A stretch of DNA of 64,000 bases from Candidatus Woesearchaeota archaeon (GTDB taxonomy: Archaea > Nanobdellota > Nanobdellia > Woesearchaeales > ARS49): positions 32,541 to 96,540 of the forward strand of contig JASMHM010000001.1 in NCBI GenBank assembly GCA_030750765.1, written 5' to 3'. Made by a program: the position numbers and the translations under genes. Shown in pieces: positions 1 to 64,000 of the stretch. Each line of letters begins with the position of its first letter. Positions within the stretch are counted from its first letter, which is position 1. Under the pieces are notes generated by a model. That model was not told the DNA's origin and ran no database searches. It saw only the letters and a list, made by a program, of their open reading frames with translations.

Positions 1-1691
1 AAGAATGTAGGAGTTTGTGGCTCTTTCGGCTTGGTGCTTCGTAGGTTGATGATTTTTGGCTGGAAGCCGTCTGCCTGGGCTAAAGCGTAGGCAGTTCCCA
101 AACAGAAAGGAACAGGTGAGTTCAGAATGCCACTAGAGTCTGTGCCGCCCAACGTGCATTCCTTGTATTTTCCGCACCCCACACTGATGCTTGCGTCTTT
201 TATGGGGTTGCGAACATCCTCTGTTTTTCGAAGACGATCCTTAACCACAAAGTCAAAGGGTTCAGATATTCTTTGGTCCTCATCGCAAAAGCGTACCTTG
301 AGATCGTTGGTGTTTATGGGTTCCTCACTAATGTCTTCCACGCATGCTTGGGTGCAGTCAATCTCAAGATTAAACAATTGGTTGTCCAGCGGGCACCTGA
401 ATTGTGCGCCATCAGCAACACAAGGAACTCTTTGTTTCTCCTGGATCGATCCGTCGACATTGAGCGCACCATCAGGGAACGCACCAATGGTCCCGCCTCC
501 CCTATGGAAGTCCAAGAAGTTTTTGTTGTCCTTGATGTTTCCTTCCAGAGCAAACTGGAAGAGGAATCCCTTACCATCAAAACTCTTCGTGTCCTCAACA
601 CGCACCACTACCGGGAAGGAGAAGGTGTAGTAGAACTCGTAAAAGTTGTACTTTGTGGTTGGAACAAGATTCAAGAAGTATTTTTGGGTGTGCGTGCTAG
701 GTTTGAGCAACAACCCTTCAGTAGGACGCACGTCAAAGTGGATATCCCACTGCGGGTCGTAGAAGAATGTGACCTCTTGATTTTTGTAGGCAATGTTTGA
801 GACTTCCCTAGAGAATACCGTATCTTCGGTCTTGGGAACCCCCTTCGTGCGCTGGATCTCCAACAAGGGAACGTTCCGTCCTAGCAAAAACTTTCTGATG
901 CGTTCCTCCACGGTTTGTTTGGTCCACGTCTTCGAACCAAACCCTTCCTCAAAGAACGCAATAGGAGGAATACGTGCGCTGTCAGGAACACCAGAATACG
1001 CGCTAATCAAATGTAAGGCAGCGTTTTCTAAATAATAATTCTGGAATTGGTATGCGGTCAGCTGCGTTGCCAAAAGATAGGGCGCCATCACATTTGCAGG
1101 AATGGTGACGATGAACTCCCTTGCCGTTTTGGACTCCACCCCTCGTTCAAGCTTTACAGGAAAGTCCAGCTTCATGATGACCGTGTTGTCTGCGATCGTT
1201 GCGCGAGAATCCTTTGCACCAGTGGTTACTAAGAAACCTTCCTCTTTGAACGGTTCTAGGTTCTGTGTGCACCCGTCAAGACGGGTCTCAAGGTATAATT
1301 CTAGCTGGACCTCCATCTCCGACAGCGTAGGTTGGTTGCCGCTCAGCACACAAGTAGTGCAAGGTTCGCTCTCTCCTTGGAAGAGCCAGAAAGGTACTGC
1401 CGTCTTACCAACGCGCACCAACTCTCCATCTGTCACTGGAAGGGTCTCCACAAGATCCACCCCCGACAGAGCAAAGTCTGTGGGATCAATGTAGCCACCG
1501 TGCTGGCCCAGCCTACGAACGCCTTCAGCAGTTAGTTCACGCATGCAATGTTCGATAAAACCTGTGATGTCCCCAGTATCCGCAGGTGGAGGTCCTGCAT
1601 CCTCTGTGGTACGAACCATGGTGAAGGTGATGCCTACTGCTAAAAGAATCATAGCCCCAAGGATGATGAATATGGTTATTTGCGCTTTCAT
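1..1691 (-). CDS. Exported/membrane-anchored hypothetical protein; 3-prime end lies outside the window (at least 563 codons)
   Basis: Hand translation of the minus strand from ATG 1691..1689 (MKAQITIFIILGAMILLAVGITF...) stays open to position 1. It is absent from the ORF track because no stop lies in the window. Its start forms an ATGA overlap with the stop of the upstream gene at 1688. Confidence 0.6.
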   Translation of the reverse strand, partial: MKAQITIFIILGAMILLAVGITFTMVRTTEDAGPPPADTGDITGFIEHCMRELTAEGVRRLGQHGGYIDPTDFALSGVDLVETLPVTDGELVRVGKTAVPFWLFQGESEPCTTCVLSGNQPTLSEMEVQLELYLETRLDGCTQNLEPFKEEGFLVTTGAKDSRATIADNTVIMKLDFPVKLERGVESKTAREFIVTIPANVMAPYLLATQLTAYQFQNYYLENAALHLISAYSGVPDSARIPPIAFFEEGFGSKTWTKQTVEERIRKFLLGRNVPLLEIQRTKGVPKTEDTVFSREVSNIAYKNQEVTFFYDPQWDIHFDVRPTEGLLLKPSTHTQKYFLNLVPTTKYNFYEFYYTFSFPVVVRVEDTKSFDGKGFLFQFALEGNIKDNKNFLDFHRGGGTIGAFPDGALNVDGSIQEKQRVPCVADGAQFRCPLDNQLFNLEIDCTQACVEDISEEPINTNDLKVRFCDEDQRISEPFDFVVKDRLRKTEDVRNPIKDASISVGCGKYKECTLGGTDSSGILNSPVPFCLGTAYALAQADGFQPKIINLRSTKPKEPQTPTF

Positions 1692-2359
1692 GTGAATTGG
1701 AGTTGGATTAGGGAAACGTAGGTAAGCCAGACGGCAATCATGACCGGATACGGGAGCCAGAGAGCGAGAATACCGAGAAGCAAGGAAGCAGAGGTCAAGA
1801 ACAAGGCGACGATGAGTCCAACAACGGTAAGGCAAGCAATCTTTGCCGTGATTGGCTTCCCACTGATCGCCTTACTACCCCAAAGACAGAGCGCGATGAC
1901 TAAGGGAGGCCAAATATAGTTCATATCCAAAATGAACTCGTAACAAAGGTAAAATATGCCTATCCAGCCAAGCGTGCGATAGCCAGTGATGCGCAACACT
2001 TCTAGGAATCGCTTCTTAGTAAACTTCTTCTTTTGTATCTTCCCCCACATCCAGGCACGGTGGACGGTTGTGAAAGACAGAAGGCAAGCTAGCGCAAAAA
2101 CCCAGTACACAGCACTAGAAAGCGCCCAGGAAACGAACACGCGTTGGGCGAAATCCACCTGCGCCTCCACCAAGTCAGCATTGTCCCCTGTAAGCGCGAT
2201 CTCTTTGCTGAAAAACTTCACCAGATAGTCAACACTGTCTGGCTGGACGATCAAGGACGTGTTGATCAACCCCCAACCGAATAGCAAGAGTCCGAGGAGA
2301 ACCACCACCCCGACAGCATATGCCAGGTTGCCTAGCCAGAACGTAGTAAACTTGTTCAT
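1688..2359 (-). CDS. Polytopic membrane protein, no recognised family
   Basis: 223-aa ORF with several long hydrophobic segments (LGNLAYAVGVVVLLGLLLFGWGLI, LTVVGLIVALFLTSASLLLGILALWLPYPVMIAVWL). ATGA start/stop overlaps with both neighbours. Confidence 0.6.
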   Translation of the reverse strand: MNKFTTFWLGNLAYAVGVVVLLGLLLFGWGLINTSLIVQPDSVDYLVKFFSKEIALTGDNADLVEAQVDFAQRVFVSWALSSAVYWVFALACLLSFTTVHRAWMWGKIQKKKFTKKRFLEVLRITGYRTLGWIGIFYLCYEFILDMNYIWPPLVIALCLWGSKAISGKPITAKIACLTVVGLIVALFLTSASLLLGILALWLPYPVMIAVWLTYVSLIQLQFT

Positions 2360-2841
2360 TGGGACACCAAGGGTACGCTGACCCTCTCCCCTTGATAAGC
2401 TATAACGATGCTATGGAATGCGGAAGGGCTGCTAAAGTTGAACGTTTCAAATGTTCGGTTGCTTATCTGCCTGTTGAAGAGAAAATTGACTGGCGAGGGA
2501 GCATCTGCAGGTTCTTCTCCTATCTCTATGAAGAAAGAAACAGTGATAGGTGTGACCGGCTCCACAAAGTACTCGAATTCATAGAAGATGGACCCGTTTT
2601 CTTGCCGACGGATGCCTTGTAGCGTTGCTGTTGTTTCTGTTGGTAACTCTAGAGTTTGTGCCGTGCCTCCTAGTTCCACCTCTGGCTCTTCATCTACTGG
2701 CTCGTCTCTTCCTCCAAACACTCTGCATACATTCACCTCATCATCCCCAACACCATACCATCCCGGAATTCTTGGATCGAAATCTAAGGGCAAGGCTACG
2801 GCAGTGGTTGCCAAAAGCAGGAACAAAATAATCCATCTCAT
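2356..2841 (-). CDS. Secreted hypothetical protein with signal peptide
   Basis: I chose the start at M26 of the 186-aa track ORF (MRWIILFLLLATTAVALP). ATG 2841..2839 overlaps the TGA of the upstream gene (ATGA) and gives a canonical signal peptide. Confidence 0.55.
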   Translation of the reverse strand: MRWIILFLLLATTAVALPLDFDPRIPGWYGVGDDEVNVCRVFGGRDEPVDEEPEVELGGTAQTLELPTETTATLQGIRRQENGSIFYEFEYFVEPVTPITVSFFIEIGEEPADAPSPVNFLFNRQISNRTFETFNFSSPSAFHSIVIAYQGERVSVPLVSQ

Positions 2842-4538
2842 GTGTTTATCACCAGCCCGTTGGCAGGGATGAAGAATCCGCCTACTTCTCCCAGAACAAC
2901 ATCTTGACTCTCGCAAAAGTCTTGGTCACCTAAAGCATCAGGCTCGTACTGACCAAAGCCAAACTGGCTTTTCGCACTGTTCACTAATTCTAAGGTTAGA
3001 AGTAGTGCTCCTACCGCTCCACATTTTGCAGAGGGTGCGGTCATGCCGACGCTTACGGGAGCCTCAGCACAGTTTATTTCCATTGTCTGTGAACAGGTAA
3101 CCTGCCAGATCTCTCCCGCGATGTACACGACATAGGCTTTAAGTATGCCTAGGCCAACCTTTTGTAACAAGTTCTTGACCTTGTACCCTGTCTGCTTGAA
3201 CTGGGCGCTTTCCACGTACAAACAATGCCTTTCTTTGAAAGCAACGTCACAGCCTGCAAAACTTCCGCCTGTTTTTTCCTGTGCCTTCATACAATTTCGG
3301 TATAAGCACTTTATTTGTTTGTCCTTTTTGAGATTGAACAGGACGGCAGGAATACACATGGTTACACTTGCGTAGTGTATACTCTTGTAAGGATTGAAAA
3401 ACAAGTTGTTTCCTTTGATGATGTCCATCATGGTAGGCTCGCCTACTAGTTGTGGGGGATCCTTAGGGATAAAGGGCAAGCCTTTCTCCTTTTTCTTCTT
3501 GTTATCAAAGAATGTTCCTTTAGCGCCGGTAAGACTTCGCAATCTTGCGGGCTTATCTGCTCGAGGACCATCAGATCCACCAGGAGCTCCGGTTATGGTG
3601 GGGGATCCTCCTTTGGCTACGCCGATCTTGCCTCCTCCAAAAGGTATTTTCTGTTTAATCTTTGTGGCAATCTTGCTGTTGAACGCTTCTACCTTGTCAA
3701 TGGTGTTAATTCCTTGGACTGCGATGGTTGACAGCTGATCAACATTCGCTAACAAGCAGTCAAAGAAGATGCTGCACCCCCACTTGTTAATGATGCCAAC
3801 AAGATTGAGCCCTCCGCCAAAGAAACCTACCGGCCAGATGAATGTGTTGACGATTCTGTGGAAGGTAGATGTGGCCGTGCACACCGTAGACCAAGGAACA
3901 CGAATCAGCGGCACCACGGTTGGTGAGCAGAAAATGCTGGCCAGACATGCTCCCTCAGCCCCTAGGAAAAGCGCGAACAACACCGTTTTTAGATTCTGGA
4001 TCATAGTGTTGACACGGGCCAACAATTTGGAGATCGTACACCACAATCCAAAGATGTCTACCAACTTTTGGAGCTTGTCAATCCTATCTTGCACTTCGTT
4101 AATGCGTCGGGTGACTTCGTTAATCTTCAAGGACTGGGCTTGGACTACTTCCCCCAAAGGATTGTTGTTGACGTCTATCTTTTTTTCTATACTAAAGTTT
4201 TGTGCTCGTACTTGATCTTTGATGACTGCAAAAAATGTGCACTTGACGTTCAATTCTCTTACTGGCTTACTCTTGAACTGGACAGTAGGGGTTAAGGAGG
4301 TGTCATCGAACATTACTGGTACGCCAATGATGTTCCTCATCTCTGGACACTTGAACACCCCCTTGACGTACTCTTCCTCTTGTGGTTGGACTGCAAACTG
4401 TAAGGTTACGATGAAGTTTTTCTCAGCAACTTTAGTGTCTATAACATCAGGAATAGTTCTTACGAGTTGGACGTTGACTGCCGTACTAACAGGTATAGTT
4501 ATGAGTAAAACTATCGCAAACAGTGCAAATCCCCTCAT
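2838..4538 (-). CDS. Large Cys-rich exported/membrane hypothetical protein
   Basis: 566-aa ORF with N-terminus MRGFALFAIVLLITIPVSTAV, a central hydrophobic Cys-rich block and a Gly-rich basic linker (GGGKIGVAKGGSPTITGAPGGSDGP...KKKKEKG). A TATA box lies 27 nt upstream. Confidence 0.6.
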   Translation of the reverse strand: MRGFALFAIVLLITIPVSTAVNVQLVRTIPDVIDTKVAEKNFIVTLQFAVQPQEEEYVKGVFKCPEMRNIIGVPVMFDDTSLTPTVQFKSKPVRELNVKCTFFAVIKDQVRAQNFSIEKKIDVNNNPLGEVVQAQSLKINEVTRRINEVQDRIDKLQKLVDIFGLWCTISKLLARVNTMIQNLKTVLFALFLGAEGACLASIFCSPTVVPLIRVPWSTVCTATSTFHRIVNTFIWPVGFFGGGLNLVGIINKWGCSIFFDCLLANVDQLSTIAVQGINTIDKVEAFNSKIATKIKQKIPFGGGKIGVAKGGSPTITGAPGGSDGPRADKPARLRSLTGAKGTFFDNKKKKEKGLPFIPKDPPQLVGEPTMMDIIKGNNLFFNPYKSIHYASVTMCIPAVLFNLKKDKQIKCLYRNCMKAQEKTGGSFAGCDVAFKERHCLYVESAQFKQTGYKVKNLLQKVGLGILKAYVVYIAGEIWQVTCSQTMEINCAEAPVSVGMTAPSAKCGAVGALLLTLELVNSAKSQFGFGQYEPDALGDQDFCESQDVVLGEVGGFFIPANGLVINT

Positions 4539-4560
4539 GGGCGAGAACCACGAATACTAC

Positions 4561-4569
4561 TATATAAAA
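4561..4569 (-). promoter_or_regulatory. TATA box for the 4538..1 operon
   Basis: The minus strand reads ccttttatatag. Its centre is 27 nt upstream of ATG 4538, the same geometry as about 20 other genes in the window. Confidence 0.5.
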
Positions 4570-4640
4570 GGGGATGGTGAAACAGGCGTAGTATTCAAAG
4601 GAGTAGAGTCGTAGATCTGCTAACTCATAAGGCACAAAAG

Positions 4641-4775
4641 TTATAACTCGTTCCAACGTTCATCTGCCTTATTGTCCCACTCTTTTCTAAGAACTTCCTG
4701 AGAAAGGAGCATAGTTATGACACTTTCTTCATCAAACCGTTTGAGATGTTGCCTTTTATTCATTTTGATAACCAT
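4641..4775 (-). CDS. Small orphan ORF (44 aa) with an antitoxin-like C-terminus
   Basis: It falls below the track cutoff. Sequence: MVIKMNKRQHLKRFDEESVITMLLSQEVLRKEWDNKADERWNEL. The LxxEWDNxxDExWxxL tail resembles small archaeal/cyanobacterial antitoxin-type peptides, but there is no partner toxin. Confidence 0.3.
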   Translation of the reverse strand: MVIKMNKRQHLKRFDEESVITMLLSQEVLRKEWDNKADERWNEL

Positions 4776-4816
4776 TATTCAACGTTGTTTAATTAATTTT
4801 CCAAAATCGAGAAAAC

Positions 4817-4825
4817 CTTTATAAG
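4817..4825 (+). promoter_or_regulatory. TATA box for tRNA-Leu
   Basis: ctttataag preceded by a purine-rich gaaaac (BRE-like), about 26 nt upstream of tRNA position 1. Confidence 0.5.
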
Positions 4826-4846
4826 ACTTCCTGCTTCCCCTCTCTT

Positions 4847-4932
4847 GCCGCAGTGGCAGAGTCTGGCCAAATGCGCAGGACTTAAGATCCTGTCTCCTAG
4901 CGAGTTCGCCGGTTCGAATCCGGCCTGCGGCA
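4847..4932 (+). tRNA. tRNA-Leu (anticodon UAA)
   Basis: Acceptor GCCGCAG/CTGCGGC plus discriminator A, anticodon loop CTTAAGA, long variable arm, T arm ggTTCGAATcc. No encoded CCA. Confidence 0.9.
4917..4932 (+). repeat. Direct repeat copy 1 (tRNA-Leu 3-prime end, att-like)
   Basis: aatccggcctgcggca. Confidence 0.85.
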
Positions 4933-4965
4933 GCATTACTACTTCTAAGTGATCGTGGTAGAAAG

Positions 4966-4974
4966 TTTTATATA
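4966..4974 (+). promoter_or_regulatory. TATA-like box upstream of a roughly 145-nt aspS leader
   Basis: gaaagttttatatacc has the same consensus as the other promoters, but the next long ORF start (5140) is about 170 nt away. Confidence 0.35.
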
Positions 4975-5139
4975 CCTCGAAGGCATACCAGTTTTAGCCG
5001 TAAAGGCAGGAGAACAAAAAAATGAAAGAAATCAAACAAATTGGAAGCATTAAGTTAGAAGTTTCTCTTGCCAATAATAATTGCTAGTTCTACGCATCGT
5101 TTGAAAGTCATCGAATAGTACTTGATGGAGGTATGCATC

Positions 5140-6396
5140 ATGAAAAGATCACTAGTATCAAAACTACAGATAGGGGAATCAGCAAAAATAATGGGGTGGG
5201 TGCAAAGCATCCGCTCGTTAGGAGGCATAACATTTGTACTTGTTAGAGAAAGAACAGGATTTGTTCAATGTGTCTTCAAAGGCAGTCCAAGAATTTCACG
5301 CGAAAGCGTGGTGGAAATAGTCGGCAGAGTGCATCAAGAACCTAGAGCGCCAGGACAGGTTGAGATTAAGGGAGAAAAAATAAGGATTGTTAGCGAAGCA
5401 GCACAACCTTTATCTGTTGAAACAGGAAAGTCCGCAAAGCTGAGTCTTCCCCAACTTATTGAAAGCAGACCGCTTAGCCTTAGGCAAGAAAAGCAACAAG
5501 CAATCTTCAAAATAAAGGCAGAACTTGTTTGGGCATTTAGGGAGTTCATGAGAAGCCAAGGCTTTGTAGAAATACACAGCACCAAGCTTACTTCAGGAGG
5601 ACTAGAAGGAGGAAGCGAGGTATTCCCTGTAAAGTATTTTGGCAAAACAGCATGGCTTGCGCAAAGCCCTCAGTTCTACAAGCAAATGATGGTAGGAGTG
5701 TATGAACGCGTTTTTGAGGTAGGAAAGGTATACAGAGCAGAACCTCATGCAACAACCCGCCATCTAGCCGAGTATGTTGGTTTGGACTATGAAATAGGAT
5801 TCATAGAATCTGTAGAAGAAGTAATGGAAATGGAAGAGAAAATGCTAAAATTCGTGTTTGGGCATTTGAAAACCCACTGTCCAGAACTAAAGCTGTTTGA
5901 AGCAAAAGTTCCTGAAATAGAAACCATACCCAGAATCACTTTCGCGAAAGCCAAAGAGATGATTAGGGGCAAGTGTCCAGTGAAGGAAAGTGGACTAACA
6001 CCAGAAATGGAAAGGGCTATTTGCCAGGAAGTGGAAAAAGAATACGGGTCGGAGCTAGTCTTCATTACCAAATACCCGCTGGGAGAAAGACCTTTCTACA
6101 CCATGCCCTCAAAGGAAGAAGGCTGTAGTGAAAGCTTTGAACTTCTGTACAAAGGGTTAGAAATTACCACAGGAAGCCAGAGAATTCACCAGTACGAAGA
6201 ATTGAAGAAAGCCATAGTAGAGGCAGGAATGAAACTAGAGGGCTTCAAGGGTTATCTCATGTGCTTCAAATACGGCATGCCACCCCATGGAGGCGTTGGC
6301 ATTGGGACTGAAAGGATCATTAAAGAGCTCCTGGGCCTAGGTTCAGTTGAGGAGGCAAGCTTGATACCACGTACCAAACAAAGATTCCATCATTGA
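5140..6396 (+). CDS. aspS: Aspartyl-tRNA synthetase, archaeal type
   Basis: N-terminal OB fold, then LAQSPQFYKQ, class II motif 2 YRAEPHATTRHLAEY and motif 3 GMPPHGGVGIGTERI. It is collinear with Thermococcus/Pyrococcus AspRS. I chose the start at ATG 5140 because GGAGGT (5127..5132) lies 7 nt upstream; the track start 5122 is a TTG. Confidence 0.9.
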   Translation: MKRSLVSKLQIGESAKIMGWVQSIRSLGGITFVLVRERTGFVQCVFKGSPRISRESVVEIVGRVHQEPRAPGQVEIKGEKIRIVSEAAQPLSVETGKSAKLSLPQLIESRPLSLRQEKQQAIFKIKAELVWAFREFMRSQGFVEIHSTKLTSGGLEGGSEVFPVKYFGKTAWLAQSPQFYKQMMVGVYERVFEVGKVYRAEPHATTRHLAEYVGLDYEIGFIESVEEVMEMEEKMLKFVFGHLKTHCPELKLFEAKVPEIETIPRITFAKAKEMIRGKCPVKESGLTPEMERAICQEVEKEYGSELVFITKYPLGERPFYTMPSKEEGCSESFELLYKGLEITTGSQRIHQYEELKKAIVEAGMKLEGFKGYLMCFKYGMPPHGGVGIGTERIIKELLGLGSVEEASLIPRTKQRFHH

Positions 6397-6412
6397 TGCG
6401 GCATCCGAAACC

Positions 6413-6422
6413 TTTATAAATA
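6413..6422 (+). promoter_or_regulatory. TATA box for the TA operon
   Basis: gaaacctttataaata, centre about 29 nt upstream of ATG 6446. Confidence 0.5.
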
Positions 6423-6445
6423 AGCTCGACTTAGTTGGACTTAGT

Positions 6446-6667
6446 ATGGTAAATGCGCTGATAAAGCTGAATGATGAAACAAACAAGGTCTTGAACATAG
6501 TAAAGGCTCAGAACGGATTAAAGGACAAGGGAGAGGCTGTAGAGTTCGTGGTTCATCGCTATCTTGAAGAACCCGAGCTGAAAACTGAATTTGTCCAAAA
6601 AATCAAGAAAATTGAGAAGCAAAAGAGCATCCGAGTCAAGGATTTTGAGCAGAGGTACGACATTTAA
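6446..6667 (+). CDS. Antitoxin (DUF2683-like/RHH-like) of a RelE-type TA pair
   Basis: 73 aa. MVNALIKLNDETNKVLNIVKAQNGLKDKGEAVEFV resembles archaeal DUF2683 antitoxins. Its stop overlaps the toxin start (TAATG). Confidence 0.65.
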   Translation: MVNALIKLNDETNKVLNIVKAQNGLKDKGEAVEFVVHRYLEEPELKTEFVQKIKKIEKQKSIRVKDFEQRYDI

Positions 6668-6948
6668 TGTACAACCTGGATGTAAAGCCTGAAGCAGATA
6701 GGATATTCCATAAGTTAGCAAAAAAGAATCCTAAACAACTGAAAATAATTTCAAATAAAATCAAAGAAATCCGAAAGAATCCAGACCATAACTACAAATT
6801 CTTGAGAAAGCCCCTCCAAAAGTACAATAGGGTTCACATTGACAAACACTTTGTTCTCATCTTTAAGATCAACCATCAAGATCAAATCGTAGATATCTAT
6901 TACTTCGATCACCACGATTTAGTGTACCAATGGCGACCTAAGAACTAA
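6667..6948 (+). CDS. RelE/ParE-family toxin (mRNA interferase type)
   Basis: 93 aa with the family pattern: KLAKKNPKQLKIISNKIKEIRKNP...LRKPLQKYNRVHIDKHFVLIFKI....IVDIYYFDHHD. Confidence 0.7.
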   Translation: MYNLDVKPEADRIFHKLAKKNPKQLKIISNKIKEIRKNPDHNYKFLRKPLQKYNRVHIDKHFVLIFKINHQDQIVDIYYFDHHDLVYQWRPKN

Positions 6949-6962
6949 TCCGGCCTGCGGCA
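6947..6962 (+). repeat. Direct repeat copy 2 (att-like)
   Basis: Exact aatccggcctgcggca. It starts inside the toxin stop codon. Confidence 0.85.
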
Positions 6963-7055
6963 TGTGCCCCACACAGACATGCGTGATTATGTGGATTGTT
7001 GCGTACGCACAAGGAGTGGCGGAGCAACTGACCTCCTACTCGAGACTAGAAAAGC

Positions 7056-7063
7056 TTTTATAG
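7056..7063 (+). promoter_or_regulatory. TATA box
   Basis: aaagcttttatagc, about 26 nt upstream of ATG 7086. Confidence 0.5.
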
Positions 7064-7085
7064 CATATGCCTGCCAAAAAGAGCT

Positions 7086-7463
7086 ATGGACAATGCGATA
7101 GTGGAGCAGTCAAAAATTGCAGGGATGAAGGAAGCAACCGCGGTTTGGGACTCGTTCTCGGTGACATTTCAAGAATCTGTTAAGAAAAAGTATTCTGATG
7201 CGAGAGTGGAAACCCAAATTGACGCAACAGGAACAGGATACGTCACCCTCGTGCTTACCAAAGGGTGGAGAGCGTTTCTCCATGTTGAGGGCAAAGGAAA
7301 AAGTGCCACCGTAACATTGGAGAGAGCGGAAGGTTTCAACGACACCAAGGAGTTGCTTCTCGCCGAGCTATCCTACGCAGAGCTGAATCAAACTAATGCT
7401 GTTGAACAAGGAAAAACCATTGCCGAGGCATTCATAGCCAAGATCGAGAGTTCTAAAGAATAA
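7086..7463 (+). CDS. Hypothetical protein
   Basis: 125-aa ORF with a correctly spaced TATA box. No recognised motif. Confidence 0.6.
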   Translation: MDNAIVEQSKIAGMKEATAVWDSFSVTFQESVKKKYSDARVETQIDATGTGYVTLVLTKGWRAFLHVEGKGKSATVTLERAEGFNDTKELLLAELSYAELNQTNAVEQGKTIAEAFIAKIESSKE

Positions 7464-7523
7464 CAGGAAGGATCGCTTAGCCATCTACAGGAAACCATTC
7501 CTCAAAACCAAACAACGATTCCG

Positions 7524-7568
7524 TCACTAGCGCGGCTTCGATTTTTAGTGAACGTTCGGCCTGCGGCA
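7524..7568 (+). repeat. Degenerate third copy of the tRNA-Leu 3-prime half
   Basis: The exact 12-mer cggcctgcggca lies at 7557..7568. Upstream similarity to the tRNA is looser (ctagcg, ggcttcga versus ggttcga). Confidence 0.6.
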
Positions 7569-7577
7569 TTTACGAAA

Positions 7578-7587
7578 TTGATATAAA
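7578..7587 (+). promoter_or_regulatory. TATA box for the MFS gene
   Basis: ttgatataaa, about 28 nt upstream of ATG 7611. Confidence 0.5.
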
Positions 7588-7610
7588 CCTCTCTGGATCT
7601 CCCCCTCGTC

Positions 7611-8768
7611 ATGAAAAAGAGGGTGAAAGCATTGTGGAACATGTACGTGGCCAGCTTTTTTGTTGGCTTCACGTTTGTTACCCCTATCTGGATCTTGTTC
7701 TTCCAGTTACGCGGCCTCAGTCTTGCAGAGATAGGATTCACGGCAACTGGCACTTATCTAGTGAACTTCCTTTTGGAGTATCCCGCAGGGATCTATGCAG
7801 ATCGTTATGGAAGAAAGAAAGCGTGCATTGTAGGCACGACCTTGATGATGCTCTCTTTCATCGTTGAGGCAACAGCGCACTCACTCACCCAGTTTGTCAT
7901 TGGTGCTGCCCTTGTGGGCGCAGGATGGGCTTTTATCTCTGGAGCACGAGAGGCCTTAGTGTACGACACGCTCAAACAACACAAGCTACAACGTTTCAAC
8001 AGCATCGTTCTAGGCAGAATGGACTCGCTTTCTTCACTAGGGGGCATGCTTTCTGCGTTCTCAGGAAGCGTTCTGTACGCCATGCATTCCACGATTCCGT
8101 ACTGGCTTAGCGCGATCGCGTACTGTGTCGCTGTGGCAGCGCTAGTACCTATGAAGGAACACAAGTTTGCACAGAAACTACGGCCGCACAAACAGTTCCT
8201 CCAGGGTCTTTCGCTTGTTTTCAAGAGCCCCACAATACGTTCGTTGTTATTATTGTACATTCCTGTTTTCTTTTTTGAGGAGGCGTGGTACAACGCGTCC
8301 CAACCAATATTGCTAGGGTTAGGCCTGCCGTTGGTCTTCTTAGGAGCGTATCAAGGGATGAAAACGGGCTTGTTTGGCATTGGAGGCTGGGTGCTTCCAA
8401 AGCTAGTCAAAACGTACAAGCACAGAACTCTGCTTCTCGGGGTTGTGATATTGGAAGCGCTGTTGTGGGTCCTACTAGGAAGCAACAGCCTTGTGTTTGT
8501 TATTGCTTCCTCTTACGTGCTCATCATGATCCACCAGTTTTGGAATTATCTGGATGCAGACATCGTCCACAAACACATTCCTTCTAGCATTCGCGCCACA
8601 ACGTTATCTGCGAGGCAAATGCTCACGAGCAGCATCTGGATTCTCAACCCGTGGGCCATGGGCTATTTGGTCAAGACGTTCAGCAGAACCTGGCTTTTCC
8701 CACTCTTTGGAGTAGCCATTTTACTGTTTGCAGGGATAGTATTTGCTTTTAACAAAAAGCACTTTTAG
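7611..8768 (+). CDS. MFS transporter
   Basis: 385 aa, about 12 hydrophobic spans, MFS motif A GIYADRYGRKKA between TM2 and TM3. Confidence 0.85.
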   Translation: MKKRVKALWNMYVASFFVGFTFVTPIWILFFQLRGLSLAEIGFTATGTYLVNFLLEYPAGIYADRYGRKKACIVGTTLMMLSFIVEATAHSLTQFVIGAALVGAGWAFISGAREALVYDTLKQHKLQRFNSIVLGRMDSLSSLGGMLSAFSGSVLYAMHSTIPYWLSAIAYCVAVAALVPMKEHKFAQKLRPHKQFLQGLSLVFKSPTIRSLLLLYIPVFFFEEAWYNASQPILLGLGLPLVFLGAYQGMKTGLFGIGGWVLPKLVKTYKHRTLLLGVVILEALLWVLLGSNSLVFVIASSYVLIMIHQFWNYLDADIVHKHIPSSIRATTLSARQMLTSSIWILNPWAMGYLVKTFSRTWLFPLFGVAILLFAGIVFAFNKKHF

Positions 8769-8811
8769 CTAGAACAGCACTTTTCAGCGTATATATGCTG
8801 GCCTGCGACAG

Positions 8812-9108
8812 TTAAAGTAAGAGCAAAATAGGAATTATTGAGTTTCTTCCTTGCTCTTTAACTATTTCCGTTATCTTTTCCCTTCTGTCTTTGTTCAGAA
8901 AATACTTCCATCCATGCGCCTTCTTCTTCCTTACACAAATCTTTTGCTTTGTAAGCGCCTCGAGCACAACCTTCGCAATGTCCTTATCGGGCAAACCCTT
9001 GACAACATTATCCAAGTACATAGAACCTGTCCCGTAGCAACCACTAACGTGCAATTTTCTAACCAAGAATCTACTGTATCGTACGTAATCGCTCTTCCTC
9101 ACTTTCAT
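8812..9108 (-). CDS. Hypothetical small basic protein
   Basis: 98-aa ORF. A TATA-like gcatattaac lies about 29 nt upstream on the minus strand. Confidence 0.5.
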   Translation of the reverse strand: MKVRKSDYVRYSRFLVRKLHVSGCYGTGSMYLDNVVKGLPDKDIAKVVLEALTKQKICVRKKKAHGWKYFLNKDRREKITEIVKEQGRNSIIPILLLL

Positions 9109-9190
9109 GACTTTGCTGACGCTTTTCTTGTTAATATGCTTTGCGATTTACAGGCTAAAATATTAGCCCACATAGTAAAAAAGCGACACC

Positions 9191-9199
9191 TTTAAATAT
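9191..9199 (+). promoter_or_regulatory. TATA box
   Basis: cacctttaaatatt, about 26 nt upstream of ATG 9221. Confidence 0.5.
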
Positions 9200-9220
9200 T
9201 CTAAAGACATTCAAGCAAGC

Positions 9221-9622
9221 ATGGAATCAATATTCCTAAAGAAAGAAGGAGCATCATTGAAGAACAAAGTACTCAACTTTCTAATAATAGCACAGGACTT
9301 CGACTACTCTCTCAAAGACATCGCAGATAATTCAGAGATCAGCTATGCCTCTATGAAATCATTGAAAAAACTGTTGATTCGGGAAGAGTGGATTGTGCAC
9401 ACAAGGAATGTTGGCAGGGCAGAAATGTACAAATTAAACATAGAAAGCAAGAAAATTCAAAAATTTGTTGACTTCTTCTGGTCAGTTGTGAACGAAGAGG
9501 TCGGGAGCGAACTCAATCGCCCTGTTCCGATCTCAAGTTCAGGAATACTCAATGATGAAGGCTTTGCAAGAAAATCTAGGGAGAAAGGAGTAGTTCGAAC
9601 TAGGTTTTTGACACAAGAATAG
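9221..9622 (+). CDS. Putative winged-helix DNA-binding protein
   Basis: 133 aa. KVLNFLIIAQDFDYSLKDIADNSEISYASMKSLKKLLIREEWIVHTRNVGRAEMYKLN reads as HTH plus wing. This is pattern-level only. Confidence 0.45.
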   Translation: MESIFLKKEGASLKNKVLNFLIIAQDFDYSLKDIADNSEISYASMKSLKKLLIREEWIVHTRNVGRAEMYKLNIESKKIQKFVDFFWSVVNEEVGSELNRPVPISSSGILNDEGFARKSREKGVVRTRFLTQE

Positions 9623-9671
9623 CTTTCTCATAGTCAGAAGTTCCAGAACTGGATGTTGTTTTGATGCATGC

Positions 9672-9980
9672 ATGAATAATACTATACCTAACGCTAAAGT
9701 ATTACTCTCTGACGCAGCTGACAAAGTTTCACTTGCAGAAATGCACCTTTCTAACCATGTTCCTGCAAGAAATGAAGCAGACGTAGGCAGATTGCACTTG
9801 GCCAAAGGACTTTTGGAACAAGCGCAGAGTAAGTACGCCCTGGTTGAGTCAAGAGCCAGGATTAAAGGAAAACAATCAGGCCCGCTAAGAAAGATTGAGA
9901 GTTTAGACGGACGCGCAGATCGAGACATTATTCGATACAAAAGTGAAGGACCCTACGTTCCCTTTGCTGGAATGCTTTAA
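9672..9980 (+). CDS. Hypothetical protein (helical)
   Basis: 102-aa ORF, no motif. Confidence 0.45.
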   Translation: MNNTIPNAKVLLSDAADKVSLAEMHLSNHVPARNEADVGRLHLAKGLLEQAQSKYALVESRARIKGKQSGPLRKIESLDGRADRDIIRYKSEGPYVPFAGML

Positions 9981-10013
9981 CAATTTAATTCTTCCGAGTC
10001 GCAGTTATCAATA

Positions 10014-10577
10014 TTATACGCGTGACTCACCCATGTGCGTAACCTTATCACAAGGAGGGCAGATGCGGAAAAACTGTTCGTATCGCACGGCTTGATGACC
10101 GTCGTCGTCTAACCAACGGTACATTCCCTCATTATTATCTCTTGGTTCTACGCGCATCACAAAACGCTTGAATTCTTTGAGACCTGGAGTCTTGCATTTC
10201 GGACAGCCAACACTTCTTTTTCTTTTCCATTCCTGAATTTTGTACACAGTACGTCGGATAATATTCTTAAATGAAGGACGTACCTCGAGAGATTCCACGG
10301 GTGCGTTTTCTTGTGAGTAAGAGGCCTCAACAAGTTTTTGTGTTTCACGAACAAGATCTCTAACACCATACACGTTTAGTTGGGAATCGCGAACCCTGCC
10401 ACCATACGCCCCCATCAGTGACCAGGCGAGTTGTACGCGTGAGAGCAGACTTTCTTCCAATTTGGAAGGATCGATAACGGTTAGATTGCTAACGTCTTGT
10501 GCTTGCCTTTGAGCATGATCTGCTGCCCCGATAGCCGCCATAGTTAAAAATCCTAAACCTTTCGAAATCGTGCCCAT
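10014..10577 (-). CDS. Hypothetical protein with a C-terminal zinc-ribbon-like CxxC...CxxC
   Basis: 187 aa, with CPKCKTPG ... CPPCDKV near the C-terminus. Confidence 0.55.
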   Translation of the reverse strand: MGTISKGLGFLTMAAIGAADHAQRQAQDVSNLTVIDPSKLEESLLSRVQLAWSLMGAYGGRVRDSQLNVYGVRDLVRETQKLVEASYSQENAPVESLEVRPSFKNIIRRTVYKIQEWKRKRSVGCPKCKTPGLKEFKRFVMRVEPRDNNEGMYRWLDDDGHQAVRYEQFFRICPPCDKVTHMGESRV

Positions 10578-10642
10578 AAGGAGGGGTTACACACAAAGCA
10601 CTAATAAATATTTCGTGTCCAGTCAAAAATAAGAAAAAAAAA

Positions 10643-11263
10643 TTAAAATTGTGGGAAGTCAGGGACTTCGTTTACTGGGTTTTCCACGAACGTAGGGGAG
10701 AACCTGTATTGGAAGTAGCCAATGAACGGTAATCCTAACACGTCTTCATCAGCGAATTCGCCTTCTTCTAGCAATTCTGTGTAGCTAGCGTCTTCCCAAG
10801 AATCTCTTCTTGCTTCGTACACAAAGATCCGGTCGTTCTTCAACACACTATGACCCTCGTCAATAGCCAAGTTAAAGTGTCCGTCTTTGTAGTCTCGACT
10901 CATGAATGGAGTTATTACGTAGAAGTTCCATCCAGCTTCAAAAGAGAACTGCACAACTTCTAGCGCTGCACGAATTTCTTCTAAGTCTACCTTCATGTAC
11001 GCGGTTTTGTCTTCTGAAAGGTGCAACCAGACAGCGGTAAACCCTCGCTCACGTAGGATGCTTTCCAAAATGTGTTCTTGATGTTTCAAGCGTGCCATCA
11101 ATTCGAGATCAGGATTTGCCGCTACAGCTTGGCAAGCACGAGCGTATGATGTGGGAGCTCCAGACGCACCAACATTCTCTAGCAAGTCCTGAACTGCTTC
11201 TTCAGCTTGATTCACCAATGCAGCAGCTGCTCGATGGTACTCACGTTGTTCAGCATTTAACAT
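10643..11263 (-). CDS. Hypothetical protein
   Basis: 206-aa ORF with protein-like composition and no motif. Confidence 0.55.
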   Translation of the reverse strand: MLNAEQREYHRAAAALVNQAEEAVQDLLENVGASGAPTSYARACQAVAANPDLELMARLKHQEHILESILRERGFTAVWLHLSEDKTAYMKVDLEEIRAALEVVQFSFEAGWNFYVITPFMSRDYKDGHFNLAIDEGHSVLKNDRIFVYEARRDSWEDASYTELLEEGEFADEDVLGLPFIGYFQYRFSPTFVENPVNEVPDFPQF

Positions 11264-11294
11264 AGGAATAAGAGTAAAGCTGGCTTTTTAAAGA

Positions 11295-11999
11295 CTACCA
11301 AGGATATTTCTTTCCGAACCAGTCTTTCACTTTGAGCTTCTTTCTAAATGGTGGGTAGATCGCCGCTAGTATTATACCTAGGGAGAACAGGCACCAGATG
11401 GCAGGCCATTCATTCACGTTCGTGGTGAGCAAGTACGCAAATCCAGGTCCAGTGATGGCATGGAAGAGTATCATCCTCCACGAACCGTACAGTACAGGCA
11501 AGACGAAGGACATGAACGTGTAGCCTATGGTTCCTAAATGATCAATACCGTTAAGAGGGATGTACCAGGCAAGGTGCCATTCTCCTGCTTTGGAACAGAA
11601 GTTCTCTCCACAGAATGCTGTCTCTCCAGGAATGCAGCTTCCTGCCCATGGGAAGGGCACCAATTTCAGGATGAGCATCCAAGCTCCAATGAAACATAAC
11701 GCGTACACGTACCCTTGTATCTTCTTCCTTGTCTTTGCAGGGATAAAGTACATGGCAAACATGTTGATGAATAATGGTTGGAATGCCACATGCATGTATC
11801 CCAGAACAGTAAGCACTTGATTTGCAGGAACATTACATTGTCCTAGAACACCATACGTGAGGGCTTGGATAAGCTCCATAACCCCAAAATATGCCAAAGG
11901 AATCCACAACGCCTTGTCTTCCTTCTTTGTGTAGAGATAATAAGCTATGACAAATCCAAGCAAGGCAAATACGCCACTAGCACCAAAGCTCCAACACAT
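11295..11999 (-). CDS. Polytopic membrane protein
   Basis: 234 aa with multiple hydrophobic spans. A TATA box lies 26 nt upstream. Confidence 0.65.
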   Translation of the reverse strand: MCWSFGASGVFALLGFVIAYYLYTKKEDKALWIPLAYFGVMELIQALTYGVLGQCNVPANQVLTVLGYMHVAFQPLFINMFAMYFIPAKTRKKIQGYVYALCFIGAWMLILKLVPFPWAGSCIPGETAFCGENFCSKAGEWHLAWYIPLNGIDHLGTIGYTFMSFVLPVLYGSWRMILFHAITGPGFAYLLTTNVNEWPAIWCLFSLGIILAAIYPPFRKKLKVKDWFGKKYPW

Positions 12000-12021
12000 A
12001 GAAACAAAAGTCGGGTTTGCC

Positions 12022-12029
12022 TTTAAAAG
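12022..12029 (-). promoter_or_regulatory. TATA box for 11999 gene
   Basis: The minus strand reads aaggcttttaaagg, about 26 nt from ATG 11999. Confidence 0.5.
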
Positions 12030-12056
12030 CCTTCCGGCAAATTAGCCTCCCGAAAC

Positions 12057-12065
12057 CTTTTTAGG
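12057..12065 (+). promoter_or_regulatory. TATA box for 12087 gene
   Basis: gaaacctttttagg, 26 nt upstream of ATG 12087. Confidence 0.5.
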
Positions 12066-12086
12066 TACTTCTGTAGTTATACTGTC

Positions 12087-12422
12087 ATGCACGAGTGGAC
12101 GAAGATGAGTAAGGGGGAGCGCGCAAGACAATGGGATGAAAGGTTTGACCGCATGTCTCACCATTATCGCGAAGCCAAAGCAGCTTTAGTAGATGCTAGG
12201 GATACCCATCCAGAGACGATAGTAAAAACGGTCGAAGCATGGGCTGACACCTGTGCTGCCGCATCAAGCATAGCACCTCATCGAGGTGCAGACCCAAGAG
12301 AACGGACCTGGTACCAGAACCCTAACTTTGAGCACAACTATGGCCTTCACTTCAGACCAAAACTCTCCCAGGCGATCTCCCCCATGGCAGACCAACCCTA
12401 CAGGGATTTACCAGTGTCCTGA
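12087..12422 (+). CDS. Hypothetical protein
   Basis: 111-aa ORF with a spaced TATA box. Confidence 0.55.
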   Translation: MHEWTKMSKGERARQWDERFDRMSHHYREAKAALVDARDTHPETIVKTVEAWADTCAAASSIAPHRGADPRERTWYQNPNFEHNYGLHFRPKLSQAISPMADQPYRDLPVS

Positions 12423-12439
12423 CTAGTCTTCGAGACGTT

Positions 12440-12634
12440 ATGACCCGAGATTTTCGAGAAAGACCGCGTTGGGCCAGGATAGAACCCCTGATGATCATGG
12501 CAGACATCTTGTCCCGGACTGTTGGGGAACAAAAAGAATTTTTGTACCAAGAAAATAGGAAACTTGTGGATGACCTCACCGGACCCCATCTTAACAGTAT
12601 TGTTAGCCTCGTGGGTAGCAGTACGCCAAGATGA
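12440..12634 (+). CDS. Possible small hypothetical protein
   Basis: 64-aa ORF, the most protein-like of three overlapping ORFs here. It has no promoter of its own. Confidence 0.3.
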   Translation: MTRDFRERPRWARIEPLMIMADILSRTVGEQKEFLYQENRKLVDDLTGPHLNSIVSLVGSSTPR

Positions 12635-12797
12635 ACGTGCTAGCTTGGCTACGACCAAACCCATTTTACCGAAAAACTAGAGGAATGGTTGCAGAAGCAC
12701 CTGCCAGAAGTAAGCGTTGTAAGACTGGAGCCGTTTCACCCAGATAAGTACAAGACGAGCAAAAGATATATAAACAAGTAGCGCGCGCAATACTGCT

Positions 12798-13229
12798 ATG
12801 GACGAAAGGAGACTCATCGTTATTGGTATAGCCGCAGTGATTGCCATTGCTGCCATCACCATCGTGGGTACCCAAGGCATGTTCGAGTCTTCAATCACAG
12901 GCAACGTGGTTGCCTCACAAGACTACAACGGCCAGTTCGGCATCTACCAACCAGGCTTCCGATCTAGGGTAATCCAAAGACCTGGCGATTTGAGCTATCA
13001 ACAGCGTACCGACTTATTGGCAAGACAGGCAACCTCTGCTTCTAGAAGATTGAATACTGGAGCAAGATCCCGCTACGGCGCATACGTTCCATCAGGTCCT
13101 CAGTACGGAGGAGTCGTTGTCATAGAACCCACAGAGGTTGAGCCAACGAGAGAAAGATACGGGTACAGTCCTTACTTGGATCGTGCAACAAGGTATGATG
13201 GATACTATGTTCAGAACGAGTTTTCATAA
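12798..13229 (+). CDS. Membrane-anchored hypothetical protein
   Basis: 143 aa with an N-terminal TM segment LIVIGIAAVIAIAAITIVG. TATA agatatataaac lies 28 nt upstream. Confidence 0.55.
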   Translation: MDERRLIVIGIAAVIAIAAITIVGTQGMFESSITGNVVASQDYNGQFGIYQPGFRSRVIQRPGDLSYQQRTDLLARQATSASRRLNTGARSRYGAYVPSGPQYGGVVVIEPTEVEPTRERYGYSPYLDRATRYDGYYVQNEFS

Positions 13230-14359
13230 GCTTTCTTAACAGCTTCTGCCACTTTAGGAACAACATTCTTGTTTATGGCAGCAGGAATGATCATCTCTGC
13301 AGAAGGATTCTCCACCAAACCTGCTAATGCTTTTGCTGCGGCCATCTTCATCTCTTCAGTAATTTTTGTGGCCCTTGCCTCTAGTGCACCTTTGAAAATG
13401 CCCGGAAAGCCCAAAACATTGTTCACTTGGTTGGGAAAGTCACTTCTTCCTGTGGCTACCACTTTTGCACCAGCATCTAGCGCATCTTGAGGGAGTATCT
13501 CTGGATCGGGGTTGGCCATGGCGATGATGACTGCGTCATTCATACTCTTGACCATGTCTTTGCTTACTGCGTCCTTTACTGAGACGCCAACAAACACGTC
13601 AGCCCCCTTGAGCGCATCAGCAAGACTTCCTTGTATCTTTTCTTTGTTCGTCAACAAAGACATCTCTTTCTTTGTTTTTGATCCAACATCCTCTCTCCCT
13701 TCATAGATAATGCCTTTACTGTCACACATGATGACGTTTTCAATACCATACTTGAGTAAGAGCTTGGTGACGGCGACGCCTGCTGCGCCTGCACCATTCA
13801 CCACGACTTTGGCAGAGGTATCCTTTCCCACCACTTTTAGGGCGTTGATCAATGCTGCAAGTAATACTACTGCAGTACCGTGCTGGTCGTCATGCATGAC
13901 CGGAATGCCCAAATCTTGGAGTGCTGCCTCTATCTCAAAGCATTCTGGTGCTTTGATGTCTTCTAGGTTGATGCCACCAAAGCCAGGAGCAATATTTCTT
14001 ACCGTGTCTATCGTTTTTTGTACGTCTTGTGTTGCCACACAGATGGGAAAGGCGTCAATGCCTGCGAACTCTTTGAACAATAATGCTTTACCTTCCATGA
14101 CTGGCAAGGCTGCTTCTGGACCGATGTTGCCCAAGCCCAAGACTGCGCTGCCATCTGTGACAACCGCTACCGTGTTGCCTTTGAAGGTGTACTTGTAGAC
14201 TGCTTCTTTGTCTTTTGAGATAACTCTGCAAGGTTCTGCCACTCCAGGAGTGTATGCTAGACTGAGATCCATCGCTGTTTTGACAGGAATCTTGCTGACA
14301 ACTTCTATCTTTCCTTTGAGCTTTTCGTGCAACTCTAGTGCCCTTTTTTGGATGTCCAT
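13211..14359 (-). CDS. NAD(P)-dependent malic enzyme (short type)
   Basis: Contains LSLAYTPGVAEPC, VAVVTDGSAVLGLGNIG, PVMEGKALLFKEFAGIDAFP, FGGINLEDIKAPECF, HDDQHGTAVV and GAGAAGVA. I chose the start at M20 (MDIQKRALELH) because a TATA box (14381..14389) lies 26 nt upstream. The track start 14416 would run into the tRNA-Thr promoter. Confidence 0.9.
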   Translation of the reverse strand: MDIQKRALELHEKLKGKIEVVSKIPVKTAMDLSLAYTPGVAEPCRVISKDKEAVYKYTFKGNTVAVVTDGSAVLGLGNIGPEAALPVMEGKALLFKEFAGIDAFPICVATQDVQKTIDTVRNIAPGFGGINLEDIKAPECFEIEAALQDLGIPVMHDDQHGTAVVLLAALINALKVVGKDTSAKVVVNGAGAAGVAVTKLLLKYGIENVIMCDSKGIIYEGREDVGSKTKKEMSLLTNKEKIQGSLADALKGADVFVGVSVKDAVSKDMVKSMNDAVIIAMANPDPEILPQDALDAGAKVVATGRSDFPNQVNNVLGFPGIFKGALEARATKITEEMKMAAAKALAGLVENPSAEMIIPAAINKNVVPKVAEAVKKAYENSF

Positions 14360-14380
14360 AAACAAATGGATACCTTGCTG

Positions 14381-14389
14381 TATAAAAAC
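14381..14389 (-). promoter_or_regulatory. TATA box for malic enzyme
   Basis: The minus strand reads cgtttttatacagc, 26 nt from ATG 14359. Confidence 0.5.
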
Positions 14390-14404
14390 GTGCGGTTTAA
14401 GCAG

Positions 14405-14413
14405 ATTTATAAA
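14405..14413 (+). promoter_or_regulatory. TATA box for tRNA-Thr
   Basis: gcagatttataaac, about 29 nt upstream of tRNA position 1. Confidence 0.5.
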
Positions 14414-14437
14414 CAAAGGACGGCCTTCTTACCTCAT

Positions 14438-14510
14438 GCCTCCGTAGCATAGTAGCCATTGCGCTACCTTGGTAAGGTAGAGGTCGCGAGTGCAACTCTC
14501 GCCGGAGGCT
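14438..14510 (+). tRNA. tRNA-Thr (anticodon GGU) with non-canonical D and T loops
   Basis: Acceptor GCCTCCG/CGGAGGC, anticodon arm CTACC-TTGGTAA-GGTAG, T arm GCGAG-TGCAACT-CTCGC. The D loop lacks GG. Confidence 0.7.
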
Positions 14511-14687
14511 CCTTGTTACCTTCTAGTCGAGACAAGGTTTAAATAGTTCGATCGTTTTTTGTCCTGCATGAGTGTACAGCTTCCCAGCGATCTTAGCACC
14601 GTAGCAGTAGAGCTTGAGGAAGAGTTTACATGTACCCTTTCCCCAACGAGCTAGATAGATAACTTTGATGTTGTGCGAGATAACGAC

Positions 14688-15593
14688 ATGGGTCGCCACC
14701 AAATTCTTGGCGTCTCACACTTCGGACCCTTAGAGGTTTTTGATCCCAATGGTACGATGACTCGGTCAGTACAGCTCAATCGCGGCGAGCTCATCATGCC
14801 TGCCACTGATGGAGACCTCTTGTACCTTAGCCTAGACATGGGCGCCCTACGAAGAAATCGAGATATCACCCTACGAGGAGAGGACAGAGTGACCGGCCTC
14901 GTATGTTGTGAGGGGACAAGCCCACACAAGGTGCTTGTTGATGACGTCCTGCCAAGGGAGATGCCCGGGCAGTTCCTGTTCGAGCGCCATGAAGGATTAT
15001 CTTTTGACGAAATGGACGTCAATCCTAAACACGTTCCTCTAGATAGATTTGGCGGCATGATCGTGGCGTTGCCACGAGAAAAGTATGCCAATACCGTGAT
15101 CACAGACGTGCTTTCCGCAGGCACGAGATATCTTGTGCATACTTCCTTACACCCTACCACACTCAGATCACGACAGATAGAAGGACTCGTCAGACTAGAC
15201 ACCTACAGTAACAGAGACGTCCCGATGCATAGCGCTTATTTGCGCAGTGGCGAAGTGTTGCCCCAGGAGGAGGTCAAAGAGCTTGCGATAGAAGCGCTAG
15301 ACGCACTTCCGATTCCACCTGGCATCTGGATAGAGGGCCGTGGAGAACATTTTTTTGCTACTTACAGTCCACACGGACCTGAAGACCCCATCCGCTTGAG
15401 AACTGCGTTTGACAAGCCACATCGAGTGCCTAAGGATGTGTGTGCTAAGCTAACCCATGGAGAGCACGCGTATTTCTTGTCGAGAACCCAGACACAAGAT
15501 AAGGATGGCGTGGTGCGCATTCAAACACCTGGCCGTTTCTCTGCATACACGATCAAAATGCACTCTCTAAGTCCTCTTATAGATATGAGTTAA
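14688..15593 (+). CDS. Hypothetical protein
   Basis: Long ORF (the track gives a GTG at 14673; I prefer the first ATG at 14688, MGRHQILG). No recognised motif. Confidence 0.6.
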   Translation: MGRHQILGVSHFGPLEVFDPNGTMTRSVQLNRGELIMPATDGDLLYLSLDMGALRRNRDITLRGEDRVTGLVCCEGTSPHKVLVDDVLPREMPGQFLFERHEGLSFDEMDVNPKHVPLDRFGGMIVALPREKYANTVITDVLSAGTRYLVHTSLHPTTLRSRQIEGLVRLDTYSNRDVPMHSAYLRSGEVLPQEEVKELAIEALDALPIPPGIWIEGRGEHFFATYSPHGPEDPIRLRTAFDKPHRVPKDVCAKLTHGEHAYFLSRTQTQDKDGVVRIQTPGRFSAYTIKMHSLSPLIDMS

Positions 15594-15628
15594 GACGCTC
15601 CACGGTTTTCAACTATTTGTAAAAAAAA

Positions 15629-15820
15629 TTATTTAGCTGCTAGATAGATTTCATATAGAGCAGACAGGCCAACGAGAACGTATACGACCTTTTCTACTGT
15701 GGGAACGGTTCCCAAAATCTTTGTAATCAGGTTGAAATCAAACAACCCGACTAAGCCCCAGTTAAGAGCTCCTACCAACACCAAAATTTGGGTTATTAAC
15801 CCTACTCCTTTTCTTGCCAT
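15629..15820 (-). CDS. DUF378-family small membrane protein
   Basis: 63 aa. VGALNWGLVGLFDFNLI...VVYVLVGLSALYEIY matches the DUF378 signature. AGGAGGT lies 8 nt upstream of the ATG. Confidence 0.75.
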   Translation of the reverse strand: MARKGVGLITQILVLVGALNWGLVGLFDFNLITKILGTVPTVEKVVYVLVGLSALYEIYLAAK

Positions 15821-15930
15821 AATAATATACCTCCTAACAGTCGATTAGGCCCACTCGTATATAAAATGTGCAGGTATCTTGTTATCACTCTTCCACATAC
15901 CTTTTTATATCATATTCATTTATTCCCCTC

Positions 15931-16206
15931 ATGAAGAAGGAAAGGAAAGAGGCATTGATCAGAATTCCTATATGCATAGTCTCAGGTCTCATCCTAGGTG
16001 TGTGGTGGACTCTGGTTAAGGTGCTCATCATCTTACAATGGTTGATCGTGATCTTCTCCAGCAAGCGCAACAGAGGCTTGGCAAAATTTTGTCAGATCTT
16101 CAACACGCAAGCATACAACTTCATTCGCTACATGACCTTCCACACGAACGCAAGACCTTTTCCGTTCAGTGATTTAGCTAAGGACTTTGACAAGTACGAA
16201 AGATAG
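15931..16206 (+). CDS. DUF4389-like membrane protein
   Basis: I chose the start at M22 (MKKERKE), which has TATA ctttttatatca about 24 nt upstream. The pattern is RIP..I...W..IIFS.KR..GL..F......Y.F.RY......RPFPF. Confidence 0.5.
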   Translation: MKKERKEALIRIPICIVSGLILGVWWTLVKVLIILQWLIVIFSSKRNRGLAKFCQIFNTQAYNFIRYMTFHTNARPFPFSDLAKDFDKYER

Positions 16207-16209
16207 ATA

Positions 16210-16623
16210 TCAAATAATTCCTAACGTTTCAAGATATTTATACAACTTCGTAGCGTATTTGGCATGGATTCCTGTCTTCCCTCCATAGCCTTCCCAACGC
16301 GCCTGGACTGTTTGACCGCCCACATACATCGAGTTGCCAAACGTTATACGTAATTTTTTGTCAACGAGCTGCATGATAATCGGCCCTACGGAGTCAATAA
16401 CAAAAGGAGGGCAACTGCGGTTAGCCAGACTCTTTACTGTTGCGTCTACATTCATGGTGTCTGGCAGCGTTGTGGGAGGATACAGCTCTTTAATCATCTC
16501 CAGAAAGGTCCGCACAAACAATGCAGCTTTAATTATCCTCTTTTGTTCGCCAGTATCAACAACAGGATGTGTGGCGCCGAACAACCCTGTAATAAAGGTC
16601 ATAGCATCGTGGAACAAAGTCAT
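16210..16623 (-). CDS. Hypothetical protein
   Basis: I chose the start at M27 (MTLFHDAM), which has GGGGAGGGT immediately upstream and a TATA-like cttatttaagg about 30 nt upstream. Confidence 0.5.
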   Translation of the reverse strand: MTLFHDAMTFITGLFGATHPVVDTGEQKRIIKAALFVRTFLEMIKELYPPTTLPDTMNVDATVKSLANRSCPPFVIDSVGPIIMQLVDKKLRITFGNSMYVGGQTVQARWEGYGGKTGIHAKYATKLYKYLETLGII

Positions 16624-16695
16624 ACCCTCCCCAAAAAAAAATACAACCTTAAATAAGTTGTTATCTAGAATAAAACAACACAACAAACGTTTATA

Positions 16696-16712
16696 AGACA
16701 CGACAATAATCG
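16696..16712 (+). promoter_or_regulatory. Operator-like motif copy 1 (agacacgacaataatcg), overlapping the TATA box of the HTH_10 gene
   Basis: Shares agacacgacaat..tcg with 17365..17381. The TATA gtttataag at 16689..16697 lies 26 nt upstream of ATG 16719. Confidence 0.4.
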
Positions 16713-16718
16713 TATTCT

Positions 16719-17366
16719 ATGTGGTTGTTGAAGACTAAAATGTCAGGAAGTGCCTTCCCTCTTGCAGCGGTTGCCATGAAATTCCAGATTGACTTCACCG
16801 GCTATCCGCTCTCTTTCTATAACGACGGGAAAAAGATAGCAGTACTAGTCGCCGGCTTTATGATCGGCCCTGACAAGACAAAAGATGCAGCTATCAAGTT
16901 CCTCAAGCACAGGAAAGACATGGTCAACATGGAACGACACGGAGACTTTGTGATGGCCCTGGCCCACCAACCAGGAGAGCTTCGCCACATCTACGATCCA
17001 AGAATCATCCGAATAAGCCCATCACTGCTTTCCAAAGATGGCTACGTCATCTGGGACATGGCGGCATGGGACAAACAAGCCCTGCTCAAAGTGTACAATT
17101 ACGCAAAAAAGCACCACGATGCAAAACTACTACACCTAAAACAAGGAAAGATAACCAACATCCAAGTTGCAGGCATCCATCCACAGATTACTGAAAAACA
17201 AAAGCAAGCCTTAGTGTTAGCCATTGACCACGGCTACTACGACTATCCCAAAAAGATAGGGTTAGTGGCACTTGCAAGGAAAATGAAGCTTTCTTACTCT
17301 ACCTTCCAGGCACATCTTAAGAAAGCAGAAGGAAAACTGTTAATTAATACTTACAAAACTTTGTAG
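16719..17366 (+). CDS. HTH_10 (Bat-type) DNA-binding regulator
   Basis: The C-terminal ITEKQKQALVLAIDHGYYDYPKKIGLVALARKMKLSYSTFQAHLKKAEGKLL matches the bacterio-opsin-activator HTH_10 pattern. Confidence 0.7.
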   Translation: MWLLKTKMSGSAFPLAAVAMKFQIDFTGYPLSFYNDGKKIAVLVAGFMIGPDKTKDAAIKFLKHRKDMVNMERHGDFVMALAHQPGELRHIYDPRIIRISPSLLSKDGYVIWDMAAWDKQALLKVYNYAKKHHDAKLLHLKQGKITNIQVAGIHPQITEKQKQALVLAIDHGYYDYPKKIGLVALARKMKLSYSTFQAHLKKAEGKLLINTYKTL

Positions 17367-17381
17367 ACACGACAATTGTCG
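17365..17381 (+). promoter_or_regulatory. Operator-like motif copy 2, containing the perfect 12-bp palindrome cgacaattgtcg
   Basis: agacacgacaattgtcg lies immediately upstream of the TATA aagtatatat (17388..17397) of the symporter gene. Confidence 0.45.
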
Positions 17382-17418
17382 CCACTAAGTATATATGGGT
17401 GTGCAACCTTCTAATCGC

Positions 17419-18762
17419 ATGGTAAGCCTTACCGGCATCGACATAGCATTTATCATTGTCTACCTTGTCGCAGTCATTGCTATAGCCAGCTGGCGATCCA
17501 AGAACGCCCAAGATGAAGATTTTCTTATTGCAAACAGAAAGATGGGGGTGCTTGGCGCTCTCTCTTCCATCAACGCCACTAAAACAGGAAGCATCCTGCT
17601 GATCTACGTGGCGTTGTTGTACTTATACGGATTTAGCGCCATCTGGTATTTCTTGGGCGTTGCAGCAGGGTATTTGATCTTTATTCCGTTTGGTATGAAG
17701 CTGCACCGCAACCATGCCGGCTCTCACTACACCATGGCAGAGTATTTCTTCCATGGCTACGGAAAAAGTGCAGGGTACTGCACCAGTCTCTTGAATATTT
17801 TCTTGGTTGTCGCCTTCTTAGTCTTGAATCTTATCGCAAGTTCCAAAGTAGTGTCCTTTTTCACAGGCATAAGCTTTGAGCTCTCCACCGTCATCGTTCT
17901 AGGAGTTGTGCTCGCTTACTTGCTTATTGGAGGTTTCAAAGCTGTTGTGACAACAGACATCCTACAATACTTTGCCATCATATTCGTGTTGGTTGTGTTT
18001 GCAATATTCCTGTTAGGCAACACCACCATCCCTGCGGCTGACTGGAACCTTACCAAAGCAGGCATCGCCAACGTCGTTGGGTTCTTTCTACTAGGAATCT
18101 TACTACCCTTTGCAGACCCTTCCTTGTGGCAAAGAGTGTACGCATCAAAGACAGAAAAAACTCTAAAACAAGGCATCTTCTATTCTGTGATCATCTATGT
18201 AATTTTTGCCTTCGTACTTTCATTAATAGGGTTAGCAATCAAAGCGAGCCTTCCTGCCATTGATCCAGATATAGCTCTAGTACAAGGCTTTGCAACGTTG
18301 TTACCTGCAGGGTTGATGGGACTTTCCATTGTGGTGTTCTTTGCAGCGTTCATGTCAAGCATTGACACCTACGTGTTTACCGCTGCAAGTTCGTTTGTAC
18401 ATGACTTTTTCAAAAACGATAGCAAACGTCAAGCAGTAAAAAGAATCCAGATAGCTGCCATCGGCATCACCATCATTGGTGGGTTAGTAGCCATCCTCAT
18501 CAAGGATTTAGTACTAGGAGCATACATCTTCGCCAGCTTTGGCGTCTTGATGGCCATCCCGATACTGCTTACGTGGATGCGACCTTCTGTGAAGGGGGTT
18601 ACGATTAGCGTAGGCATCGTGCTAAGCACCGTTCTTTTGTGCGTGCTAACAGCATACTACGCCCTAGGACCTGGCTTTGAAGCAACCATCGTGCTAAAAG
18701 CGATCGGCATTAGCTTAGTAAGCTTGGTTATCGGTGGCGTTGCTAGCACAGTTACTCGGTAG
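17419..18762 (+). CDS. Sodium:solute symporter family (SSF) transporter
   Basis: About 13 TM spans. The N-terminus IIVYLVAVIAIASWRSKNAQDEDFLIANRKMG is typical of SSF. I chose the start at ATG 17419, 26 nt from the TATA centre; the track start 17395 lies inside the TATA box. Confidence 0.85.
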   Translation: MVSLTGIDIAFIIVYLVAVIAIASWRSKNAQDEDFLIANRKMGVLGALSSINATKTGSILLIYVALLYLYGFSAIWYFLGVAAGYLIFIPFGMKLHRNHAGSHYTMAEYFFHGYGKSAGYCTSLLNIFLVVAFLVLNLIASSKVVSFFTGISFELSTVIVLGVVLAYLLIGGFKAVVTTDILQYFAIIFVLVVFAIFLLGNTTIPAADWNLTKAGIANVVGFFLLGILLPFADPSLWQRVYASKTEKTLKQGIFYSVIIYVIFAFVLSLIGLAIKASLPAIDPDIALVQGFATLLPAGLMGLSIVVFFAAFMSSIDTYVFTAASSFVHDFFKNDSKRQAVKRIQIAAIGITIIGGLVAILIKDLVLGAYIFASFGVLMAIPILLTWMRPSVKGVTISVGIVLSTVLLCVLTAYYALGPGFEATIVLKAIGISLVSLVIGGVASTVTR

Positions 18763-19615
18763 GCACAGGTCCGCTTCGCCGATCACCGTACACCAATTGC
18801 ATTTGGGACTCTCTTTTGCCTTCTTCCACTTGAAATAGTCTGATCCCTTTCTCGGATTCTTTAAGTTTAACAAGTAACGAGCCACCCACGGTTACGGGGA
18901 CTGGGTCGCCTATAGGTTTAGAATACTCATCTGGTACTTCATCAGGCATGTCTGCCCAATATTCCTTCACATAGGCGCCATAGTCTTCCTCAGAAAAATG
19001 TAGCGAACACCCGTCAGGTCTAAAACCCCAACCCCTCTCTGACTCTATCCAGCTCACAGATATTGCTTGCTTGTAGTTGTACTCCCTATACACTCCGATA
19101 GTTGACTCTATCCTTTCAGCAAGATCCGTGTTGAGACGTTTGGCCACGTCTTGATAGTAGGTGTCCCAGACGTGCAGCATGTTTTTTGTTGCCTTTTCCT
19201 TCTTTGCAGGGTCCACAATCTCTCCCAAGGTTTCTGAGTTGTGCAAAACATCACACATCTTGACTATTTGCACCTTGAAGTCCGCGTCCATGACTATTCT
19301 GTTGGCGTACTTGTCATTGCTCTCGTTGGGCTTTCTTTGGGTGAGACAGTCCACGTACCACTCTACGTTCATTCCAAATCGCTCTTTGATATCTGCTAAT
19401 GTTGCATCGGTATCCTCCACAACATCATGCAGCCATGCTGCAGCGAGCACGTCGCTATCATCCACACCATACTGTTCAGCGTATTCTGCTACTGTCGCCG
19501 GATGGACAACATATGGCGTCGTATCATCTTTTCGCGTCTGTCCACGATGGCATAGTTCTGCGTACACTTTTGCGTTGGCTTCCACGATCATTCCTTCTAG
19601 GTCTTCGGGCGTCAT
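18752..19615 (-). CDS. HD-domain phosphohydrolase of the RelA/SpoT (p)ppGpp-hydrolase type, with an uncharacterised C-terminal domain of about 140 aa
   Basis: HRGQTRKDDTTPYVVHPATVA...AAAWLHDVVEDTDATLADIKERFG matches the SpoT/Mesh1 HD signature. I chose the start at ATG 19615; the track start 19627 is a TTG. Confidence 0.7.
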   Translation of the reverse strand: MTPEDLEGMIVEANAKVYAELCHRGQTRKDDTTPYVVHPATVAEYAEQYGVDDSDVLAAAWLHDVVEDTDATLADIKERFGMNVEWYVDCLTQRKPNESNDKYANRIVMDADFKVQIVKMCDVLHNSETLGEIVDPAKKEKATKNMLHVWDTYYQDVAKRLNTDLAERIESTIGVYREYNYKQAISVSWIESERGWGFRPDGCSLHFSEEDYGAYVKEYWADMPDEVPDEYSKPIGDPVPVTVGGSLLVKLKESEKGIRLFQVEEGKRESQMQLVYGDRRSGPVPTE

Positions 19616-19692
19616 AACCAAAAGCAATCAAGACAGCAGCAAGAATCTAGGTTGCAAACAAAGCAGGTGTTGTACAACAGCATACAACAAGG

Positions 19693-19701
19693 CTTTTATA
19701 T
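19693..19701 (+). promoter_or_regulatory. TATA box for the AbrB-PhoU gene
   Basis: aaggcttttatatc, 25 nt upstream of ATG 19722. Confidence 0.5.
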
Positions 19702-19721
19702 CACGCATCGCTCAACAGAGT

Positions 19722-20525
19722 ATGGAAAAGAAACTCACCGCGCTAGGACCTTCCAACAGGAAGAGCTACAACATCACGTTACCTATCGATTGGGTGCGTG
19801 AGCGAGGCATGGATAAAACCAAAAGAGCAGATTTGAGCATCGTTGGCGACACCATCGTTGTGAGACCGTTCAAAAAAGAGCCCAAGAGGAAAGTTATAGA
19901 CGTAAGGGAGCTTAAGATCGCCCATGATCGTGCGATATCCATGCTGTACAAACAAGGCGTTGACGAGATAAGGGTAGTTCATGCCTCCCCTAAAGCAATT
20001 AACAATCTTGCCGAGTTTATCGAGAAGAGATGCATCGGTTTTGAAATGTTTGATCAAACCAAAGACAGCTGCCTTATCAAGGATGTCGCCCAGCCAGCAG
20101 AGGACTTCCACGTGTTGCTCAGACGAATGTTCCTCATCAACTCACAACTAGGCCGAGAAAAGGACCCTCAGAGCATCGACAACCTAGACAAGAGCATGAA
20201 CAAGTTAGCCGCGTTCTGTCATAGACTGCTGGTAAAACAAGGCCATCATGAGTACGATAAGGTTCTCAAGTACGCACAATTATGCGCAGAGCTAGAGCAC
20301 CTAGGGGATGAGATAATGCGCTCTAAGAAGGAAAAGTCCAAGATTGGCAACGCGTGCATGGACATGTTTGACGATGCGTACAAGCTGTACTACAAGTTTA
20401 CTCCTGTACAGTATGATAAGGTGCAAGAGAAGATGCGAGACCTAACCGCCAAACACCACCACGCAACAAGCATGCTAAAGAGGATCAACAGCATCTTAGG
20501 AATGGTCTACGCCTTACGAGCTTAG
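19722..20525 (+). CDS. AbrB/SpoVT-PhoU fusion (archaeal phosphate-uptake-regulator-like)
   Basis: I chose the internal start MEKKLTALGPSNRKSYNITLPIDWVRERGMDK...IVVRPF (AbrB swapped-hairpin pattern), followed by a helical PhoU-like C-terminal part. The 5-prime 187 codons of track ORF 19161.. overlap the HD gene on the other strand. Confidence 0.7.
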   Translation: MEKKLTALGPSNRKSYNITLPIDWVRERGMDKTKRADLSIVGDTIVVRPFKKEPKRKVIDVRELKIAHDRAISMLYKQGVDEIRVVHASPKAINNLAEFIEKRCIGFEMFDQTKDSCLIKDVAQPAEDFHVLLRRMFLINSQLGREKDPQSIDNLDKSMNKLAAFCHRLLVKQGHHEYDKVLKYAQLCAELEHLGDEIMRSKKEKSKIGNACMDMFDDAYKLYYKFTPVQYDKVQEKMRDLTAKHHHATSMLKRINSILGMVYALRA

Positions 20526-20653
20526 AACTGGCTCTCTTTTGCAAATATCGACATAAAAACCTACGCCTTCGCTATTTTCCAGAGTTCGTTGAAAACGTTT
20601 GTTGCCGTGATGGACACGCCGTTCATCTACCTGTCGTACCGGCTCATAAAGCA

Positions 20654-20899
20654 CTAATTAGCAAGGATCTCTTCCTCTACCCTGCTGGCGATGTGGTTGA
20701 TCCCATACCAGACATCGCTACCCTCGAACTTGTATAATGGTTGGACGATGGACCCACCCATGGCAGTCACGATTCTTATCTTAACAACTTTTGTATCATG
20801 CATGCGTTCAAAGGATCTCAAGGTAGTCTCGTTATCCTTGTTCATCCTATAGACCTGTTGGGCTTGTTCGTACGTGAGTGACATACGACCATAATACAT
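20654..20899 (-). CDS. Hypothetical small protein
   Basis: 81-aa ORF, last of three co-oriented small genes. Confidence 0.5.
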   Translation of the reverse strand: MYYGRMSLTYEQAQQVYRMNKDNETTLRSFERMHDTKVVKIRIVTAMGGSIVQPLYKFEGSDVWYGINHIASRVEEEILAN

Positions 20900-20913
20900 G
20901 CAGAAGTTAAAAA

Positions 20914-21150
20914 CTAGTTGGATTTGGAGAGCCTATCTAGTATTCTCACCAAATCATCTCGCGTTCTGGTTAAGGGACTGCAAGGAAAAACGTATCCATT
21001 AACCCAGGTCCCTCTCACGCGAATAAGACGGTAGCTAGGAAGCGCAGTATGCACAGCCACGCAATACCGTTCTATGACAGGAAGATCCTTCGATAATAAC
21101 GCGTCACTTTGTTCTTTTTTTATTTTCAGCATCTTTTCATACCATTTCAT
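20914..21150 (-). CDS. Hypothetical small protein
   Basis: 78-aa ORF. Its start overlaps the upstream stop. Confidence 0.5.
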   Translation of the reverse strand: MKWYEKMLKIKKEQSDALLSKDLPVIERYCVAVHTALPSYRLIRVRGTWVNGYVFPCSPLTRTRDDLVRILDRLSKSN

Positions 21151-21440
21151 CAGTTGTACTCCGCGCTGCCAGCAAATGTGTCAAAGAAACTGCGCGTGTC
21201 AAGTTCGAGTGCGACTATGGAATAGCCTCCAAAATTGTCAGAAAAAAAGTACAGATTTTCTTCATCCTCAGGATCATCCGTACAATCGGTTTTCACGAGG
21301 TCTTGTTTTTTGAGCCAGGCGTACACCTCTACCACGGCTTTGTCAAGACCTGCTTGTTCTTCTACCTGCACAAAGCGTTCTGCCTCTAGTTCAGGTTCCC
21401 AAGCTTCGCACATGTGGAGCAGCCAGTCTTCAAAACTCAT
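21150..21440 (-). CDS. Hypothetical acidic small protein
   Basis: ATG 21440 (MSFEDWLL) lies 26 nt from the TATA centre. The track start 21443 is a GTG one codon upstream. Confidence 0.55.
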   Translation of the reverse strand: MSFEDWLLHMCEAWEPELEAERFVQVEEQAGLDKAVVEVYAWLKKQDLVKTDCTDDPEDEENLYFFSDNFGGYSIVALELDTRSFFDTFAGSAEYN

Positions 21441-21460
21441 CACTTATGTACGACCACAGC

Positions 21461-21470
21461 ATTTTTAAAT
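21461..21470. promoter_or_regulatory. Single quasi-palindromic TATA box shared by divergent genes
   Basis: The centre of gcatttttaaatgc is about 26 nt from ATG 21440 (minus strand) and about 26 nt from ATG 21492 (plus strand). Confidence 0.45.
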
Positions 21471-21491
21471 GCGTTCCGTTTTTCGCATGTA

Positions 21492-21581
21492 ATGAAGGCG
21501 GAAATCGATCAAGTACTCATGCTCGTGGTCATTTTGGTCTGTTTTATCGCATTATTAGCCTTATTAGCGCTCACCAATTAG
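21492..21581 (+). CDS. Possible 29-aa membrane peptide
   Basis: MKAEIDQVLMLVVILVCFIALLALLALTN. It falls below the track cutoff; correct TATA spacing is the only support. Confidence 0.3.
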   Translation: MKAEIDQVLMLVVILVCFIALLALLALTN

Positions 21582-21629
21582 AGGGTGGGGCATACACAAC
21601 TTCTTAAACTGTTCACTAGTGACTCGTGC

Positions 21630-21755
21630 ATGCCAAAGTGTATGAAGTGCAACAAGAACATAAGGTCTTATTCTGTCATGCGCAAATGGTGCGTAGAATG
21701 TAGAAAATCCGTAGCCGTAGAGCAAGCTAGAGAAAGAAGAGCTAAAAAAAGATAA
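21630..21755 (+). CDS. Possible 41-aa zinc-ribbon peptide
   Basis: MPKCMKCNKNIRSYSVMRKWCVECRKSVAVEQARERRAKKR has CxxC...CxxC and a basic tail. A TATA-like cttcttaaactg lies about 25 nt upstream. Confidence 0.35.
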   Translation: MPKCMKCNKNIRSYSVMRKWCVECRKSVAVEQARERRAKKR

Positions 21756-21758
21756 AGT

Positions 21759-22193
21759 TTACTGTTGCAGGTACTGCGGTTCCTGTTTCGGTTGTTCTTT
21801 CTGCGATTGAGGAAGTACAGTTATCCTCCCTTCACGCATGTACAACATGCCCGTTAGACAGTTGTTACCCATCCAGGTAGCTGGTCGGAAGTTTGCTTCT
21901 GCAATCCAAACACCGTTCTCGGTAAGATAGGCGTCTGCGAACTCAAAGAAATCTGCCCTCTTGGCGCTGTGGATTCCTTTTATGTGTACAACTCTGTCCT
22001 CGCGTTCTGTCTTGAACTGCACTCGCTTTTTGTCCATCCCGAACAACGTTACCTTGCCTGCAGGGAAAAGTTGCTTTTCCTCAACATTAACCAATCCTTC
22101 GATCGGCCCTATAGTTATGCGTTTTAGTGGCGCATATGTCTTTTGCATTTCCATATCCTTCAAATACACCCTCGCCACTAAAAGAGAACCCAT
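21759..22193 (-). CDS. Hypothetical protein
   Basis: 144-aa ORF, no motif. Confidence 0.55.
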   Translation of the reverse strand: MGSLLVARVYLKDMEMQKTYAPLKRITIGPIEGLVNVEEKQLFPAGKVTLFGMDKKRVQFKTEREDRVVHIKGIHSAKRADFFEFADAYLTENGVWIAEANFRPATWMGNNCLTGMLYMREGRITVLPQSQKEQPKQEPQYLQQ

Positions 22194-22238
22194 ATGTTAC
22201 CAATGGGTGGTAACGTGCAAGCAAGTACCCCTACACCC

Positions 22239-22247
22239 CTTTATAAC
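22239..22247 (+). promoter_or_regulatory. TATA box
   Basis: cccctttataac, 26 nt upstream of ATG 22269. Confidence 0.5.
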
Positions 22248-22268
22248 TCCAGCGTCTCAGAATAATCT

Positions 22269-23552
22269 ATGAAAATAGCAGTCAAGAGTTATGGTTGCAG
22301 CGAGAACCACGCCGAAGGAGAGATCATGAGCGGCGTCCTAGCCACCAAAGAAGAGGTTGTTGACCCAAAAGAAGCAGACGTAGTAGTCCTAAACATTTGC
22401 ACAGTAAAGGGGAACCAAACAGCACTAACCGAGGTCAGAAAGACCAAAGAAAGATACCCTGACAAGAAGCTAGTCATCACCGGCTGCGTACCAGATGATA
22501 TTGTAGCACCCATAAGAGAAATGGCACCCGAAGCAGTTTTCTTAGGCACCCACCACATCCAAGACATCCACAAAGCCGTAACAAGTGAAAAACCCTACCA
22601 GCAACTCAGCATAGAAAAAAAGGTAAAGTTAAACGAACCCCGCATACGAAAGAACCCGTTAGTAGGCATCATACCCATCTCACAAGGATGCTTAGATGCC
22701 TGTGCCTTCTGCAGCACAAGACTCATGAAAGGGATACTCTACTCATACCCAGAAGAAAACATCCTGGAAGAGGTCAAACAAGCAGTGGCAGACGGCTGCA
22801 AAGAAATATGGCTCACCGGACAAGACACCGCCTGCTGGGGCTTTGACAGAAAAAGCAATCTCGCAAAACTCCTCACAAAAATATGCTTAGTAGAAGGAGA
22901 CTTCAAAATTCGCGTAGGCATGGGCAATCCAAGACACGTACCACGCTACCAAGAAGAGCTCCTACAAGCGTACGAGCATGACAAAGTCTACAAGTTCATC
23001 CACCTACCCTTGCAAAGCGGCAATGATGAAGTGCTGAAAAGAATGAAACGAGGCCACAACGTACAAACAGTAGTTGATCTTGCTAAAGCCTTCAGAAAAA
23101 GGTTTCCCAAAATGACGATAAGCACAGACGTCATTGTTGGCTTTCCAGAAGAGACCGAAGCAGAATTCAATGACACCATAGAAAAACTGAAAGAACTACA
23201 GTTCGACACGGTCAACATAGCAAGATACGCACCAAGACAAGGAACCAAAGCGTACGATATGGAGGACATGTCTGGGAATGATAAAAAAGATCGCAGCAGA
23301 CAAGCAACCCTCGTACAAAAAGAGGTTGCTGCAACATTCAACCAGCAATGGATAGGCTGGGAAGGGGAGGCGTTGGTGGACAAAAAAGGAGCATACGGAG
23401 GCGTGGTGGCAAGAAACTTTTCCTACAAGCCCATCGTGATAAAGAAAGATCTACCCCTAGGCAAAACCGTAAACGTAAAGATAACTAGCGTCACACATCA
23501 ATCGCTTTATGGTGTCGTGTCAGTCACGTCCGATCGCAATCATTCGCTCTAG
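22269..23552 (+). CDS. Radical-SAM methylthiotransferase, archaeal MiaB-like/MtaB (CDKAL1) type
   Basis: N-terminal UPF0004 domain (KSYGCSENHAEGE), radical-SAM cluster ISQGCLDACAFCS, C-terminal TRAM-like segment. Confidence 0.9.
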   Translation: MKIAVKSYGCSENHAEGEIMSGVLATKEEVVDPKEADVVVLNICTVKGNQTALTEVRKTKERYPDKKLVITGCVPDDIVAPIREMAPEAVFLGTHHIQDIHKAVTSEKPYQQLSIEKKVKLNEPRIRKNPLVGIIPISQGCLDACAFCSTRLMKGILYSYPEENILEEVKQAVADGCKEIWLTGQDTACWGFDRKSNLAKLLTKICLVEGDFKIRVGMGNPRHVPRYQEELLQAYEHDKVYKFIHLPLQSGNDEVLKRMKRGHNVQTVVDLAKAFRKRFPKMTISTDVIVGFPEETEAEFNDTIEKLKELQFDTVNIARYAPRQGTKAYDMEDMSGNDKKDRSRQATLVQKEVAATFNQQWIGWEGEALVDKKGAYGGVVARNFSYKPIVIKKDLPLGKTVNVKITSVTHQSLYGVVSVTSDRNHSL

Positions 23553-24020
23553 CGCAGTCATTGCTTTGAGGCGAACATCCTCAACCACCTCAATCTCATG
23601 AGTGCCCTGTTCTAGCGACCTTCGTACCTTACCTAGCGTGATTGCTTTCATGTACGGACACACACAGCTCTCGTCGCAACTCTTATGATTGTAGACCTGG
23701 TAGAATTCTTTGTCAGGGAACGTTCTCTCCAAGAGTTGTACCAACCCTAACTCGGTCCCAATAATGAATTCCTTTTCAGGCGAATTCCCCACATACTCAA
23801 CCATTCCTGACGTGCTCAGCACGGTGTCTGCTAGCTCAGTAACTTCTGGGTTGCATTCTGGATGGACCACCACTAAAGCAGCAGGATGTTCGGCCATTAC
23901 ATACTCAACCATATCTCCAGTTACAGCCTTGTGCACAGGACAGTAGCCCTCCCAAGGGATGAGTTCTTTGTTTGTTTTGTCAGCAAAACTATAGTACAAG
24001 TTCTTGTCTGGAGCGCGCAC
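23520..24020 (-). CDS. nadA: Quinolinate synthase NadA, C-terminal half only (5-prime-truncated, probably a non-functional remnant)
   Basis: PDKNLYY...IPWEGYCPVHKAV...VVVHPECNPEV..LADTVLSTSGM...FIIGTELGL...CPYMKAITL...ALERM is collinear with the last ~160 residues of NadA (normally about 300 aa). It has a GTG start and an in-frame TGA 8 codons upstream. Confidence 0.6.
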   Translation of the reverse strand: MRAPDKNLYYSFADKTNKELIPWEGYCPVHKAVTGDMVEYVMAEHPAALVVVHPECNPEVTELADTVLSTSGMVEYVGNSPEKEFIIGTELGLVQLLERTFPDKEFYQVYNHKSCDESCVCPYMKAITLGKVRRSLEQGTHEIEVVEDVRLKAMTALERMIAIGRD

Positions 24021-24052
24021 ACCTTGTGGCCGTAGACAAGAATAAGCTCATC

Positions 24053-24613
24053 ATGTTAGAAGGGCCTCGCCAGGTTCTAGGCAAGGGAGAGAGTGTCAAC
24101 ATCATGCATCCTTCTCTGAAGATCAAAGGTAACCTTACAGATTTAGACAAACAGTATGTTGAGGCAGCACAAAAAGTAGGACTCAACCAATACATGCTCT
24201 CCTTTGTGGAAGGGCCTGAAGATGGAGCCGCACTCAGAAAATATCATGCAGATGCAGTCATCGCTGAGAAGATCGAGTCAGTCAAGGGGGGAAAGTACGT
24301 CAGCGAACAGTATGATAGCACCAATCGATTGATGTTTGCGCGTGGCGACTACTTTGTCGAAGTCAACCGACCCCACCATATCTTGATGGCAGGGGAGGAC
24401 ATCATCCAGAAAGATCCGCAAGCGATTGCTGCGTCCCGCATACTAGGTTCGTTGGCATACGGAGCAGAACCTAGCTGCCAGGACATAACCGACGTTGCCT
24501 ATCTTTGGAACATTGGCTACCGAACATTCATGTTGGGAGACGAGATCTGTCAGCAAAGAGATTCCGTTATCGGAGCGTTGAACTTGTTAGAAGCTATCGT
24601 GAAGACTCGTTAG
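24053..24613 (+). CDS. Pyruvate-kinase-like TIM-barrel fragment (middle of the A domain only; possible pseudogene)
   Basis: AEKIES..., MFARGDYFVEV, AASRILGSL and EPSCQDITDVAYLWNIGYRTFMLGDE parallel PK motifs AKIEN, MVARGDLGVEI, ATQMLESM and [26 protein letters not shown]. The N-terminal barrel strands, B domain and C domain are absent. Confidence 0.5.
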   Translation: MLEGPRQVLGKGESVNIMHPSLKIKGNLTDLDKQYVEAAQKVGLNQYMLSFVEGPEDGAALRKYHADAVIAEKIESVKGGKYVSEQYDSTNRLMFARGDYFVEVNRPHHILMAGEDIIQKDPQAIAASRILGSLAYGAEPSCQDITDVAYLWNIGYRTFMLGDEICQQRDSVIGALNLLEAIVKTR

Positions 24614-26079
24614 CGAACCTCAACACCATTCTTGTACACTGCCAACGCATACTTCATCTTGTCCTTGCTCATGGCGTAGATGGTGAGTAAAGGCTGGCCT
24701 TTAGTGATTTTATCTCCTCTATGAACGTGCAGGTCTACGCCGCTGCACGCGTCTAGCGGTGCGCCGGCTATCTTAGCAATACGTGCGATGACTTGGTTAT
24801 CTATACTTCTCACGCTGCCACTTCTTGTTGCTTTGATGGTTTGCTTGTTGTCACACAAGAAGATCGTTCGAGGAAGCTTGCCTCCTTGTGCCCTTACCAT
24901 TTGATCAAACTTCTTGAGTGCTCTTCCCGAAGTGAGTATCTCTTCTGCAAGACAGGTTCCTTCTCCTTTTTTGGCTTTGCCAAGCATCTCTAGTAAGTGC
25001 CCTGCCATGACTAGGCTTTTGTCTCGTAAGTCTTTTGGCGCGTTATCCTGATTGCGCAACACGCGAAGGATGTCTCTCATTTCTAGCCTACACCCTATTC
25101 CGTTGCCTATGGGTTGGGAGCCATCCGTCACCGCGACTTTGAGTTGGATACCAAGATGTTTGGCCAACGTTCCAAAGTGTTGTTGCAGGTGTGTTGCCTC
25201 GTGTCTTGAGGCTTTTGCTCCTTTGCCTACAGGAATTTCTAACAGTAAGTGTGTCGCACCTACGCTTGCTTTCTTTGCCATGATAGACGCGAGCATCTGT
25301 CCCTCAGCGTCGATGTTCAAAGGATTCTCTATACGTATGATTCTGTCATCGGCAGGTGCTAGTTGGACTGCGCCGCCCCACACCAGGCACCCTTTTGTTT
25401 TACGAACCACCTTTTGTAGTTGCTCAAAGGAGAGGTCTACCTTGCACACGACCTCCATGGTGTCTGCAGTCCCTGCTGGGCTCGTGATGGCTCGACTGCT
25501 GGTTTTCGGGAACCAAACGCCGGTTGCTGCGACAATAGATACCACGATGGGTGTTGTTCGGTTACCCGGCACTCCCCCTATTGAATGGAAGTCTGCTACC
25601 TTGCCTGGGAGTCTGAGTCTATGACCTGTCTCGATCATAGCTTTCGTAAGTTCCAAAACTTCTCTTTCGCTTAGGCCTGCAGTATAATTAGCTAGAACGA
25701 ATGTGGTTAGTTCTATCAGGCTTAACCGATTATCCACGATGTCTTTTATGATTTCTTTGAATTCATGAAAGCTGAGGGCCTGCCCTTCTAATTTTTTCAT
25801 GATGAACGCAACGCTTTTGGGCTTTTCTGCTAGTTGCACATCCACTTTATCTTTGGCGCGTAGTTCCTCTGCTACCTCTTCGAACAATCCCACATATCCT
25901 GGCCTTACCGTGCTGGGACCTTCTGCGATGTCTAGGATGGCTATGGCTTTCTTACTCCCGCTGGAAAGTTCGATTCTGTCCATGGCATGCGCGCCTATGC
26001 ATTCTGCGTCTTGCTTGTGCATGACCACGACTAATCCTCCGCCTGCTCTCAAGTGCAGGTTTTTGGTGGAAAACTTCAT
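24610..26079 (-). CDS. deoA: AMP phosphorylase (archaeal DeoA, thymidine-phosphorylase family with N-terminal extension)
   Basis: DFHSIGGVPGNRTTPIVVSIVAATG..PKTSSRAITSPAGTADTMEV and LVWGGAVQLAPADD. About 489 aa, collinear with Thermococcus AMP phosphorylase. Confidence 0.85.
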   Translation of the reverse strand: MKFSTKNLHLRAGGGLVVVMHKQDAECIGAHAMDRIELSSGSKKAIAILDIAEGPSTVRPGYVGLFEEVAEELRAKDKVDVQLAEKPKSVAFIMKKLEGQALSFHEFKEIIKDIVDNRLSLIELTTFVLANYTAGLSEREVLELTKAMIETGHRLRLPGKVADFHSIGGVPGNRTTPIVVSIVAATGVWFPKTSSRAITSPAGTADTMEVVCKVDLSFEQLQKVVRKTKGCLVWGGAVQLAPADDRIIRIENPLNIDAEGQMLASIMAKKASVGATHLLLEIPVGKGAKASRHEATHLQQHFGTLAKHLGIQLKVAVTDGSQPIGNGIGCRLEMRDILRVLRNQDNAPKDLRDKSLVMAGHLLEMLGKAKKGEGTCLAEEILTSGRALKKFDQMVRAQGGKLPRTIFLCDNKQTIKATRSGSVRSIDNQVIARIAKIAGAPLDACSGVDLHVHRGDKITKGQPLLTIYAMSKDKMKYALAVYKNGVEVR

Positions 26080-27182
26080 ATTCTGTGTACCTCGTGTTCT
26101 TTGCGGTAGATGTCAAAGAAGGTTTTGAACATGCTGAGGACGATGGGGCCAAGAACAAAGCCAATAGGTCCGAAGACCATGACTCCTCCTACGACACCTA
26201 ATACGACGAGTAGCGTGGGTATCTTTGCGGTGCTCCCTACTAACAAGGGCCTTAGAACGTTCTCCACGCCGCTAATTACCACAATACCATAAATGAATAG
26301 TCCTAATCCTTGCCACATGAGTGGGCTGCTGGTTAATAACTGTCCTCGGAGTATGAGTATGCTGCTGGCTGGCAACCAGACAATCCACGACCCGATAAAG
26401 GGAATGAAGGCAAAGAAGGCTAGCACGATGCTCCAGAATACCGGGTTGGGTACGCCAAAGATCCAGAATCCTATCAACGCTAGTAATGCTTGGGCGAGAG
26501 CGATGGCTAACGTTCCATATACAACGGCCATCAGCGTATTTTGTAGTTGGGAAGCTATGAGTTCTTGGTGATGCTTTTCGATAGGAAGTGCGTGCTTGAG
26601 TTGCCGCACCAGGATGTGCCCATCTCGTAGCAGGTAGAACATGCTAAACACCATCACGAACCAGAACACGATCAGTTTTGGCAGCGCAAACACCAACCCT
26701 TGCAGGGTTCCGGTGATCTTTCCCACCAACTCGCGCAACAAGGATCCTAGGCTGGCCTTGACTTCTGGGTTGGCTAATAACTTATTGAACGCGCCTACTG
26801 GCTTGCATGCAGGATTGTCTACACACCCTACGAGGAAGATGTCTTCTTCGATGATGGCTTGTTTGGCGTGGCCATACAGATCTCCAATCTCTCCTAGCAA
26901 AGAGTTTGCAAAGAAAAACATAGGCATCATGAGTGCGAACACGACGAGAAAACTGCACACAAACGCGGAAAAGTTTTCACGTTTCGTCTTTTCTCTAACC
27001 CTTCTGAACAAAGGATACACAACGTAGGCTGCCACACCTCCCATGATCAATGCGTTCAGTACAGGTCTAACAATGATCAAGCTGAAGTATAAGAGAACGA
27101 CCAGCACGATGAGAAAAAACCATCGGGCTCGTGTGAGGAAAGGATCAGACTTAGAAACGCTTGTTTTGTGTTTACGGACCAC
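26076..27182 (-). CDS. AI-2E family (PerM/UPF0118) transporter
   Basis: 368 aa, 7-8 TM spans. FYLLRDG and GVPNPVFWSIVLAFFAFIPFIGSWIVWLP are typical of PF01594. Confidence 0.85.
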   Translation of the reverse strand: MVRKHKTSVSKSDPFLTRARWFFLIVLVVLLYFSLIIVRPVLNALIMGGVAAYVVYPLFRRVREKTKRENFSAFVCSFLVVFALMMPMFFFANSLLGEIGDLYGHAKQAIIEEDIFLVGCVDNPACKPVGAFNKLLANPEVKASLGSLLRELVGKITGTLQGLVFALPKLIVFWFVMVFSMFYLLRDGHILVRQLKHALPIEKHHQELIASQLQNTLMAVVYGTLAIALAQALLALIGFWIFGVPNPVFWSIVLAFFAFIPFIGSWIVWLPASSILILRGQLLTSSPLMWQGLGLFIYGIVVISGVENVLRPLLVGSTAKIPTLLVVLGVVGGVMVFGPIGFVLGPIVLSMFKTFFDIYRKEHEVHRI

Positions 27183-28062
27183 GCCTGGCCCTCCTTACCA
27201 CCCCTGGATGCCATCCTGCTGAAAGTAATTGTTGTTGTAGTATTTCATGGTCTTCTGCTCGCATGAACAAGGATCGTAAGTACGGCACATATTGTTGTTG
27301 TGTTGCCGCCGCAGGAGGAATGTCATCATTTTGTGGGGTGTCTTGGAAGCGTCTGCTGATGCTGTAGAAAGACATCACACCTATCAACCCTAATGTGCTG
27401 AAGAAGAGGAAGAACGCGTAGGCTGCTGTCTCTTCTTGGTCGATGGGGGTGTCAGGAATAACCTCGACCGCTTGGATGGTTAACCCTTGGATCTTGCTCT
27501 CTCGAGTCACCAATTCGGTTCTTGCTTTTTTTACCTGGTCTAATTCTTGTCTCATATCCTCAAGCATGGACTCGTAGCTTTGCTGCATGGCTTGCACTGC
27601 TTGTGCGCTGCAATCGTCAGGACAGGTGGTCACGCTTTCGAACTCGTCACACTTGCCGTTTCTGTTACACACCTCTATACAATTACCTATTCTTTCGCAA
27701 CTGTACTCATCCTGCCAAGAAGGACCTCTCACCCACCCAAACGGACACTTGATGTCTGGGTCGATAAAGCAGTTGTTTCCCATGATGCTACAATCGTAAG
27801 GACACGTTAAGGGCGTCTCGCCATACTCGCACCAGTGATTGAAGCATTTGGGTTGGGGTTGGCAATCTTTTGTGCACAATTCTTCTCTTTCACCCTCGTC
27901 ACAAAAGCCGTTGTTGTTGCACACCACGTCAGGAACATGATAGATACCGCCTTCAATGCCAGGAACGTCTCCTCCCATCTTGGTACCCCAACCGTAGGGA
28001 GTTAGGGCCATTGCTGCAGTGGCTACCACGAGAAATACTAGTAAGTAGCTTAATCGCCTCAT
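27172..28062 (-). CDS. Secreted Cys-rich protein with three CxxxGxC(D/E)xxE....CxxDC modules, a coiled coil and a C-terminal TM segment
   Basis: I chose the start at M6 (MRRLSYLLVFLVVATAAMA), which has TATA catttaaatagc 28 nt upstream. The modules are CNNNGFCDEGEREELCTKDC, CFNHWCEYGETPLTCPYDC and CNRNGKCDEFESVTTCPDDC. Confidence 0.6.
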   Translation of the reverse strand: MRRLSYLLVFLVVATAAMALTPYGWGTKMGGDVPGIEGGIYHVPDVVCNNNGFCDEGEREELCTKDCQPQPKCFNHWCEYGETPLTCPYDCSIMGNNCFIDPDIKCPFGWVRGPSWQDEYSCERIGNCIEVCNRNGKCDEFESVTTCPDDCSAQAVQAMQQSYESMLEDMRQELDQVKKARTELVTRESKIQGLTIQAVEVIPDTPIDQEETAAYAFFLFFSTLGLIGVMSFYSISRRFQDTPQNDDIPPAAATQQQYVPYLRSLFMRAEDHEILQQQLLSAGWHPGVVRRARRGP

Positions 28063-28099
28063 GCAGAAATCGCGCACGTATTGCTATTTAAATGTACCG

Positions 28100-28522
28100 T
28101 TAGACTTCAATAAGGTCGGTTAGCTCTTTTTGCATCCACTCAGGAGGAGCCATGGTGACGCTGCTCACCCAACCTTGCACTTCTGCCGCAATGCTTCTTG
28201 CACACGCGTCTGTGAGGGCTTCTATCCTCGGCTGGAGTGGGCGCATCAACGCAGAAGTGAGTTTCTCATGGGAGGAGTTTGCTGGAAGAAAGTAACTAAA
28301 AAAGTTGTACAGGACCACCCAAGATACATTGTTGTCGTCCACAACTGCACGCTTGAGTCCCCTCCTATACGCAACGTTTACCTCTCCCTTTATCGCCAGC
28401 TGCCAAGGGCCCAGATCGTCAAAGGAATCCCGTTCTAATGGTTCTAAGACCATGGTTCCCTGGTACGTACCCACTTTCCTAACTTGGGGTTTCGATTCAT
28501 CTGACGGAAATCTGTCCTGCAA
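28100..28522 (-). CDS. Hypothetical protein
   Basis: 140-aa ORF (TTG start per the track). Confidence 0.5.
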   Translation of the reverse strand: MQDRFPSDESKPQVRKVGTYQGTMVLEPLERDSFDDLGPWQLAIKGEVNVAYRRGLKRAVVDDNNVSWVVLYNFFSYFLPANSSHEKLTSALMRPLQPRIEALTDACARSIAAEVQGWVSSVTMAPPEWMQKELTDLIEV

Positions 28523-28570
28523 TACCCTCTCTTATACCTAGCTCACTACCATAAAAATGTTACCACCAGT

Positions 28571-28578
28571 TTTATAAA
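28571..28578 (+). promoter_or_regulatory. TATA box for tRNA-Val
   Basis: cagttttataaagc, about 29 nt upstream of tRNA position 1. Confidence 0.5.
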
Positions 28579-28603
28579 GCTGCTTTCATCTATGAATACT
28601 TAC

Positions 28604-28675
28604 GGGCCCGTGGTCTAGTGGCATGACGCATCCTTGACTTGGATGAGGTCGCCAGTTCGAATCTGGTCGGGCCCA
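28604..28675 (+). tRNA. tRNA-Val (anticodon GAC)
   Basis: Acceptor GGGCCCG/CGGGCCC plus A, D loop AGTGG, anticodon arm CATCC-TTGACTT-GGATG, T loop TTCGAAT. Confidence 0.9.
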
Positions 28676-28723
28676 CTCACTCTTTCGCATAGTTTATTAT
28701 ATTACTTCAACTTACTCCCCGTC

Positions 28724-28969
28724 ATGGAAATTGACACAGAAGGTCATTATGCCACAGAAGTAAGAACCTTCATCAACCAATTAAACAAAGGAATATCCTT
28801 AGTAAAATCAATGAAGCCAGGAAGCAAAGCCATAGCTACTGCGCACAAACAAGCCATCGACGCACAACTGGCAAGAGTCAAAACGGCGGTGGATGGCGTT
28901 CTCAAAGCACAACAGGCGCTGCTTAATGATAACAGAAAGATGGTTAACGAAGAGTTTCCCGACAAGTAA
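28724..28969 (+). CDS. Hypothetical small helical protein
   Basis: I chose the start at M31 (MEIDTEGHY) because the first 30 track codons overlap tRNA-Val. TATA agtttattatatt lies about 26 nt upstream. Confidence 0.5.
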   Translation: MEIDTEGHYATEVRTFINQLNKGISLVKSMKPGSKAIATAHKQAIDAQLARVKTAVDGVLKAQQALLNDNRKMVNEEFPDK

Positions 28970-29042
28970 GCACACACAGAACTTTCTCAAACCAAAAGTT
29001 ATTTAAATAAGGTAATGTGACAAACAAAAAAAGAGGTGTAGC

Positions 29043-29717
29043 ATGAAAAAAGGAGCACTAGAACTGTCAATAACTGCCATCGTTGTTCTTATTATCGCCA
29101 TAACCGTTCTCGGATTTTCCATATTCTTCATCAAGAGCTTGTTCGGAACAGGACAAGAGATTCTCGAGGGAGAGATTACAAAAGTTAAAGACAAACTCAA
29201 AGACGACTTCGCCTCTGAAGGAAAAAGTGTCGGCATCAATGTTGGCACAGACATCAGATTAGCAAGTGGTAAACCCAAACAAGTTTTCATCGGTATCAAA
29301 AATTCTGAAGCAAAAAGAGTGTGTTATGGCATACGGCTGCAATGTTTAGGCAGCACTGGTGAGACGACCAGCTGTCAGACGGAGATTCCACCACCAAGCA
29401 ACGTTGTAGGTGGCTTATTGCCAGACGAAGTCTGGTTCCAGAAGTTGTTCGCCTCCATCGCCTTAGAGCCAAACGACGTGGCAGTGCTACCAACAAACAT
29501 CCAAATACCTACAAAATACGGCAAGGAAACCTTCAACATGCGACTAGAAGTGGCAAAAGAGGTTACCGGTCCTGACGACCCACCAGGCGGCACACAAAAC
29601 GCCTTGGATGGACTATGCCAAGACTTAGAAAGCGACTATCTTGACGCTCTCGACGGAAGCACAGACGGCATCGCAGAGGTACACGCTACCTTACCATTCT
29701 TCATAACGGTAGAATAA
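29043..29717 (+). CDS. Archaeal type IV pilin-like protein (class III signal peptide)
   Basis: MKKG/ALELSITAIVVLIIAITVLGF is a short basic N-terminus ending in G, then about 20 hydrophobic residues. GAGGTG lies 7 nt upstream of the ATG. Confidence 0.6.
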   Translation: MKKGALELSITAIVVLIIAITVLGFSIFFIKSLFGTGQEILEGEITKVKDKLKDDFASEGKSVGINVGTDIRLASGKPKQVFIGIKNSEAKRVCYGIRLQCLGSTGETTSCQTEIPPPSNVVGGLLPDEVWFQKLFASIALEPNDVAVLPTNIQIPTKYGKETFNMRLEVAKEVTGPDDPPGGTQNALDGLCQDLESDYLDALDGSTDGIAEVHATLPFFITVE

Positions 29718-29945
29718 ATGGCAAAAAAACTACGTAAGCGGGTGCTCACAGAGCACGAAGAGTTCAAAGTGATGGGTATGGTTCTAGACAAGTTCCTATG
29801 GATAGGAGCAGCCTTCATGGGCTGGGGACTATACGTAAGCATCAGCAGCAACTTCAATGACGCCATTCAGTTCTTGGTAGCAGGTACTGCAATACTTGCC
29901 ATCTTCTCTTGGATAGTGTTGAAAGAGTTCGAACACCTACGATAA
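29718..29945 (+). CDS. Small two-TM membrane protein
   Basis: 75 aa. It starts 1 nt after the pilin stop. Confidence 0.5.
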   Translation: MAKKLRKRVLTEHEEFKVMGMVLDKFLWIGAAFMGWGLYVSISSNFNDAIQFLVAGTAILAIFSWIVLKEFEHLR

Positions 29946-29977
29946 GCTTAAATACGAGTTAGTCCGCGCTTGAAACT

Positions 29978-30571
29978 ATGAGAAAAGGTGTAGAAATAAG
30001 CATTACCTTTGCTGTTATTCTCATCATGACCATTCTCGTTCTAGGACTGAGCTTGATCTTCTTACGCAACGTCTTTACTGGTGCGAACGAAATCCAACAA
30101 GGACTTGAACGACAGACAGAGGCAGAGATCGAAAAGCTCATCGAGGAGGAAGGAGCACTCGTCGCTATTCCCTTCTCTTCCGCAACCTTAGAGTTTGGGG
30201 AAAGAAAGTTGTTCGGCATAGGGATTAGGAACGTATTACCCCAAAAGCAACACTTCCAAGTCACTGTGCAGTATGATACTGCTCTGATTAATGGGGAACT
30301 ACGCACAGGAGACGCCCAAGAACTACAAGAACGATGGGTTGGCGCCTTAGCCAGACAGGTTGTTGAGGTGGACAAGCGAGATCATGTAGCCACCAAGGTA
30401 TACCTCAAAGCACCGTCAGGAATCAGTCGAGGACTTTACTACTTCAACGTCTGCGTAACCTTAGTACCCGACAGCGACGTCGACGAAGGATTTGACTGTT
30501 CCTTAATAGTAGACAGCTTACCAGACGGTTTGTACTCTGACAAGATGTACCAAGTAGAAGCTAAGATTTGA
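29978..30571 (+). CDS. Archaeal type IV pilin-like protein (class III signal peptide)
   Basis: MRKG/VEISITFAVILIMTILVLGLSLIFL. TATA cttaaatac lies 27 nt upstream. Confidence 0.6.
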   Translation: MRKGVEISITFAVILIMTILVLGLSLIFLRNVFTGANEIQQGLERQTEAEIEKLIEEEGALVAIPFSSATLEFGERKLFGIGIRNVLPQKQHFQVTVQYDTALINGELRTGDAQELQERWVGALARQVVEVDKRDHVATKVYLKAPSGISRGLYYFNVCVTLVPDSDVDEGFDCSLIVDSLPDGLYSDKMYQVEAKI

Positions 30572-30608
30572 GCAACATGTTTTTAAGGCTGTGTGATATC
30601 TCACTAAC

Positions 30609-30887
30609 ATGACCGTAGATATTCCTGCACTGAAAAGAATACCTTCTTTGAGCGACGAGAATGTTTACCTTGTGTATGGGAACAACCCCGATGGCTCCTT
30701 TAGAGTGGCTGTATACGTGGAGCGTAGCCAGTTTCAGATCGTTCCCGACCTACACGTTGAAGAGGGAGATCTTGAAAAGCTAGCCGATGATAAGTTTGCT
30801 GAGATGCTTGAAGAGATCGGGTCCGAATATCATATTGTCCCCATTGTTTTCAGGTTGCATTACGCAAAGCATTTAGTCTTACGGTAA
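30609..30887 (+). CDS. Hypothetical protein
   Basis: 92-aa ORF. A TATA-like tgtttttaagg lies about 25 nt upstream. Confidence 0.5.
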   Translation: MTVDIPALKRIPSLSDENVYLVYGNNPDGSFRVAVYVERSQFQIVPDLHVEEGDLEKLADDKFAEMLEEIGSEYHIVPIVFRLHYAKHLVLR

Positions 30888-30907
30888 GTGGATTCTTTTC
30901 AAGATAG

Positions 30908-31558
30908 TTACTTTGCAAACCCTTGCGCAAGCTTTTCTAACATTTTTTCTTGGCTGCCTAAGACTACTGCGCTAGCCACTAGTATCCCTTGGGCACCCAA
31001 AGAAAGAGCAATTTCGACGTCTTTCCTATAACTAATACCTGCACCACACAATACTGGAAGAGGTAAACTAACGCTATTCGTGATCACGCTAGGCTTTGCC
31101 TTAGAGACGCTCACCCCTGTACCTATCAACGCTGGAGGCTCTACTGCGATGGCAGAAGGTTTTAGGGTGGCTAATTTCTTTGCTGCAGACGGTGTAGCAG
31201 CGCATAGCACAACAGGCAGCTTCATTTTCTTGCACACCCTGATGGTTTCCTTAAGTTTAGCAAAAGGTAGTTGGCGTTCTGCATGGTTGAGCAAGGTTCC
31301 TTTAGCTCCCGACGCAATAACGCTCTCGATCTCGATATTTCCTGTATGCGCTCCTGGTTCTACGTCAACATGCTGGGCAAACACCGGCAAAGAGGTATTG
31401 TCAGCAACATGCGCTATGTCTGCAGCCTGCACACACAAAATAATCTTCACTCCTGTGCGCTTTGCAACACGCTCAGCCCTCTTAGCAAAACGCACCGCAT
31501 TCTTACCAACTGCTTGCGGATAGGCCTTGCAGTTCACCAAAAATGCCGGAAAGCGCAT
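30908..31558 (-). CDS. tpiA: Triosephosphate isomerase, archaeal type
   Basis: VNCKAY, PVFAQHVD..PGAHTG, GTLLNHAE, AVEPPALIGTG.SVSKAKP and VLCGAGIS are collinear with Pyrococcus TIM. 216 aa. Confidence 0.85.
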   Translation of the reverse strand: MRFPAFLVNCKAYPQAVGKNAVRFAKRAERVAKRTGVKIILCVQAADIAHVADNTSLPVFAQHVDVEPGAHTGNIEIESVIASGAKGTLLNHAERQLPFAKLKETIRVCKKMKLPVVLCAATPSAAKKLATLKPSAIAVEPPALIGTGVSVSKAKPSVITNSVSLPLPVLCGAGISYRKDVEIALSLGAQGILVASAVVLGSQEKMLEKLAQGFAK

Positions 31559-31668
31559 ACCTGCTTGCCACCATCAAAGTTATAAAAAACCTCTGGTGCA
31601 ACCAAAGAAAACAAAATATAAATTATCCAAACTAAACATTTTTATACAGGAACACTCTGACACCACCT

Positions 31669-32010
31669 ATGAGGGGAATCATCATAGTTTTGTTGGTGCT
31701 GACCATGGCTGCAGCAGCCGCAGCAAGCCACAGAAGCATTGAGATAGAACGCATTAGCTTCCTTGGAGGCCCGACGGACGACATCCAACCCGTCTTTCTT
31801 GGCGTAAACGATGGAAACCACCTCACCGCTTGGGTTTCTATACCTGAGCTAGGCATCAAAGGTCCTGAAAGAGACATTGTTAAGGGTAACGCCATCACGT
31901 TCCTGCCCGTCAGTGACGTAGCACCCGGCGAGTACGTAGTGATGATCAAAGTGAAGGACAAAAGAAGCGGCAAGCAACGCAGAAAGTTTCGGTTTATAAC
32001 CCTGGGCTAA
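31669..32010 (+). CDS. Small exported protein
   Basis: 113 aa, N-terminus MRGIIIVLLVLTMAAAAAAS. TATA catttttatac lies 26 nt upstream. Confidence 0.55.
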   Translation: MRGIIIVLLVLTMAAAAAASHRSIEIERISFLGGPTDDIQPVFLGVNDGNHLTAWVSIPELGIKGPERDIVKGNAITFLPVSDVAPGEYVVMIKVKDKRSGKQRRKFRFITLG

Positions 32011-32088
32011 TGTCGCTATCGTTCGGGGACAGCGATAACTATTTAAGTTAACCCCTTACATCGATTTTTAAACCTTTCGCCCAAAAAA

Positions 32089-33012
32089 ATGCATTATATC
32101 AAAAAATGCCCGGAATGCAACAGCATTAACATGTTTTCTAACCGTGAGAAAGGCGAAGTCATCTGCAAAGATTGTGGTCTTGTCGTCGAGGATCGTATGG
32201 TAGACACGACGCAAGAATGGCGAGAGTTCGAATCTGACGGAGCAGGCGCTCCAAGCGGAAGAAGAACCGGTGCACCCATGACCTACACCCAATACGATCA
32301 AGGTCTTGGTACCGAAGTCGGACAAAAAGCAGACTTATTCAAACTATCAAGCAAAGAACGCAACACCATATTCAGATTACGCAAATGGCAATACAGAATC
32401 AGCACTGCGATCGAGAGAAATCTAAAACTAGCACTATCAGAATTGAAGCGAGTCAGCTCCTTCCTCAAACTACCCAAGTCGGTGGAAGAGGAAGCAGCCA
32501 TGGTCTACACCCAAGCCGTCCAAAGAGGATTAGTAAGAGGACGAAGCATGGAAAGTGTTGTTGCAGGAGCATTGTACGCAGCATGCAGAAGACATGAGGT
32601 GCCAAGAACTCTCGACGAGCTTTCCGAGGCTAGCGGAATTGAAAAGAAGGAGATAGGTAGAACATACCGCTTCATAACAAGAGAACTAGGCATCAGCATC
32701 ATGCCTTCTAATCCTGCAGACTACATCGCACGCTTTGCCAGTTCCTTAAAGTTAGGACCTGAGACACAAAGTAAGGCTGTAGAAATTTTGGAAGCAGCAC
32801 AAAATGCTGAACTAACATCTGGAAGAGGTCCTACAGGCATCGCAGCCGCAGCATTGTACGTTGCAGCACTGACGCGCGGTGAAAAGAAAACCCAAAGAGA
32901 GGTTGCGGATGTTGCCGGCATCACAGAAGTCACCATCAGAAATAGATACAAAGAACTCTTAGAAAAATTAAAGTTAGGCAAGCAAATTAAGAAACCAAAA
33001 AAGAAAAAATAG
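32089..33012 (+). CDS. tfb: Transcription initiation factor IIB (TFB)
   Basis: N-terminal zinc ribbon CPECNS...CKDCGLV, B-reader/linker, and two cyclin-fold repeats (GRSMESVVAGALYAACR, GRGPTGIAAAALYVAA). Confidence 0.95.
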   Translation: MHYIKKCPECNSINMFSNREKGEVICKDCGLVVEDRMVDTTQEWREFESDGAGAPSGRRTGAPMTYTQYDQGLGTEVGQKADLFKLSSKERNTIFRLRKWQYRISTAIERNLKLALSELKRVSSFLKLPKSVEEEAAMVYTQAVQRGLVRGRSMESVVAGALYAACRRHEVPRTLDELSEASGIEKKEIGRTYRFITRELGISIMPSNPADYIARFASSLKLGPETQSKAVEILEAAQNAELTSGRGPTGIAAAALYVAALTRGEKKTQREVADVAGITEVTIRNRYKELLEKLKLGKQIKKPKKKK

Positions 33013-33150
33013 TTGTCACTTTTTCTCAAATATGTGCGTTACCACCACAAGTTTGTACCGTCCTTATTCCGTAACAACTTGAAAACGCTATTCTCGTCGA
33101 AACGCTTATAAACACGAACGTCGAAATTCCACTGTTTTGCGAGGGGTACA

Positions 33151-36100
33151 TTGAAGAAGGGGGTTACTGTAGTAGCCATACTACTGATCGGACTACTTGC
33201 GAGTACGTTTTTGATCGGTGGGGAAGGCATAACAGGCTTCATACCTGCAGTTTGGTTAGATGAATCTTTCTACACCACGACGGTAGGTGAGTCAGTACTG
33301 GTGAACATCAGTGACGCTCTTCAGGATGGGGAAAACGCATCCATTAAAGTAGATGTACCGCTCGAAATCAACTATCTCCTCGACGGAGAAAACCTTATTC
33401 TCACACCAACTCATTCTGGGAACTTTGCTGTACGCCTCGCAAAAGCAAACAGCACGGTCACCTTGACGCTCGTCGTCGAGGAGGGCCTCCCAGATCTTTC
33501 TTTACTTCCCGACCTAACAGAAACAGCAGAGCTAGAGCTCATTGACGAGCCAGTCAACCAAACCCTTAATGAGTCCGTGAACGAAACGATACTCAACACT
33601 ACGGTGAACGAATCCCCACCTATCGTCTTAGACTTCCCCAACCTAAGTCTTATTCCAGACTTAACCGAAAACGTAACCGAAGGTCCGGAGGTTGTGCTCA
33701 ACATCTCTAACACGACTATCGCTCCTTCTCCAGTCCCTACCAACGTTACCGGAAGCTCAGATGATGAGATCTTCAACTACAATTTCTTACTCATCCCTAA
33801 AAGCATGCAAGTACGAGACAACCGCATCACAGGAGACGTGGGAAGTCTACGATTCAGAGAACGACAGAACTACACCAACATCCACGCTTGTTTGATCGCA
33901 GAATCCCAAATTATAGGACTAGACAGCGAGCTCTGCCCGCAGATGAACACCTCGGCAGAAATAACGCTATTAGACGTTCCTGGCCCCACCATCCACTACT
34001 CCCACAACGGCAAGGACTTCCTCCTCTGCTCAGGCCTCTCAGATCCCGCATGTACAGACATACGCTATGACGGTCAGAACGTCACATTCAACGTCTCCCA
34101 CTTCACCATCTTCACCGTTCTTAAAGAACCACCTGCTCTAGGAGCAAGCGCGAGCTCGTGCACCGGAACCCCTGACACCCCCACGTGCAATGGCTTCGGA
34201 GATGAGGAAAGCTGTAACGCACAATGTGGTTGTACCTACAACGCAGGGTACTACATGTGTAACGCAGATGTGGACTGTAGTGCGTGTGATAATGACGAGA
34301 CAGGTTGCGACTTCTGGGAACAGATGGTAATGTGCGAATGGGATCCAGGATCTCCAGCACCTGGCTCCACAGCCAACGCCATCCCCACCGCGTCAAAGCC
34401 TGTTCTCAACTCTAGCAATATTGGGAATAACAACACCAACCAGAACCTAACGTTCTACACCACCATAACCGATGATGACACAGGAGACATCCACACCAAC
34501 ATCTCAGTATGGTACATGAATGGCAGTCCAACCGTCCTGTATTACCTGCCCTTTGAGGGCTGGAACCAATCTAAAGAAAACTTCTCCTTTGAGTACGCGT
34601 ACGAGAACCACGCCAACGTCACCAATACAAACTGGCAAAACATCACTGACTCCAAAGTAGGAAGATCGTACTCCATCAACTCTACGGACAACGGAAATTC
34701 ACATATTGCCATGAACAACACCCACACTTCGTTGGCCAATTTCACGGTAGAGCTGTGGGTGAAGCCAGAACTCTTTAAGGCCACAATGTTTACCTCAGCA
34801 TGCGGAGATATAAACTCAGGATGTCAAATAGTAAGCATAAGCAACAATTTTGTCCTTGGCATTGGCTGGGGAATTCCCTTCTGTCAAACCAGTGGTGGGT
34901 CGTACAACATCTTTGCTAATGGATCCTCCAACATTATCGATGGAGGCTGGACACACCTTGCGTGCGTCAACAGGCAAGACCGTCTAGAACTGTATGTGAA
35001 CGGCACATTGGTAGACTCCACACCCCATCGTATTGGAGACACCGAAACCATAGACACTTCAGGCAGCGCGGTGATGATCGGAGCAGACAGAACTGGAGGC
35101 GCAAACCTCTACAACGGAACCGTAGACGAGTTCAGAGTCTGGAATAGGAGTCTTAGTGCCGACATGATCAGTCTCATCTACACCAAGACCAAAGATGGTG
35201 ACAACCTCCACACCATGCACGCCTCGGAAACCCGACCTGGAGAGAACTGGAGCGTCAATCTCACGGTGAACGACTGGAGAATGGACTCTGCATCAAACAT
35301 GTCCAACAACGTACAAATCCAAGGAGACAACAACGTAACCAACACCATAGAGGCCTTTGAGATATTTGTTCTCAACAGTAGTGAGGTCACTCTCAACGGA
35401 ACTGATGAGAACCTTTCCATAATCGTGAACAGCACCAAGAACGACAGCGGAGACCACAGCACCAACATCACAGTATGGTACCTTAACGGATCTCCCATAC
35501 TCCTACACTACCTACCATTTGAGGCCTACAACGAAAGGCAGAGCTTCAAAACGAGAGAGTACGTACGAGGCAGCGAAGCAAACGTCACCAACGCAACCTT
35601 CCTCAACGGATCCGGCAGAGTAGGCAGCGCGTACGCATTCAACACCTCCGACCGTCCCGACCTTCCCAACAACATCTACACCTCCTACATAGCCCTGAAC
35701 AACACTGCACCCGAATTCAGCAACTTCACCATAGACATGTGGGTGAGCAAGCCACAGCCAGACAGTGCAGGCATTGGTGAGACCACCTGCGACGCGACAC
35801 GAAGCGACCCAGACACTGACCCGGTGAAGTACTGCACCATGCTAAGCATTGGAAGCAACATCGAAATGCGAGTCTCCGAAGGATTTGCACAGTGCAGCTG
35901 GTTTACCCAAAACACGCTAAACAGTTCCACATCCATCTCAGGGAAAGACTGGACCCACGTGGCTTGCGTCTACAACCAACTAGGCATGGCCATCTACGTG
36001 AACGGCACAGAAGAAGGCAGCATGAACAGGTCATGTGGAGGCACGGTGACCATCTGCGAGGGCATCGGAGATGAAGAAGGGTGTGACGCCCAGGACGGCT

Positions 36101-39100
36101 GCACATGGAACGAAGCAATATGCGAAGGCGCGGCAACACAATGTGACCAGATGTCTCTAAGCGCTTGTCCCAACCAGCAAGGATGCGCCCAGAACATTTT
36201 CGAATCCTGGACAGCAGAAACCAACAAGAGCCCCATCATCATAGGGGCAGACACTAGCAAGACCAAAGGGTTTAACGGATCCCTAGACCAAGTAAGAATC
36301 TGGAACCGATCATTATCTGTAGACCAGATCTCCCAGATATGGACCGAAGAAAAAGAAGGCAACAGTTTCTACACGCTACGTGCGAACGAAACACAAACCT
36401 TAGACATATGGACAGCCAACGTAACCCCAAACGATGGCGTTCAAGACGGACCAAGCGTGATGCTCAACAGCATCACGATAAACCAGACAGGAGGAGAAGG
36501 AGGCGGACCCCCACCACATGTAGATGAAAAATTACCCCCAAACGTGAGCTATCTCAACGTCAGCATGCCCGACGGCGGCGCACAGCTCAATGTCTTGAAC
36601 ATAACTGTAAACATAACCAGCGAGCACTCCACCAACATCAACGTCAGCGTAGTCCTATTCCAAATAACTCCTCCAAACGGAACCGCAAGCACATACAACG
36701 TAACGGTAGACAACGGCACAGCAACGCACACGTATAACCTGACGTTCAACGTGCCCAACTTCTGGCAGGACGGCCAATACAACGTTAGCGTGTTTGCCAA
36801 CGATACCGCAGATCTGATCAACAACAGCATCTACACAGAGTTCAATATTAACAGCGTGCCAAACGTGAGCTTCCTCACCGTAGGCCAGCCAGACGGTACC
36901 GCACAAGGAAACTTTGTGAACGTAACCGTGAATGTGACCGACAACAACCTACCCTCAAACCTCCAGGTTGACCAAGTACTGATCAACATCACACCACCTA
37001 ATGGTTCTGCATACACCATCAAAGTGGATAACGGAAGCTTTGGAGGAGATGCTTACAACTTAAGCTTCCTAACAACCATCCAAGACGAGCACGGCACCTG
37101 GACAGCTCACGCGATAGCTAACGACACCAACAACAATAGAAACACCACGATAACGCAAACATTCAGCATCACAGACACCACCGCACCTAACGTCACCACG
37201 CTAAGCGTATCCCAGCCAAACGGAACAGGACACAGCGGGTTAGTCAACATCACCGTAAACATCTCGGACAACATTGCAGCAGCAGAAAGAGTAGACAAAG
37301 TGTTTGCAACCATCACACCACCTAACGGTTCAGCAAGCGCTTACAACCTCACCATGAGCAACGGCAGCAACGGAGGGATGACCTTTAACACCACCTTCAT
37401 CATCCCACCTGTTGATGCAGACGGCAACTACACCATCACCGTCTATGCTAATGACACCAGCGATAACGTAAACGACACCATAAGCCTACAATTCCTGGTT
37501 GCCACAGTTCCCAACGTCACCACACCAAGCGTTGTACAACCTAATGGAACTGTATTCAATGGACTCGTGAACATCACCGTCAACGTCTCAGACCAAGCAC
37601 TCGAAACCAACAACCACGTCGATGTTGTCTTAGCACAAATAACACCACCAAACGGCACAGCAAGCAGCTACAACCTCACCATGACCAACGGCAGCAACGG
37701 CGGCATAACCTATAACGTGACCTTCGTCGTACCTTCAGTAGAGGCTGACGGCAACTACACCATCACCTTCCTAGCAAACGACACCGGCGGTAACTTGAAC
37801 GATAGCATCAGCTTCCAGTACCAGCTAGCAATCGTTCCAAACGTCAGCTTCCACAGCATAGTGCAGCCCAACGGCACCGCACACAAAGGACTGATCAATC
37901 TCACTGTGAACGTGTCGGACAACAACCTACCCACGAATAGACACGTAGACCAAGTGCTAGCAAACATCACACCACCAAATGGAAGTGCAAGCGCGTACAC
38001 TCTAGGCATGAGTAATGGAAGCAACGGAGGCACCACATACAACCTAACCTTCATCCTCACCGGAATCGAGGAAGACGGAAACTACACCGTAACCTTCCTA
38101 GCCAACGACACAGGAAACTTCCTCAACAACAGCGAACAGATACAGTTCAGGATAGACACCGTGCCTAACGTCACAGAAGCAAACGTCACCCAGCCAAGCG
38201 GAACAACCGGAGGCAACATGGTCAACGTCACGATAAACGTGACAGATAATCAGCTACCCACCAACCACCACATAGGAGAAGTTCTCGCGAACATCACACC
38301 ACCCAACGGAGCCGTCAACGCATACACCCGAATCATGACCAACGGAAGTAGCGGTGGCATCACCTACAACTACACCTTTGACACAGAAAGCTTTGCCACT
38401 GTAGGAACATGGGAAGTGCAGTTCATAGCTAACGACACCGGCGCCAACGTGAACAGCAGCAACAAAACAAGCTTCCAAGTAACGGCCGCTGCAGACTCAA
38501 CACCGGTTAACGTGAGCACGCTGAATGTGACACAACCAGCAGGACCCGTACAAAACAACATAATAAACATCACAGTCAACGTAACAAGCAGTTCCAGCAG
38601 CAACGACGACGTAGCAGAAGTCATCGCCAACATCACCTACCCCAACGGAAGTAGCTACGAAACCTACATCGACAACGGAACCAACGGAGGAGTACAATAC
38701 AACTACACCTTCCTCACCACCACCCAAGACGAACACGGAGCATGGACCGTAAACATCATAGGAAACGACACAGCAGGAAACGCCAACACCACACTAAGCA
38801 CCACATTCAACGTAACCGACACGCAAGTACCCAATGTAACAACACTAAGCGTAGTCCAACCAAACGGCACAGGACACAACATACTAGTAAACCTCACCGT
38901 AAACGTATCCGACAACATAGCAAGCGCAGAAAGAGTAGACAAAGTATTCGCACAAATCACACCACCAAACGGAAGCGCAAGCTCCTACAATCTCACCATG
39001 AGCAACGGCAGCGACGGCGGAGACACGTTCAACGTAACCTTCTTTGTAGATGACATCCAAGCAAGCGGAAACTACACCGTCACCGTCTACACAAACGACA

Positions 39101-42100
39101 CCTCAGGAAACGTCAACGACACCATAAGCGCACAGTTCAGGGTAGAACTAGTACCTAACGTCACCGAACCAGCAATAACGCAACCTAACGGAACCGCACA
39201 TAATGGATTCATCAACATCACGGTAAACGTGACAGACAACCAACTACCCACGAATAGACACGTTAACGAAGTACTCGCACAGATCACACCACCAAACGGC
39301 TCAGCCAGCAGCTACAATTTGAGCATGGCCAACGACAGTCTAGGGGGAAACACCTACAACTTAACGTTCGTCATCCCTGACATTGACGCAAGCGGAAACT
39401 ACACCGTACTCTTCATCGCCGACGACACAGGAGACAGCGTCAACAACACCATCAGCCTACAATTCCAAGTGGCTACCATCCCTAACGTGACTGAAAAACT
39501 CGTCACGCAACCTAACGGAACCGCACATGGAGGATTCATCAACATCACGGTAAACGTGACAGACAACCAACTACCAACAAATAGACATGTTGACCAAGTA
39601 CTCGCCAGCATCACACCACCTAATGGAAGCGCAAGCCAGTACAACCTCAGCATGAGCAACGGCAGCAATGGAGGAATAACCTACAACCTCACCTTCGTCA
39701 TACCACCAACGGACGCAGACGGAAACTACACCGTAACCTTTGTTGTGAACGACACAGGAGGATTCTACAACAACAGCATAACTACAAGCTTCCGCTTAGA
39801 CATCGCACCTAACGTAACAACACCTGCAGTGACGCAACCAGACACAGTAGTCAGAGGAAGCACCATCAACATCACAGTAAACATCAGCGACCAAGGACTC
39901 GAAACAAACAACCACATAGACGTCGTACTAGCACAAATAACACCACCAAACGGCACCGCAAGCAGCTACAACCTCACCATGACCAACGGCAGTAGTGGCG
40001 GAATAACCTACAACCTAACCTTCGACCTCCCGCCAGAAGATGAGGATGGAAACTACACCGTAACCTTCCTAGCCAACGATACTGGTGGAAATCTCAACAA
40101 CACCATCAGCATACAGTTCAAAAGATCAATAGTGCCAAACGTAAGCTTCCACAGCATAGTACAACCAAACGGAAGCTTGACTAACGGCCTCATCAACATC
40201 ACCGTCAACGTTACAGACAATGCACTACCTACAAACAACCACATAGATGTAGTACTCGCTAACATCACACCACCAAACGGAAGCGCCAGCGCATACACCT
40301 TATCCATGACCAACGGAAGTGATGGCGGCATTACGTACAACCTCACCCTGATCCTTCCAGACCTTTCTGAGGACGGAAACTACACAATCACCTTCCTAGC
40401 CAACGACACAGACAACAATCTAAACAATTCGGAAGGATTGCAATTCAAGAAAGCAGTAGTGCCTAACGCGAGCTTTGCAAACGTTGTCCAGCCAAACGGA
40501 ACCGCACATAACGGAATAATTAACATCACCGTCAACATAACAGACAACAACCTGCCCACGAATAGACACGTAGACCAAGTGCTTGCTAACATCACACCAC
40601 CAAACGGATCTGCAAGCGCCTACACCCTAAGAATGTCTAACGGCAGCGAAGGCGGCAATACGTACAACCTCAGCTTCAGCATCTCCGACATCAGCGAAGA
40701 CGGAAACTACACCGTAACCTTCCTAGCCAACGACACCGGCGGAAACCTCAACAACAGCATCACCACCAGCTTCCGAGTAGACACCGTGCCAAACGTCACC
40801 CAACTCAGCGTCTTGCAGCCTGACGGAACAGGCCAAGGAACCATGGTTAACATCACCGTCAACATAACAGACAACCAGCTCGAAACAAACAGGCACGTAG
40901 ACACCGTACTAGTAAACATCACACCACCAAACGGAAGCGCCAGCGCATACACACTATCCACGACCAACGGCAGTAGTGGAGGAATAACCTACAACCTCAC
41001 CTTTGACGTAGACACTGTAGCAGAACCCGGAACCTACGACATCACCATACTCGCCAATGATACTGGCGGCAACCTCAACAACACCATAACCTCAACCTTC
41101 GAAGTTACCGTCGTAGACACCACACCACCAAACGTCAGCTTCCTAGCCATCGTACAACCTAATGGCACCGCACACAACGGATTGGTAAACGTAACTGTCA
41201 ACGTAACCTCCGAATGGAGTTCTAACGAAAACATCACCAACGTCTTTGCACAAGTCGTTCCACCCAACGGAAGCGCAAGCAGCTACAACCTCACCATGAC
41301 CAACGGAAGTAATGGTGGAATAACCTACAACGTTAGCTTCATCATACCCCTTGTTGACGAAAGCGGCAACTACACAATCACCATCTACGCCAACGACACC
41401 GGCGACGTTGTCAACGATACAATAAGTTCAAACTTCAACGTGGAACTCACACCCAACGTTACCACCCCCACCATCATCCAACCTAACGGCACCGCACACA
41501 ACGGATTCATCAACATCACCGTAAACGTAACAGACAACCAACTACCTACGAACAACTTTGTTGATGTTGTACTCGCTCAGATCACACCACCCAACGGAAG
41601 CGCAAGCAGCTACAACCTCACCATGAACAATGACAGCCTAAGAGGAAACACCTACAACGTAACGTTCTTCGTGGATGACGTTGCAGCGTCTGGAAACTAC
41701 ACCGTACTCTTCCTAGCTAACGACACGTCAGGAAATCTCAACAACACCATCAGCCTACAATTCCAAGTGGCTACCATCCCTAACGTGACTGAAAAACTCG
41801 TCACCCAACCAAACGGCACAGCACATGGAGGATTCATCAACATCACGGTAAACGTGACAGACAACCAACTACCCACCAACAGACACGTAGACCAAGTACT
41901 CGCCAACATCACACCACCCAACGGAAGCGAAAGCGCCTACACACTCAGTATGAACAACGACAGTCTTGGCGGCAACACCTACAACCTAACCTTCATCATC
42001 CCCGCAACTGACGCAGACGGAAACTACACAGTAACCTTCCTAGCCAACGATAGTGGAAACTTCCTCAACAACACCATCACCACAAGCTTCCGAGTAGACA

Positions 42101-45100
42101 TCGCACCTAATGTGACAACACCAGCAGTCACACAACCAGACACAGTAGTCAGAGGAAGCACCATCAACATCACAGTCAACATCAGCGACCAAGGACTCGA
42201 AACCAACAATCACATAGACGTCGTACTAGCACAAATCACACCACCCAACGGAACCGCAAGCAGCTACAACTACACCATGACCAACGGCAGCAACGGAGGA
42301 ATAACCTACAACCTAACCTTCGACCTCCCACCAGAAGACGCAGACGGAAACTACACCATCACCTTCCTAGCCAACGACACCGGCGGAAACCTCAACAACA
42401 CCATCAGCCTACAATTCAAAAGATCAATAGTGCCAAACGTAAGCTTCCACAGCATAACACAACCAAACGGAAGCATAGCAGGCGGCTTGGTCAACATAAC
42501 CGTAAACGTCACTGACAACAGCCTGCCAACAAATCAACACATAGACGTTGTACTAGCAAACATCACAGCACCAAACGGCAGCGCCAGTGCCTATACACTA
42601 ACCACGGCTAATGACAGCAACGGCGGCACAACCTACAACGTCACGCTCATAATTCCAAGCATATACGAAGACGGCAACTACACAGTAACCTTCCTAGCAA
42701 ACGACACAGACAACAACCTCAACAACACCGAAGGATTGCAATTCCAAATCGCAACCGTTCCAAACGTCAGCTTCCATGCAGTAGATCAGCCAAGCGGTAC
42801 CTCACATAACGGACTAATCAACCTAACAGTCAACGTAACAGACAACAGTCTTCCCACCAACAGATATGTTGACGTCGTACTAGCAAACATCACACCACCA
42901 AACGGATCAGACTACGCATACACACTCACCATGACCAACGGCAGTAATGGCGGCACGACGTACAACATCTCCTTCATCTTTCCAGGCATAAAAGAAGACG
43001 GAAACTACACCATAACCTTCCTAGCCAACGACACCGGCGGAAACCTCAACAACAGCGAACAGATTCAGTTTAGACTTGCAACCGTACCAAATGTCAGCTT
43101 CATCAACATCACACAGCCAACGGGATCCGAAAGAGGCAGAGTCGTGAACATAACCGTAAACGTTACCGACAACAGTCTTCCAACAAATCACCATATAGCC
43201 GTCGTACTAGCAAACATCACACCGCCAAACGGATCAGACAGCTCATACACACTCACCATGACCAACGGCAGCGACGGTGGAGACGTCTACAACGTCTCTT
43301 TCATCATACCTTCCTTCTACGGAGAAGGAACCTACAACATCACCATCCTAGCCAACGACACCGCAGACAACAGAAACAACTCGGTGACAGCAAACTGGAC
43401 CATCACCAAACGGCCACCCAGCATCAACTATACCTCCCCCACCTTAGCCAGCGACACCAGCACCAACTCCAATTTCACCGAAGTTAACATCACCCTAAAC
43501 GAACCAAGCCTCGCGAATCTAACTTTCAACTGGAATGGCACGGACTTCACAATGTACAACGACAGCCTCTCACTCATAATGAACTTTGGAAACAGGAGTT
43601 CTATTGGTGAGAGCGAGACAACAATCGCAGATGTCTCACACTACGGCAATAATGGAACCTGCAGCGGCACCACATGCCCAATAGTAAACAGCTCAGGAAG
43701 ATACGGAACCGCCTTGAACTTTGACGGAAGTAACGATTACGTAGCCTTTGATAACGAACTTGCGGCAGATTATCCATTTACCGTATCCCTGTGGTTCAGA
43801 AGAAAAGCCTCAAAAGACCAAGCACTCATCCAAATCCACGACGGTTCAAGTCTTTCAACCGAGGCGTTTAGAATGTATATCACATCAACCGACGTTCTAA
43901 GAGCGGCCGTGCGTGATGGTGGAAGCACATTAGGAATTGCCGAAGCAACAAAGACCACACAACAGGACGTATGGCATCATGCCACAGGAGTATTCGCCAG
44001 CCAAACAGATAGAAGAGTGTTCTTGGATGGAGAAAACAAAGGCACCAATACCGCAAGTGCAGGCCCACCGGTAGGGATCAACATGACATTCATCGGGCAA
44101 TTACGAAATACCGTGTGGAACTACAACGGACTCATAGATGAAGTGAGAATCTGGAACAGAACCTTATCAGACAAAGAAGTTAAGATGCTGTACGAATCCG
44201 ACCTACAAAAGATCAATAGCACAGACTGGAAGCTCTGGGTCAACAGAACAAACCTGCCAGTGGCAACATACAACCACAGCGCAGAGGCTCAAGACACTTC
44301 AGGAAACACAAATAGCACTATAATAAGAACCATGACCGTTACATTAGCCGCAATAGACGCGATCCCTCCAAACGTCAGCTTCCTCAGCATAGTCCAGCCA
44401 AACACCACATCCCACAACGGACTCATCAACATCACAGTAAACGTCACCAGCGAATCTGAAACCAATGTCAACATATCACAAGTGCTAGCCCAGATAACCC
44501 CTCCAAACGGAACAGGTTACAACCTAAGCATGGCCAACGACAGTCTAGGAGGACTCACCTACAACGCCACCTTCATCATTGACGACGTTGCAGCCTCTGG
44601 AAACTACACAGTCGTCATCATTGCAAACGACACTGCAAAAAACATCAACCTTACCGTCCAGTCATCGTTTAGAGTAGATCTGGTGCCAAACGTCACCCAA
44701 CTAAGTGTCTTACAACCTGATGGAACTAAACAAGGAAACTTGGTGAACGTCACGGTCAATGTTACGGACAACCAACTAGAAACTAACAGGCACGTGGATG
44801 TTGTATTGCTCAACATCACCCCTCCAAACGGCAGCGTAAACGCGTATACCGTCGTCATGACAAACGGTAGCAACGGCGGCATAACCTACAACGTCAGCTT
44901 TATTACACTAAACAAGGAAACCCTTGGAACATACCGCGTCCAGGTCTTGGCCAATGATACCGGAGGAAACCTGAACACCACCACAAACACCACATACGAA
45001 ATCATTACTGCGGATGCTGCAGCGCCAAACATCAGCCAAGACAACACAACAGTTAATCCATTGAGTGCGGCACAAGGAACAGAGTTCACAATATACACAA

Positions 45101-48100
45101 ACGCCACCGACGATATAGGCGTGAGCGCAGTCCTAGCCGAAATACAATTCCCCAACAACGGAAGCAGCTTCAACCTCACACTCGTCAATCACACCGCAGT
45201 AGACTACAACATCACCTACACCCCCGGATTAGTAGATATGTATGGAGAATACAACGTAACCATCATAGCAAACGACACCAACGAAAACATCAACAACAGC
45301 ATTAGAACGAACTTCACCGTTACAGACCTCACCGAACCAACAGTCACCAACCTCAACATTAGTAACTCCACGGGCGATGCTGGAACCGCATTCAACATTA
45401 GCGTTAACATAACAGACAACATCAACGACACGAGCAGAGTAGACAAAGTGTTTGCCAACGTCACATTCAGAAACGGCAGCAACCAACTCTTCACCATGAG
45501 CTTGCACAGTGGCGTCAGGTACAATGTGACCTTCACACCTGAAGCATCTGCACCCGGAGGCGTGTACAACGTCACCATCCTAGCTAACGACACCAGTGAC
45601 AACCTCAACGACACCATCAAGCTCAACTTTACGGTTGCAGCCACGCCACACGTTGCAGAGACACAGCCACCAAACGTCAGCCAAACCAACACAACCGCAC
45701 TACCCGCCAGCTCTCAAAACGGCACCACCTTCACCATCACCACTAACGTAACAGACAACAACATCACCAACATAGTCCTAGCCAACATCACCTACCCCAA
45801 CAGCTCCAGCTTCCTAATCACACTCATCAACCACACAAGCGTAGACTACAACCAAACATACAAACACCCACCCGAAGACGCAACAGGAACCTACAACATC
45901 ACCATCATAGCCAACGACACCACCGACAACACCAACAACAGCATCAGCACCAACTTCACCATAACACAAGCACACACCGTAGACACCCAACCACCAAACG
46001 TCAGCCAAACCAACACCACGGCGACTGACAACTCACAAGTCCAAGGAAGCACCTTCACGATAACAACGAATGTGACAGACAACAACATCACCAACATAGT
46101 CCTAGCCAACATCACCTACCCCAATGAGAGCAGCTTCGTGATAACGCTCGTGAACCACACCGCAGTAGACTACAACAACACATACACGCACCCATATTAT
46201 GACGGACACGGCACGTACAACGTCACCATCATAGCCAACGACACCACCGACAACACCAACAACAGCATCAGCACCAACTTCACCGTCACTAAGAGAGTGC
46301 CTGCCATAAACTACACCACACCAACACTAGGCAATGCCACCCAAGTCAACATTAACTACGCCGAGGTCAACATCAGCATAGATGAGCCACAACTCCAACA
46401 AGTCAACTTCAACTGGAACAATACAAACTTCAGCATGTACAATGACTCTCTAGTCCTAATGATGAACTTTGACAACGTTAGCTCAATCGGAGACAACATC
46501 ACAAACTCAATTGACCTCAGCAGATACGGCAATAACGGAACACTTGAAGGAAACGCACAATACAACTGCACCTCACCCAGGTACGGATGTTCTACTAAAT
46601 TCGACGGGGACAATGACGCAATAGATGTCGGCAATGACAAGAGTCTAGACCTAGGGACTTCGTTTACCCTATCCGCCTGGGTGTACGTGTTCAGCCACGA
46701 TCCTGATTACTCATTCCTTATCACAAAGGATGCAGGCAGCGCGGCCAGTGGAAGCTACGACCTCGGATTCAAGAATAGCAAACCATACATTGCCATCTCG
46801 GACGGCGGCTGGGCAGAGTACGTCGCCGACGCCCCACTACCGCTCAACACATGGCAGCACATTGTTGGAGTAAGAGATAGCGGAAATAACTTGCATATTT
46901 ATGTTGACAGTGTTCTGAACAAGACTTTCGCAGGCGTGAAAACTCCTCAGACCATTACCACCCCGGTCGTTATTGGAGTGAGAGACGATAATGCTTACGA
47001 TTATGACGGATTGATAGACGAAGTTCGCATCTGGAACAGATCACTCAGCGAAGACGAAGTCACGTTCATGTACGAGTCCAACCTACGCAAAGTAAACGGC
47101 TCCCACTGGGAAGTATGGGTTAACCGAACCGGTCTTCCTGACACGGCCTACAACTTTTCTGCAGGCGTTACAGACACGTCAGGAAATATAAACACCACAG
47201 AAGAAAGATTGATAAACATTTCAGTAGGCGCGCTCCACATCGCAGACGCCCAGCCACCAAACGTCAGCCAAGACAACACAACCGTAACACCCGTCAGCGG
47301 AGATAATGGTACCACCTTCCGAATCGACACTAACGTGACAGACAACAACCAAACAGCCCTGATAGTGGATAGAGTCCTGGCAAACATCACCTACCCCAAT
47401 ACCAGCAGTTTCCTACTGGAACTATTCAACGGAACCGGCACGGATTACAACAACACATACGAACATCCAATCGAGGACGCAACGGGCGTGTACAACGTCA
47501 CCATCATAGCCAACGACACCACAAACAACGTAAACAGAAGCATCAGCACCAACTTCACCATTAATCTTGCGCACGTAGGCGACACACAACCTCCAAATGT
47601 GACTAACGTAAACGCCACACCTGAAAATGGCACTCAAGGACAAATATTTACCATTTACGCGAACGTTACTGACAACAATGTCACCAACATAGTGATTGCT
47701 AACATCACCTTCCCCAACCGAAGCAGCTTCACAATAACCCTAGCAAACCGCACTATCGTAGACTACAACAACACCTACGAACACGCGTACTACGACGCCG
47801 CGGGTTTGTACAACATCACCATCATAGCCAACGACACCACCGACAACACCAACAACAGCATCAGTGCTAACTTCACCGTGCTCAAACGCCCACCAAGCGC
47901 GATCTACACCTCGCCAACACGGGATAATAACACACAAATAAGTAGAAACTTCACAGAAATTAACATCAGCCTAGAAGAACCCAAACTTGCGAATGTAACC
48001 TTCACCTGGAATAGTACCCCATACGTACTGTACAACGAGTCCTTACAGCTATTGTTGAATTTCGACAACCGCTCCCAAATAGGAGAAAACCAAACAAGAA

Positions 48101-51100
48101 TGGTTGACATCAGCAACAAAGGCAACAACGGTTCATGTGCCACCACCACCTGCCCCACCCTAAACGGAAGCGCAGGAAAGTACGGAGGAGCCTACGAATT
48201 TGACGGAGACAATGACTTCATAGACGTCGGCACAGATGCTAGCCTCTTCTCAGACGTCTTCACTGCGGCAGTATGGATCTACCCACATGCCTACGAAAAT
48301 GGCCACGACAGAATTATACAACAAGGAACAGCAGGTGATGGTGATGGAGGAGGATGGGGAATCGAATGGGATGCTGCAGCAGATTCAGGACAAGACAGAG
48401 CATACGGAGTCATATGGAACGGAGGGTCATCCACAAGAGCAGCGCCCGCCGGAACCATGGCATTGGACACCTGGCACCACGTCACCCTAGCATATGACGG
48501 AGGCAGCAATAGTGCAACACTCTATGTGAACGGTGAACAAGACGGCACCGCAACATCTGCAATGACCAGACCATCAACCATCAACTTTGCAGTAGGAAAG
48601 CGACCAGGCGGCGCTAACAATTTCAACGGACGAATAGAACAGGTCCAGCTATGGAACAAGACATTCAACGCAGAAGAGGTACGAGCACTCTACGAATCTA
48701 ACCTGCAAAGAATGAACGAAACGCACTGGGAACTATGGATAAACCGAACAGAACTCAGCAACTCCACATACAACTACAGCGTAGAAGTACAGGACGCCTC
48801 TGGAAACGCAAACGACTCAGGCCGAAGACTCATCACCCTAGCAGGAACAATAGCAGATACCCAAGCACCAAACGTGACAAGCGTGAACGTCACCCCTGAA
48901 AATGGCAGCCAAGGAACCACCTTCAGAATCCAAGCGAACGTAACCGACAACAACGGAACCGACATAGTGCTGGCCAACATCACCTACCCCAACGCAAGCT
49001 CCTTCACCATCCCACTAGTGAACGAAACAGGAGTTGAGTACAACAACACCGTAACCTTCACCATCAACGACGTAGAAGGACTATACAACATCACCATCAT
49101 AGCCAACGACACCTTAGACAACGTCAACAACACAGTAACGACAAACTTCACCGTAACAGACCTCACCACCCCAACGGTTATCGCAGAAAACGTAACCCCT
49201 GGAGTAGATGGAACTAACTCACCCTACAACATAAGCGTGAATGTCACCGACAACATAGCATCTGCAGAACGCGTGGACACCGTGCTTGCCAATGTTACTT
49301 ACGTCAACGGAAGCACAAACCTACTTACTATGACCAACGGAACAAACACCACGTTTAACGTTTCCTTGACCCTAGACACCACCGCACCTGTTGGCGTGTA
49401 CAACATAACCTTCATAGCAAACGACACCAGTAACAATATCAACAACACAATACGTACAAACTTCACCATCAACAGCACGTCAGGATTGGCAGATGCGCCA
49501 GATGACACAGACACATCAGGATACATCATCGAAGGCGATGTTAACGCGACCATCAACATTACCAAAGACTATCCAGTAGATCAGTTCGTGAACTTTACAG
49601 ATGACACCCTCGGACTAAGACTACGGCTGAAGGCACTGTTCTCCCAAGGTCCAGTGAACTTCAGCAAGCTCATCATTGAAGCAGACGGCACCAACACCGC
49701 CATAAACACAACAGGAATCACAGGCGTTGATCCCGTACACTTCGTCGTCCTACCCAACACACTCGCCGAAGGATTGTTCGTCTGTCCACAAGCACAAACA
49801 TTAGAAGAAGTGACCACCGATTGTGCAAACATCACCATCTTCACCTACCAAGAAGCAGTACAAGGAACCATCAAGAACGGTTACAACGTAAGCTTGCTTG
49901 GAAACTTCCTCATCGGAAACATGACCGGAAGCGGAGCAGGAGAAGGAGATCTTACCCTACCAAACGTGACCGCAAACGTCACCCCTATCAGCGGAGCCCA
50001 AGCAAATGCGTTCACCATCCTCGCCAACGTCACAGACGACAACAACGTAAGCACCGTGCTAGCAAACATCACCTACCCCAACGGAAGTAGCTTCACCCTG
50101 ACCTTGGTTAACCACACTAACGTAGAATTCAACAACACATATACTCCTGCCTTGACAGACGCCACAGGAAGGTACAACGTCACCATACTTGCCAATGACT
50201 CAAGCGACAACGTCAACAACACAGTAACGACAAACTTCACCGTGACAGATGCTTCACTACCTGGACTTACCAACCTCAGCCCAAGCGGAGTGGCCTTCAA
50301 CCAACGACAAGACATCAACATCACAGCCAACGTGACGGACAACACCAACGTTAGCGTAGTCAGAGCCAACATCACTCAGCCAGCAGGCGATTCAGTAATC
50401 GTAACACTCATACAAAGCAGCACAGACATCTTCAACGCAACCTACGCAGACGCCGACCAACTAGGCAACTACACATTGCAATACCTAGCAAACGACACCT
50501 CTGACAACGTGAACGACAGCAGCATCATCTACTTCCGGGTTAATGACAGCCACGCGCCAAACGTCACCAGCGTTGCCAGCGCCCCCACGACAGGAGACCA
50601 AGGCGCCACCTTCAACATCAGTGCAGTCGTGATAGACAACGCAAACATTAGCCAAGTCTTTATGAACATCACCGGACCCGGTACAGGCGTCTACCTCCAG
50701 ATGAGAAATGTTTCGTCCACCTACAATGAGCTTTTCAACACCACCACAAGCACCGCTGCAGGAATCTGGACCGCGACAATCTACGCAAACGACACCTCAG
50801 GACTCATCAACCGCACAGCCAGCGCCACCTTCACGGTCACCGAACCAAGCACCACCACCCCAACAACAGGAGGAGCGGGCGGAAGTAGTGGAGGCGGCGG
50901 AGGCAGAAGTATCGTTCCACAGCCAGAGCCAGTAGCACCAACGTTCCCAGCAGCAGTGCTCCCAGAGCTACCCATACCATCACTCCCAGAGCCAACCGGC
51001 GGAGCAGTCTCCCCACCCGAGCTGCCAAACGTCACCGTACCCGCAGGTCCAGGAAAACCAACCGAAGAGCCAACAATGACCCCCGTACCTGAACAAGACA

Positions 51101-53091
51101 AGATACCAGCAGCCTTCCTCCTCGTACTGCTGCTCATCATCTGCGCTCTCCTTGCAGGAATCTACTACAAGAAACGCACCCGCCAGCCAATTACGAAGCA
51201 GAAAGTCACCCAGGACGCCAGAGGCATCAGACTACAAAGAATGCTCTCCTACCTAGCCAAGAAAGCCGCTAGCGAGACTGCAAGCGCAGCCCACGCACTC
51301 ACCCTACGACTCCGCAGAACCCGCCCTGTAAGCGGAATCATCAGCATTGCCAAGCTAATTTCCTTCTGGCGCAAGCCAACACCAGGCCAAGTCAAGGCAA
51401 GACTTGCCACCCTCGAACACGAAGCCAAGAGCATCCACAAAGAGAACCTCGGAAGCCTCTCAGATAAGATCAAACATCTCGAAGAGAGCGCACTCTCCAC
51501 TATCAAGAGTACTGCTGGAACACTCAAGGAAAGAGCACCCACACTCAAGAAGCACGTCACCCAACTAGAAAGGGAAGAAGAGAAGAGCATCAAACACGAA
51601 GCAAAAGACCTCAGACAAGATCTAGCCCAAGCAGAACGCGAGGAAGAGCACGTCAAGACCAAGATCAGTCAAGCATCCAAGACAGAAGACCTGCGAGAAA
51701 AGGCCAAACACCTCATCAGTCTCGAGTTCAGCCTCAGACCACTCAAGGCCCGCGTAGAAAGGATCAAAGAACGAATCCATGACATCCACATCCACAAAGA
51801 TAGCGTGCTAGCCCAGCGCTTCGAGATCATGGAGATGAGCATCCAACACCTCGAGCACCGCTTCAAAGATCGTGCAGAAGCAGCAGTGGAAGCAGGCGCC
51901 ACCGAGGGAATCGAACTCTCAGAAGCGGGCGTGGACGCCATCAAGCACACACTCTACTGGGCGTTACAACACGCCACCGCAGCAGGCAGAGTAGGCATCC
52001 AGACAGCCGGCAAGGGAATAGGAAAGGTAGAAAGAGCAGGCAAGGCAGGCGTCACGCTCAGCGCCACTGCAGCAAGCGCAGCAGCAAAAACAACAGCGAT
52101 GGCCTTGCACAAGGGCCTCACCAGCATCGAACACGCAGCAGTAGGAGGCGCAGCACTCAGCGCGGCAGCTGCAAAAACAACAGCAAGAGTTCTTGGAAAG
52201 GGCACCTCCACCTTGGAACACGCAGCAATCGGCGGAGTAGCACTAAGCGCAGGAGCAGCCGCCACATTAGTCAACGCACTCGCCCACTACGCACGCGCAC
52301 TAGAACAGCGAAGTGTGAACCGCGCCACCCAAGAAATCAAGAGCTTGACCAACGAAATCAGAGAGGCAGAACAAGAGCTCATCAGCAACATCAAGCAAGC
52401 AGTCAAAGAAATAGCCACAGAGCTCACCACATTCGAAAGGCGTACGATAAAGACAGCAAAGGATGAAGTCAAAGAGGTCAAGGAAGGCGCAAGAGATCTT
52501 GAGCACCAAGAAGTCAGCACCATCAAGCAGGAATCCCACGAGCTAGCCAGAGAACTGTCCAGCATCGAACGTGGCTCCATCGCACAGGTACAAGCTAAAC
52601 TGCACCACATCAAGGACGACCTCCACCAGAAGGAAAGAAGCGCAGTAACCCTAGCTGGCCACGTCATCCATGACATCATGCACAAAATCACGCTAGCGGA
52701 AGCTAGCCATGTCAACGCCATCGAGACCAGAATTGACAGGGTCCGCACCAAGATCTCGCTAATGCGTGCTCGCCACGACGAGTTCGACACACGCATCAAA
52801 TCACTAGACTTCAGCATCGCCCGATTCAAGGAAGAAGAGAAGGAACTCGGCCAGTACATCACCAAAGTCAGACGTAGAGTCAACAAGCTCCCAGACATCA
52901 CATCACACTCACTTTTGGATGAGGAGATTGCACAGATCAAGGCTACCCTAGCCACGATCAAAGCGCACCCAGCGCGAACCAATGTGCACAATCTCTCAAT
53001 CACGCAGGTGGACAAACGCCTGCGAGAAATCATCCAAGAGCTCACTCTCCCAAGAGGTAACACCTCTCGCAAAACACCGCCGCACCAATGA
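33151..53091 (+). CDS. Giant (6,646 aa) sequon-dense surface protein: pilin-like signal, 5 LamG-like modules, about 34 Ig-like repeats, Pro-rich stalk, one TM helix, 640-aa coiled-coil cytoplasmic tail
   Basis: A single uninterrupted ORF with a TTG start and GAGGGG 8 nt upstream. N-terminus (M)KKG/VTVVAILLIGLLASTFL. LamG-type signatures: VDEFRVWNRSLS, LDQVRIWNRSLS, IDEVRIWNRTLS, IDEVRIWNRSLS, IEQVQLWNKTFN. The repeat consensus is PNVT..V.QPNGTAHNG.INITVNVTDN.LPTN.HVD.VLA.ITPPNGSAS.Y.L.M.NGS.GG.TYN.TF....DGNYT.TFLANDT. TM helix IPAAFLLVLLLIICALLAGIYY, followed by KKRTRQ. Confidence 0.9.
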   Translation: MKKGVTVVAILLIGLLASTFLIGGEGITGFIPAVWLDESFYTTTVGESVLVNISDALQDGENASIKVDVPLEINYLLDGENLILTPTHSGNFAVRLAKANSTVTLTLVVEEGLPDLSLLPDLTETAELELIDEPVNQTLNESVNETILNTTVNESPPIVLDFPNLSLIPDLTENVTEGPEVVLNISNTTIAPSPVPTNVTGSSDDEIFNYNFLLIPKSMQVRDNRITGDVGSLRFRERQNYTNIHACLIAESQIIGLDSELCPQMNTSAEITLLDVPGPTIHYSHNGKDFLLCSGLSDPACTDIRYDGQNVTFNVSHFTIFTVLKEPPALGASASSCTGTPDTPTCNGFGDEESCNAQCGCTYNAGYYMCNADVDCSACDNDETGCDFWEQMVMCEWDPGSPAPGSTANAIPTASKPVLNSSNIGNNNTNQNLTFYTTITDDDTGDIHTNISVWYMNGSPTVLYYLPFEGWNQSKENFSFEYAYENHANVTNTNWQNITDSKVGRSYSINSTDNGNSHIAMNNTHTSLANFTVELWVKPELFKATMFTSACGDINSGCQIVSISNNFVLGIGWGIPFCQTSGGSYNIFANGSSNIIDGGWTHLACVNRQDRLELYVNGTLVDSTPHRIGDTETIDTSGSAVMIGADRTGGANLYNGTVDEFRVWNRSLSADMISLIYTKTKDGDNLHTMHASETRPGENWSVNLTVNDWRMDSASNMSNNVQIQGDNNVTNTIEAFEIFVLNSSEVTLNGTDENLSIIVNSTKNDSGDHSTNITVWYLNGSPILLHYLPFEAYNERQSFKTREYVRGSEANVTNATFLNGSGRVGSAYAFNTSDRPDLPNNIYTSYIALNNTAPEFSNFTIDMWVSKPQPDSAGIGETTCDATRSDPDTDPVKYCTMLSIGSNIEMRVSEGFAQCSWFTQNTLNSSTSISGKDWTHVACVYNQLGMAIYVNGTEEGSMNRSCGGTVTICEGIGDEEGCDAQDGCTWNEAICEGAATQCDQMSLSACPNQQGCAQNIFESWTAETNKSPIIIGADTSKTKGFNGSLDQVRIWNRSLSVDQISQIWTEEKEGNSFYTLRANETQTLDIWTANVTPNDGVQDGPSVMLNSITINQTGGEGGGPPPHVDEKLPPNVSYLNVSMPDGGAQLNVLNITVNITSEHSTNINVSVVLFQITPPNGTASTYNVTVDNGTATHTYNLTFNVPNFWQDGQYNVSVFANDTADLINNSIYTEFNINSVPNVSFLTVGQPDGTAQGNFVNVTVNVTDNNLPSNLQVDQVLINITPPNGSAYTIKVDNGSFGGDAYNLSFLTTIQDEHGTWTAHAIANDTNNNRNTTITQTFSITDTTAPNVTTLSVSQPNGTGHSGLVNITVNISDNIAAAERVDKVFATITPPNGSASAYNLTMSNGSNGGMTFNTTFIIPPVDADGNYTITVYANDTSDNVNDTISLQFLVATVPNVTTPSVVQPNGTVFNGLVNITVNVSDQALETNNHVDVVLAQITPPNGTASSYNLTMTNGSNGGITYNVTFVVPSVEADGNYTITFLANDTGGNLNDSISFQYQLAIVPNVSFHSIVQPNGTAHKGLINLTVNVSDNNLPTNRHVDQVLANITPPNGSASAYTLGMSNGSNGGTTYNLTFILTGIEEDGNYTVTFLANDTGNFLNNSEQIQFRIDTVPNVTEANVTQPSGTTGGNMVNVTINVTDNQLPTNHHIGEVLANITPPNGAVNAYTRIMTNGSSGGITYNYTFDTESFATVGTWEVQFIANDTGANVNSSNKTSFQVTAAADSTPVNVSTLNVTQPAGPVQNNIINITVNVTSSSSSNDDVAEVIANITYPNGSSYETYIDNGTNGGVQYNYTFLTTTQDEHGAWTVNIIGNDTAGNANTTLSTTFNVTDTQVPNVTTLSVVQPNGTGHNILVNLTVNVSDNIASAERVDKVFAQITPPNGSASSYNLTMSNGSDGGDTFNVTFFVDDIQASGNYTVTVYTNDTSGNVNDTISAQFRVELVPNVTEPAITQPNGTAHNGFINITVNVTDNQLPTNRHVNEVLAQITPPNGSASSYNLSMANDSLGGNTYNLTFVIPDIDASGNYTVLFIADDTGDSVNNTISLQFQVATIPNVTEKLVTQPNGTAHGGFINITVNVTDNQLPTNRHVDQVLASITPPNGSASQYNLSMSNGSNGGITYNLTFVIPPTDADGNYTVTFVVNDTGGFYNNSITTSFRLDIAPNVTTPAVTQPDTVVRGSTINITVNISDQGLETNNHIDVVLAQITPPNGTASSYNLTMTNGSSGGITYNLTFDLPPEDEDGNYTVTFLANDTGGNLNNTISIQFKRSIVPNVSFHSIVQPNGSLTNGLINITVNVTDNALPTNNHIDVVLANITPPNGSASAYTLSMTNGSDGGITYNLTLILPDLSEDGNYTITFLANDTDNNLNNSEGLQFKKAVVPNASFANVVQPNGTAHNGIINITVNITDNNLPTNRHVDQVLANITPPNGSASAYTLRMSNGSEGGNTYNLSFSISDISEDGNYTVTFLANDTGGNLNNSITTSFRVDTVPNVTQLSVLQPDGTGQGTMVNITVNITDNQLETNRHVDTVLVNITPPNGSASAYTLSTTNGSSGGITYNLTFDVDTVAEPGTYDITILANDTGGNLNNTITSTFEVTVVDTTPPNVSFLAIVQPNGTAHNGLVNVTVNVTSEWSSNENITNVFAQVVPPNGSASSYNLTMTNGSNGGITYNVSFIIPLVDESGNYTITIYANDTGDVVNDTISSNFNVELTPNVTTPTIIQPNGTAHNGFINITVNVTDNQLPTNNFVDVVLAQITPPNGSASSYNLTMNNDSLRGNTYNVTFFVDDVAASGNYTVLFLANDTSGNLNNTISLQFQVATIPNVTEKLVTQPNGTAHGGFINITVNVTDNQLPTNRHVDQVLANITPPNGSESAYTLSMNNDSLGGNTYNLTFIIPATDADGNYTVTFLANDSGNFLNNTITTSFRVDIAPNVTTPAVTQPDTVVRGSTINITVNISDQGLETNNHIDVVLAQITPPNGTASSYNYTMTNGSNGGITYNLTFDLPPEDADGNYTITFLANDTGGNLNNTISLQFKRSIVPNVSFHSITQPNGSIAGGLVNITVNVTDNSLPTNQHIDVVLANITAPNGSASAYTLTTANDSNGGTTYNVTLIIPSIYEDGNYTVTFLANDTDNNLNNTEGLQFQIATVPNVSFHAVDQPSGTSHNGLINLTVNVTDNSLPTNRYVDVVLANITPPNGSDYAYTLTMTNGSNGGTTYNISFIFPGIKEDGNYTITFLANDTGGNLNNSEQIQFRLATVPNVSFINITQPTGSERGRVVNITVNVTDNSLPTNHHIAVVLANITPPNGSDSSYTLTMTNGSDGGDVYNVSFIIPSFYGEGTYNITILANDTADNRNNSVTANWTITKRPPSINYTSPTLASDTSTNSNFTEVNITLNEPSLANLTFNWNGTDFTMYNDSLSLIMNFGNRSSIGESETTIADVSHYGNNGTCSGTTCPIVNSSGRYGTALNFDGSNDYVAFDNELAADYPFTVSLWFRRKASKDQALIQIHDGSSLSTEAFRMYITSTDVLRAAVRDGGSTLGIAEATKTTQQDVWHHATGVFASQTDRRVFLDGENKGTNTASAGPPVGINMTFIGQLRNTVWNYNGLIDEVRIWNRTLSDKEVKMLYESDLQKINSTDWKLWVNRTNLPVATYNHSAEAQDTSGNTNSTIIRTMTVTLAAIDAIPPNVSFLSIVQPNTTSHNGLINITVNVTSESETNVNISQVLAQITPPNGTGYNLSMANDSLGGLTYNATFIIDDVAASGNYTVVIIANDTAKNINLTVQSSFRVDLVPNVTQLSVLQPDGTKQGNLVNVTVNVTDNQLETNRHVDVVLLNITPPNGSVNAYTVVMTNGSNGGITYNVSFITLNKETLGTYRVQVLANDTGGNLNTTTNTTYEIITADAAAPNISQDNTTVNPLSAAQGTEFTIYTNATDDIGVSAVLAEIQFPNNGSSFNLTLVNHTAVDYNITYTPGLVDMYGEYNVTIIANDTNENINNSIRTNFTVTDLTEPTVTNLNISNSTGDAGTAFNISVNITDNINDTSRVDKVFANVTFRNGSNQLFTMSLHSGVRYNVTFTPEASAPGGVYNVTILANDTSDNLNDTIKLNFTVAATPHVAETQPPNVSQTNTTALPASSQNGTTFTITTNVTDNNITNIVLANITYPNSSSFLITLINHTSVDYNQTYKHPPEDATGTYNITIIANDTTDNTNNSISTNFTITQAHTVDTQPPNVSQTNTTATDNSQVQGSTFTITTNVTDNNITNIVLANITYPNESSFVITLVNHTAVDYNNTYTHPYYDGHGTYNVTIIANDTTDNTNNSISTNFTVTKRVPAINYTTPTLGNATQVNINYAEVNISIDEPQLQQVNFNWNNTNFSMYNDSLVLMMNFDNVSSIGDNITNSIDLSRYGNNGTLEGNAQYNCTSPRYGCSTKFDGDNDAIDVGNDKSLDLGTSFTLSAWVYVFSHDPDYSFLITKDAGSAASGSYDLGFKNSKPYIAISDGGWAEYVADAPLPLNTWQHIVGVRDSGNNLHIYVDSVLNKTFAGVKTPQTITTPVVIGVRDDNAYDYDGLIDEVRIWNRSLSEDEVTFMYESNLRKVNGSHWEVWVNRTGLPDTAYNFSAGVTDTSGNINTTEERLINISVGALHIADAQPPNVSQDNTTVTPVSGDNGTTFRIDTNVTDNNQTALIVDRVLANITYPNTSSFLLELFNGTGTDYNNTYEHPIEDATGVYNVTIIANDTTNNVNRSISTNFTINLAHVGDTQPPNVTNVNATPENGTQGQIFTIYANVTDNNVTNIVIANITFPNRSSFTITLANRTIVDYNNTYEHAYYDAAGLYNITIIANDTTDNTNNSISANFTVLKRPPSAIYTSPTRDNNTQISRNFTEINISLEEPKLANVTFTWNSTPYVLYNESLQLLLNFDNRSQIGENQTRMVDISNKGNNGSCATTTCPTLNGSAGKYGGAYEFDGDNDFIDVGTDASLFSDVFTAAVWIYPHAYENGHDRIIQQGTAGDGDGGGWGIEWDAAADSGQDRAYGVIWNGGSSTRAAPAGTMALDTWHHVTLAYDGGSNSATLYVNGEQDGTATSAMTRPSTINFAVGKRPGGANNFNGRIEQVQLWNKTFNAEEVRALYESNLQRMNETHWELWINRTELSNSTYNYSVEVQDASGNANDSGRRLITLAGTIADTQAPNVTSVNVTPENGSQGTTFRIQANVTDNNGTDIVLANITYPNASSFTIPLVNETGVEYNNTVTFTINDVEGLYNITIIANDTLDNVNNTVTTNFTVTDLTTPTVIAENVTPGVDGTNSPYNISVNVTDNIASAERVDTVLANVTYVNGSTNLLTMTNGTNTTFNVSLTLDTTAPVGVYNITFIANDTSNNINNTIRTNFTINSTSGLADAPDDTDTSGYIIEGDVNATINITKDYPVDQFVNFTDDTLGLRLRLKALFSQGPVNFSKLIIEADGTNTAINTTGITGVDPVHFVVLPNTLAEGLFVCPQAQTLEEVTTDCANITIFTYQEAVQGTIKNGYNVSLLGNFLIGNMTGSGAGEGDLTLPNVTANVTPISGAQANAFTILANVTDDNNVSTVLANITYPNGSSFTLTLVNHTNVEFNNTYTPALTDATGRYNVTILANDSSDNVNNTVTTNFTVTDASLPGLTNLSPSGVAFNQRQDINITANVTDNTNVSVVRANITQPAGDSVIVTLIQSSTDIFNATYADADQLGNYTLQYLANDTSDNVNDSSIIYFRVNDSHAPNVTSVASAPTTGDQGATFNISAVVIDNANISQVFMNITGPGTGVYLQMRNVSSTYNELFNTTTSTAAGIWTATIYANDTSGLINRTASATFTVTEPSTTTPTTGGAGGSSGGGGGRSIVPQPEPVAPTFPAAVLPELPIPSLPEPTGGAVSPPELPNVTVPAGPGKPTEEPTMTPVPEQDKIPAAFLLVLLLIICALLAGIYYKKRTRQPITKQKVTQDARGIRLQRMLSYLAKKAASETASAAHALTLRLRRTRPVSGIISIAKLISFWRKPTPGQVKARLATLEHEAKSIHKENLGSLSDKIKHLEESALSTIKSTAGTLKERAPTLKKHVTQLEREEEKSIKHEAKDLRQDLAQAEREEEHVKTKISQASKTEDLREKAKHLISLEFSLRPLKARVERIKERIHDIHIHKDSVLAQRFEIMEMSIQHLEHRFKDRAEAAVEAGATEGIELSEAGVDAIKHTLYWALQHATAAGRVGIQTAGKGIGKVERAGKAGVTLSATAASAAAKTTAMALHKGLTSIEHAAVGGAALSAAAAKTTARVLGKGTSTLEHAAIGGVALSAGAAATLVNALAHYARALEQRSVNRATQEIKSLTNEIREAEQELISNIKQAVKEIATELTTFERRTIKTAKDEVKEVKEGARDLEHQEVSTIKQESHELARELSSIERGSIAQVQAKLHHIKDDLHQKERSAVTLAGHVIHDIMHKITLAEASHVNAIETRIDRVRTKISLMRARHDEFDTRIKSLDFSIARFKEEEKELGQYITKVRRRVNKLPDITSHSLLDEEIAQIKATLATIKAHPARTNVHNLSITQVDKRLREIIQELTLPRGNTSRKTPPHQ
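39460..40176 (+). repeat. Near-identical segmental duplication, copy A (717 nt)
   Basis: It matches 41758..42474 at a constant offset of 2298 nt. It includes an exact run of more than 45 nt (caattccaagtggctaccatccctaacgtgactgaaaaactcgtcac). Confidence 0.8.
41758..42474 (+). repeat. Near-identical segmental duplication, copy B
   Basis: See copy A. Both ends align (caattccaag at 39460/41758; ggaagc at 40171/42469). Confidence 0.8.
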
Positions 53092-53167
53092 AGGTATTGG
53101 GAGTACCGGAGGCCGGCACTTTTCTTATCACAGCACCATGACGAATCTACGGAAAACGTTCACAAGG

Positions 53168-53175
53168 CTTTAAAG
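53168..53175 (+). promoter_or_regulatory. TATA box
   Basis: caaggctttaaag, about 26 nt upstream of ATG 53197. Confidence 0.5.
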
Positions 53176-53196
53176 TCGTCAAGACTAATCCAGAGT

Positions 53197-56025
53197 ATGG
53201 GCAGAGTCCAAGATACACTCACAGAACTCCAAGCGGTAGGTGATTGGTTGCGAGTGAGCCTGCGACATCTAGGTACACACTACATTCCGTGGAGCCACCG
53301 ATTCTTCACCAAACCTGTCCATGATGGACCTATCCACTATCTGGAAGAAAGCATCCAAAATCTTGGTTGTGAGCCCCGCCTCCAGAGTCATGTCTTCAAT
53401 CTCATCCAGTTTGACGGAGGAGCAGGAGATATAAGCCAAAAAATAGGCCAGAAAAGAAAGGCGATGCTCAGAGCCTATCTTCGAAAACAATCAGGCAGAG
53501 GGAAGCAAGCAGCAGATGAAGAGGAACCGTTGCGAGCCTTGAAGAAAATGGAGCGGGAAAGACACAGCGATAAACTAGAAAAACTCATCAAGGCAGCCGA
53601 AAACCACGGCAATTTCAGCATTTACTCCAACCTAGCATACATAGTGCAAGGAAACCTCACCGCCCACGCACGAAGAAGAGTGGCACAACCTGGAGCCTTA
53701 GTCCAGATTCCGGAAGAGACCGCAGACATCATGGTACGTACCAAACAAGCAGAAGGGGTTCTCAAGGAACTCATTGAACAAGCTGCCAAAGAAGAACCCA
53801 GAAGAAAATGGAAGGCAGTGGAAGAAAGACTTCCTGACCACAGAGCAGGCGGACTTATTGAGACGCTAAGAGCAGTGGTGGAGAGTGAGGGCGGCTCATT
53901 AGACGTGCATCTCCAAAAGTGCCAGATACGTGCGCGAATCAATACTCCTCCACCTACCTACAAAAGACAGCCCACTATCGATGAATGGTATACCGCAAGC
54001 GCAGGATTTCTCGATATAGAAATCCCCCGATTTAGAAGGTTTCCAGAAGAAGTTACGTGGGCAGGCATGCTCATGCACACACCAGAAGAAGATAAGCGTG
54101 AGATCTGCACAATCCACAATTTTGAGCTAGGCGCAAGAACGTACGAAAGAGTGATTCGTGGTAACGTAGAAGGCATAGTAAAGAGGACAGCAGAGTTTCT
54201 GAGACCTGCAGACCGCATACTCGCGTACAACGCCCCCTTCGACTTCATGAAAATGCGAGAGGCAGGAGAATTCTACACCGGTTTGAGAGATTCCCACCCC
54301 ATAAAAGAGACAGCAAAAGATTTCTTCACGCGAGTAGGAAATTATGGGAAGGAAGTCATCGATCTCTATCGATGGGCAACCATAGCCTTGGCCTACCTCC
54401 CAAACAAGAAATTAGACACTGTCATGCACTACCTCTTTGGGGAGAAGGTGAAGGACGTCACGTATGATGAGATGGAAAAAATAGAAGAAATGCTCCTCAG
54501 TCAGCAATACGGACACCAGCACGAAGGACAACGCGTGTACAAGTATCTAGAATCAGATGTGGACTCCATGTTACGCATCTATCATCACCCACGCTTCAAA
54601 CAATGCGTGGAGGATTGCTTATGGATGGCAGAAACCTTTGGTAGCAATTTTTCAAGATTGTTCAACCACCAAAACAGCATCAACGAAGCCCAAGAATGGG
54701 AATACTTCTCTAAGGTAGGCACCGTACGCCAAGCAGTGTACCCAAGAAACAAGATACTAGAAAAAAAGGAAGCAAAAGCAAGAGGAGTCTTCCAGCGACT
54801 GAAACGCAACGCACTCAACGCAGACATCACACCAGGCGTGCATGACGTATGGCAGTGCTACCTCCCTACTGCTCCGTACTTCAGAGATATCATCCAGGTA
54901 GAGGACCGCTTTACCAAGATGGCCCAACTCAGTGAGAGAATCGATAACACTAACGACCCCTACCAAAAATTCTTCCTATCAAAATACGAAGACGCCATCT
55001 GCCGATGGGTGATCCATGACTATGTAGACTTCTTGGTAGCTCAAGAAACGTTTGTGGAACTAGAAAAAGAAAAGGGCGTCCCGTTGTGGCGGCTCCAACG
55101 ACTGGCAGGAGAAGTCACCACAACCATCAAAAATGGCGAGGATACCTCCCTCAAACAACGCCTCAGAGGTGGCACACTCTCCCAAAGGCAGGTCAAGGAA
55201 ATCCTCTTTGACTACGATCTTACCCATGCCGAAGCCAGCGTAGCTCTTGAAGAGCAAACGAAGGAGGAAGGCCAAGAAGGCATCAATCTAGGAGACTACA
55301 CCCACATTGTGAATGCGTATGCGAGATGGGACCACAAGAGCAACAAACTAGGCGGACAGTTCCTTTCAGACGGACAATCTATGGAGGCAAAACTAGGAGA
55401 TCGCTTCTATGCATTAGAAGAATGGGCCTCAACAGCAAATATCGTGTATGCGCAGGGAGATTATGTCTACATTCGGGAGGACGAAATCAACGATGCTCCG
55501 GTGATCCCCGTGATGAAACACAAAGTAATCGTCACGCCTGACAAGAAAATATATTACGAGGCAGGAGGGGCCCTCAAGGGTTTGGATGAGGGGGATGCAC
55601 CCAAAGCGAACAGCAACAACTACGAGATGCACTACTGGACCAACACGGTAAGAGCAATACTGGATGATGACGCAGAAGCTGCATCCAAGATAGCAAATGA
55701 GGCCCTGTTCGGTCTGCAGAACAAAGCAGCAGAAATCCAAGATCTCCTCTACCACAACAAGTCCATGGACGCCCACGGGGTCTATGATGCAAGATACGAC
55801 AAAAAGCTCCAATTCTGGCTCCCAAACCAATGTACCACGAGAAAAGGGCATTTCTACCACGAAAAACAAAAAAGCAAGGTTGATGATCTAGGATACCACT
55901 ACTTTGAGATAGGTGAGAACACCATCCACGCCATGACCTTTGACGACGTCCACATAGACTGGGGAAAATACTACGAACGTAGCAAAAGGAGATTAAATAA
56001 TATGTTAGAGGCAGCCCAAGAGTAA
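53197..56025 (+). CDS. Family-B DNA-polymerase-like protein: clear PolB-type DEDDy 3-5 exonuclease domain, highly diverged or degenerate polymerase part, and a 270-aa N-terminal extension
   Basis: The Exo motifs are in canonical order and spacing: ExoI FLDIEIP (D273/E275), ExoII ILAYNAPFDF (N345, D349), the PolB-typical EVIDLYRW..LPNKKLDTVMHYLFGEKVKDVTYDEM, and ExoIII YKYLESDVDSM (Y450, D454). Candidate motif A is HDVWQCYLPT and candidate KxY is DKKIYYE. There is no YxDTDS; the best candidate is YAQGDYVY. Confidence 0.6.
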   Translation: MGRVQDTLTELQAVGDWLRVSLRHLGTHYIPWSHRFFTKPVHDGPIHYLEESIQNLGCEPRLQSHVFNLIQFDGGAGDISQKIGQKRKAMLRAYLRKQSGRGKQAADEEEPLRALKKMERERHSDKLEKLIKAAENHGNFSIYSNLAYIVQGNLTAHARRRVAQPGALVQIPEETADIMVRTKQAEGVLKELIEQAAKEEPRRKWKAVEERLPDHRAGGLIETLRAVVESEGGSLDVHLQKCQIRARINTPPPTYKRQPTIDEWYTASAGFLDIEIPRFRRFPEEVTWAGMLMHTPEEDKREICTIHNFELGARTYERVIRGNVEGIVKRTAEFLRPADRILAYNAPFDFMKMREAGEFYTGLRDSHPIKETAKDFFTRVGNYGKEVIDLYRWATIALAYLPNKKLDTVMHYLFGEKVKDVTYDEMEKIEEMLLSQQYGHQHEGQRVYKYLESDVDSMLRIYHHPRFKQCVEDCLWMAETFGSNFSRLFNHQNSINEAQEWEYFSKVGTVRQAVYPRNKILEKKEAKARGVFQRLKRNALNADITPGVHDVWQCYLPTAPYFRDIIQVEDRFTKMAQLSERIDNTNDPYQKFFLSKYEDAICRWVIHDYVDFLVAQETFVELEKEKGVPLWRLQRLAGEVTTTIKNGEDTSLKQRLRGGTLSQRQVKEILFDYDLTHAEASVALEEQTKEEGQEGINLGDYTHIVNAYARWDHKSNKLGGQFLSDGQSMEAKLGDRFYALEEWASTANIVYAQGDYVYIREDEINDAPVIPVMKHKVIVTPDKKIYYEAGGALKGLDEGDAPKANSNNYEMHYWTNTVRAILDDDAEAASKIANEALFGLQNKAAEIQDLLYHNKSMDAHGVYDARYDKKLQFWLPNQCTTRKGHFYHEKQKSKVDDLGYHYFEIGENTIHAMTFDDVHIDWGKYYERSKRRLNNMLEAAQE

Positions 56026-56026
56026 C

Positions 56027-56037
56027 CTTTTTAAAAG
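56027..56037 (+). promoter_or_regulatory. TATA box
   Basis: taacctttttaaaagg, about 28 nt upstream of GTG 56060. Confidence 0.5.
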
Positions 56038-56059
56038 GATAGGGGCTTTCTCGACTAAC

Positions 56060-56710
56060 GTGAAACAGCAAGTCATAAAAAAGAAATGGTTCAACATTAA
56101 CGCACCAAAAGTGCTTGGTGGAAAGACCTTCGGAGAGACCTATCTGGCAGACCCAGAAAAAGCAATAAACAGAAAGGTCACCACAAGCTTAATGAATGTT
56201 ACTGGAGAGCCATCCAAACAAAGCGTAAGCGTTTCCTTCCGAATCACCAGCAAAAAGGGAGATGCACTAGAAACATCCCTTACCAAGTACGGAATCAACC
56301 CTTCTGCAGTCCGCAAGATGATGCGAAAAAAGCGCAGCAAAGTGGACGATTCTTTTGTTGTTAAAACTAAAGATGGACTTATCATACGCATCAAACCTGT
56401 ACTCATCACCAAAGGCAAGACAAAAGGAAGCGTGCTTGCAATACTCAAGCACAAATCTCGCGAATTCATCGCCACAACGCTTAAGAATCGAAATTTTGAC
56501 GATTTGATCAAAGGTTTGGTAGAGAAAAAGTTCCAAAAAGAGCTAGCAATGGCACTCAAAAAGATCCAACCCGTGGTAATCTCAGAGATCAGACAAGTCA
56601 TCATCTTAGAAGGCAAGCAAGCAGAGAAAGTCAAACTCATTAAGCCCTCTGCAGAACCGGTTAAGGAAGAAAAGCCAGCAGAAGAACCAGCCCCAAAAGC
56701 TGAAGCATAG
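56060..56710 (+). CDS. rps3ae: 30S ribosomal protein S3Ae (eS1)
   Basis: KKKWFNINAPKVLGGKTFGETYLADPEKAINRKVTTSLMNVTGEPSKQ is the typical S3Ae N-terminus. 216 aa with a Lys/Glu/Pro-rich tail. Confidence 0.9.
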   Translation: MKQQVIKKKWFNINAPKVLGGKTFGETYLADPEKAINRKVTTSLMNVTGEPSKQSVSVSFRITSKKGDALETSLTKYGINPSAVRKMMRKKRSKVDDSFVVKTKDGLIIRIKPVLITKGKTKGSVLAILKHKSREFIATTLKNRNFDDLIKGLVEKKFQKELAMALKKIQPVVISEIRQVIILEGKQAEKVKLIKPSAEPVKEEKPAEEPAPKAEA

Positions 56711-57255
56711 TGGACCCTCACGAAGAAATTCTCAAAGAAGCGTTAGAAGCAGAGGATGCACCACCACCGTTCTGGAAAAAACCCTTGATACTCCTGTTTG
56801 GAGGAATCTTAGTGTTGCTCATGATGTCTTTCATCTTCGTCACCTACCCTATCGGAGACATCATCCAAGGACAGATGGTCTCCTCACCCTTAGAGAACAA
56901 TCGCATTATAACCGAAGAATTACTCATAACGTTTGACGAAGCCATCGTGGAACGCCTTGACGAGTGGTATTTTGCAGAACAACGCTATGAATGGACGGCG
57001 TGCTTGCAAGGAACAAAATACGAATGGGAATATCATATAACAGAGGCTTACCAACCAAGGATGTGGTTGCAAACCTACAACCACGTACAATTCGAACCCT
57101 GCGGCAAAGACACACTATTAATGCTCCACACCCACCCGTACAAGAGCTGTCAAGCTTCAACCACGGATCTTTCAACCCTAGAAAACGCACGAAAAGAAAA
57201 CCCCGACATTCTTATGGTGGTCATGTGCGAACCAGCACGGTTTAGTGTGTACTAA
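56710..57255 (+). CDS. Membrane-anchored JAB/MPN (JAMM) metalloprotease-domain protein
   Basis: Exact JAMM motif HTHPYKSCQASTTD (HxHx7Sx2D) with an upstream Glu (EWTACLQG). N-terminal TM segment LILLFGGILVLLMMSFIFV. The GTG start overlaps the S3Ae stop (TAGTG). Confidence 0.75.
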   Translation: MDPHEEILKEALEAEDAPPPFWKKPLILLFGGILVLLMMSFIFVTYPIGDIIQGQMVSSPLENNRIITEELLITFDEAIVERLDEWYFAEQRYEWTACLQGTKYEWEYHITEAYQPRMWLQTYNHVQFEPCGKDTLLMLHTHPYKSCQASTTDLSTLENARKENPDILMVVMCEPARFSVY

Positions 57256-57259
57256 CCCT

Positions 57260-58321
57260 TCAACACGCATCACATACCGAGATGGTTCCGTCTTGGATGA
57301 CCTTCAGGACGATGGGTTGGGAAAGATACCTGTCACCGTCCTTTTCCTCAAAATTGTACACCCCTAGTGAGCCTTCCACGTTTTGTGTTCGTTCTAGAGC
57401 ACCAATAACTGCCTCTGGCGAGGAAAGATCGGGAACGGACAATACTAGTTTTGTCCAGTCGTAGGCACTGCCAGCAAACGCTATCTGACTCTCGTCCCCA
57501 TACTTCTCAAAGTACTTGGCTCTGAAAGGAGTAGAAACGTCCATGTTGGCGTACACCGCACCTTCCATGCCTCCCTGTGCCGCGTTGATTTCTGCTTGGC
57601 TCTCAAAAAAGTCAGAACCCAAGGTAGGTATGGAAAGATCTCTTTGTGAGGCTGCCTTGTAAAACTGACTTATTTGTCCAGAAACAAGGAAAACACCCAG
57701 GACGTCGGGAGGGTCCTGTTCTATTTTGAGGAGAGATGTCCTAAAATCATTATCCTCAAACTGGAAGGTATCGATAACGTACACTCGTTCATCGTTTGCA
57801 TGCTTTTGTAGGCCCGCCAATAAGGAATTCAGGTATTCAAGTTCTGTCTTGAGTATGCCAATTTTTTTGTATCCCTTCTTTCTCGCATGTTCCAACAATA
57901 CTTTGCCAAACGCTTCAGGCCGAGACCACGTCCGTATGCCCTTTTGTGCGCGTACCGTGAAGGTCTCATCGTACGTGAACCCTATGACCGCAACGTCTTT
58001 GGTGTCAACCAGGGAGGTAATGGCGTTTGTGGGAGAGTATCCCCAATTCATGACCACCTCTACCTCGTCTTGGTCTGTGAGTTTGTGAAATGCGCTTATC
58101 GCTTGTAGATTGTTATAAGCACTGTCCTCGTACAGAAACACAGTATCGCTTTCTGTCTCTCCCCGGGCTAGCTCTATCCCTCTCATTGTAGCTATGCCGT
58201 ACTCTGCCAACGGACCAGTAAGAGGCAGAATCACTCCAATCTGAACTTGGTCAGTTTGCTGTGCTGCACAGCCAGTCAGCGGTATTGCTGCTAATAACAG
58301 CATGATTAGTATTGTTCTCAT
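57260..58321 (-). CDS. Solute-binding lipoprotein, type I periplasmic-binding fold (Leu/Ile/Val-binding family)
   Basis: Lipobox LLAAIPLTGC, then VQIGVILPLTGPLAEYGIATMRGIELA, which is typical of Peripla_BP_6. No permease or ATPase genes are adjacent. Confidence 0.75.
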   Translation of the reverse strand: MRTILIMLLLAAIPLTGCAAQQTDQVQIGVILPLTGPLAEYGIATMRGIELARGETESDTVFLYEDSAYNNLQAISAFHKLTDQDEVEVVMNWGYSPTNAITSLVDTKDVAVIGFTYDETFTVRAQKGIRTWSRPEAFGKVLLEHARKKGYKKIGILKTELEYLNSLLAGLQKHANDERVYVIDTFQFEDNDFRTSLLKIEQDPPDVLGVFLVSGQISQFYKAASQRDLSIPTLGSDFFESQAEINAAQGGMEGAVYANMDVSTPFRAKYFEKYGDESQIAFAGSAYDWTKLVLSVPDLSSPEAVIGALERTQNVEGSLGVYNFEEKDGDRYLSQPIVLKVIQDGTISVCDAC

Positions 58322-58343
58322 GTATTAATCAGGCAATCGCAAC

Positions 58344-58351
58344 ATTTAAAT
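58344..58351. promoter_or_regulatory. Perfectly palindromic TATA box (atttaaat) shared by divergent genes
   Basis: The intergenic region is 56 nt. The box centre is about 26 nt from ATG 58321 (minus strand) and about 30 nt from ATG 58378 (plus strand). Confidence 0.45.
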
Positions 58352-58377
58352 ATTCACTACTACCTCTAGGTTGTAGA

Positions 58378-59124
58378 ATGAACACGACTATGCTGCAAGA
58401 GATAGGACTGGGTAAAGGAGAAGCTCGCACCTACACCGCACTGCTCGAACTGGGAGAATCACAAACAGGCGCTCTTTGTCAGCGTTCAGGCATCAAAACG
58501 TCACACATCTACACCCTCCTGGATAGTTTAGAGAAGAAGGGCCTCGTCAATCACAAACTAGTGAACAATGTGAAAGTTTTCAGACCCAACCATCCTGAGA
58601 GCTTGAATGTTTTGGTCAACAAGAAACAAGAAGAGCTTGACAGGAAACGAAAACAAGTACAAGCATCCATACAAAAACTCAAAGCAGTCGTAGACAAGCA
58701 ACAAGGGAGCTCCGATTACAAATACTTTGAAGGGATTTCAGGCATCAAGAGTATGTGGTTGGAAATCAACGAGCTTCTGAAACCTAACAGTGACGCGGCG
58801 ATAATGGCATCCCCTGCAACAGCATGGGAGAAGCTTAACGTTTTCTACTTAGAACACCACAAGGTTCGCGTGAAAAAGAAAGTGTTTGAAAGAATGATCC
58901 TGCCAAAAGGATCCGAAAAATTTGGCAAGCAGAGAGAAGCCATGGGAAAATTCGAAGCGAGATATCTTCCCATCGACAATCAAGCAGAGTTTGGCGTGTT
59001 TGACGGATTCATGTTCATACAATACACAGGAGAATCAATACCGCGAGGTTTTCTTGTGAAGGACGAAGTGTTTGCCAGCTCATTCATGAACATGTTCAAT
59101 GTCCTGTGGGAAGTAGCTAACTAA
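58378..59124 (+). CDS. TrmB-family transcriptional regulator
   Basis: I chose the start at M23 (MNTTMLQEIGLGKGEARTYTALLELGESQTGALCQRSGIKTSHIYTLLDSLEKKGLV), which gives the TrmB N-terminal wHTH. The track start 58312 would overlap the divergent gene. Confidence 0.8.
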   Translation: MNTTMLQEIGLGKGEARTYTALLELGESQTGALCQRSGIKTSHIYTLLDSLEKKGLVNHKLVNNVKVFRPNHPESLNVLVNKKQEELDRKRKQVQASIQKLKAVVDKQQGSSDYKYFEGISGIKSMWLEINELLKPNSDAAIMASPATAWEKLNVFYLEHHKVRVKKKVFERMILPKGSEKFGKQREAMGKFEARYLPIDNQAEFGVFDGFMFIQYTGESIPRGFLVKDEVFASSFMNMFNVLWEVAN

Positions 59125-60116
59125 CAAGGCATCCACTGTGCCACTCGTTCTAAAGTGAGAAGTTCTTCCTCCCTAAGTGTGTTGTGAACGAGTTCTGCAG
59201 CCTCCAAACCAAGATCGGGAAAGAGAGGAGGTACCTTCACATTGACAAACCTTCCTAGCAAAGGAACAGACGCTTTCCGAGTTGCGATAATTTCTTCAAG
59301 ATTGCCGTTCTGGCTTGCAATTTGAGTTTGCAGCGCATCAAACAAACTCGCATGGTCTGGCTCAACCAAAGCATAAATGGAGGTGTCGTTAGGTCCAGGA
59401 ATGACACGCCTCTCTAACTGTGGCAATGTTTTGTAGTTGCGCTCCATACGGCGGACACGATTCTTTCCACCACGAGTAAGCACCTTCCTATTTCCGGTAA
59501 TGAAAAAGTTAGCATCACTTAATATAAGATTCTGGAAAGAATGCATATCCCCTTTTCTTCCTTTGTAATCAGGATTTACAGAGCTGTCCATGTCTGCCTT
59601 GATCATTTTTTTTAGTTCTGGAACCACCCCCGGAACGGTTCTGCCCGTTCTTGTCGCATGCTGTACCGCAAATGAGTAAAAGGCATACGCATGCGGCACG
59701 AGGTAGATATCTCCCCAATCATGGCGAATAGACGCATACGGAGCCTTGAAATCTGTTGCTTTCAGCCTGTCCTTCCGGTCCACCACGGCGTAATACACAA
59801 CAGTAGGCTCTTTGGAAAATGATCTACCAATACGATCAGCACCAAACACGGTTTGAGTGTCTGGAGGTGATTCACCAAAAAAGGAAACATACTCTGCTTC
59901 AGAAGTTACCCCATAATGCAACGGGTAGTCCACCAGCACCCCCTTACCGCGCCCTTCCTTCACTTCTAGAGCCAAGCAAGGAGAGAATACGCCGTTGGTA
60001 GAGATTAGGTCTGGCGATCGATGACCGTCAGGGATCAAAGTAAGACCACACATCTGTGCTATGTATCTTTCCGCGTCAGACCCAGAAATCTTCCTTTTGT
60101 GCTTCCAGGCGTCCAT
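59121..60116 (-). CDS. Hjc-like PD-(D/E)xK nuclease domain fused to an uncharacterised C-terminal region of about 260 aa
   Basis: I chose the start at M36 (MDAWKHKRKISGSDAERYIAQMCG...RSPDLIS...CLALEVKEG). This gives GSxxER, PDLI and ExK in the Holliday-junction-resolvase order. A TATA-like ccttatatttt lies 28 nt upstream of ATG 60116. Confidence 0.5.
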   Translation of the reverse strand: MDAWKHKRKISGSDAERYIAQMCGLTLIPDGHRSPDLISTNGVFSPCLALEVKEGRGKGVLVDYPLHYGVTSEAEYVSFFGESPPDTQTVFGADRIGRSFSKEPTVVYYAVVDRKDRLKATDFKAPYASIRHDWGDIYLVPHAYAFYSFAVQHATRTGRTVPGVVPELKKMIKADMDSSVNPDYKGRKGDMHSFQNLILSDANFFITGNRKVLTRGGKNRVRRMERNYKTLPQLERRVIPGPNDTSIYALVEPDHASLFDALQTQIASQNGNLEEIIATRKASVPLLGRFVNVKVPPLFPDLGLEAAELVHNTLREEELLTLERVAQWMPC

Positions 60117-60250
60117 CAAATGACCGAAAATCGAGCAAAATATAAGGATGGCCAAGACCGAATCACCACTCTCCAAGAGCGAAATACCGAAACATTTATA
60201 TACTAAAACAGCTCTTTTCATATTACAACAACGACTTCTGAGGCAACACT

Positions 60251-61099
60251 ATGACACTATCTATCGTGAATGGAACTGCAAAGGACGTCCGCAGCGTACT
60301 AAGCAAACATCGTCACTTTGGACAGATCGTGCACCCAATCGTATTATACCAAGGAGAGCACACATGCCACTTGGAAGAGGGTTCTGCAGTGTTTAGCCAA
60401 GAAAAAAAGGAAGACACCGTCTTCGTAGCACCCGTAGGAGAGAACGCCATCAACGTTCTAGCAAGAAAGTGCAAGATGGGCAGCACCGTATTAAGACTAA
60501 CACAAGAACAATTAGACAAACTAAAGCGATTTAGACACGTAGAAATAACCAACGAATACGACGTTTGCAGCAACTTCCTTCCTGGCTTTGACAGCACACT
60601 AGAAGGCAGCACCTACAAACCCTTACGAAAAGATGTGAGAACTGCAGAAAAAGCAGGATTGACCTTCTCCAAAGCAACAGTAAAAGACTTTGCCAGCATC
60701 AAACGCCTACACAAATCCTGGAAAGAATACATGATGGGAAGAGATAAGACCTTAGGAGACACGAGCTGGATCAGTAAACGTGTGAGAAACTTCCAAGGTT
60801 TTGAGATCTACAAGGTAAAAAAAGGAAATAGACTCATCGCAGCCGCAGGCGTAGGACTAGCAGGACAGAACGCCTTCATGGACTTCCGCATGAGCAGGCA
60901 AAACAAGGATAGAGCTTCCGCCTATCTCGATTATAGAATTCTCAAAAGACTCAAAGATAGAGGCTTCGTCCATCTAGAACGAGGAAGAAGCTTCGGCACC
61001 GCACTTACGGAGTACAAGCAAAAATTCCATCCTTTGGAATTACGCAAAGCGTACGACGTCAAAGTGGGTCAACCAAAACTTGTCGTTGCCACGGCTTAG
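60251..61099 (+). CDS. GNAT-fold acyl/aminoacyl-transferase-like protein (DUF2156/LPG-synthase-C-like)
   Basis: 282 aa. LEGSTYKPLRKDVRTAEKAGLTF and the C-terminal TEYKQKFHP resemble the DUF2156 pattern. This is a pattern-level call only. Confidence 0.4.
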   Translation: MTLSIVNGTAKDVRSVLSKHRHFGQIVHPIVLYQGEHTCHLEEGSAVFSQEKKEDTVFVAPVGENAINVLARKCKMGSTVLRLTQEQLDKLKRFRHVEITNEYDVCSNFLPGFDSTLEGSTYKPLRKDVRTAEKAGLTFSKATVKDFASIKRLHKSWKEYMMGRDKTLGDTSWISKRVRNFQGFEIYKVKKGNRLIAAAGVGLAGQNAFMDFRMSRQNKDRASAYLDYRILKRLKDRGFVHLERGRSFGTALTEYKQKFHPLELRKAYDVKVGQPKLVVATA

Positions 61100-61782
61100 T
61101 GCTTTTTCAACATTTTGAACTCCCTAATCACCACATCCACCAACACCTCAATAGTGTCGATGGACGGAATTTCCTGATCTGCGCACATCACGGCGAACTC
61201 AGTACATGCCAGGATGGCTAGTTTTGCGCCATCCCTAAAATACTTGTCAATAATGCGTAAGGCATTGTTTGCTTGCGCACGCTTGTCCACCCCCTTGTTA
61301 AAGTTGAAGACTGCCTCGCCGAGAATCTTCGCTTCCTTTTCTCCAGGGTTGTGATAGGTTATCCCAGGGAACTCGTACAGACCTTGAGAGATCGTACTGG
61401 GCGTTCCCACCACGGTAACCTCTCTCACGTTGAGCTCTTTCAGTTTTCTCCGAACCTCAAATCGCAAGTCAATGATACGCGTACCTATCTCGGACTGCAA
61501 CGTGTCGTAATACAGATGTACTGTGTTACACACCATCACGATGAAGTCAAGCCCCATTGCATCCAATTCCTTCAGACCTTGAAGGTAGGGACGCATATCC
61601 TCGCCACCTATTTTGTCGAAAACCAACTCAGGGGCAGGTATGCTATTGATCACGATCTGTGGAAAATCAAGATTGTTCTCAATGAGTCCCTCCTCTTGCA
61701 ACCTTGTGATTAGTTGCGTGTAGAAACACCCCGTGGCTTCTGGACCTATGCCCCCTAGGACCCCGATCCTAACAGTTTTCAT
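61096..61782 (-). CDS. Aspartate/glutamate racemase family protein
   Basis: MKTVRIGVLGGIGPEAT plus two catalytic-Cys contexts, MVCNTVH and LACTEF. I chose the start at M6, which has GAGGGGGTG upstream. Confidence 0.85.
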   Translation of the reverse strand: MKTVRIGVLGGIGPEATGCFYTQLITRLQEEGLIENNLDFPQIVINSIPAPELVFDKIGGEDMRPYLQGLKELDAMGLDFIVMVCNTVHLYYDTLQSEIGTRIIDLRFEVRRKLKELNVREVTVVGTPSTISQGLYEFPGITYHNPGEKEAKILGEAVFNFNKGVDKRAQANNALRIIDKYFRDGAKLAILACTEFAVMCADQEIPSIDTIEVLVDVVIREFKMLKKH

Positions 61783-62641
61783 CTTGCACCCCCTCACAAG
61801 GCTCTACGATGTTTTGGACGACAAGTCGTACGGCCTCACGTTTGAGCTTTTTTGCGTACAGACCAGCAATTTCCTCTTCCGCCAAATAGTCTTTTCCAAG
61901 AAGCCGACCACTCACTGATGCTATCTTGCAAAAGTATCGTAGCACCTCGTCGCAGCCCTGCTGAAGCTTTGCAGTGACCTTTTCTACATCCTCACCCAAG
62001 AAAATTCTTTGACCGTTGTTTGGTCCCCTAGAACGAGGGACGTAGTGCACCACCACATCCGCAGACTTGGTACCCAGAGCGTACGCCTCCAACAAGTAAC
62101 CAAAGCTCATTTGGAAACCAAGCAAGCTCATTATTCGGTCATACACTATTTCCTTGCTGGGCCCAATTTTCTGCGTGAATCCTCGGGCAGAAAGATACTT
62201 TACGCACGCAAGCTCGTGTACAGGATACTCACATGCGGAAGCTACGTTTCTTTTGCTCATCGGTATTGCAAACTCAATGGCTCCCTCAAGACCTTCTCTT
62301 CTGATTTCAGAGTTTAGCTGAGAAAACAGCTCAACATACTCATCTGTGCCCATGAATTCCGAACAGTACTCCCGCTTTACGGGCATTCCGTATACCTTTT
62401 CTAGAGCGTTTAGCGTAGCTACTAACTGACCTCTTTCACGGTGCACAACGCTTTCGTCTACTCCGTTTATCCCCAGAAACTCGTCCACTATCAGCAGAGT
62501 GAAGTCCGGGAGCAAGGCAGTTAGTTGATAGATAGGTACAATATCTATAGGTACCCCTCCAGCCCCAAAGCCTATCCCTAAGAAAGATTTCTTGTTACTG
62601 TCCTCTAGATGGGGGACGAGCAAGCCACCGACCGTAAGCAC
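61769..62641 (-). CDS. Class Ic aminoacyl-tRNA-synthetase-like (TrpRS/TyrRS-fold) paralog with degenerate HIGH and KMSKS motifs
   Basis: 290 aa, collinear with TrpRS. The matches are FLGIGFGAGGVPIDI (vs FSGIQPSGVITIGN), LLIVDEF (vs CIVDQHA), CSEF (vs QSEV), EYPVHELACVKYL (vs TYPPLMAADILL), KIGPSKEIVYDRI (vs VPVGEDQKQHIELTRDL) and PRSRGPNNGQRIFLGEDVEKVTAKL (vs [26 protein letters not shown]). The ORF itself is solid; the function is an inference. Confidence 0.45.
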   Translation of the reverse strand: MLTVGGLLVPHLEDSNKKSFLGIGFGAGGVPIDIVPIYQLTALLPDFTLLIVDEFLGINGVDESVVHRERGQLVATLNALEKVYGMPVKREYCSEFMGTDEYVELFSQLNSEIRREGLEGAIEFAIPMSKRNVASACEYPVHELACVKYLSARGFTQKIGPSKEIVYDRIMSLLGFQMSFGYLLEAYALGTKSADVVVHYVPRSRGPNNGQRIFLGEDVEKVTAKLQQGCDEVLRYFCKIASVSGRLLGKDYLAEEEIAGLYAKKLKREAVRLVVQNIVEPCEGVQDENC

Positions 62642-62880
62642 TCATTGATTGGCTATCCGTTCCGTTATGTGCTATGTTTTTCATTTTCGTTTTCTCCTGT
62701 CACGATGTGACTATAAACTAATTTTGAATATTCTATAATCTATAAGAAAGAGCCATTACCACCAAGAGTGGTTGGTTGTCATAGGAACTAGTAAGCAGTA
62801 GCACTTAATAAATGTTTCCCATGGTTGGAGTACAACGTGGACGAATCTTGACAATCGTGGCCACTAACCTATACAAAAAA

Positions 62881-62889
62881 CTTTAAGTA
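62881..62889 (+). promoter_or_regulatory. TATA box
   Basis: aaaaactttaagtac, 27 nt upstream of position 62912. Confidence 0.45.
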
Positions 62890-62911
62890 CCTCTAAGGTA
62901 TACTCCTGTTC

Positions 62912-63157
62912 ATGTCAGACATTTGGAACGTACGATTGCAAAGATGGGAGTCCCCCGTAACTGCCAATCCCAACGATCATACTGCCGGCGACCAAAGCGT
63001 AATCCAATACGCACGCGGAGGCCTCGACGCTATGAACGGCCGGTGTAACCAACAAGCCCACGACTTCTCTCCCGGGTACAGAAATGGCCACGCCATAGCG
63101 AAAGCGAAGCATAGGCAAGAATCCATGGATAAACCAAGGTTTGACCCTTATAAGTGA
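62912..63157 (+). CDS. 81-aa ORF of atypical composition; alternatively a GC-rich non-coding RNA
   Basis: The ORF has a correctly spaced promoter. However, the product lacks a hydrophobic core, both strands are open, and the segment is visibly more GC-rich than the flanking spacers. Confidence 0.3.
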   Translation: MSDIWNVRLQRWESPVTANPNDHTAGDQSVIQYARGGLDAMNGRCNQQAHDFSPGYRNGHAIAKAKHRQESMDKPRFDPYK

Positions 63158-63206
63158 TCCAAATCCCCCCTTAAAGTGTAACTCTAAAGTGATGATAAAA
63201 GCGAAG

Positions 63207-63216
63207 GTTTATAAAG
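63207..63216 (+). promoter_or_regulatory. TATA box
   Basis: gaaggtttataaagg, about 26 nt upstream of ATG 63237. Confidence 0.5.
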
Positions 63217-63236
63217 GATGCTTGCGTGCATAGAGT

Positions 63237-63800
63237 ATGGCATTTCCACTAAAGAGAGCATTAGCTGCTTTAGCTACAGTCGTTATTGGCGGTAGCATAT
63301 CAAACGAATATCGTCAAGACAACGCATTAAAAAACAAAGTTGATCCAGCTGAACTGAATCAACTACTCCAAGAAGCACCATCAGCAGATATGCGTGCTAA
63401 CTACCACTTCACCACCAACACTCGGATGAAGGGAACAGATACAGAAAAAGATTACGGAACCATCCACGTGCGTGCATACGATCACACACAGGACGGATGG
63501 CAAGGCGGACCTCTCCAATTCCAAGACGGTAGCGATTTCGTAGGCAAGGATAGAGACGGTATTGACCGCGTATTCGCATTTGTCACTGCACCTGATGGCA
63601 GAACCGTTAAAGTAGCAGACTTTGCTCAACCTTGGGTTGCTAAGTCTGGTCCTACCTGGTATCCAAACATGTCAGGCGTTGGGAAACCAACCGCTTCTGC
63701 TAAACCCATGTCAGAATTACCTGGCCAAGCAGCCAAAGCATGGAACGCATCATTCGAAAAGAACGTTCGTTCTGACTGGAATGCTTACGTAGGCAAGTAA
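63237..63800 (+). CDS. Exported hypothetical protein
   Basis: 187 aa with an N-terminal hydrophobic segment ALAALATVVIGG. Confidence 0.6.
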   Translation: MAFPLKRALAALATVVIGGSISNEYRQDNALKNKVDPAELNQLLQEAPSADMRANYHFTTNTRMKGTDTEKDYGTIHVRAYDHTQDGWQGGPLQFQDGSDFVGKDRDGIDRVFAFVTAPDGRTVKVADFAQPWVAKSGPTWYPNMSGVGKPTASAKPMSELPGQAAKAWNASFEKNVRSDWNAYVGK

Positions 63801-63828
63801 TTTTTCAGCGTAGTCCTGAGAACCTGGC

Positions 63829-64000
63829 TTATTCTATCAAGCTAGGATCGATGAAGGTTATCGCGTCTCTAACAGCGTACTTGAACGTTTTTCTTTCTAC
63901 TTGTTGAGGCTCTGCGCCATCTCTTGAAGTACGCAAAGGCGTGTACTCATAGTCTAGGTACACGGTAAACTTGTGGGATTCTTCTGGTTGGTTCAAGTCC
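63829..64000 (-). CDS. Hypothetical protein, C-terminal 56 codons only (5-prime end outside the window)
   Basis: The minus-strand frame is open from the window edge to TAA at 63831..63829 (...FKYAVRDAITFIDPSLIE*). It is not in the ORF track. Confidence 0.4.
   Translation of the reverse strand, partial: DLNQPEESHKFTVYLDYEYTPLRTSRDGAEPQQVERKTFKYAVRDAITFIDPSLIE

Follow-up and report, generated by a model that had tools for sequence, protein, structure and literature searches.

A giant, sequon-rich, membrane-anchored protein of a marine Woesearchaeota archaeon and its probable role as a surface fibre that binds partner cells

Introduction

Why does a tiny marine DPANN archaeon give 20-25 kb of its small genome to one surface protein? 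We met this question in a 64,000-nt stretch of DNA (hereafter the window; nucleotide coordinates refer to it, and all features described are on its forward (+) strand), where a single gene encodes a protein of 6,646 aa. Marine Woesearchaeota are abundant and uncultivated, and their symbiotic lifestyle is presumed largely from genome reduction and from surface proteins such as this one. To our knowledge, no host has been identified for any of them. The gene is therefore a concrete and delimited handle on this presumed symbiosis.

Related archaea are already known to have giant surface proteins of such kind. Among the described systems, the nearest is that of the giant "SPEARE" proteins of nanohaloarchaea, namely SPEARE of Ca. 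Nanohaloarchaeum antarcticus, SVXNc_0300 (9,409 aa), and BNXNv_0298 (8,880 aa) (PMC10266531). Smaller surface proteins with LamG/ConA-like domains, of the arCOG07813 type, are described from Mia14, Undinarchaeales, and Nanohalococcus (PMC5498576, PMC7414124, PMC10266531). Among bacterial giant adhesins, Salmonella SiiE has 53 BIg domains, and a Mobiluncus mulieris protein of 7,651 aa has 51 Ig-like domains (PMC6272769, PMC10619420). Here, we describe the architecture, relatives, and length alleles of the Woesearchaeota protein, and propose that it is probably a giant type-I (bitopic), membrane-anchored surface glycoprotein, extended as a fibre that binds partner cells.

Results

Relatives of the TFB and AMP phosphorylase that are identical or at least 90% identical carry the name Candidatus Woesearchaeota archaeon (NCBI), and the neighbouring genes are archaeal. 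These genes place the host among marine Candidatus Woesearchaeota (DPANN), in agreement with the archaeal host proposed in an earlier note on this DNA.

The giant gene is a single open reading frame (33151..53091, 6,646 codons) with a TTG start, one terminal stop, and no internal stops, and its product has a predicted mass of ~714 kDa unglycosylated and a pI of ~4.5. Independent gene callers set the same start codon in other assemblies, where the gene begins at locus position 11063 (window 33151). The frame described earlier is thus intact, and the internal stops then raised as a possible objection are not found in the window's ORF. Read from the sequence, an archaeal TATA-box-like TTATAAA (33106..33112) lies ~40 nt 5' of the start codon, with a Shine-Dalgarno-like GAGGGG at 33141-33146. 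An oligo-T stretch, TTTTCTT (53120..53126), 29 nt 3' of the stop, is a likely archaeal terminator, and a putative CTTTAAAG box at 53168-53175 suggests that the next gene has its own promoter. The strand of the giant gene has a strong A- and C-rich skew. A foreign origin of the gene was rejected, as the skew is accounted for by the use of AAC (Asn) and ACC/ACA (Thr) codons.

The protein begins with a signal or signal anchor (33151..33222, aa 1-24, LKKG-VTVVAILLIGLLASTFLIGG), in which KK precedes a hydrophobic stretch (aa 3-24, hydropathy >2 at aa 3-10); an ITGF motif comes after it, at aa 27-30. An ortholog in the sister lineage ARS49, found at the same place downstream of TFB, conserves this signal; of 107 family members, 18 carry an [IL]TG motif. 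The signal, called pilin-like in the earlier note, could be of class III, given its K-K-G before 20 hydrophobic residues, but a Sec signal or a signal anchor would account for this pattern equally well. K-[KR]-G is present in some members of the family and absent from most. No prepilin peptidase or pilus gene was found in the window. A C-terminal transmembrane (TM) helix, as described below, is atypical for pilins.

After the signal comes a distal head (33223..34536), made up of an acidic, sequon-rich region and then a Cys-rich region, where aa 247-395 contain 14 Cys and a GxGDEExCxAQxGC motif lies at aa 348. The head has no match in Pfam, NCBIfam, or PDB. The same motif appears again at aa 971, within a Cys-rich insert of ~70 aa and 10 Cys in the second LamG module, where such an insert had been claimed before.

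Five Laminin_G_3 (PF13385)/ConA-like modules were assigned by Pfam, with E values of 1.2e-33 and 2.9e-70, above the gathering score, and their cores were placed by a local HMM. LamG-1, a ConA-like jelly roll (34537..35244, aa 463-698), and LamG-2 (35503..36405, aa 785-1085) follow the head. LamG-3 (43414..44367; core 43576-44256, aa 3476-3702), LamG-4 (46297..47256; core 46459-47145, aa 4437-4665), and LamG-5 (47887..48867; core 48052-48762, aa 4968-5204) lie further downstream. LamG-3 is flanked by partial matches to the HMM of the repeat unit (aa 3425-3449 and 3695-3733), and it seems to sit inside an Ig-like domain, with the strands on either side matching the ends of the unit profile. Its nearest sequence relatives are "LamG domain-containing proteins" of Micrarchaeia, Pacearchaeota, and Patescibacteria (31-37% identity), from a search that returned only proteins of at most 750 aa and whose index seems to lack giant proteins. 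In a search for the middle part of the longer allele described below (8,175 aa), a scan of metagenome contigs with LamG-3 as query gave only one distant locus, and a scan of genome contigs gave no match. A ConA-like fold does not always mean a lectin.

The unit HMM identified 34 units. A tandem array of 21 FN3/Ig-like units of 107-113 aa (36538..43413, aa 1130-3421) precedes LamG-3, and is followed by units 22-27 (44368..46296, aa 3740-4382), 28-29 (47257..47886, aa 4703-4912), and 30-31 (48868..49479, aa 5240-5443), set between and after the remaining LamG modules. Next comes a unique 160-aa insert with 2 Cys (49480..49959, aa 5444-5603), which is unmatched by the unit HMM and gave no match in Pfam or NCBIfam. 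Units 32-34 (49960..50847, aa 5604-5899) are membrane-proximal. An AF2 model of a single unit is a 7-strand beta-sandwich (pLDDT 85), for which Foldseek found FN3 and MG2 domains (TM 0.6-0.7), and the units previously called "Ig-like", for which such a model had been suggested, can now be called FN3/Ig-like. Within the tandem array, the DNA identity matrix and the spacing of exact repeats both indicate a higher-order period of 7 units (2,298 nt), and TRF gave a period of 327. Taken together, HMMs and hydropathy reproduce the earlier module map almost exactly, from signal to tail, in the LamG positions and in the unit counts (21, 6, 2, 2, and 3).

The last unit is followed by a Thr/Gly/Pro-rich stalk (50848..51102, aa 5900-5984), a single TM helix (51103..51168, aa 5985-6006; hydropathy up to 2.9) with KKRTRQ after it, in line with the positive-inside rule, and a predicted cytoplasmic tail of 640 aa (51169..53088). 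The tail is basic, rich in Ala, Glu, Lys, and Leu, and nearly all alpha-helical in prediction. It shows periodicities of 7 and 22 residues, two 29-aa Ala/Gly-rich repeats (52078-52259), and sub-threshold matches to SMC coiled-coil arms; its structure model has helices of 70-110 residues at low global confidence (pTM 0.29). The periodicity and the modelled long helices fit a C-terminal coiled coil. No family matched the tail above threshold, and no homologue of it was found by phmmer against 149 family giants or by tblastn against 20 related loci. A protein search returned no match, not even the tail itself, and is a weak negative, since the index seemingly lacks giant proteins. RTX or T1SS families (SiiE or LapA type) were likewise not found in the Pfam search of this protein, which has the TM helix and the 640-aa tail.

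This layout resembles SPEARE and SVXNc_0300 in several respects (PMC10266531). All are the largest gene product of a small DPANN genome and have a signal, tandem ~100-aa Ig/FN-like domains in an acidic ectodomain, a single TM helix after the array, and a cytoplasmic C-terminal part with a coiled coil. One could therefore suppose that the Woesearchaeota protein is also a host-binding and type-IV-secretion-like conduit or invasion apparatus, energised by a VirB4/TraG-like ATPase. However, SPEARE has such an ATPase in its tail as well as in the product of a downstream gene, and the Woesearchaeota locus is without both: the tail lacks a Walker A/B motif and matches no ATPase family in Pfam (E<=10) or NCBIfam, while the downstream product (942 aa), with its own apparent promoter, has no P-loop and no match in Pfam, NCBIfam, or PDB. 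The N-terminal WD40/PQQ beta-propellers of SPEARE are also absent (Pfam, aa 1-3400), with five LamG modules instead; the two tails have no detectable sequence homology, and no T4SS gene lies in the window. We rejected membership of the SPEARE/T4SS group, and consider a SPEARE-like device disfavoured and very improbable here. The Woesearchaeota protein further differs in its phylum, its non-hypersaline marine habitat, and its extreme N-x-S/T density.

The unit family, for which Pfam offers no curated model, comprises 2,404 cluster representatives, which are giant bitopic proteins mostly from Woesearchaeota MAGs; genome contigs were scanned for the family with a profile built from 10 close units. 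All 44 complete-looking members share the plan of signal, units, TM helix, and sequon-free tail, and LamG modules stand alongside the units in only ~7 of the top 149. Module order diverges rapidly between sister lineages, as seen between the ARS49 ortholog and the window gene. Members were also found in MAGs labelled Methanosarcinales, Thermoplasmata, and Methanomassiliicoccales, lineages that are not episymbionts.

We counted 493 N-x-S/T sequons in the ectodomain, against 155.6±10.1 expected from 500 shuffles (z=33). Ten sequon columns are conserved in position across the units, and the 640-aa tail has only 2 sequons. The single unit for which 11 sequons had been listed corresponds to unit 10, with identical sequons in identical order. 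A density that is extreme, position-conserved, and confined to the presumed extracellular side argues strongly for heavy N-glycosylation, which we infer from the sequons themselves, and the asymmetry supports an extracellular location of the N-terminal part. AglB and other glycosylation, pilus, or secretion genes were not found within the window.

Such uniform glycan-site density along the entire fibre could also suggest a mainly protective or structural part for the protein in a glycocalyx or envelope, as a hydrated, protease-resistant glycoprotein "brush" against viruses, grazers, or aggregation, rather than a device for specific host attachment; its LamG modules would then bind the cell's own glycans or S-layer. 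The S-layer glycoproteins of Halobacterium and Haloferax have a signal peptide, an acidic N-glycosylated ectodomain, and a Thr/Pro stalk by a C-terminal TM helix. The Woesearchaeota protein shares the signal, the acidic sequon-rich ectodomain, and the Thr/Pro-rich stalk beside the TM helix, a layout in favour of this reading. LamG-1 weakly matches an S-layer-domain protein in PDB (4qvs, E=8e-5), and the MAGs of non-episymbionts that carry the family point the same way. On the other hand, a monomer of at least 714 kDa with a distal Cys-rich head and lectin-like modules at the tip is adhesin-like rather than lattice-like. It is ~8 times larger than the S-layer glycoproteins, a modular fibre instead of a lattice-forming architecture, with its TM helix 640 aa from the C-terminus and not at the extreme end. 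No NCBIfam model for PGF-CTERM matched the protein, no archaeosortase signal was seen, and sorting by this S-layer route was rejected. Fast divergence of module order and copy-number variation are also typical of interaction proteins. We consider a mainly protective or structural role unlikely.

Sister assemblies with 99.98%-identical flanks encode longer alleles, of 8,175 aa in GCA_030750235.1 (JGI 3300035100) and 8,180 aa in GCA_030754535.1 (ERZ27245248), compared with 6,646 aa in the window. Compared with the parts of the long allele on either side of its units ~21-34 (a stretch of ~4.8 kb), the window allele was exactly 14 units shorter, equal to two 7-unit super-repeats (21 versus 35 tandem units, 34 versus 48 in total). 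Mismatch mapping against the long alleles placed the junction at units 18/19, between 42177 and 42508. Up to 42176 the window does not differ from the long alleles; 14 differences then follow as far as 42348, next come 159 identical nt, and 80 more differences fall within 42508-43012. On the 3' side the window is collinear again from 43197 at latest. As for the collapsed assembly considered in the earlier note, the frame is intact in both forms; the copy number stands less firmly, with 14 units fewer than in four assemblies of the same population and the junction inside the array. The top profile match, P0101 (6,856 aa, 47 units), was rejected as a long allele, since the two proteins are distinct and share at most 33% identity.

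The short form may be an assembly artefact, in which the assembler jumped between same-phase units (18/19 to 32/33), lost two 7-unit super-repeats, and shortened a true gene of 8,175/8,180 aa with 35 tandem units. In four other assemblies, whose flanks are 99.98% identical, the long form is present or implied; the fragment pairs 4,615+3,607 and 5,822+2,399 aa each add up to ~8,175 aa on the assumption that they overlap by 47 aa (k=141). Apart from one similar place, the only source of the short form was MAG GCA_030752535.1, which we take to be the window's own. Besides the position of the junction within the array, contig breaks elsewhere cluster in units 4, 11, 25, and 32, the phase of unit 18, so this unit type is hard to assemble. 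However, the longest exact repeat within the window's gene is 67 nt, and MEGAHIT k141 contigs cross the long allele unbroken, making exact repeats of at least 141 nt between units 18 and 32 unlikely. By removing exactly 14 units, the deletion keeps both frame and phase, as homologous unequal crossing-over would do, and a gene-conversion tract between same-phase units is visible in the population. We regard an artefact as quite possible, if short of an even chance; the short allele would otherwise be a real product of unequal crossing-over. The question touches length and copy number only, leaves the frame and the module types unaffected, and is compatible with an adhesin function. TARA and Logan contigs match the 5' half of the window at 99.97-99.99% and stop before the junction, so they are neutral. 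For annotation, the gene is listed at 6,646, 8,175, or 8,180 aa in MAGs of one population, and contigs of many assemblies end within it.

Discussion

We propose the following model for the fibre reading, which we think is probably correct. The N-terminal signal would export an acidic ectodomain of ~5,950 aa, whose 34 FN3/Ig-like domains (48 in the long allele) would line up like beads on a string into a fibre ~130-200 nm long, at ~3.5-4 nm per domain. With 8-13 N-glycans on almost every domain, the fibre may be stiffer and protected from proteases. Its distal tip would consist of the Cys-rich head and two LamG modules, with three further LamG modules in the membrane-proximal third, and these lectin-like modules may bind glycans or glycoproteins of a partner cell or particle. 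The Pro/Thr/Gly stalk and one TM helix would anchor the fibre. The coiled-coil tail may oligomerise or cluster the protein or tie it to cytoplasmic structures, which would let a single TM helix bear load. Duplication and gene conversion, probably together with unequal crossing-over of the 7-unit cassette, may shape the array and give rise to length alleles in one population. We infer the fibre geometry, the ligand binding, and the function of the tail from the architecture, and what we say of the roles of the head, the 160-aa insert, and the tail, which have no recognisable homologues, are guesses.

Holding on to other cells is the most likely use of such a fibre. This role agrees with the adhesion predicted for LamG/Ig surface proteins of DPANN (PMC5498576, PMC7414124, PMC10266531), and giant membrane-anchored analogues occur in cultivated nanohaloarchaea attached to hosts (PMC10266531). 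Attachment to a host would be an extrapolation from these other DPANN lineages, and the attachment organelle suggested in the earlier note is conjectural too. Like the DPANN LamG proteins, which are secreted or membrane-bound, often bear several Laminin_G_3 domains each, and are predicted to act in host adhesion, the Woesearchaeota protein has Laminin_G_3 domains, an N-terminal signal or anchor by hydropathy, and a DPANN host. It is far larger than the LamG proteins of those three studies, and its LamG modules are embedded in a fibre of 34-48 FN3-like units with a TM anchor and a long tail.

The long reach-out mode of adhesion is likely shared with SiiE and the Mobiluncus adhesin, which also have a rod of dozens of tandem Ig-like beta-sandwiches, are the largest protein of the proteome, and carry ligand elements at or near the distal end. 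The likeness of SiiE to the unit is one of fold only (TM 0.59), with no sequence homology. The bacterial adhesins use T1SS with outer-membrane retention, or sortase for attachment to the cell wall, whereas the Woesearchaeota giant appears to be of archaeal Sec type, bitopic and tailed. Stabilisation also differs, presumably by N-glycans in the archaeal protein and by Ca2+ sites or intramolecular cross-links in the bacterial ones.

A further proposal is that the 7-unit cassette is a built-in device for length variation with co-existing alleles, and that the tail is an integrin-like coupler without a VirB4-type motor. We rate this combined idea as somewhat unlikely. If true, 21 and 35 units would coexist in a single, otherwise clonal marine Woesearchaeota population, a difference of ~50 nm by which reach could be tuned to different partners or viruses evaded; the tail would oligomerise the fibre and link outside adhesion to intracellular structure, mechanistically distinct from SPEARE. 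Strains of nanohaloarchaea also differ by Ig-like blocks, of 529 aa compared with ~1,530 aa in the Woesearchaeota gene.

The theme of giant surface proteins in DPANN also exists without a VirB4 ATPase, which calls for caution in generalising the nanohaloarchaeal secretion-"straw" model. The distal Cys-rich head and LamG tip form an expressible bait for partner cells or glycans, the apparent natural length polymorphism could be traced across ocean metagenomes by long reads, and the sequon-studded FN3-like unit defines more than 2,400 protein clusters.

Module architecture of the giant protein

The giant gene (33151..53091, forward strand) is one uninterrupted frame of 6,646 codons with a TTG start, as the earlier note had claimed, and gene callers chose the same start codon in other assemblies. 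The module map proposed there was borne out almost in full by Pfam, a LamG HMM and a profile built from the repeats. The distal head (aa 25-462) is acidic and contains 14 Cys, matching the Cys-rich acidic region described. Pfam placed Laminin_G_3 well over threshold in each half of the protein, and the local HMM located cores for all five LamG-like modules claimed: LamG-1 (aa 463-698), LamG-2 (aa 785-1085, with the expected Cys-rich insert), LamG-3 (aa 3476-3702), LamG-4 (aa 4437-4665) and LamG-5 (aa 4968-5204). The profile delineated 34 FN3/Ig-like units of 97-113 aa. The first 21 form a tandem array (aa 1130-3421), followed by six after LamG-3, two after LamG-4 and two after LamG-5, then by a 160-aa insert that matches nothing and the last three units; the predicted layout was 21 tandem units, three LamG blocks with 2-6 units, an insert of about 150 aa and three more units. 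The C terminus is likewise as described, with a Thr/Gly/Pro stalk after the last unit, a single strongly hydrophobic helix (aa 5985-6006, then KKRTRQ) as the one TM helix, and a long cytoplasmic tail of 640 aa.

On both sides of LamG-3, LamG-4 and LamG-5, short segments match the ends of the unit profile, which suggests that each of these LamG modules is nested within an Ig-like domain. The motif GxGDEExCxAQxGC(T)(Y/W)N occurs both in the head (aa 348-361, 34192-34233) and in the LamG-2 insert (aa 971-984, 36061-36102); it had no family match, and appears to be a small disulfide-rich module that was copied into a loop of LamG. Just after the hydrophobic core of the signal lies ITGF (aa 27-30, 33229-33240). 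The pattern [IL]-T-G-x-[AVI] was seen at this place in 18 of 107 family members, P0119, P0122, P0126, P0145, P0146, P0153 and P0161 among them, and may mark a conserved site of processing or maturation.

Expression signals and codon use

Reading the forward strand by eye, we found a TTATAAA box at 33106-33112, ~40 nt upstream of the giant gene, a GAGGGG Shine-Dalgarno-like motif between this box and the start, a TTTTCTT run 3' of the stop codon, and a CTTTAAAG box belonging to the next gene. Given its own box, the run after its stop and the separate box of its neighbor, the giant gene is probably monocistronic. Between 34000 and 53000 its coding strand is strongly A- and C-rich (AT skew +0.35 to +0.45, GC skew -0.2 to -0.3). 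Codon choice accounts for this, with AAC at 679 of 785 Asn codons and heavily used ACC/ACA for Thr, so the skew does not point to a foreign origin. The antisense ORFs 45216-45692 and 52287-53072 within it are probably spurious.

Unit fold, predicted glycosylation and topology

An AlphaFold2 model of a single unit, using the 34 paralogous units as alignment, gave a seven-strand beta-sandwich (mean pLDDT 85), and the earlier description of the units as Ig-like was thus right in the broad sense. At TM 0.6-0.7, Foldseek matched the model to fibronectin type III domains and alpha-2-macroglobulin MG2 in the PDB and, lower, to SiiE BIg domains. The Pfam matches to the units (MG2, Big_3_3, Big_13, PKD) are cumulative and weak, which leaves the unit without a curated family.

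Sequons (N-x-S/T) number 493 in the ectodomain, or 8.3 per 100 aa, where composition-preserving shuffles of the sequence give 155.6±10.1 (z=33). Each unit has 8-13, a range that includes the 11 previously counted in one 107-aa unit. In the unit alignment, ten columns hold a sequon in half of the units or more, and eight of the ten do so in 27 or more of the 34. Just two sequons occur in the tail, within its last 35 residues. Together with the positive residues after the TM helix, the density outside and near-absence in the tail argue strongly, if indirectly, that the first ~5,980 aa lie outside and the tail inside, and that dense N-glycosylation is under selection. No oligosaccharyltransferase gene was found in the window.

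The tail is basic and rich in Ala, Glu, Lys and Leu, with hydrophobic autocorrelation peaks at 7, 14, 22 and 44 residues and two 29-aa Ala/Gly-rich repeats. Its model is almost wholly helical, with four helices of 70-110 residues, at low global confidence (pLDDT 56, pTM 0.29). We found no Walker motifs in it and no significant relatives in Pfam, NCBIfam or PDB; its sole matches are sub-threshold, to the coiled-coil arms of SMC-type proteins.

The unit family and the ARS49 ortholog

An exhaustive search of 1.84 billion cluster representatives with the unit profile returned 2,404 proteins at E<=1e-3, of which 198 reach E<=1e-30. Giants of 2,000-6,856 aa are frequent among them, and none exceeds ~37% identity to the window's protein over long stretches. 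The same plan recurs in all 44 complete-looking members: after a hydrophobic N-terminal segment come the units, one C-terminal TM helix and a charged tail, with 3-8 sequons per 100 aa outside and nearly sequon-free tails. Their tails range from <25 to 551 aa (median 130); the 640-aa tail of the window's protein is longer than any of these. LamG is also present in only ~7 of 149 members. Most named members and genome loci belong to Woesearchaeota MAGs of marine, groundwater or sediment origin, and weaker matches come from MAGs labelled Methanosarcinales, Thermoplasmata and Methanomassiliicoccales.

An ortholog occupies the same position in the marine sister lineage ARS49 (NYZT01000039.1, 2202-6602). 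It shares the TIM-TFB-giant synteny, lying downstream of TFB; its 5' region is ~81% identical in DNA, and its signal is conserved. Its units are reached earlier and its module order is different, before the contig ends after 1,467 aa, which points to quick remodelling of the architecture between close relatives.

Length alleles and repeat dynamics

In sister MAGs and metagenome contigs of this population, the giant gene was called at 8,175 aa in GCA_030750235.1 and JGI 3300035100, and at 8,180 aa in GCA_030754535.1 and ERZ27245248. In two further samples, 5' and 3' fragments total ~8,175 aa, assuming a 47-aa (k=141) overlap. The 5-aa gap between the long forms results from a 15-nt in-frame indel (38167-38181), absent from the 8,175-aa allele and present in the 8,180-aa allele and the window. 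Set against the parts of the long alleles on either side of a central stretch of ~4.8 kb, the window shows no difference through 42176, has 14 differences to 42348, then 159 nt without any and a further 80 over 42508-43012, and is collinear again from 43197 at latest. From this pattern, the window departs from the long allele within units 18/19 and rejoins it ~1,530 aa on, lacking a stretch of 14 units. The array has a higher-order period of seven units; units 9-13 and 16-20 share 76-91% DNA identity (other pairs ~60-70%), and exact repeats are spaced 2,298 nt apart. Therefore, the window is short of exactly two super-repeats, with repeat phase and reading frame both kept.

The 6,646-aa length, the main point for caution here, could be a collapsed assembly produced by an assembler jump, a matter independent of function, to which we give somewhat less than an even chance. 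The short form was seen only in the window's own MAG, and the unit type of unit-18 phase is clearly hard to assemble; contigs in other assemblies break at units 4, 11, 25 and 32, all in this phase. However, the longest exact repeat in the window's giant gene is just 67 nt, and k141 contigs span the long allele intact, both of which favor a real allele arising by unequal crossover. So does the gene conversion visible between same-phase units: at 39936-39960 (unit 11), five clustered differences separate the window from L002/L003, the loci carrying the long alleles, and the window bases are those of unit 4 at 37638-37662, 2,298 nt upstream. We read this base pattern as a short tract of gene conversion from one super-repeat to another inside a single population. 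Whether unequal crossover or collapse applies, the ORF is intact and the module inventory equal; if anything, the giant gene is larger than reported.

Relation to known surface proteins

Surface proteins with LamG/ConA-like or with Ig/PKD domains are a recognised DPANN hallmark with a predicted role in host attachment (PMC5498576, PMC7414124). The giant protein belongs to a known kind, the giant LamG/Ig surface glycoproteins of DPANN, and does not represent a new type of system. Among described systems, the membrane-anchored Nanohaloarchaeota giants (SPEARE) come closest. They carry a Sec signal, ~75 Ig-like domains and a TM helix; a VirB4/TraG-like ATPase and a coiled coil lie on the cytoplasmic side, another VirB4/TraG gene is found downstream, and a role as a secretion 'straw' has been proposed for them (PMC10266531). 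The overall plan is common to both. In contrast, our protein lacks VirB4/TraG ATPase features in its tail and in the downstream gene, and has no N-terminal beta-propellers; it is therefore not SPEARE-type, and a SPEARE-like secretion device is highly improbable. It probably works like the adhesive part of such a protein. Bacterial giant adhesins (SiiE, the Mobiluncus 51-Ig protein) are functional analogues, but their secretion and anchoring are unrelated. Haloarchaeal S-layer glycoproteins have a similar stalk-plus-TM layout, whereas the giant protein has no PGF-CTERM signal and a 640-aa tail incompatible with that sorting route.

In the best-supported reading, which we consider fairly likely, the protein is a long, stiff, N-glycan-coated adhesin fibre. 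Judged by domain count, the ectodomain would extend ~130-200 nm; its Cys-rich head and its lectin-like LamG modules would face the surface of a partner. The TM helix would anchor the fibre, and the coiled-coil tail might serve oligomerisation, clustering or a cytoplasmic tie. That it is mainly a protective glycocalyx seems unlikely. For a specialist, this protein would be a good example more than a surprise. Four features stand out from the ordinary: a sequon density that is extreme and conserved by position, a helical 640-aa tail free of any ATPase, a 7-unit cassette together with a 14-unit difference in length within a single natural population, and the size of a unit family that is still uncurated.

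Genomic neighborhood

Directly downstream, with its own TATA-like box, lies a gene for a 942-aa orphan protein (53197-56025, forward strand), 100% conserved across assemblies. Searches of Pfam, NCBIfam and PDB found no match for it, and it has no P-loop. By eye, its motifs FLDIEIP, YNAPFDF, IDLY...LPNKKLDTV and YLESD seem to resemble those of the 3'-5' exonuclease domain of family-B DNA polymerases, so the gene could encode a PolB-like protein that has diverged strongly or been inactivated. No pilus, secretion or glycosylation genes were found near the giant gene in the window.

About half of the window's ORFs of at least 150 aa had no Pfam or NCBIfam match, for example 2838-4538(-), 19161-20525(+), 27172-28077(-), 29043-29717(+), 29978-30571(+), 56710-57255(+) and 59121-60221(-); such a share is typical of DPANN 'dark matter'. 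ARAGORN called a tRNA-Thr(GGT) at 14438-14512 (+), where the Rfam tRNA model missed the gathering score that it reached at the other two tRNAs; the site could hold an atypical archaeal tRNA, or the call could be a false positive.

TFB lies directly upstream of the giant gene, and the other neighbors are archaeal housekeeping genes (TIM, AMP phosphorylase, ribosomal protein S3Ae, AspRS). Identical or near-identical copies of TFB and AMP phosphorylase are assigned by NCBI to Candidatus Woesearchaeota archaeon, and the locus, with 99.98%-identical flanks, occurs in many marine metagenome assemblies, TARA Oceans included.

What the first reader, a model, noticed from the sequence alone, without database searches (positions are those of the whole stretch)
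53197..56025. PolB-family protein with intact exonuclease motifs but unrecognisable polymerase catalytic motifs
ExoI (DIE), ExoII (NAPFD) and ExoIII (YLESD) match family-B polymerases, as does the PolB-specific stretch between ExoII and ExoIII, with canonical spacing (about 72 and about 105 residues). Downstream I can propose only weak equivalents of motif A (DVWQCYLPT) and KxY (KKIYY). There is no YxDTDS, and the spacing between candidate motifs is wrong. A 270-aa basic/helical N-terminal extension is also present. It could be an inactivated PolB paralog retained as an exonuclease or structural subunit, a very divergent polymerase, or a mobile-element relic.
Basis: partly seen in the sequence, partly recalled or inferred. 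Interest (0 to 1): 0.65.

Follow-up and report, generated by a model that had tools for sequence, protein, structure and literature searches.

The report
Polymerase-dead PolB that keeps its exonuclease
A marine DPANN (Woesearchaeota-type) archaeon encodes a full-length family-B DNA polymerase look-alike that keeps a perfect proofreading-exonuclease site but has no conserved polymerase catalytic residues, and it belongs to a widespread family not found in the literature searched here.

Summary
The 942-aa ORF at 53197-56025(+) is real, and the identical gene occurs in many marine metagenomes. The protein itself matches nothing in Pfam, NCBIfam or PDB sequences. An exhaustive HMMER scan found a family of about 125 clusters (50% identity), mostly 900-1100 aa. 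All named members come from Woesearchaeota/Nanoarchaeota MAGs.

The family profile hits archaeal PolB structures (E=3.5e-12). hhalign gives 97.8% probability to E. coli Pol II over the exonuclease region. An AlphaFold model (pLDDT 94) matches only PolBs, over their full length.

The DEDDy exonuclease residues D273, E275, D349, Y450 and D454 are 98-100% conserved. The motif-A strand end has no acidic residues. The motif-C hairpin reaches at most 42% acidic in any column. Motif B is absent, and only a KxY-like element and the thumb remain.

The polymerase-like half is still under purifying selection (dN/dS about 0.12). The gene sits in variable chromosomal housekeeping contexts and was not found in phage, plasmid or viral-contig collections.

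Best reading: an exonuclease-active, polymerase-inactive PolB paralogue. I could not show co-occurrence with a canonical replicase, and no activity is tested.

The parts
53169..53174 (+). TATA-like box TTTAAA, 28 nt upstream of the ATG. It is a probable archaeal promoter for a leaderless or short-leader mRNA.
   Evidence: Read directly from the sequence. This is an inference and was not tested.
53197..56025 (+). Complete CDS of 942 aa plus stop codon: a PolB-fold protein.
   Evidence: The AlphaFold model has pLDDT 94.2 and pTM 0.92. Foldseek matches PolBs only. The identical sequence occurs in many marine metagenomes.
53197..53982 (+). Residues 1-262: N-terminal region. Beta strands 3-75 and 234-257 flank a helical insertion at about residues 76-230.
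   Evidence: DSSP of the model. Residues M1, G26, H34 and F36 are conserved in the family. The low-stringency hhalign run reaches Pol II residue 2 (low confidence).
53983..54606 (+). Residues 263-470: PolB-type DEDDy 3'-5' exonuclease domain.
   Evidence: Family profile against PDB archaeal PolB, E=3.5e-12. hhalign to Pol II residues 143-389, probability 97.8%. PF03104 is hit by 10 of 45 members.
54013..54021 (+). ExoI motif, D273-I-E275.
   Evidence: D and E are invariant in 81 of 81 members.
54229..54243 (+). ExoII motif, N345-A-P-F-D349.
   Evidence: N is 95% and D 98% conserved.
54346..54417 (+). PolB-specific stretch G384-KEVID389 ... L401-PNKKLD407.
   Evidence: D389 is invariant; K405 and L406 are 93-95% conserved. 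The stretch aligns to GRIHFDL/LPTYTLE of archaeal PolB and GRLIID/SFSLE of Pol II.
54544..54558 (+). ExoIII motif, Y450-LES-D454.
   Evidence: Y and D are invariant.
54835..54867 (+). Residues 547-557: degenerate motif-A strand GVHDVWQCYLP. The canonical catalytic-Asp position falls at L556/P557.
   Evidence: The model has a strand at 547-555. The G547 anchor to 'PGLY' has posterior 0.6-0.9. Columns 551-559 are 0-8% acidic.
55441..55473 (+). Residues 749-759: degenerate motif-C beta-hairpin IVYAQGDYVYI, where YGDTDS would be expected.
   Evidence: The model has a hairpin at 749-753 and 756-759. Acidic content is 42% at column 753 and 17-18% at column 755. The residue register is uncertain.
55546..55557 (+). 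Residues 784-787: KxY-like element K-I-Y-Y.
   Evidence: Family counts of 81: K 40, Y786 52, Y787 69. The position is consistent with the HMMER thumb anchor, where KOD residue 621 matches about query residue 812.
55618..56022 (+). Residues 808-942: thumb-like helical and beta region ending in the 'D921-W-G-K-Y925-Y' element.
   Evidence: Second HMMER stretch against PolB residues 621-665. The low-stringency hhalign run pairs D921..Y925 with Pol II 'LDYEHY'. E810, K855, F873, D921 and Y925 are 76-89% conserved.

Best explanation
The gene encodes a full-length derivative of a family-B DNA polymerase. The N-terminal, exonuclease, palm, fingers and thumb architecture is kept. The DEDDy 3'-5' exonuclease site is intact. 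The polymerase active site has lost its canonical metal-binding aspartates (motifs A and C) and its dNTP-binding motif B.

Proposed mechanism, which is inferred: the thumb and palm, including a retained KxY-like element, hold a primer-template or duplex end as a PolB does in editing mode. The 3' end is fed into the exonuclease site and trimmed, and nothing is added. The protein would then act as a stand-alone 3'-end editing or proofreading nuclease in replication or repair.

It is a chromosomal gene under purifying selection and belongs to a family found in Woesearchaeota/Nanoarchaeota (DPANN) MAGs.

Shown here: the fold, the motif conservation pattern, the selection, the distribution and the genomic context. 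Inferred: exonuclease activity, lack of polymerase activity, the DNA substrate and the cellular role.
For: Homology and fold:
- Family profile against PDB archaeal PolB, E=3.5e-12, with a second weak stretch in the thumb.
- hhalign to Pol II and a T4-like alignment, probability 97.8%.
- PF03104 is hit by 10 of 45 members and PF00136 by none.
- The AlphaFold model has pLDDT 94.2.
- Foldseek hits in PDB and BFVD are PolBs only, with alignments of about 1060 columns. The highest TM-scores (0.51-0.53) are to P. abyssi editing-mode complexes and a Tgo hypoxanthine-DNA complex.

Exonuclease site:
- D273, E275, D349, Y450 and D454 are 98-100% conserved in 81 members.

Polymerase site:
- No column in residues 471-942 reaches 90% acidic in the full-length alignment; after realigning the C-terminal half only E810 does, at 91%.
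- Columns 551-559 (motif-A strand end) are at most 8% acidic.
- The hairpin at 746-764 is at most 42% acidic in any column.
- These results are the same after realigning the C-terminal half alone.
- No KxxxNSxYG is found under either plausible mapping of motif B.

The polymerase-like half is still functional:
- dN/dS is 0.124, against 0.109 for the exonuclease domain.
- ORFs are intact and full length wherever the contig allows, in 23 loci; three are cut by a contig end.

Cellular origin:
- Neighbours are housekeeping genes.
- No hits in phage, plasmid or IMG/VR collections.

Possible recruitment: 19 of 81 members carry a C-terminal Qxx[LIMVF]x[LFWY] tail, against 3.7 expected by chance, which suggests PCNA binding in part of the family.
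Against: - No biochemical data exist.
- Residue-level alignment of the polymerase half to canonical PolBs is not statistically significant on its own (E=0.22). The motif-C register changes between runs.
- I could not inspect model coordinates, so a remodelled active site is not excluded. D608, E810, D896 and D921 are 82-91% acidic and could contribute to one.
- The window protein has one Asp (D755) at the hairpin tip.
- Precedent for caution: archaeal PolB2/Dpo2 was called inactivated and later shown to be an active translesion polymerase (PMC7544198, PMC7390963).
- Co-occurrence with a canonical replicase in the same genome was not tested. I rely on PMC7544198, which reports B7 PolBs in Woesearchaeota and Pacearchaeota.
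- The window protein lacks the PIP-like tail.
Confidence: 0.6

Rival explanations
1. It is an extremely divergent but catalytically active DNA polymerase, replicative or translesion, that uses a non-canonical active site.
For: - The full PolB fold is kept, and the polymerase half is under purifying selection.
- A KxY-like element and basic residues in the fingers region persist.
- D755 sits at the hairpin tip in the window protein and its closest relative.
- Several acidic columns in the C-terminal half reach 82-91%.
- PolB2/Dpo2 was wrongly presumed inactive (PMC7544198, PMC7390963).
Against: - Every active PolB compared here keeps the motif-A Asp. From general knowledge, PolB2 and piPolB do as well.
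- In this family the corresponding columns are hydrophobic or Pro in essentially all members.
- Motif B is absent.
- No member hits PF00136.
Confidence: 0.17
2. It is mainly a structural replisome or repair scaffold, like the inactive C-terminal PolB module of eukaryotic Pol epsilon, and exonuclease catalysis is secondary.
For: - The polymerase-like half is conserved without catalytic residues.
- PIP-like tails occur in part of the family.
- One locus has GINS about 7 kb away.
Against: - The five DEDDy residues are invariant or nearly invariant across about 80 very divergent sequences (mean identity about 20-30%), which argues that catalysis itself is selected.
- There is no C-terminal Cys-rich module: the protein has only 8 scattered Cys.
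- There is no conserved gene neighbourhood with replisome genes.
Confidence: 0.1
3. It is a DEDDy nuclease that has been re-targeted to RNA or to another non-replicative substrate.
For: - From general knowledge, DEDDy domains also act on RNA (RNase D, Rrp6).
- Neighbours are often translation or ribosome genes, such as S3Ae, S8e, L15e, eIF-6 and SRP54.
Against: - The closest relatives by sequence and fold are DNA polymerases.
- The neighbourhoods are not conserved across the family.
- The DNA-gripping thumb and a KxY-like element are kept.
Confidence: 0.08
4. It is a relic of a virus, casposon or plasmid PolB.
For: PolBs are common in mobile elements, and the gene lies next to a giant, compositionally odd surface-protein gene.
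Against: - No match in 50,697 phage records, 72,556 plasmids or IMG/VR contigs.
- No integrase or terminal repeats were noticed, and flanks in unrelated lineages are housekeeping genes.
- dN/dS is about 0.1.
- The family has about 125 clusters, and every named member comes from one archaeal lineage.
Confidence: 0.03

Closest known systems
Archaeal family-B DNA polymerases of the Thermococcales type (Tgo, KOD, 9°N, Pfu, P. abyssi, D. Tok; e.g. PDB 1qqc, 1tgo, 4flt)
   Same: They are the best sequence-profile and fold matches. They share the DEDDy exonuclease with identical ExoI, ExoII and ExoIII logic and spacing, the GRxxxD and LPxxxLE elements, the overall N-terminal/exonuclease/palm/fingers/thumb architecture, a KxY-like strand and the thumb helices.
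   Different: This protein has no DxxSLYPS, KxxxNSxYG or YxDTD motif. It has a helical insertion of about 150 aa in the N-terminal region and lacks the helix between motif C and KxY. It does not hit Pfam PF00136.
Archaeal PolB2 / Dpo2 (the 'inactivated' B2 group)
   Same: It is a divergent archaeal PolB paralogue with substitutions in its active sites (PMC7544198, PMC4104785).
   Different: The pattern is the opposite. B2 has lost ExoI and ExoIII but keeps one motif-C Asp, and it has polymerase (translesion) activity. This family keeps a perfect exonuclease site and has lost the polymerase carboxylates (PMC7544198).
C-terminal inactivated PolB module of eukaryotic Pol epsilon, and poxvirus F12
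   Same: The PolB fold is retained without polymerase catalysis, presumably as a scaffold (PMC2669801, PMC4304020).
   Different: In those proteins both the exonuclease and polymerase sites are inactive, and Pol epsilon C-terminal module carries Cys-rich Zn modules. Here the exonuclease site is strictly conserved and there is no Cys-rich C-terminal domain.
Stand-alone proofreading exonucleases: DnaQ/epsilon, and the PolB-exo-like families PF10108 and PF13482
   Same: They have a DEDD-type 3'-5' exonuclease that acts without its own polymerase activity.
   Different: From general knowledge, those are single-domain proteins of about 200-300 aa. This protein keeps about 470 aa of polymerase-like palm, fingers and thumb plus an enlarged N-terminal domain, and it hits neither Pfam family.
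E. coli DNA polymerase II and the archaeal B7 group
   Same: hhalign gives 97.8% probability over the exonuclease domain. B7 is the PolB group reported for Woesearchaeota and Pacearchaeota (PMC7544198).
   Different: Pol II and B7 are canonical enzymes with motifs A, B and C. This family is not nested among them: its PDB profile E-value is 3.9e-5 for Pol II against 3.5e-12 for archaeal PolB.

Membership tests
Family-B DNA polymerase (PolB) superfamily, by homology and fold | DEDDy 3'-5' exonuclease domain with ExoI (DxE), ExoII (NxxxFD) and ExoIII (YxxxD) | tested here: met
   D273/E275, N345/D349 and Y450/D454 are 95-100% conserved. PF03104 is hit by 10 of 45 members.
Family-B DNA polymerase (PolB) superfamily, by homology and fold | Significant profile similarity to known PolBs | tested here: met
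   hmmsearch against PDB gives E=3.5e-12 to archaeal PolB. hhalign gives 97.8% to Pol II. The single sequence alone gives no hit.
Family-B DNA polymerase (PolB) superfamily, by homology and fold | Full N-terminal/exonuclease/palm/fingers/thumb architecture | tested here: met
   The AlphaFold model has pLDDT 94.2. Foldseek gives probability 1.0 to PolBs only, with alignments of about 1060 columns and TMt up to 0.53.
Catalytically competent PolB (a functional DNA polymerase) | Motif A, DxxSLYPS, with its metal-binding Asp | tested here: not met
   With G547 anchored to 'PGLY', the Asp position falls at L556/P557. Columns 551-559 are 0-8% acidic across the family.
Catalytically competent PolB (a functional DNA polymerase) | Motif B, KxxxNSxYG | tested here: not met
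   No such pattern appears after D608 or around residues 712-724. Only scattered basic residues remain.
Catalytically competent PolB (a functional DNA polymerase) | Motif C, YxDTDS, with at least the second Asp | tested here: not met
   The hairpin at 749-759 reads IVYAQGDYVYI. Column 753 is 42% acidic and column 755 is 17-18% acidic. For the window protein alone the result is inconclusive, because D755 lies at the hairpin tip and the register is uncertain.
Catalytically competent PolB (a functional DNA polymerase) | KxY motif | tested here: inconclusive
   K784-I-Y786-Y787 has family counts of K 40, Y 52 and Y 69 out of 81. Its position agrees with the thumb anchor, but the local alignment confidence is low.
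Catalytically competent PolB (a functional DNA polymerase) | DNA synthesis activity | not testable with these tools
   Requires a primer-extension assay.
Archaeal PolB2 / Dpo2 group | ExoI degenerate, ExoIII missing, one Asp in motif C, and a group-specific D(K/R) motif (PMC7544198) | tested here: not met
   ExoI and ExoIII are invariant here, and there is no conserved motif-C Asp.
Pol epsilon C-terminal-type inactivated PolB module | Both the exonuclease and polymerase sites inactivated, plus a C-terminal Cys-rich metal-binding domain | tested here: not met
   The exonuclease site is intact. The protein has only 8 scattered Cys, and the last 60 residues have none.
Mobile-element PolBs (protein-primed, piPolB, casposon or viral) | Located in a virus, plasmid or casposon, with canonical or near-canonical polymerase motifs | tested here: not met
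   No hits in phage, plasmid or IMG/VR collections. Flanks are housekeeping genes. Polymerase motifs are absent.
Stand-alone PolB-exo-like exonucleases (PF10108, PF13482) | Single-domain protein that matches those Pfam models | tested here: not met
   No Pfam hit to these models in the query or in 45 members. The protein is 942 aa and has a full polymerase-like half.

The most novel reading that the evidence does not exclude
An ancestral archaeal replicative PolB was converted, across Woesearchaeota/Nanoarchaeota, into a dedicated trans-acting editing exonuclease. It kept the whole polymerase scaffold to grip primer-template DNA, and in many members a PCNA-binding tail as well. DNA synthesis passed to other enzymes: the bacterial-derived B7 PolB and/or PolD. 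This would be the first natural 'exo-only' full-length PolB, the mirror image of Pol alpha, Pol zeta and PolB2, and a prokaryotic parallel to the retention of dead PolB modules in eukaryotic replisomes.
Probability: 0.35. Interest if true: 0.75.

Novelty: new variant of a known kind. Interest (0 to 1): 0.62.

Why it matters
Known inactivated PolBs have lost the exonuclease (Pol alpha, Pol zeta, PolB2) or both activities (Pol epsilon C-terminal module, poxvirus F12). A lineage-wide family that keeps a perfect exonuclease inside a conserved but catalytically empty polymerase body would be a new evolutionary outcome for the most common replicase family.

The members whose source names could be checked are annotated as 'hypothetical protein', and most give no Pfam hit. 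Replication-gene inventories of DPANN archaea probably miss them.

The family gives a concrete, testable case of how a replicase paralogue is repurposed after polymerase displacement. It also bears on how small-genome symbiotic archaea maintain fidelity. It could provide a naturally polymerase-dead PolB scaffold for studying the editing mode.

Tried and rejected
- The single sequence against Pfam, NCBIfam, PDB sequences, PADLOC and PHROGs gave nothing meaningful, even at E up to 10.
- The word-indexed homologue search found only the protein itself and one 66%-identical relative. AlphaFold with that two-sequence alignment failed (pLDDT 30). The exhaustive HMMER scan was needed to find the family.
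- Two further homologue searches, meant to collect canonical PolBs for a profile, were unproductive. A 138-aa fragment of 1qqc returned 4 short fragments. E. coli Pol II returned only relatives of at least 85% identity in the 120 listed. I built a small canonical PolB alignment from E. coli polB and six phage PolBs instead.
- hhalign of the C-terminal half alone against that alignment was not significant (E=0.22). Low-stringency global extensions disagree on the motif-C register. I therefore rely on register-independent column statistics.
- Searching about 400 kb of fetched loci for a canonical PolB found none. This says nothing about whole genomes.
- The neighbourhood analysis found no conserved partner gene.
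- A population-level pN/pS estimate was not possible, because the gene is near-clonal across runs, with one SNP.
- No RNA evidence was available. Only poly(A) metatranscriptomes were offered, with zero shared words.
- Supplements of PMC7544198 and PMC12680538 held no usable per-genome polymerase tables.
- The literature searches found no description of this family.
Full report
**1. The observation**

The window holds an uninterrupted ORF at 53197-56025 on the + strand, encoding 942 aa. DIE is at residues 273-275, NAPFD at 345-349 and YLESD at 450-454. DVWQCYLPT starts at residue 550 and KKIYY at 783. There is no DTD. A TTTAAA box lies 28 nt upstream of the ATG.

The same 3 kb is present, essentially letter for letter, in contigs from at least ten independent marine, seawater and hydrothermal-vent metagenome runs. 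Four runs laid on the region showed one SNP and no indels. The ORF is therefore not an assembly artefact.

The window is archaeal. It carries TFB, ribosomal protein S3Ae, a class-II AspRS-type synthetase, and a giant 6646-aa surface protein. TFB is my reading of the sequence and was not scanned; S3Ae is the Pfam call for the syntenic gene in L001. The closest genomic relative is a Candidatus Woesearchaeota MAG with the same synteny (72% identity in the exonuclease domain, L002). Woesearchaeota belong to the Nanobdellati (DPANN).

**2. Homology**

On its own the protein matches nothing:
- Pfam, NCBIfam and PDB sequences gave no hit, even at E up to 10.
- PADLOC and PHROGs gave nothing meaningful.
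- The word-indexed search found only the protein itself and one 66%-identical protein from a TARA Oceans scaffold.

An exhaustive HMMER scan of 1.84 billion cluster representatives found 125 clusters at E<=1e-3, of which 60 are at E<=1e-30. Most are 900-1100 aa. Of ten looked up, three carry a source name, and it is 'hypothetical protein' in each; one is RLE39614.1 from Ca. Woesearchaeota.

Seventeen species-representative genomes carry a member. They are labelled Woesearchaeota, Nanoarchaeota, Nanobdellota or Nanoarchaeia, plus several 'uncultured Methanosarcinales' bins. One of the latter is a 774-kb chromosome, so that label is probably wrong.

The evidence that this is a PolB:
- An 81-sequence family alignment (A2), used as a profile, hits archaeal PolB structures at E=3.5e-12, E. 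coli Pol II at 3.9e-5 and yeast Pol delta at 3e-4. A second weak stretch matches the thumb.
- hhalign against Pol II gives 97.1%, and 97.8% with a small canonical PolB alignment. It covers query residues 260-515, matching Pol II residues 143-389.
- Ten of 45 members reach PF03104 (the PolB exonuclease domain). None reaches PF00136, the polymerase domain.
- With the deep alignment, AlphaFold gives pLDDT 94.2 and pTM 0.92.
- Foldseek finds only family-B polymerases in PDB and BFVD, at probability 1.0 with full-length alignments. The highest TM-scores are to P. abyssi PolB editing-mode complexes and a Tgo hypoxanthine-DNA complex.

**3. The two halves behave differently**

In the exonuclease domain, D273, E275, D389, Y450 and D454 are invariant. 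N345, D349, K405, L406, K419 and Y423 are at least 93% conserved. The ExoII-ExoIII spacing is 105 residues, against 105-114 in the seven canonical PolBs compared (105-107 in five of them).

In the polymerase-like half (residues 471-942), no column reaches 90% acidic in the full-length alignment. The most acidic columns are E810 (89-91%), D608 (84-86%), D896 (85%) and D921 (80-82%). Realigning the C-terminal half alone does not change this beyond lifting E810 to 91%.

*Motif A.* The nearly invariant G547-[LIV]-[FYH]-[ND] corresponds to the 'PG(L/V)Y(D)' element that lies nine residues before the catalytic Asp in canonical PolBs (posterior 0.6-0.9). The model's strand 547-555 therefore ends at Y555/L556/P557, where the Asp should be. 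Columns 551-559 are 0-8% acidic.

*Motif C.* The only beta-hairpin in the right place is 749-753/756-759, IVYAQGDYVYI. In one register Q753 takes the place of the catalytic Asp; in the other, D755 does (one search shows the alignment is unstable here). Neither column is conserved: column 753 is 42% acidic and column 755 is 17-18% acidic.

*Motif B.* It is absent under both plausible mappings.

*What remains.* A KxY-like strand (K784, Y786, Y787) and the thumb (E810, K855, F873, D921-x3-Y925) are moderately conserved, and their positions agree with the HMMER thumb anchor.

The polymerase-like half alone has no significant profile similarity to canonical polymerase domains (E=0.22). Its identification rests on the predicted fold.

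**4. The polymerase-like half is not decaying**

Between the window gene and its 66%-identical relative, dN/dS is 0.10 for the N-terminal region, 0.11 for the exonuclease domain and 0.12 for the polymerase-like half. dS is near saturation. In the 23 loci held, the gene is an intact ORF of 756-1243 aa, full length wherever the contig allows (three are cut by a contig end).

**5. Genomic context**

The neighbours differ between lineages and are housekeeping genes:
- S3Ae and a JAMM-motif membrane protein, in this window and in the TARA scaffold;
- SRP54-family protein, eIF-6, prefoldin and L15e;
- S8e, LSM, L37e and, at about 7 kb, GINS.

From reading N-terminal sequences (not tested), a UvrB-like ORF is directly upstream in L005, and MutS-like and MutL-like ORFs are adjacent in L010. 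DnaG-like, RIO-kinase-like and Topo VI B-like ORFs are nearby in L004 and L014, and the first two also in L011.

No partner gene is conserved across the family. There are no matches in phage, plasmid or IMG/VR collections.

**6. Interpretation**

The conservation pattern is the signature of selection for exonuclease catalysis and for a folded DNA-binding polymerase body, but not for nucleotidyl transfer. I therefore propose an exonuclease-active, polymerase-inactive PolB paralogue that binds a primer-template as a PolB does in editing mode and trims 3' ends.

Nineteen of 81 members end in a Qxx[LIMVF]x[LFWY] tail, against 3.7 expected in random interior windows. This suggests PCNA recruitment in part of the family. 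The window protein lacks the tail.

PMC7544198 reports that Woesearchaeota and Pacearchaeota carry a bacterial-derived B7 PolB. A plausible but untested history is that the ancestral archaeal PolB became free to lose polymerase function after that acquisition.

**7. Caveats**

- I could not inspect model coordinates, so a remodelled active site is not excluded.
- PolB2/Dpo2 is a published case of a 'dead' PolB that turned out to be active (PMC7544198, PMC7390963).
- No expression data were available.

**8. Comparison with known kinds, and novelty**

The protein is a homologue of family-B polymerases. It fails the defining catalytic features of a functional polymerase (motifs A, B and C). It does not fit PolB2 (exonuclease lost, polymerase retained), the Pol epsilon C-terminal module or F12 (both activities lost), single-domain PolB-exo-like nucleases, or mobile-element PolBs.

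Literature searches found no description of such a family.

I rate it a new variant of a known kind, with interest about 0.6. It is a clear, lineage-wide family whose members, where a name could be checked, are annotated only as hypothetical proteins. Its function is still inferred.

Noticed in passing
window 33151-53091 (+): A 6646-aa ORF with a TTG start lies directly upstream. It has an N-terminal hydrophobic segment and dozens of repeats of about 95 aa, rich in N-x-S/T sequons ('...NITPPNGSASAYNLTM.NGS.GG.TYN.TF...'). It also has interspersed modules that end in '...DEVRIWNRSLS', a C-terminal membrane anchor and a long helical tail. The region has extreme AT skew (0.32-0.45) and negative GC skew. 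The same gene order is seen in L001 and L002. It is probably a giant DPANN surface or adhesion protein.
   Followed up: partly
window 56710-57255 (+): A 181-aa predicted membrane protein whose start abuts the S3Ae stop codon. It carries an exact JAMM metalloprotease signature, H-T-H-x7-S-x2-D ('HTHPYKSCQASTTD'), yet has no Pfam hit at E<=1e-3. It is conserved downstream of S3Ae in L001 and L002.
   Followed up: partly
family members P0005, P0007, P0012, P0015, P0017, P0031 and others (C-termini): Nineteen of 81 family members end in a Qxx[LIMVF]x[LFWY] motif, for example 'GGQLELSLE', 'NQLFLDF' and 'EQLELVFE'. Random interior windows give 3.7 on average. Others end in 'QxSLF' or 'QGELF'. The motif looks like a PCNA-interacting tail. 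The window protein and its close relatives lack it.
   Followed up: partly
L003, L004, L009, L011, L012, L016-L018 (record titles): Several genomes that carry the family are deposited as 'uncultured Methanosarcinales archaeon'. One is a complete 774-kb chromosome (OZ246410.1), which is DPANN-sized rather than Methanosarcinales-sized. The taxonomic labels of these third-party (TPA) bins are probably wrong.
   Followed up: no
L005 6173-8137; L010 (- strand ORFs of 837 and 572 aa); L004, L011, L014: In single lineages the family gene lies next to DNA-metabolism genes, judged only from their N-terminal sequences. A UvrB-like ORF is 59 nt upstream on the same strand in L005. MutS-like and MutL-like ORFs are in L010. 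DnaG-like, RIO-kinase-like and Topo VI B-like ORFs are in L004 and L014, and the first two also in L011. None of these is conserved family-wide, and none was verified with profiles.
   Followed up: partly
window 53100-56100: The population is near-clonal. Contigs from runs of different studies, including seawater and hydrothermal-vent samples, are identical over 3 kb except for one C>T change at 55931, which changes codon 912 from Ala to Val.
   Followed up: yes
model m438d05d62d35 against PDB: The highest TM-scores of the predicted structure (0.51-0.53 normalised to the target) are to P. abyssi PolB 'edition mode' complexes and to Tgo bound to hypoxanthine DNA. Replicative ternary complexes score 0.42-0.49. 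This may only reflect thumb orientation.
   Followed up: no
method note: The word-indexed homologue search found 2 proteins, where the exhaustive HMMER scan found 125 clusters. A 138-aa archaeal PolB fragment retrieved only 4 short fragments. Families this divergent are effectively invisible to the indexed search.
   Followed up: yes
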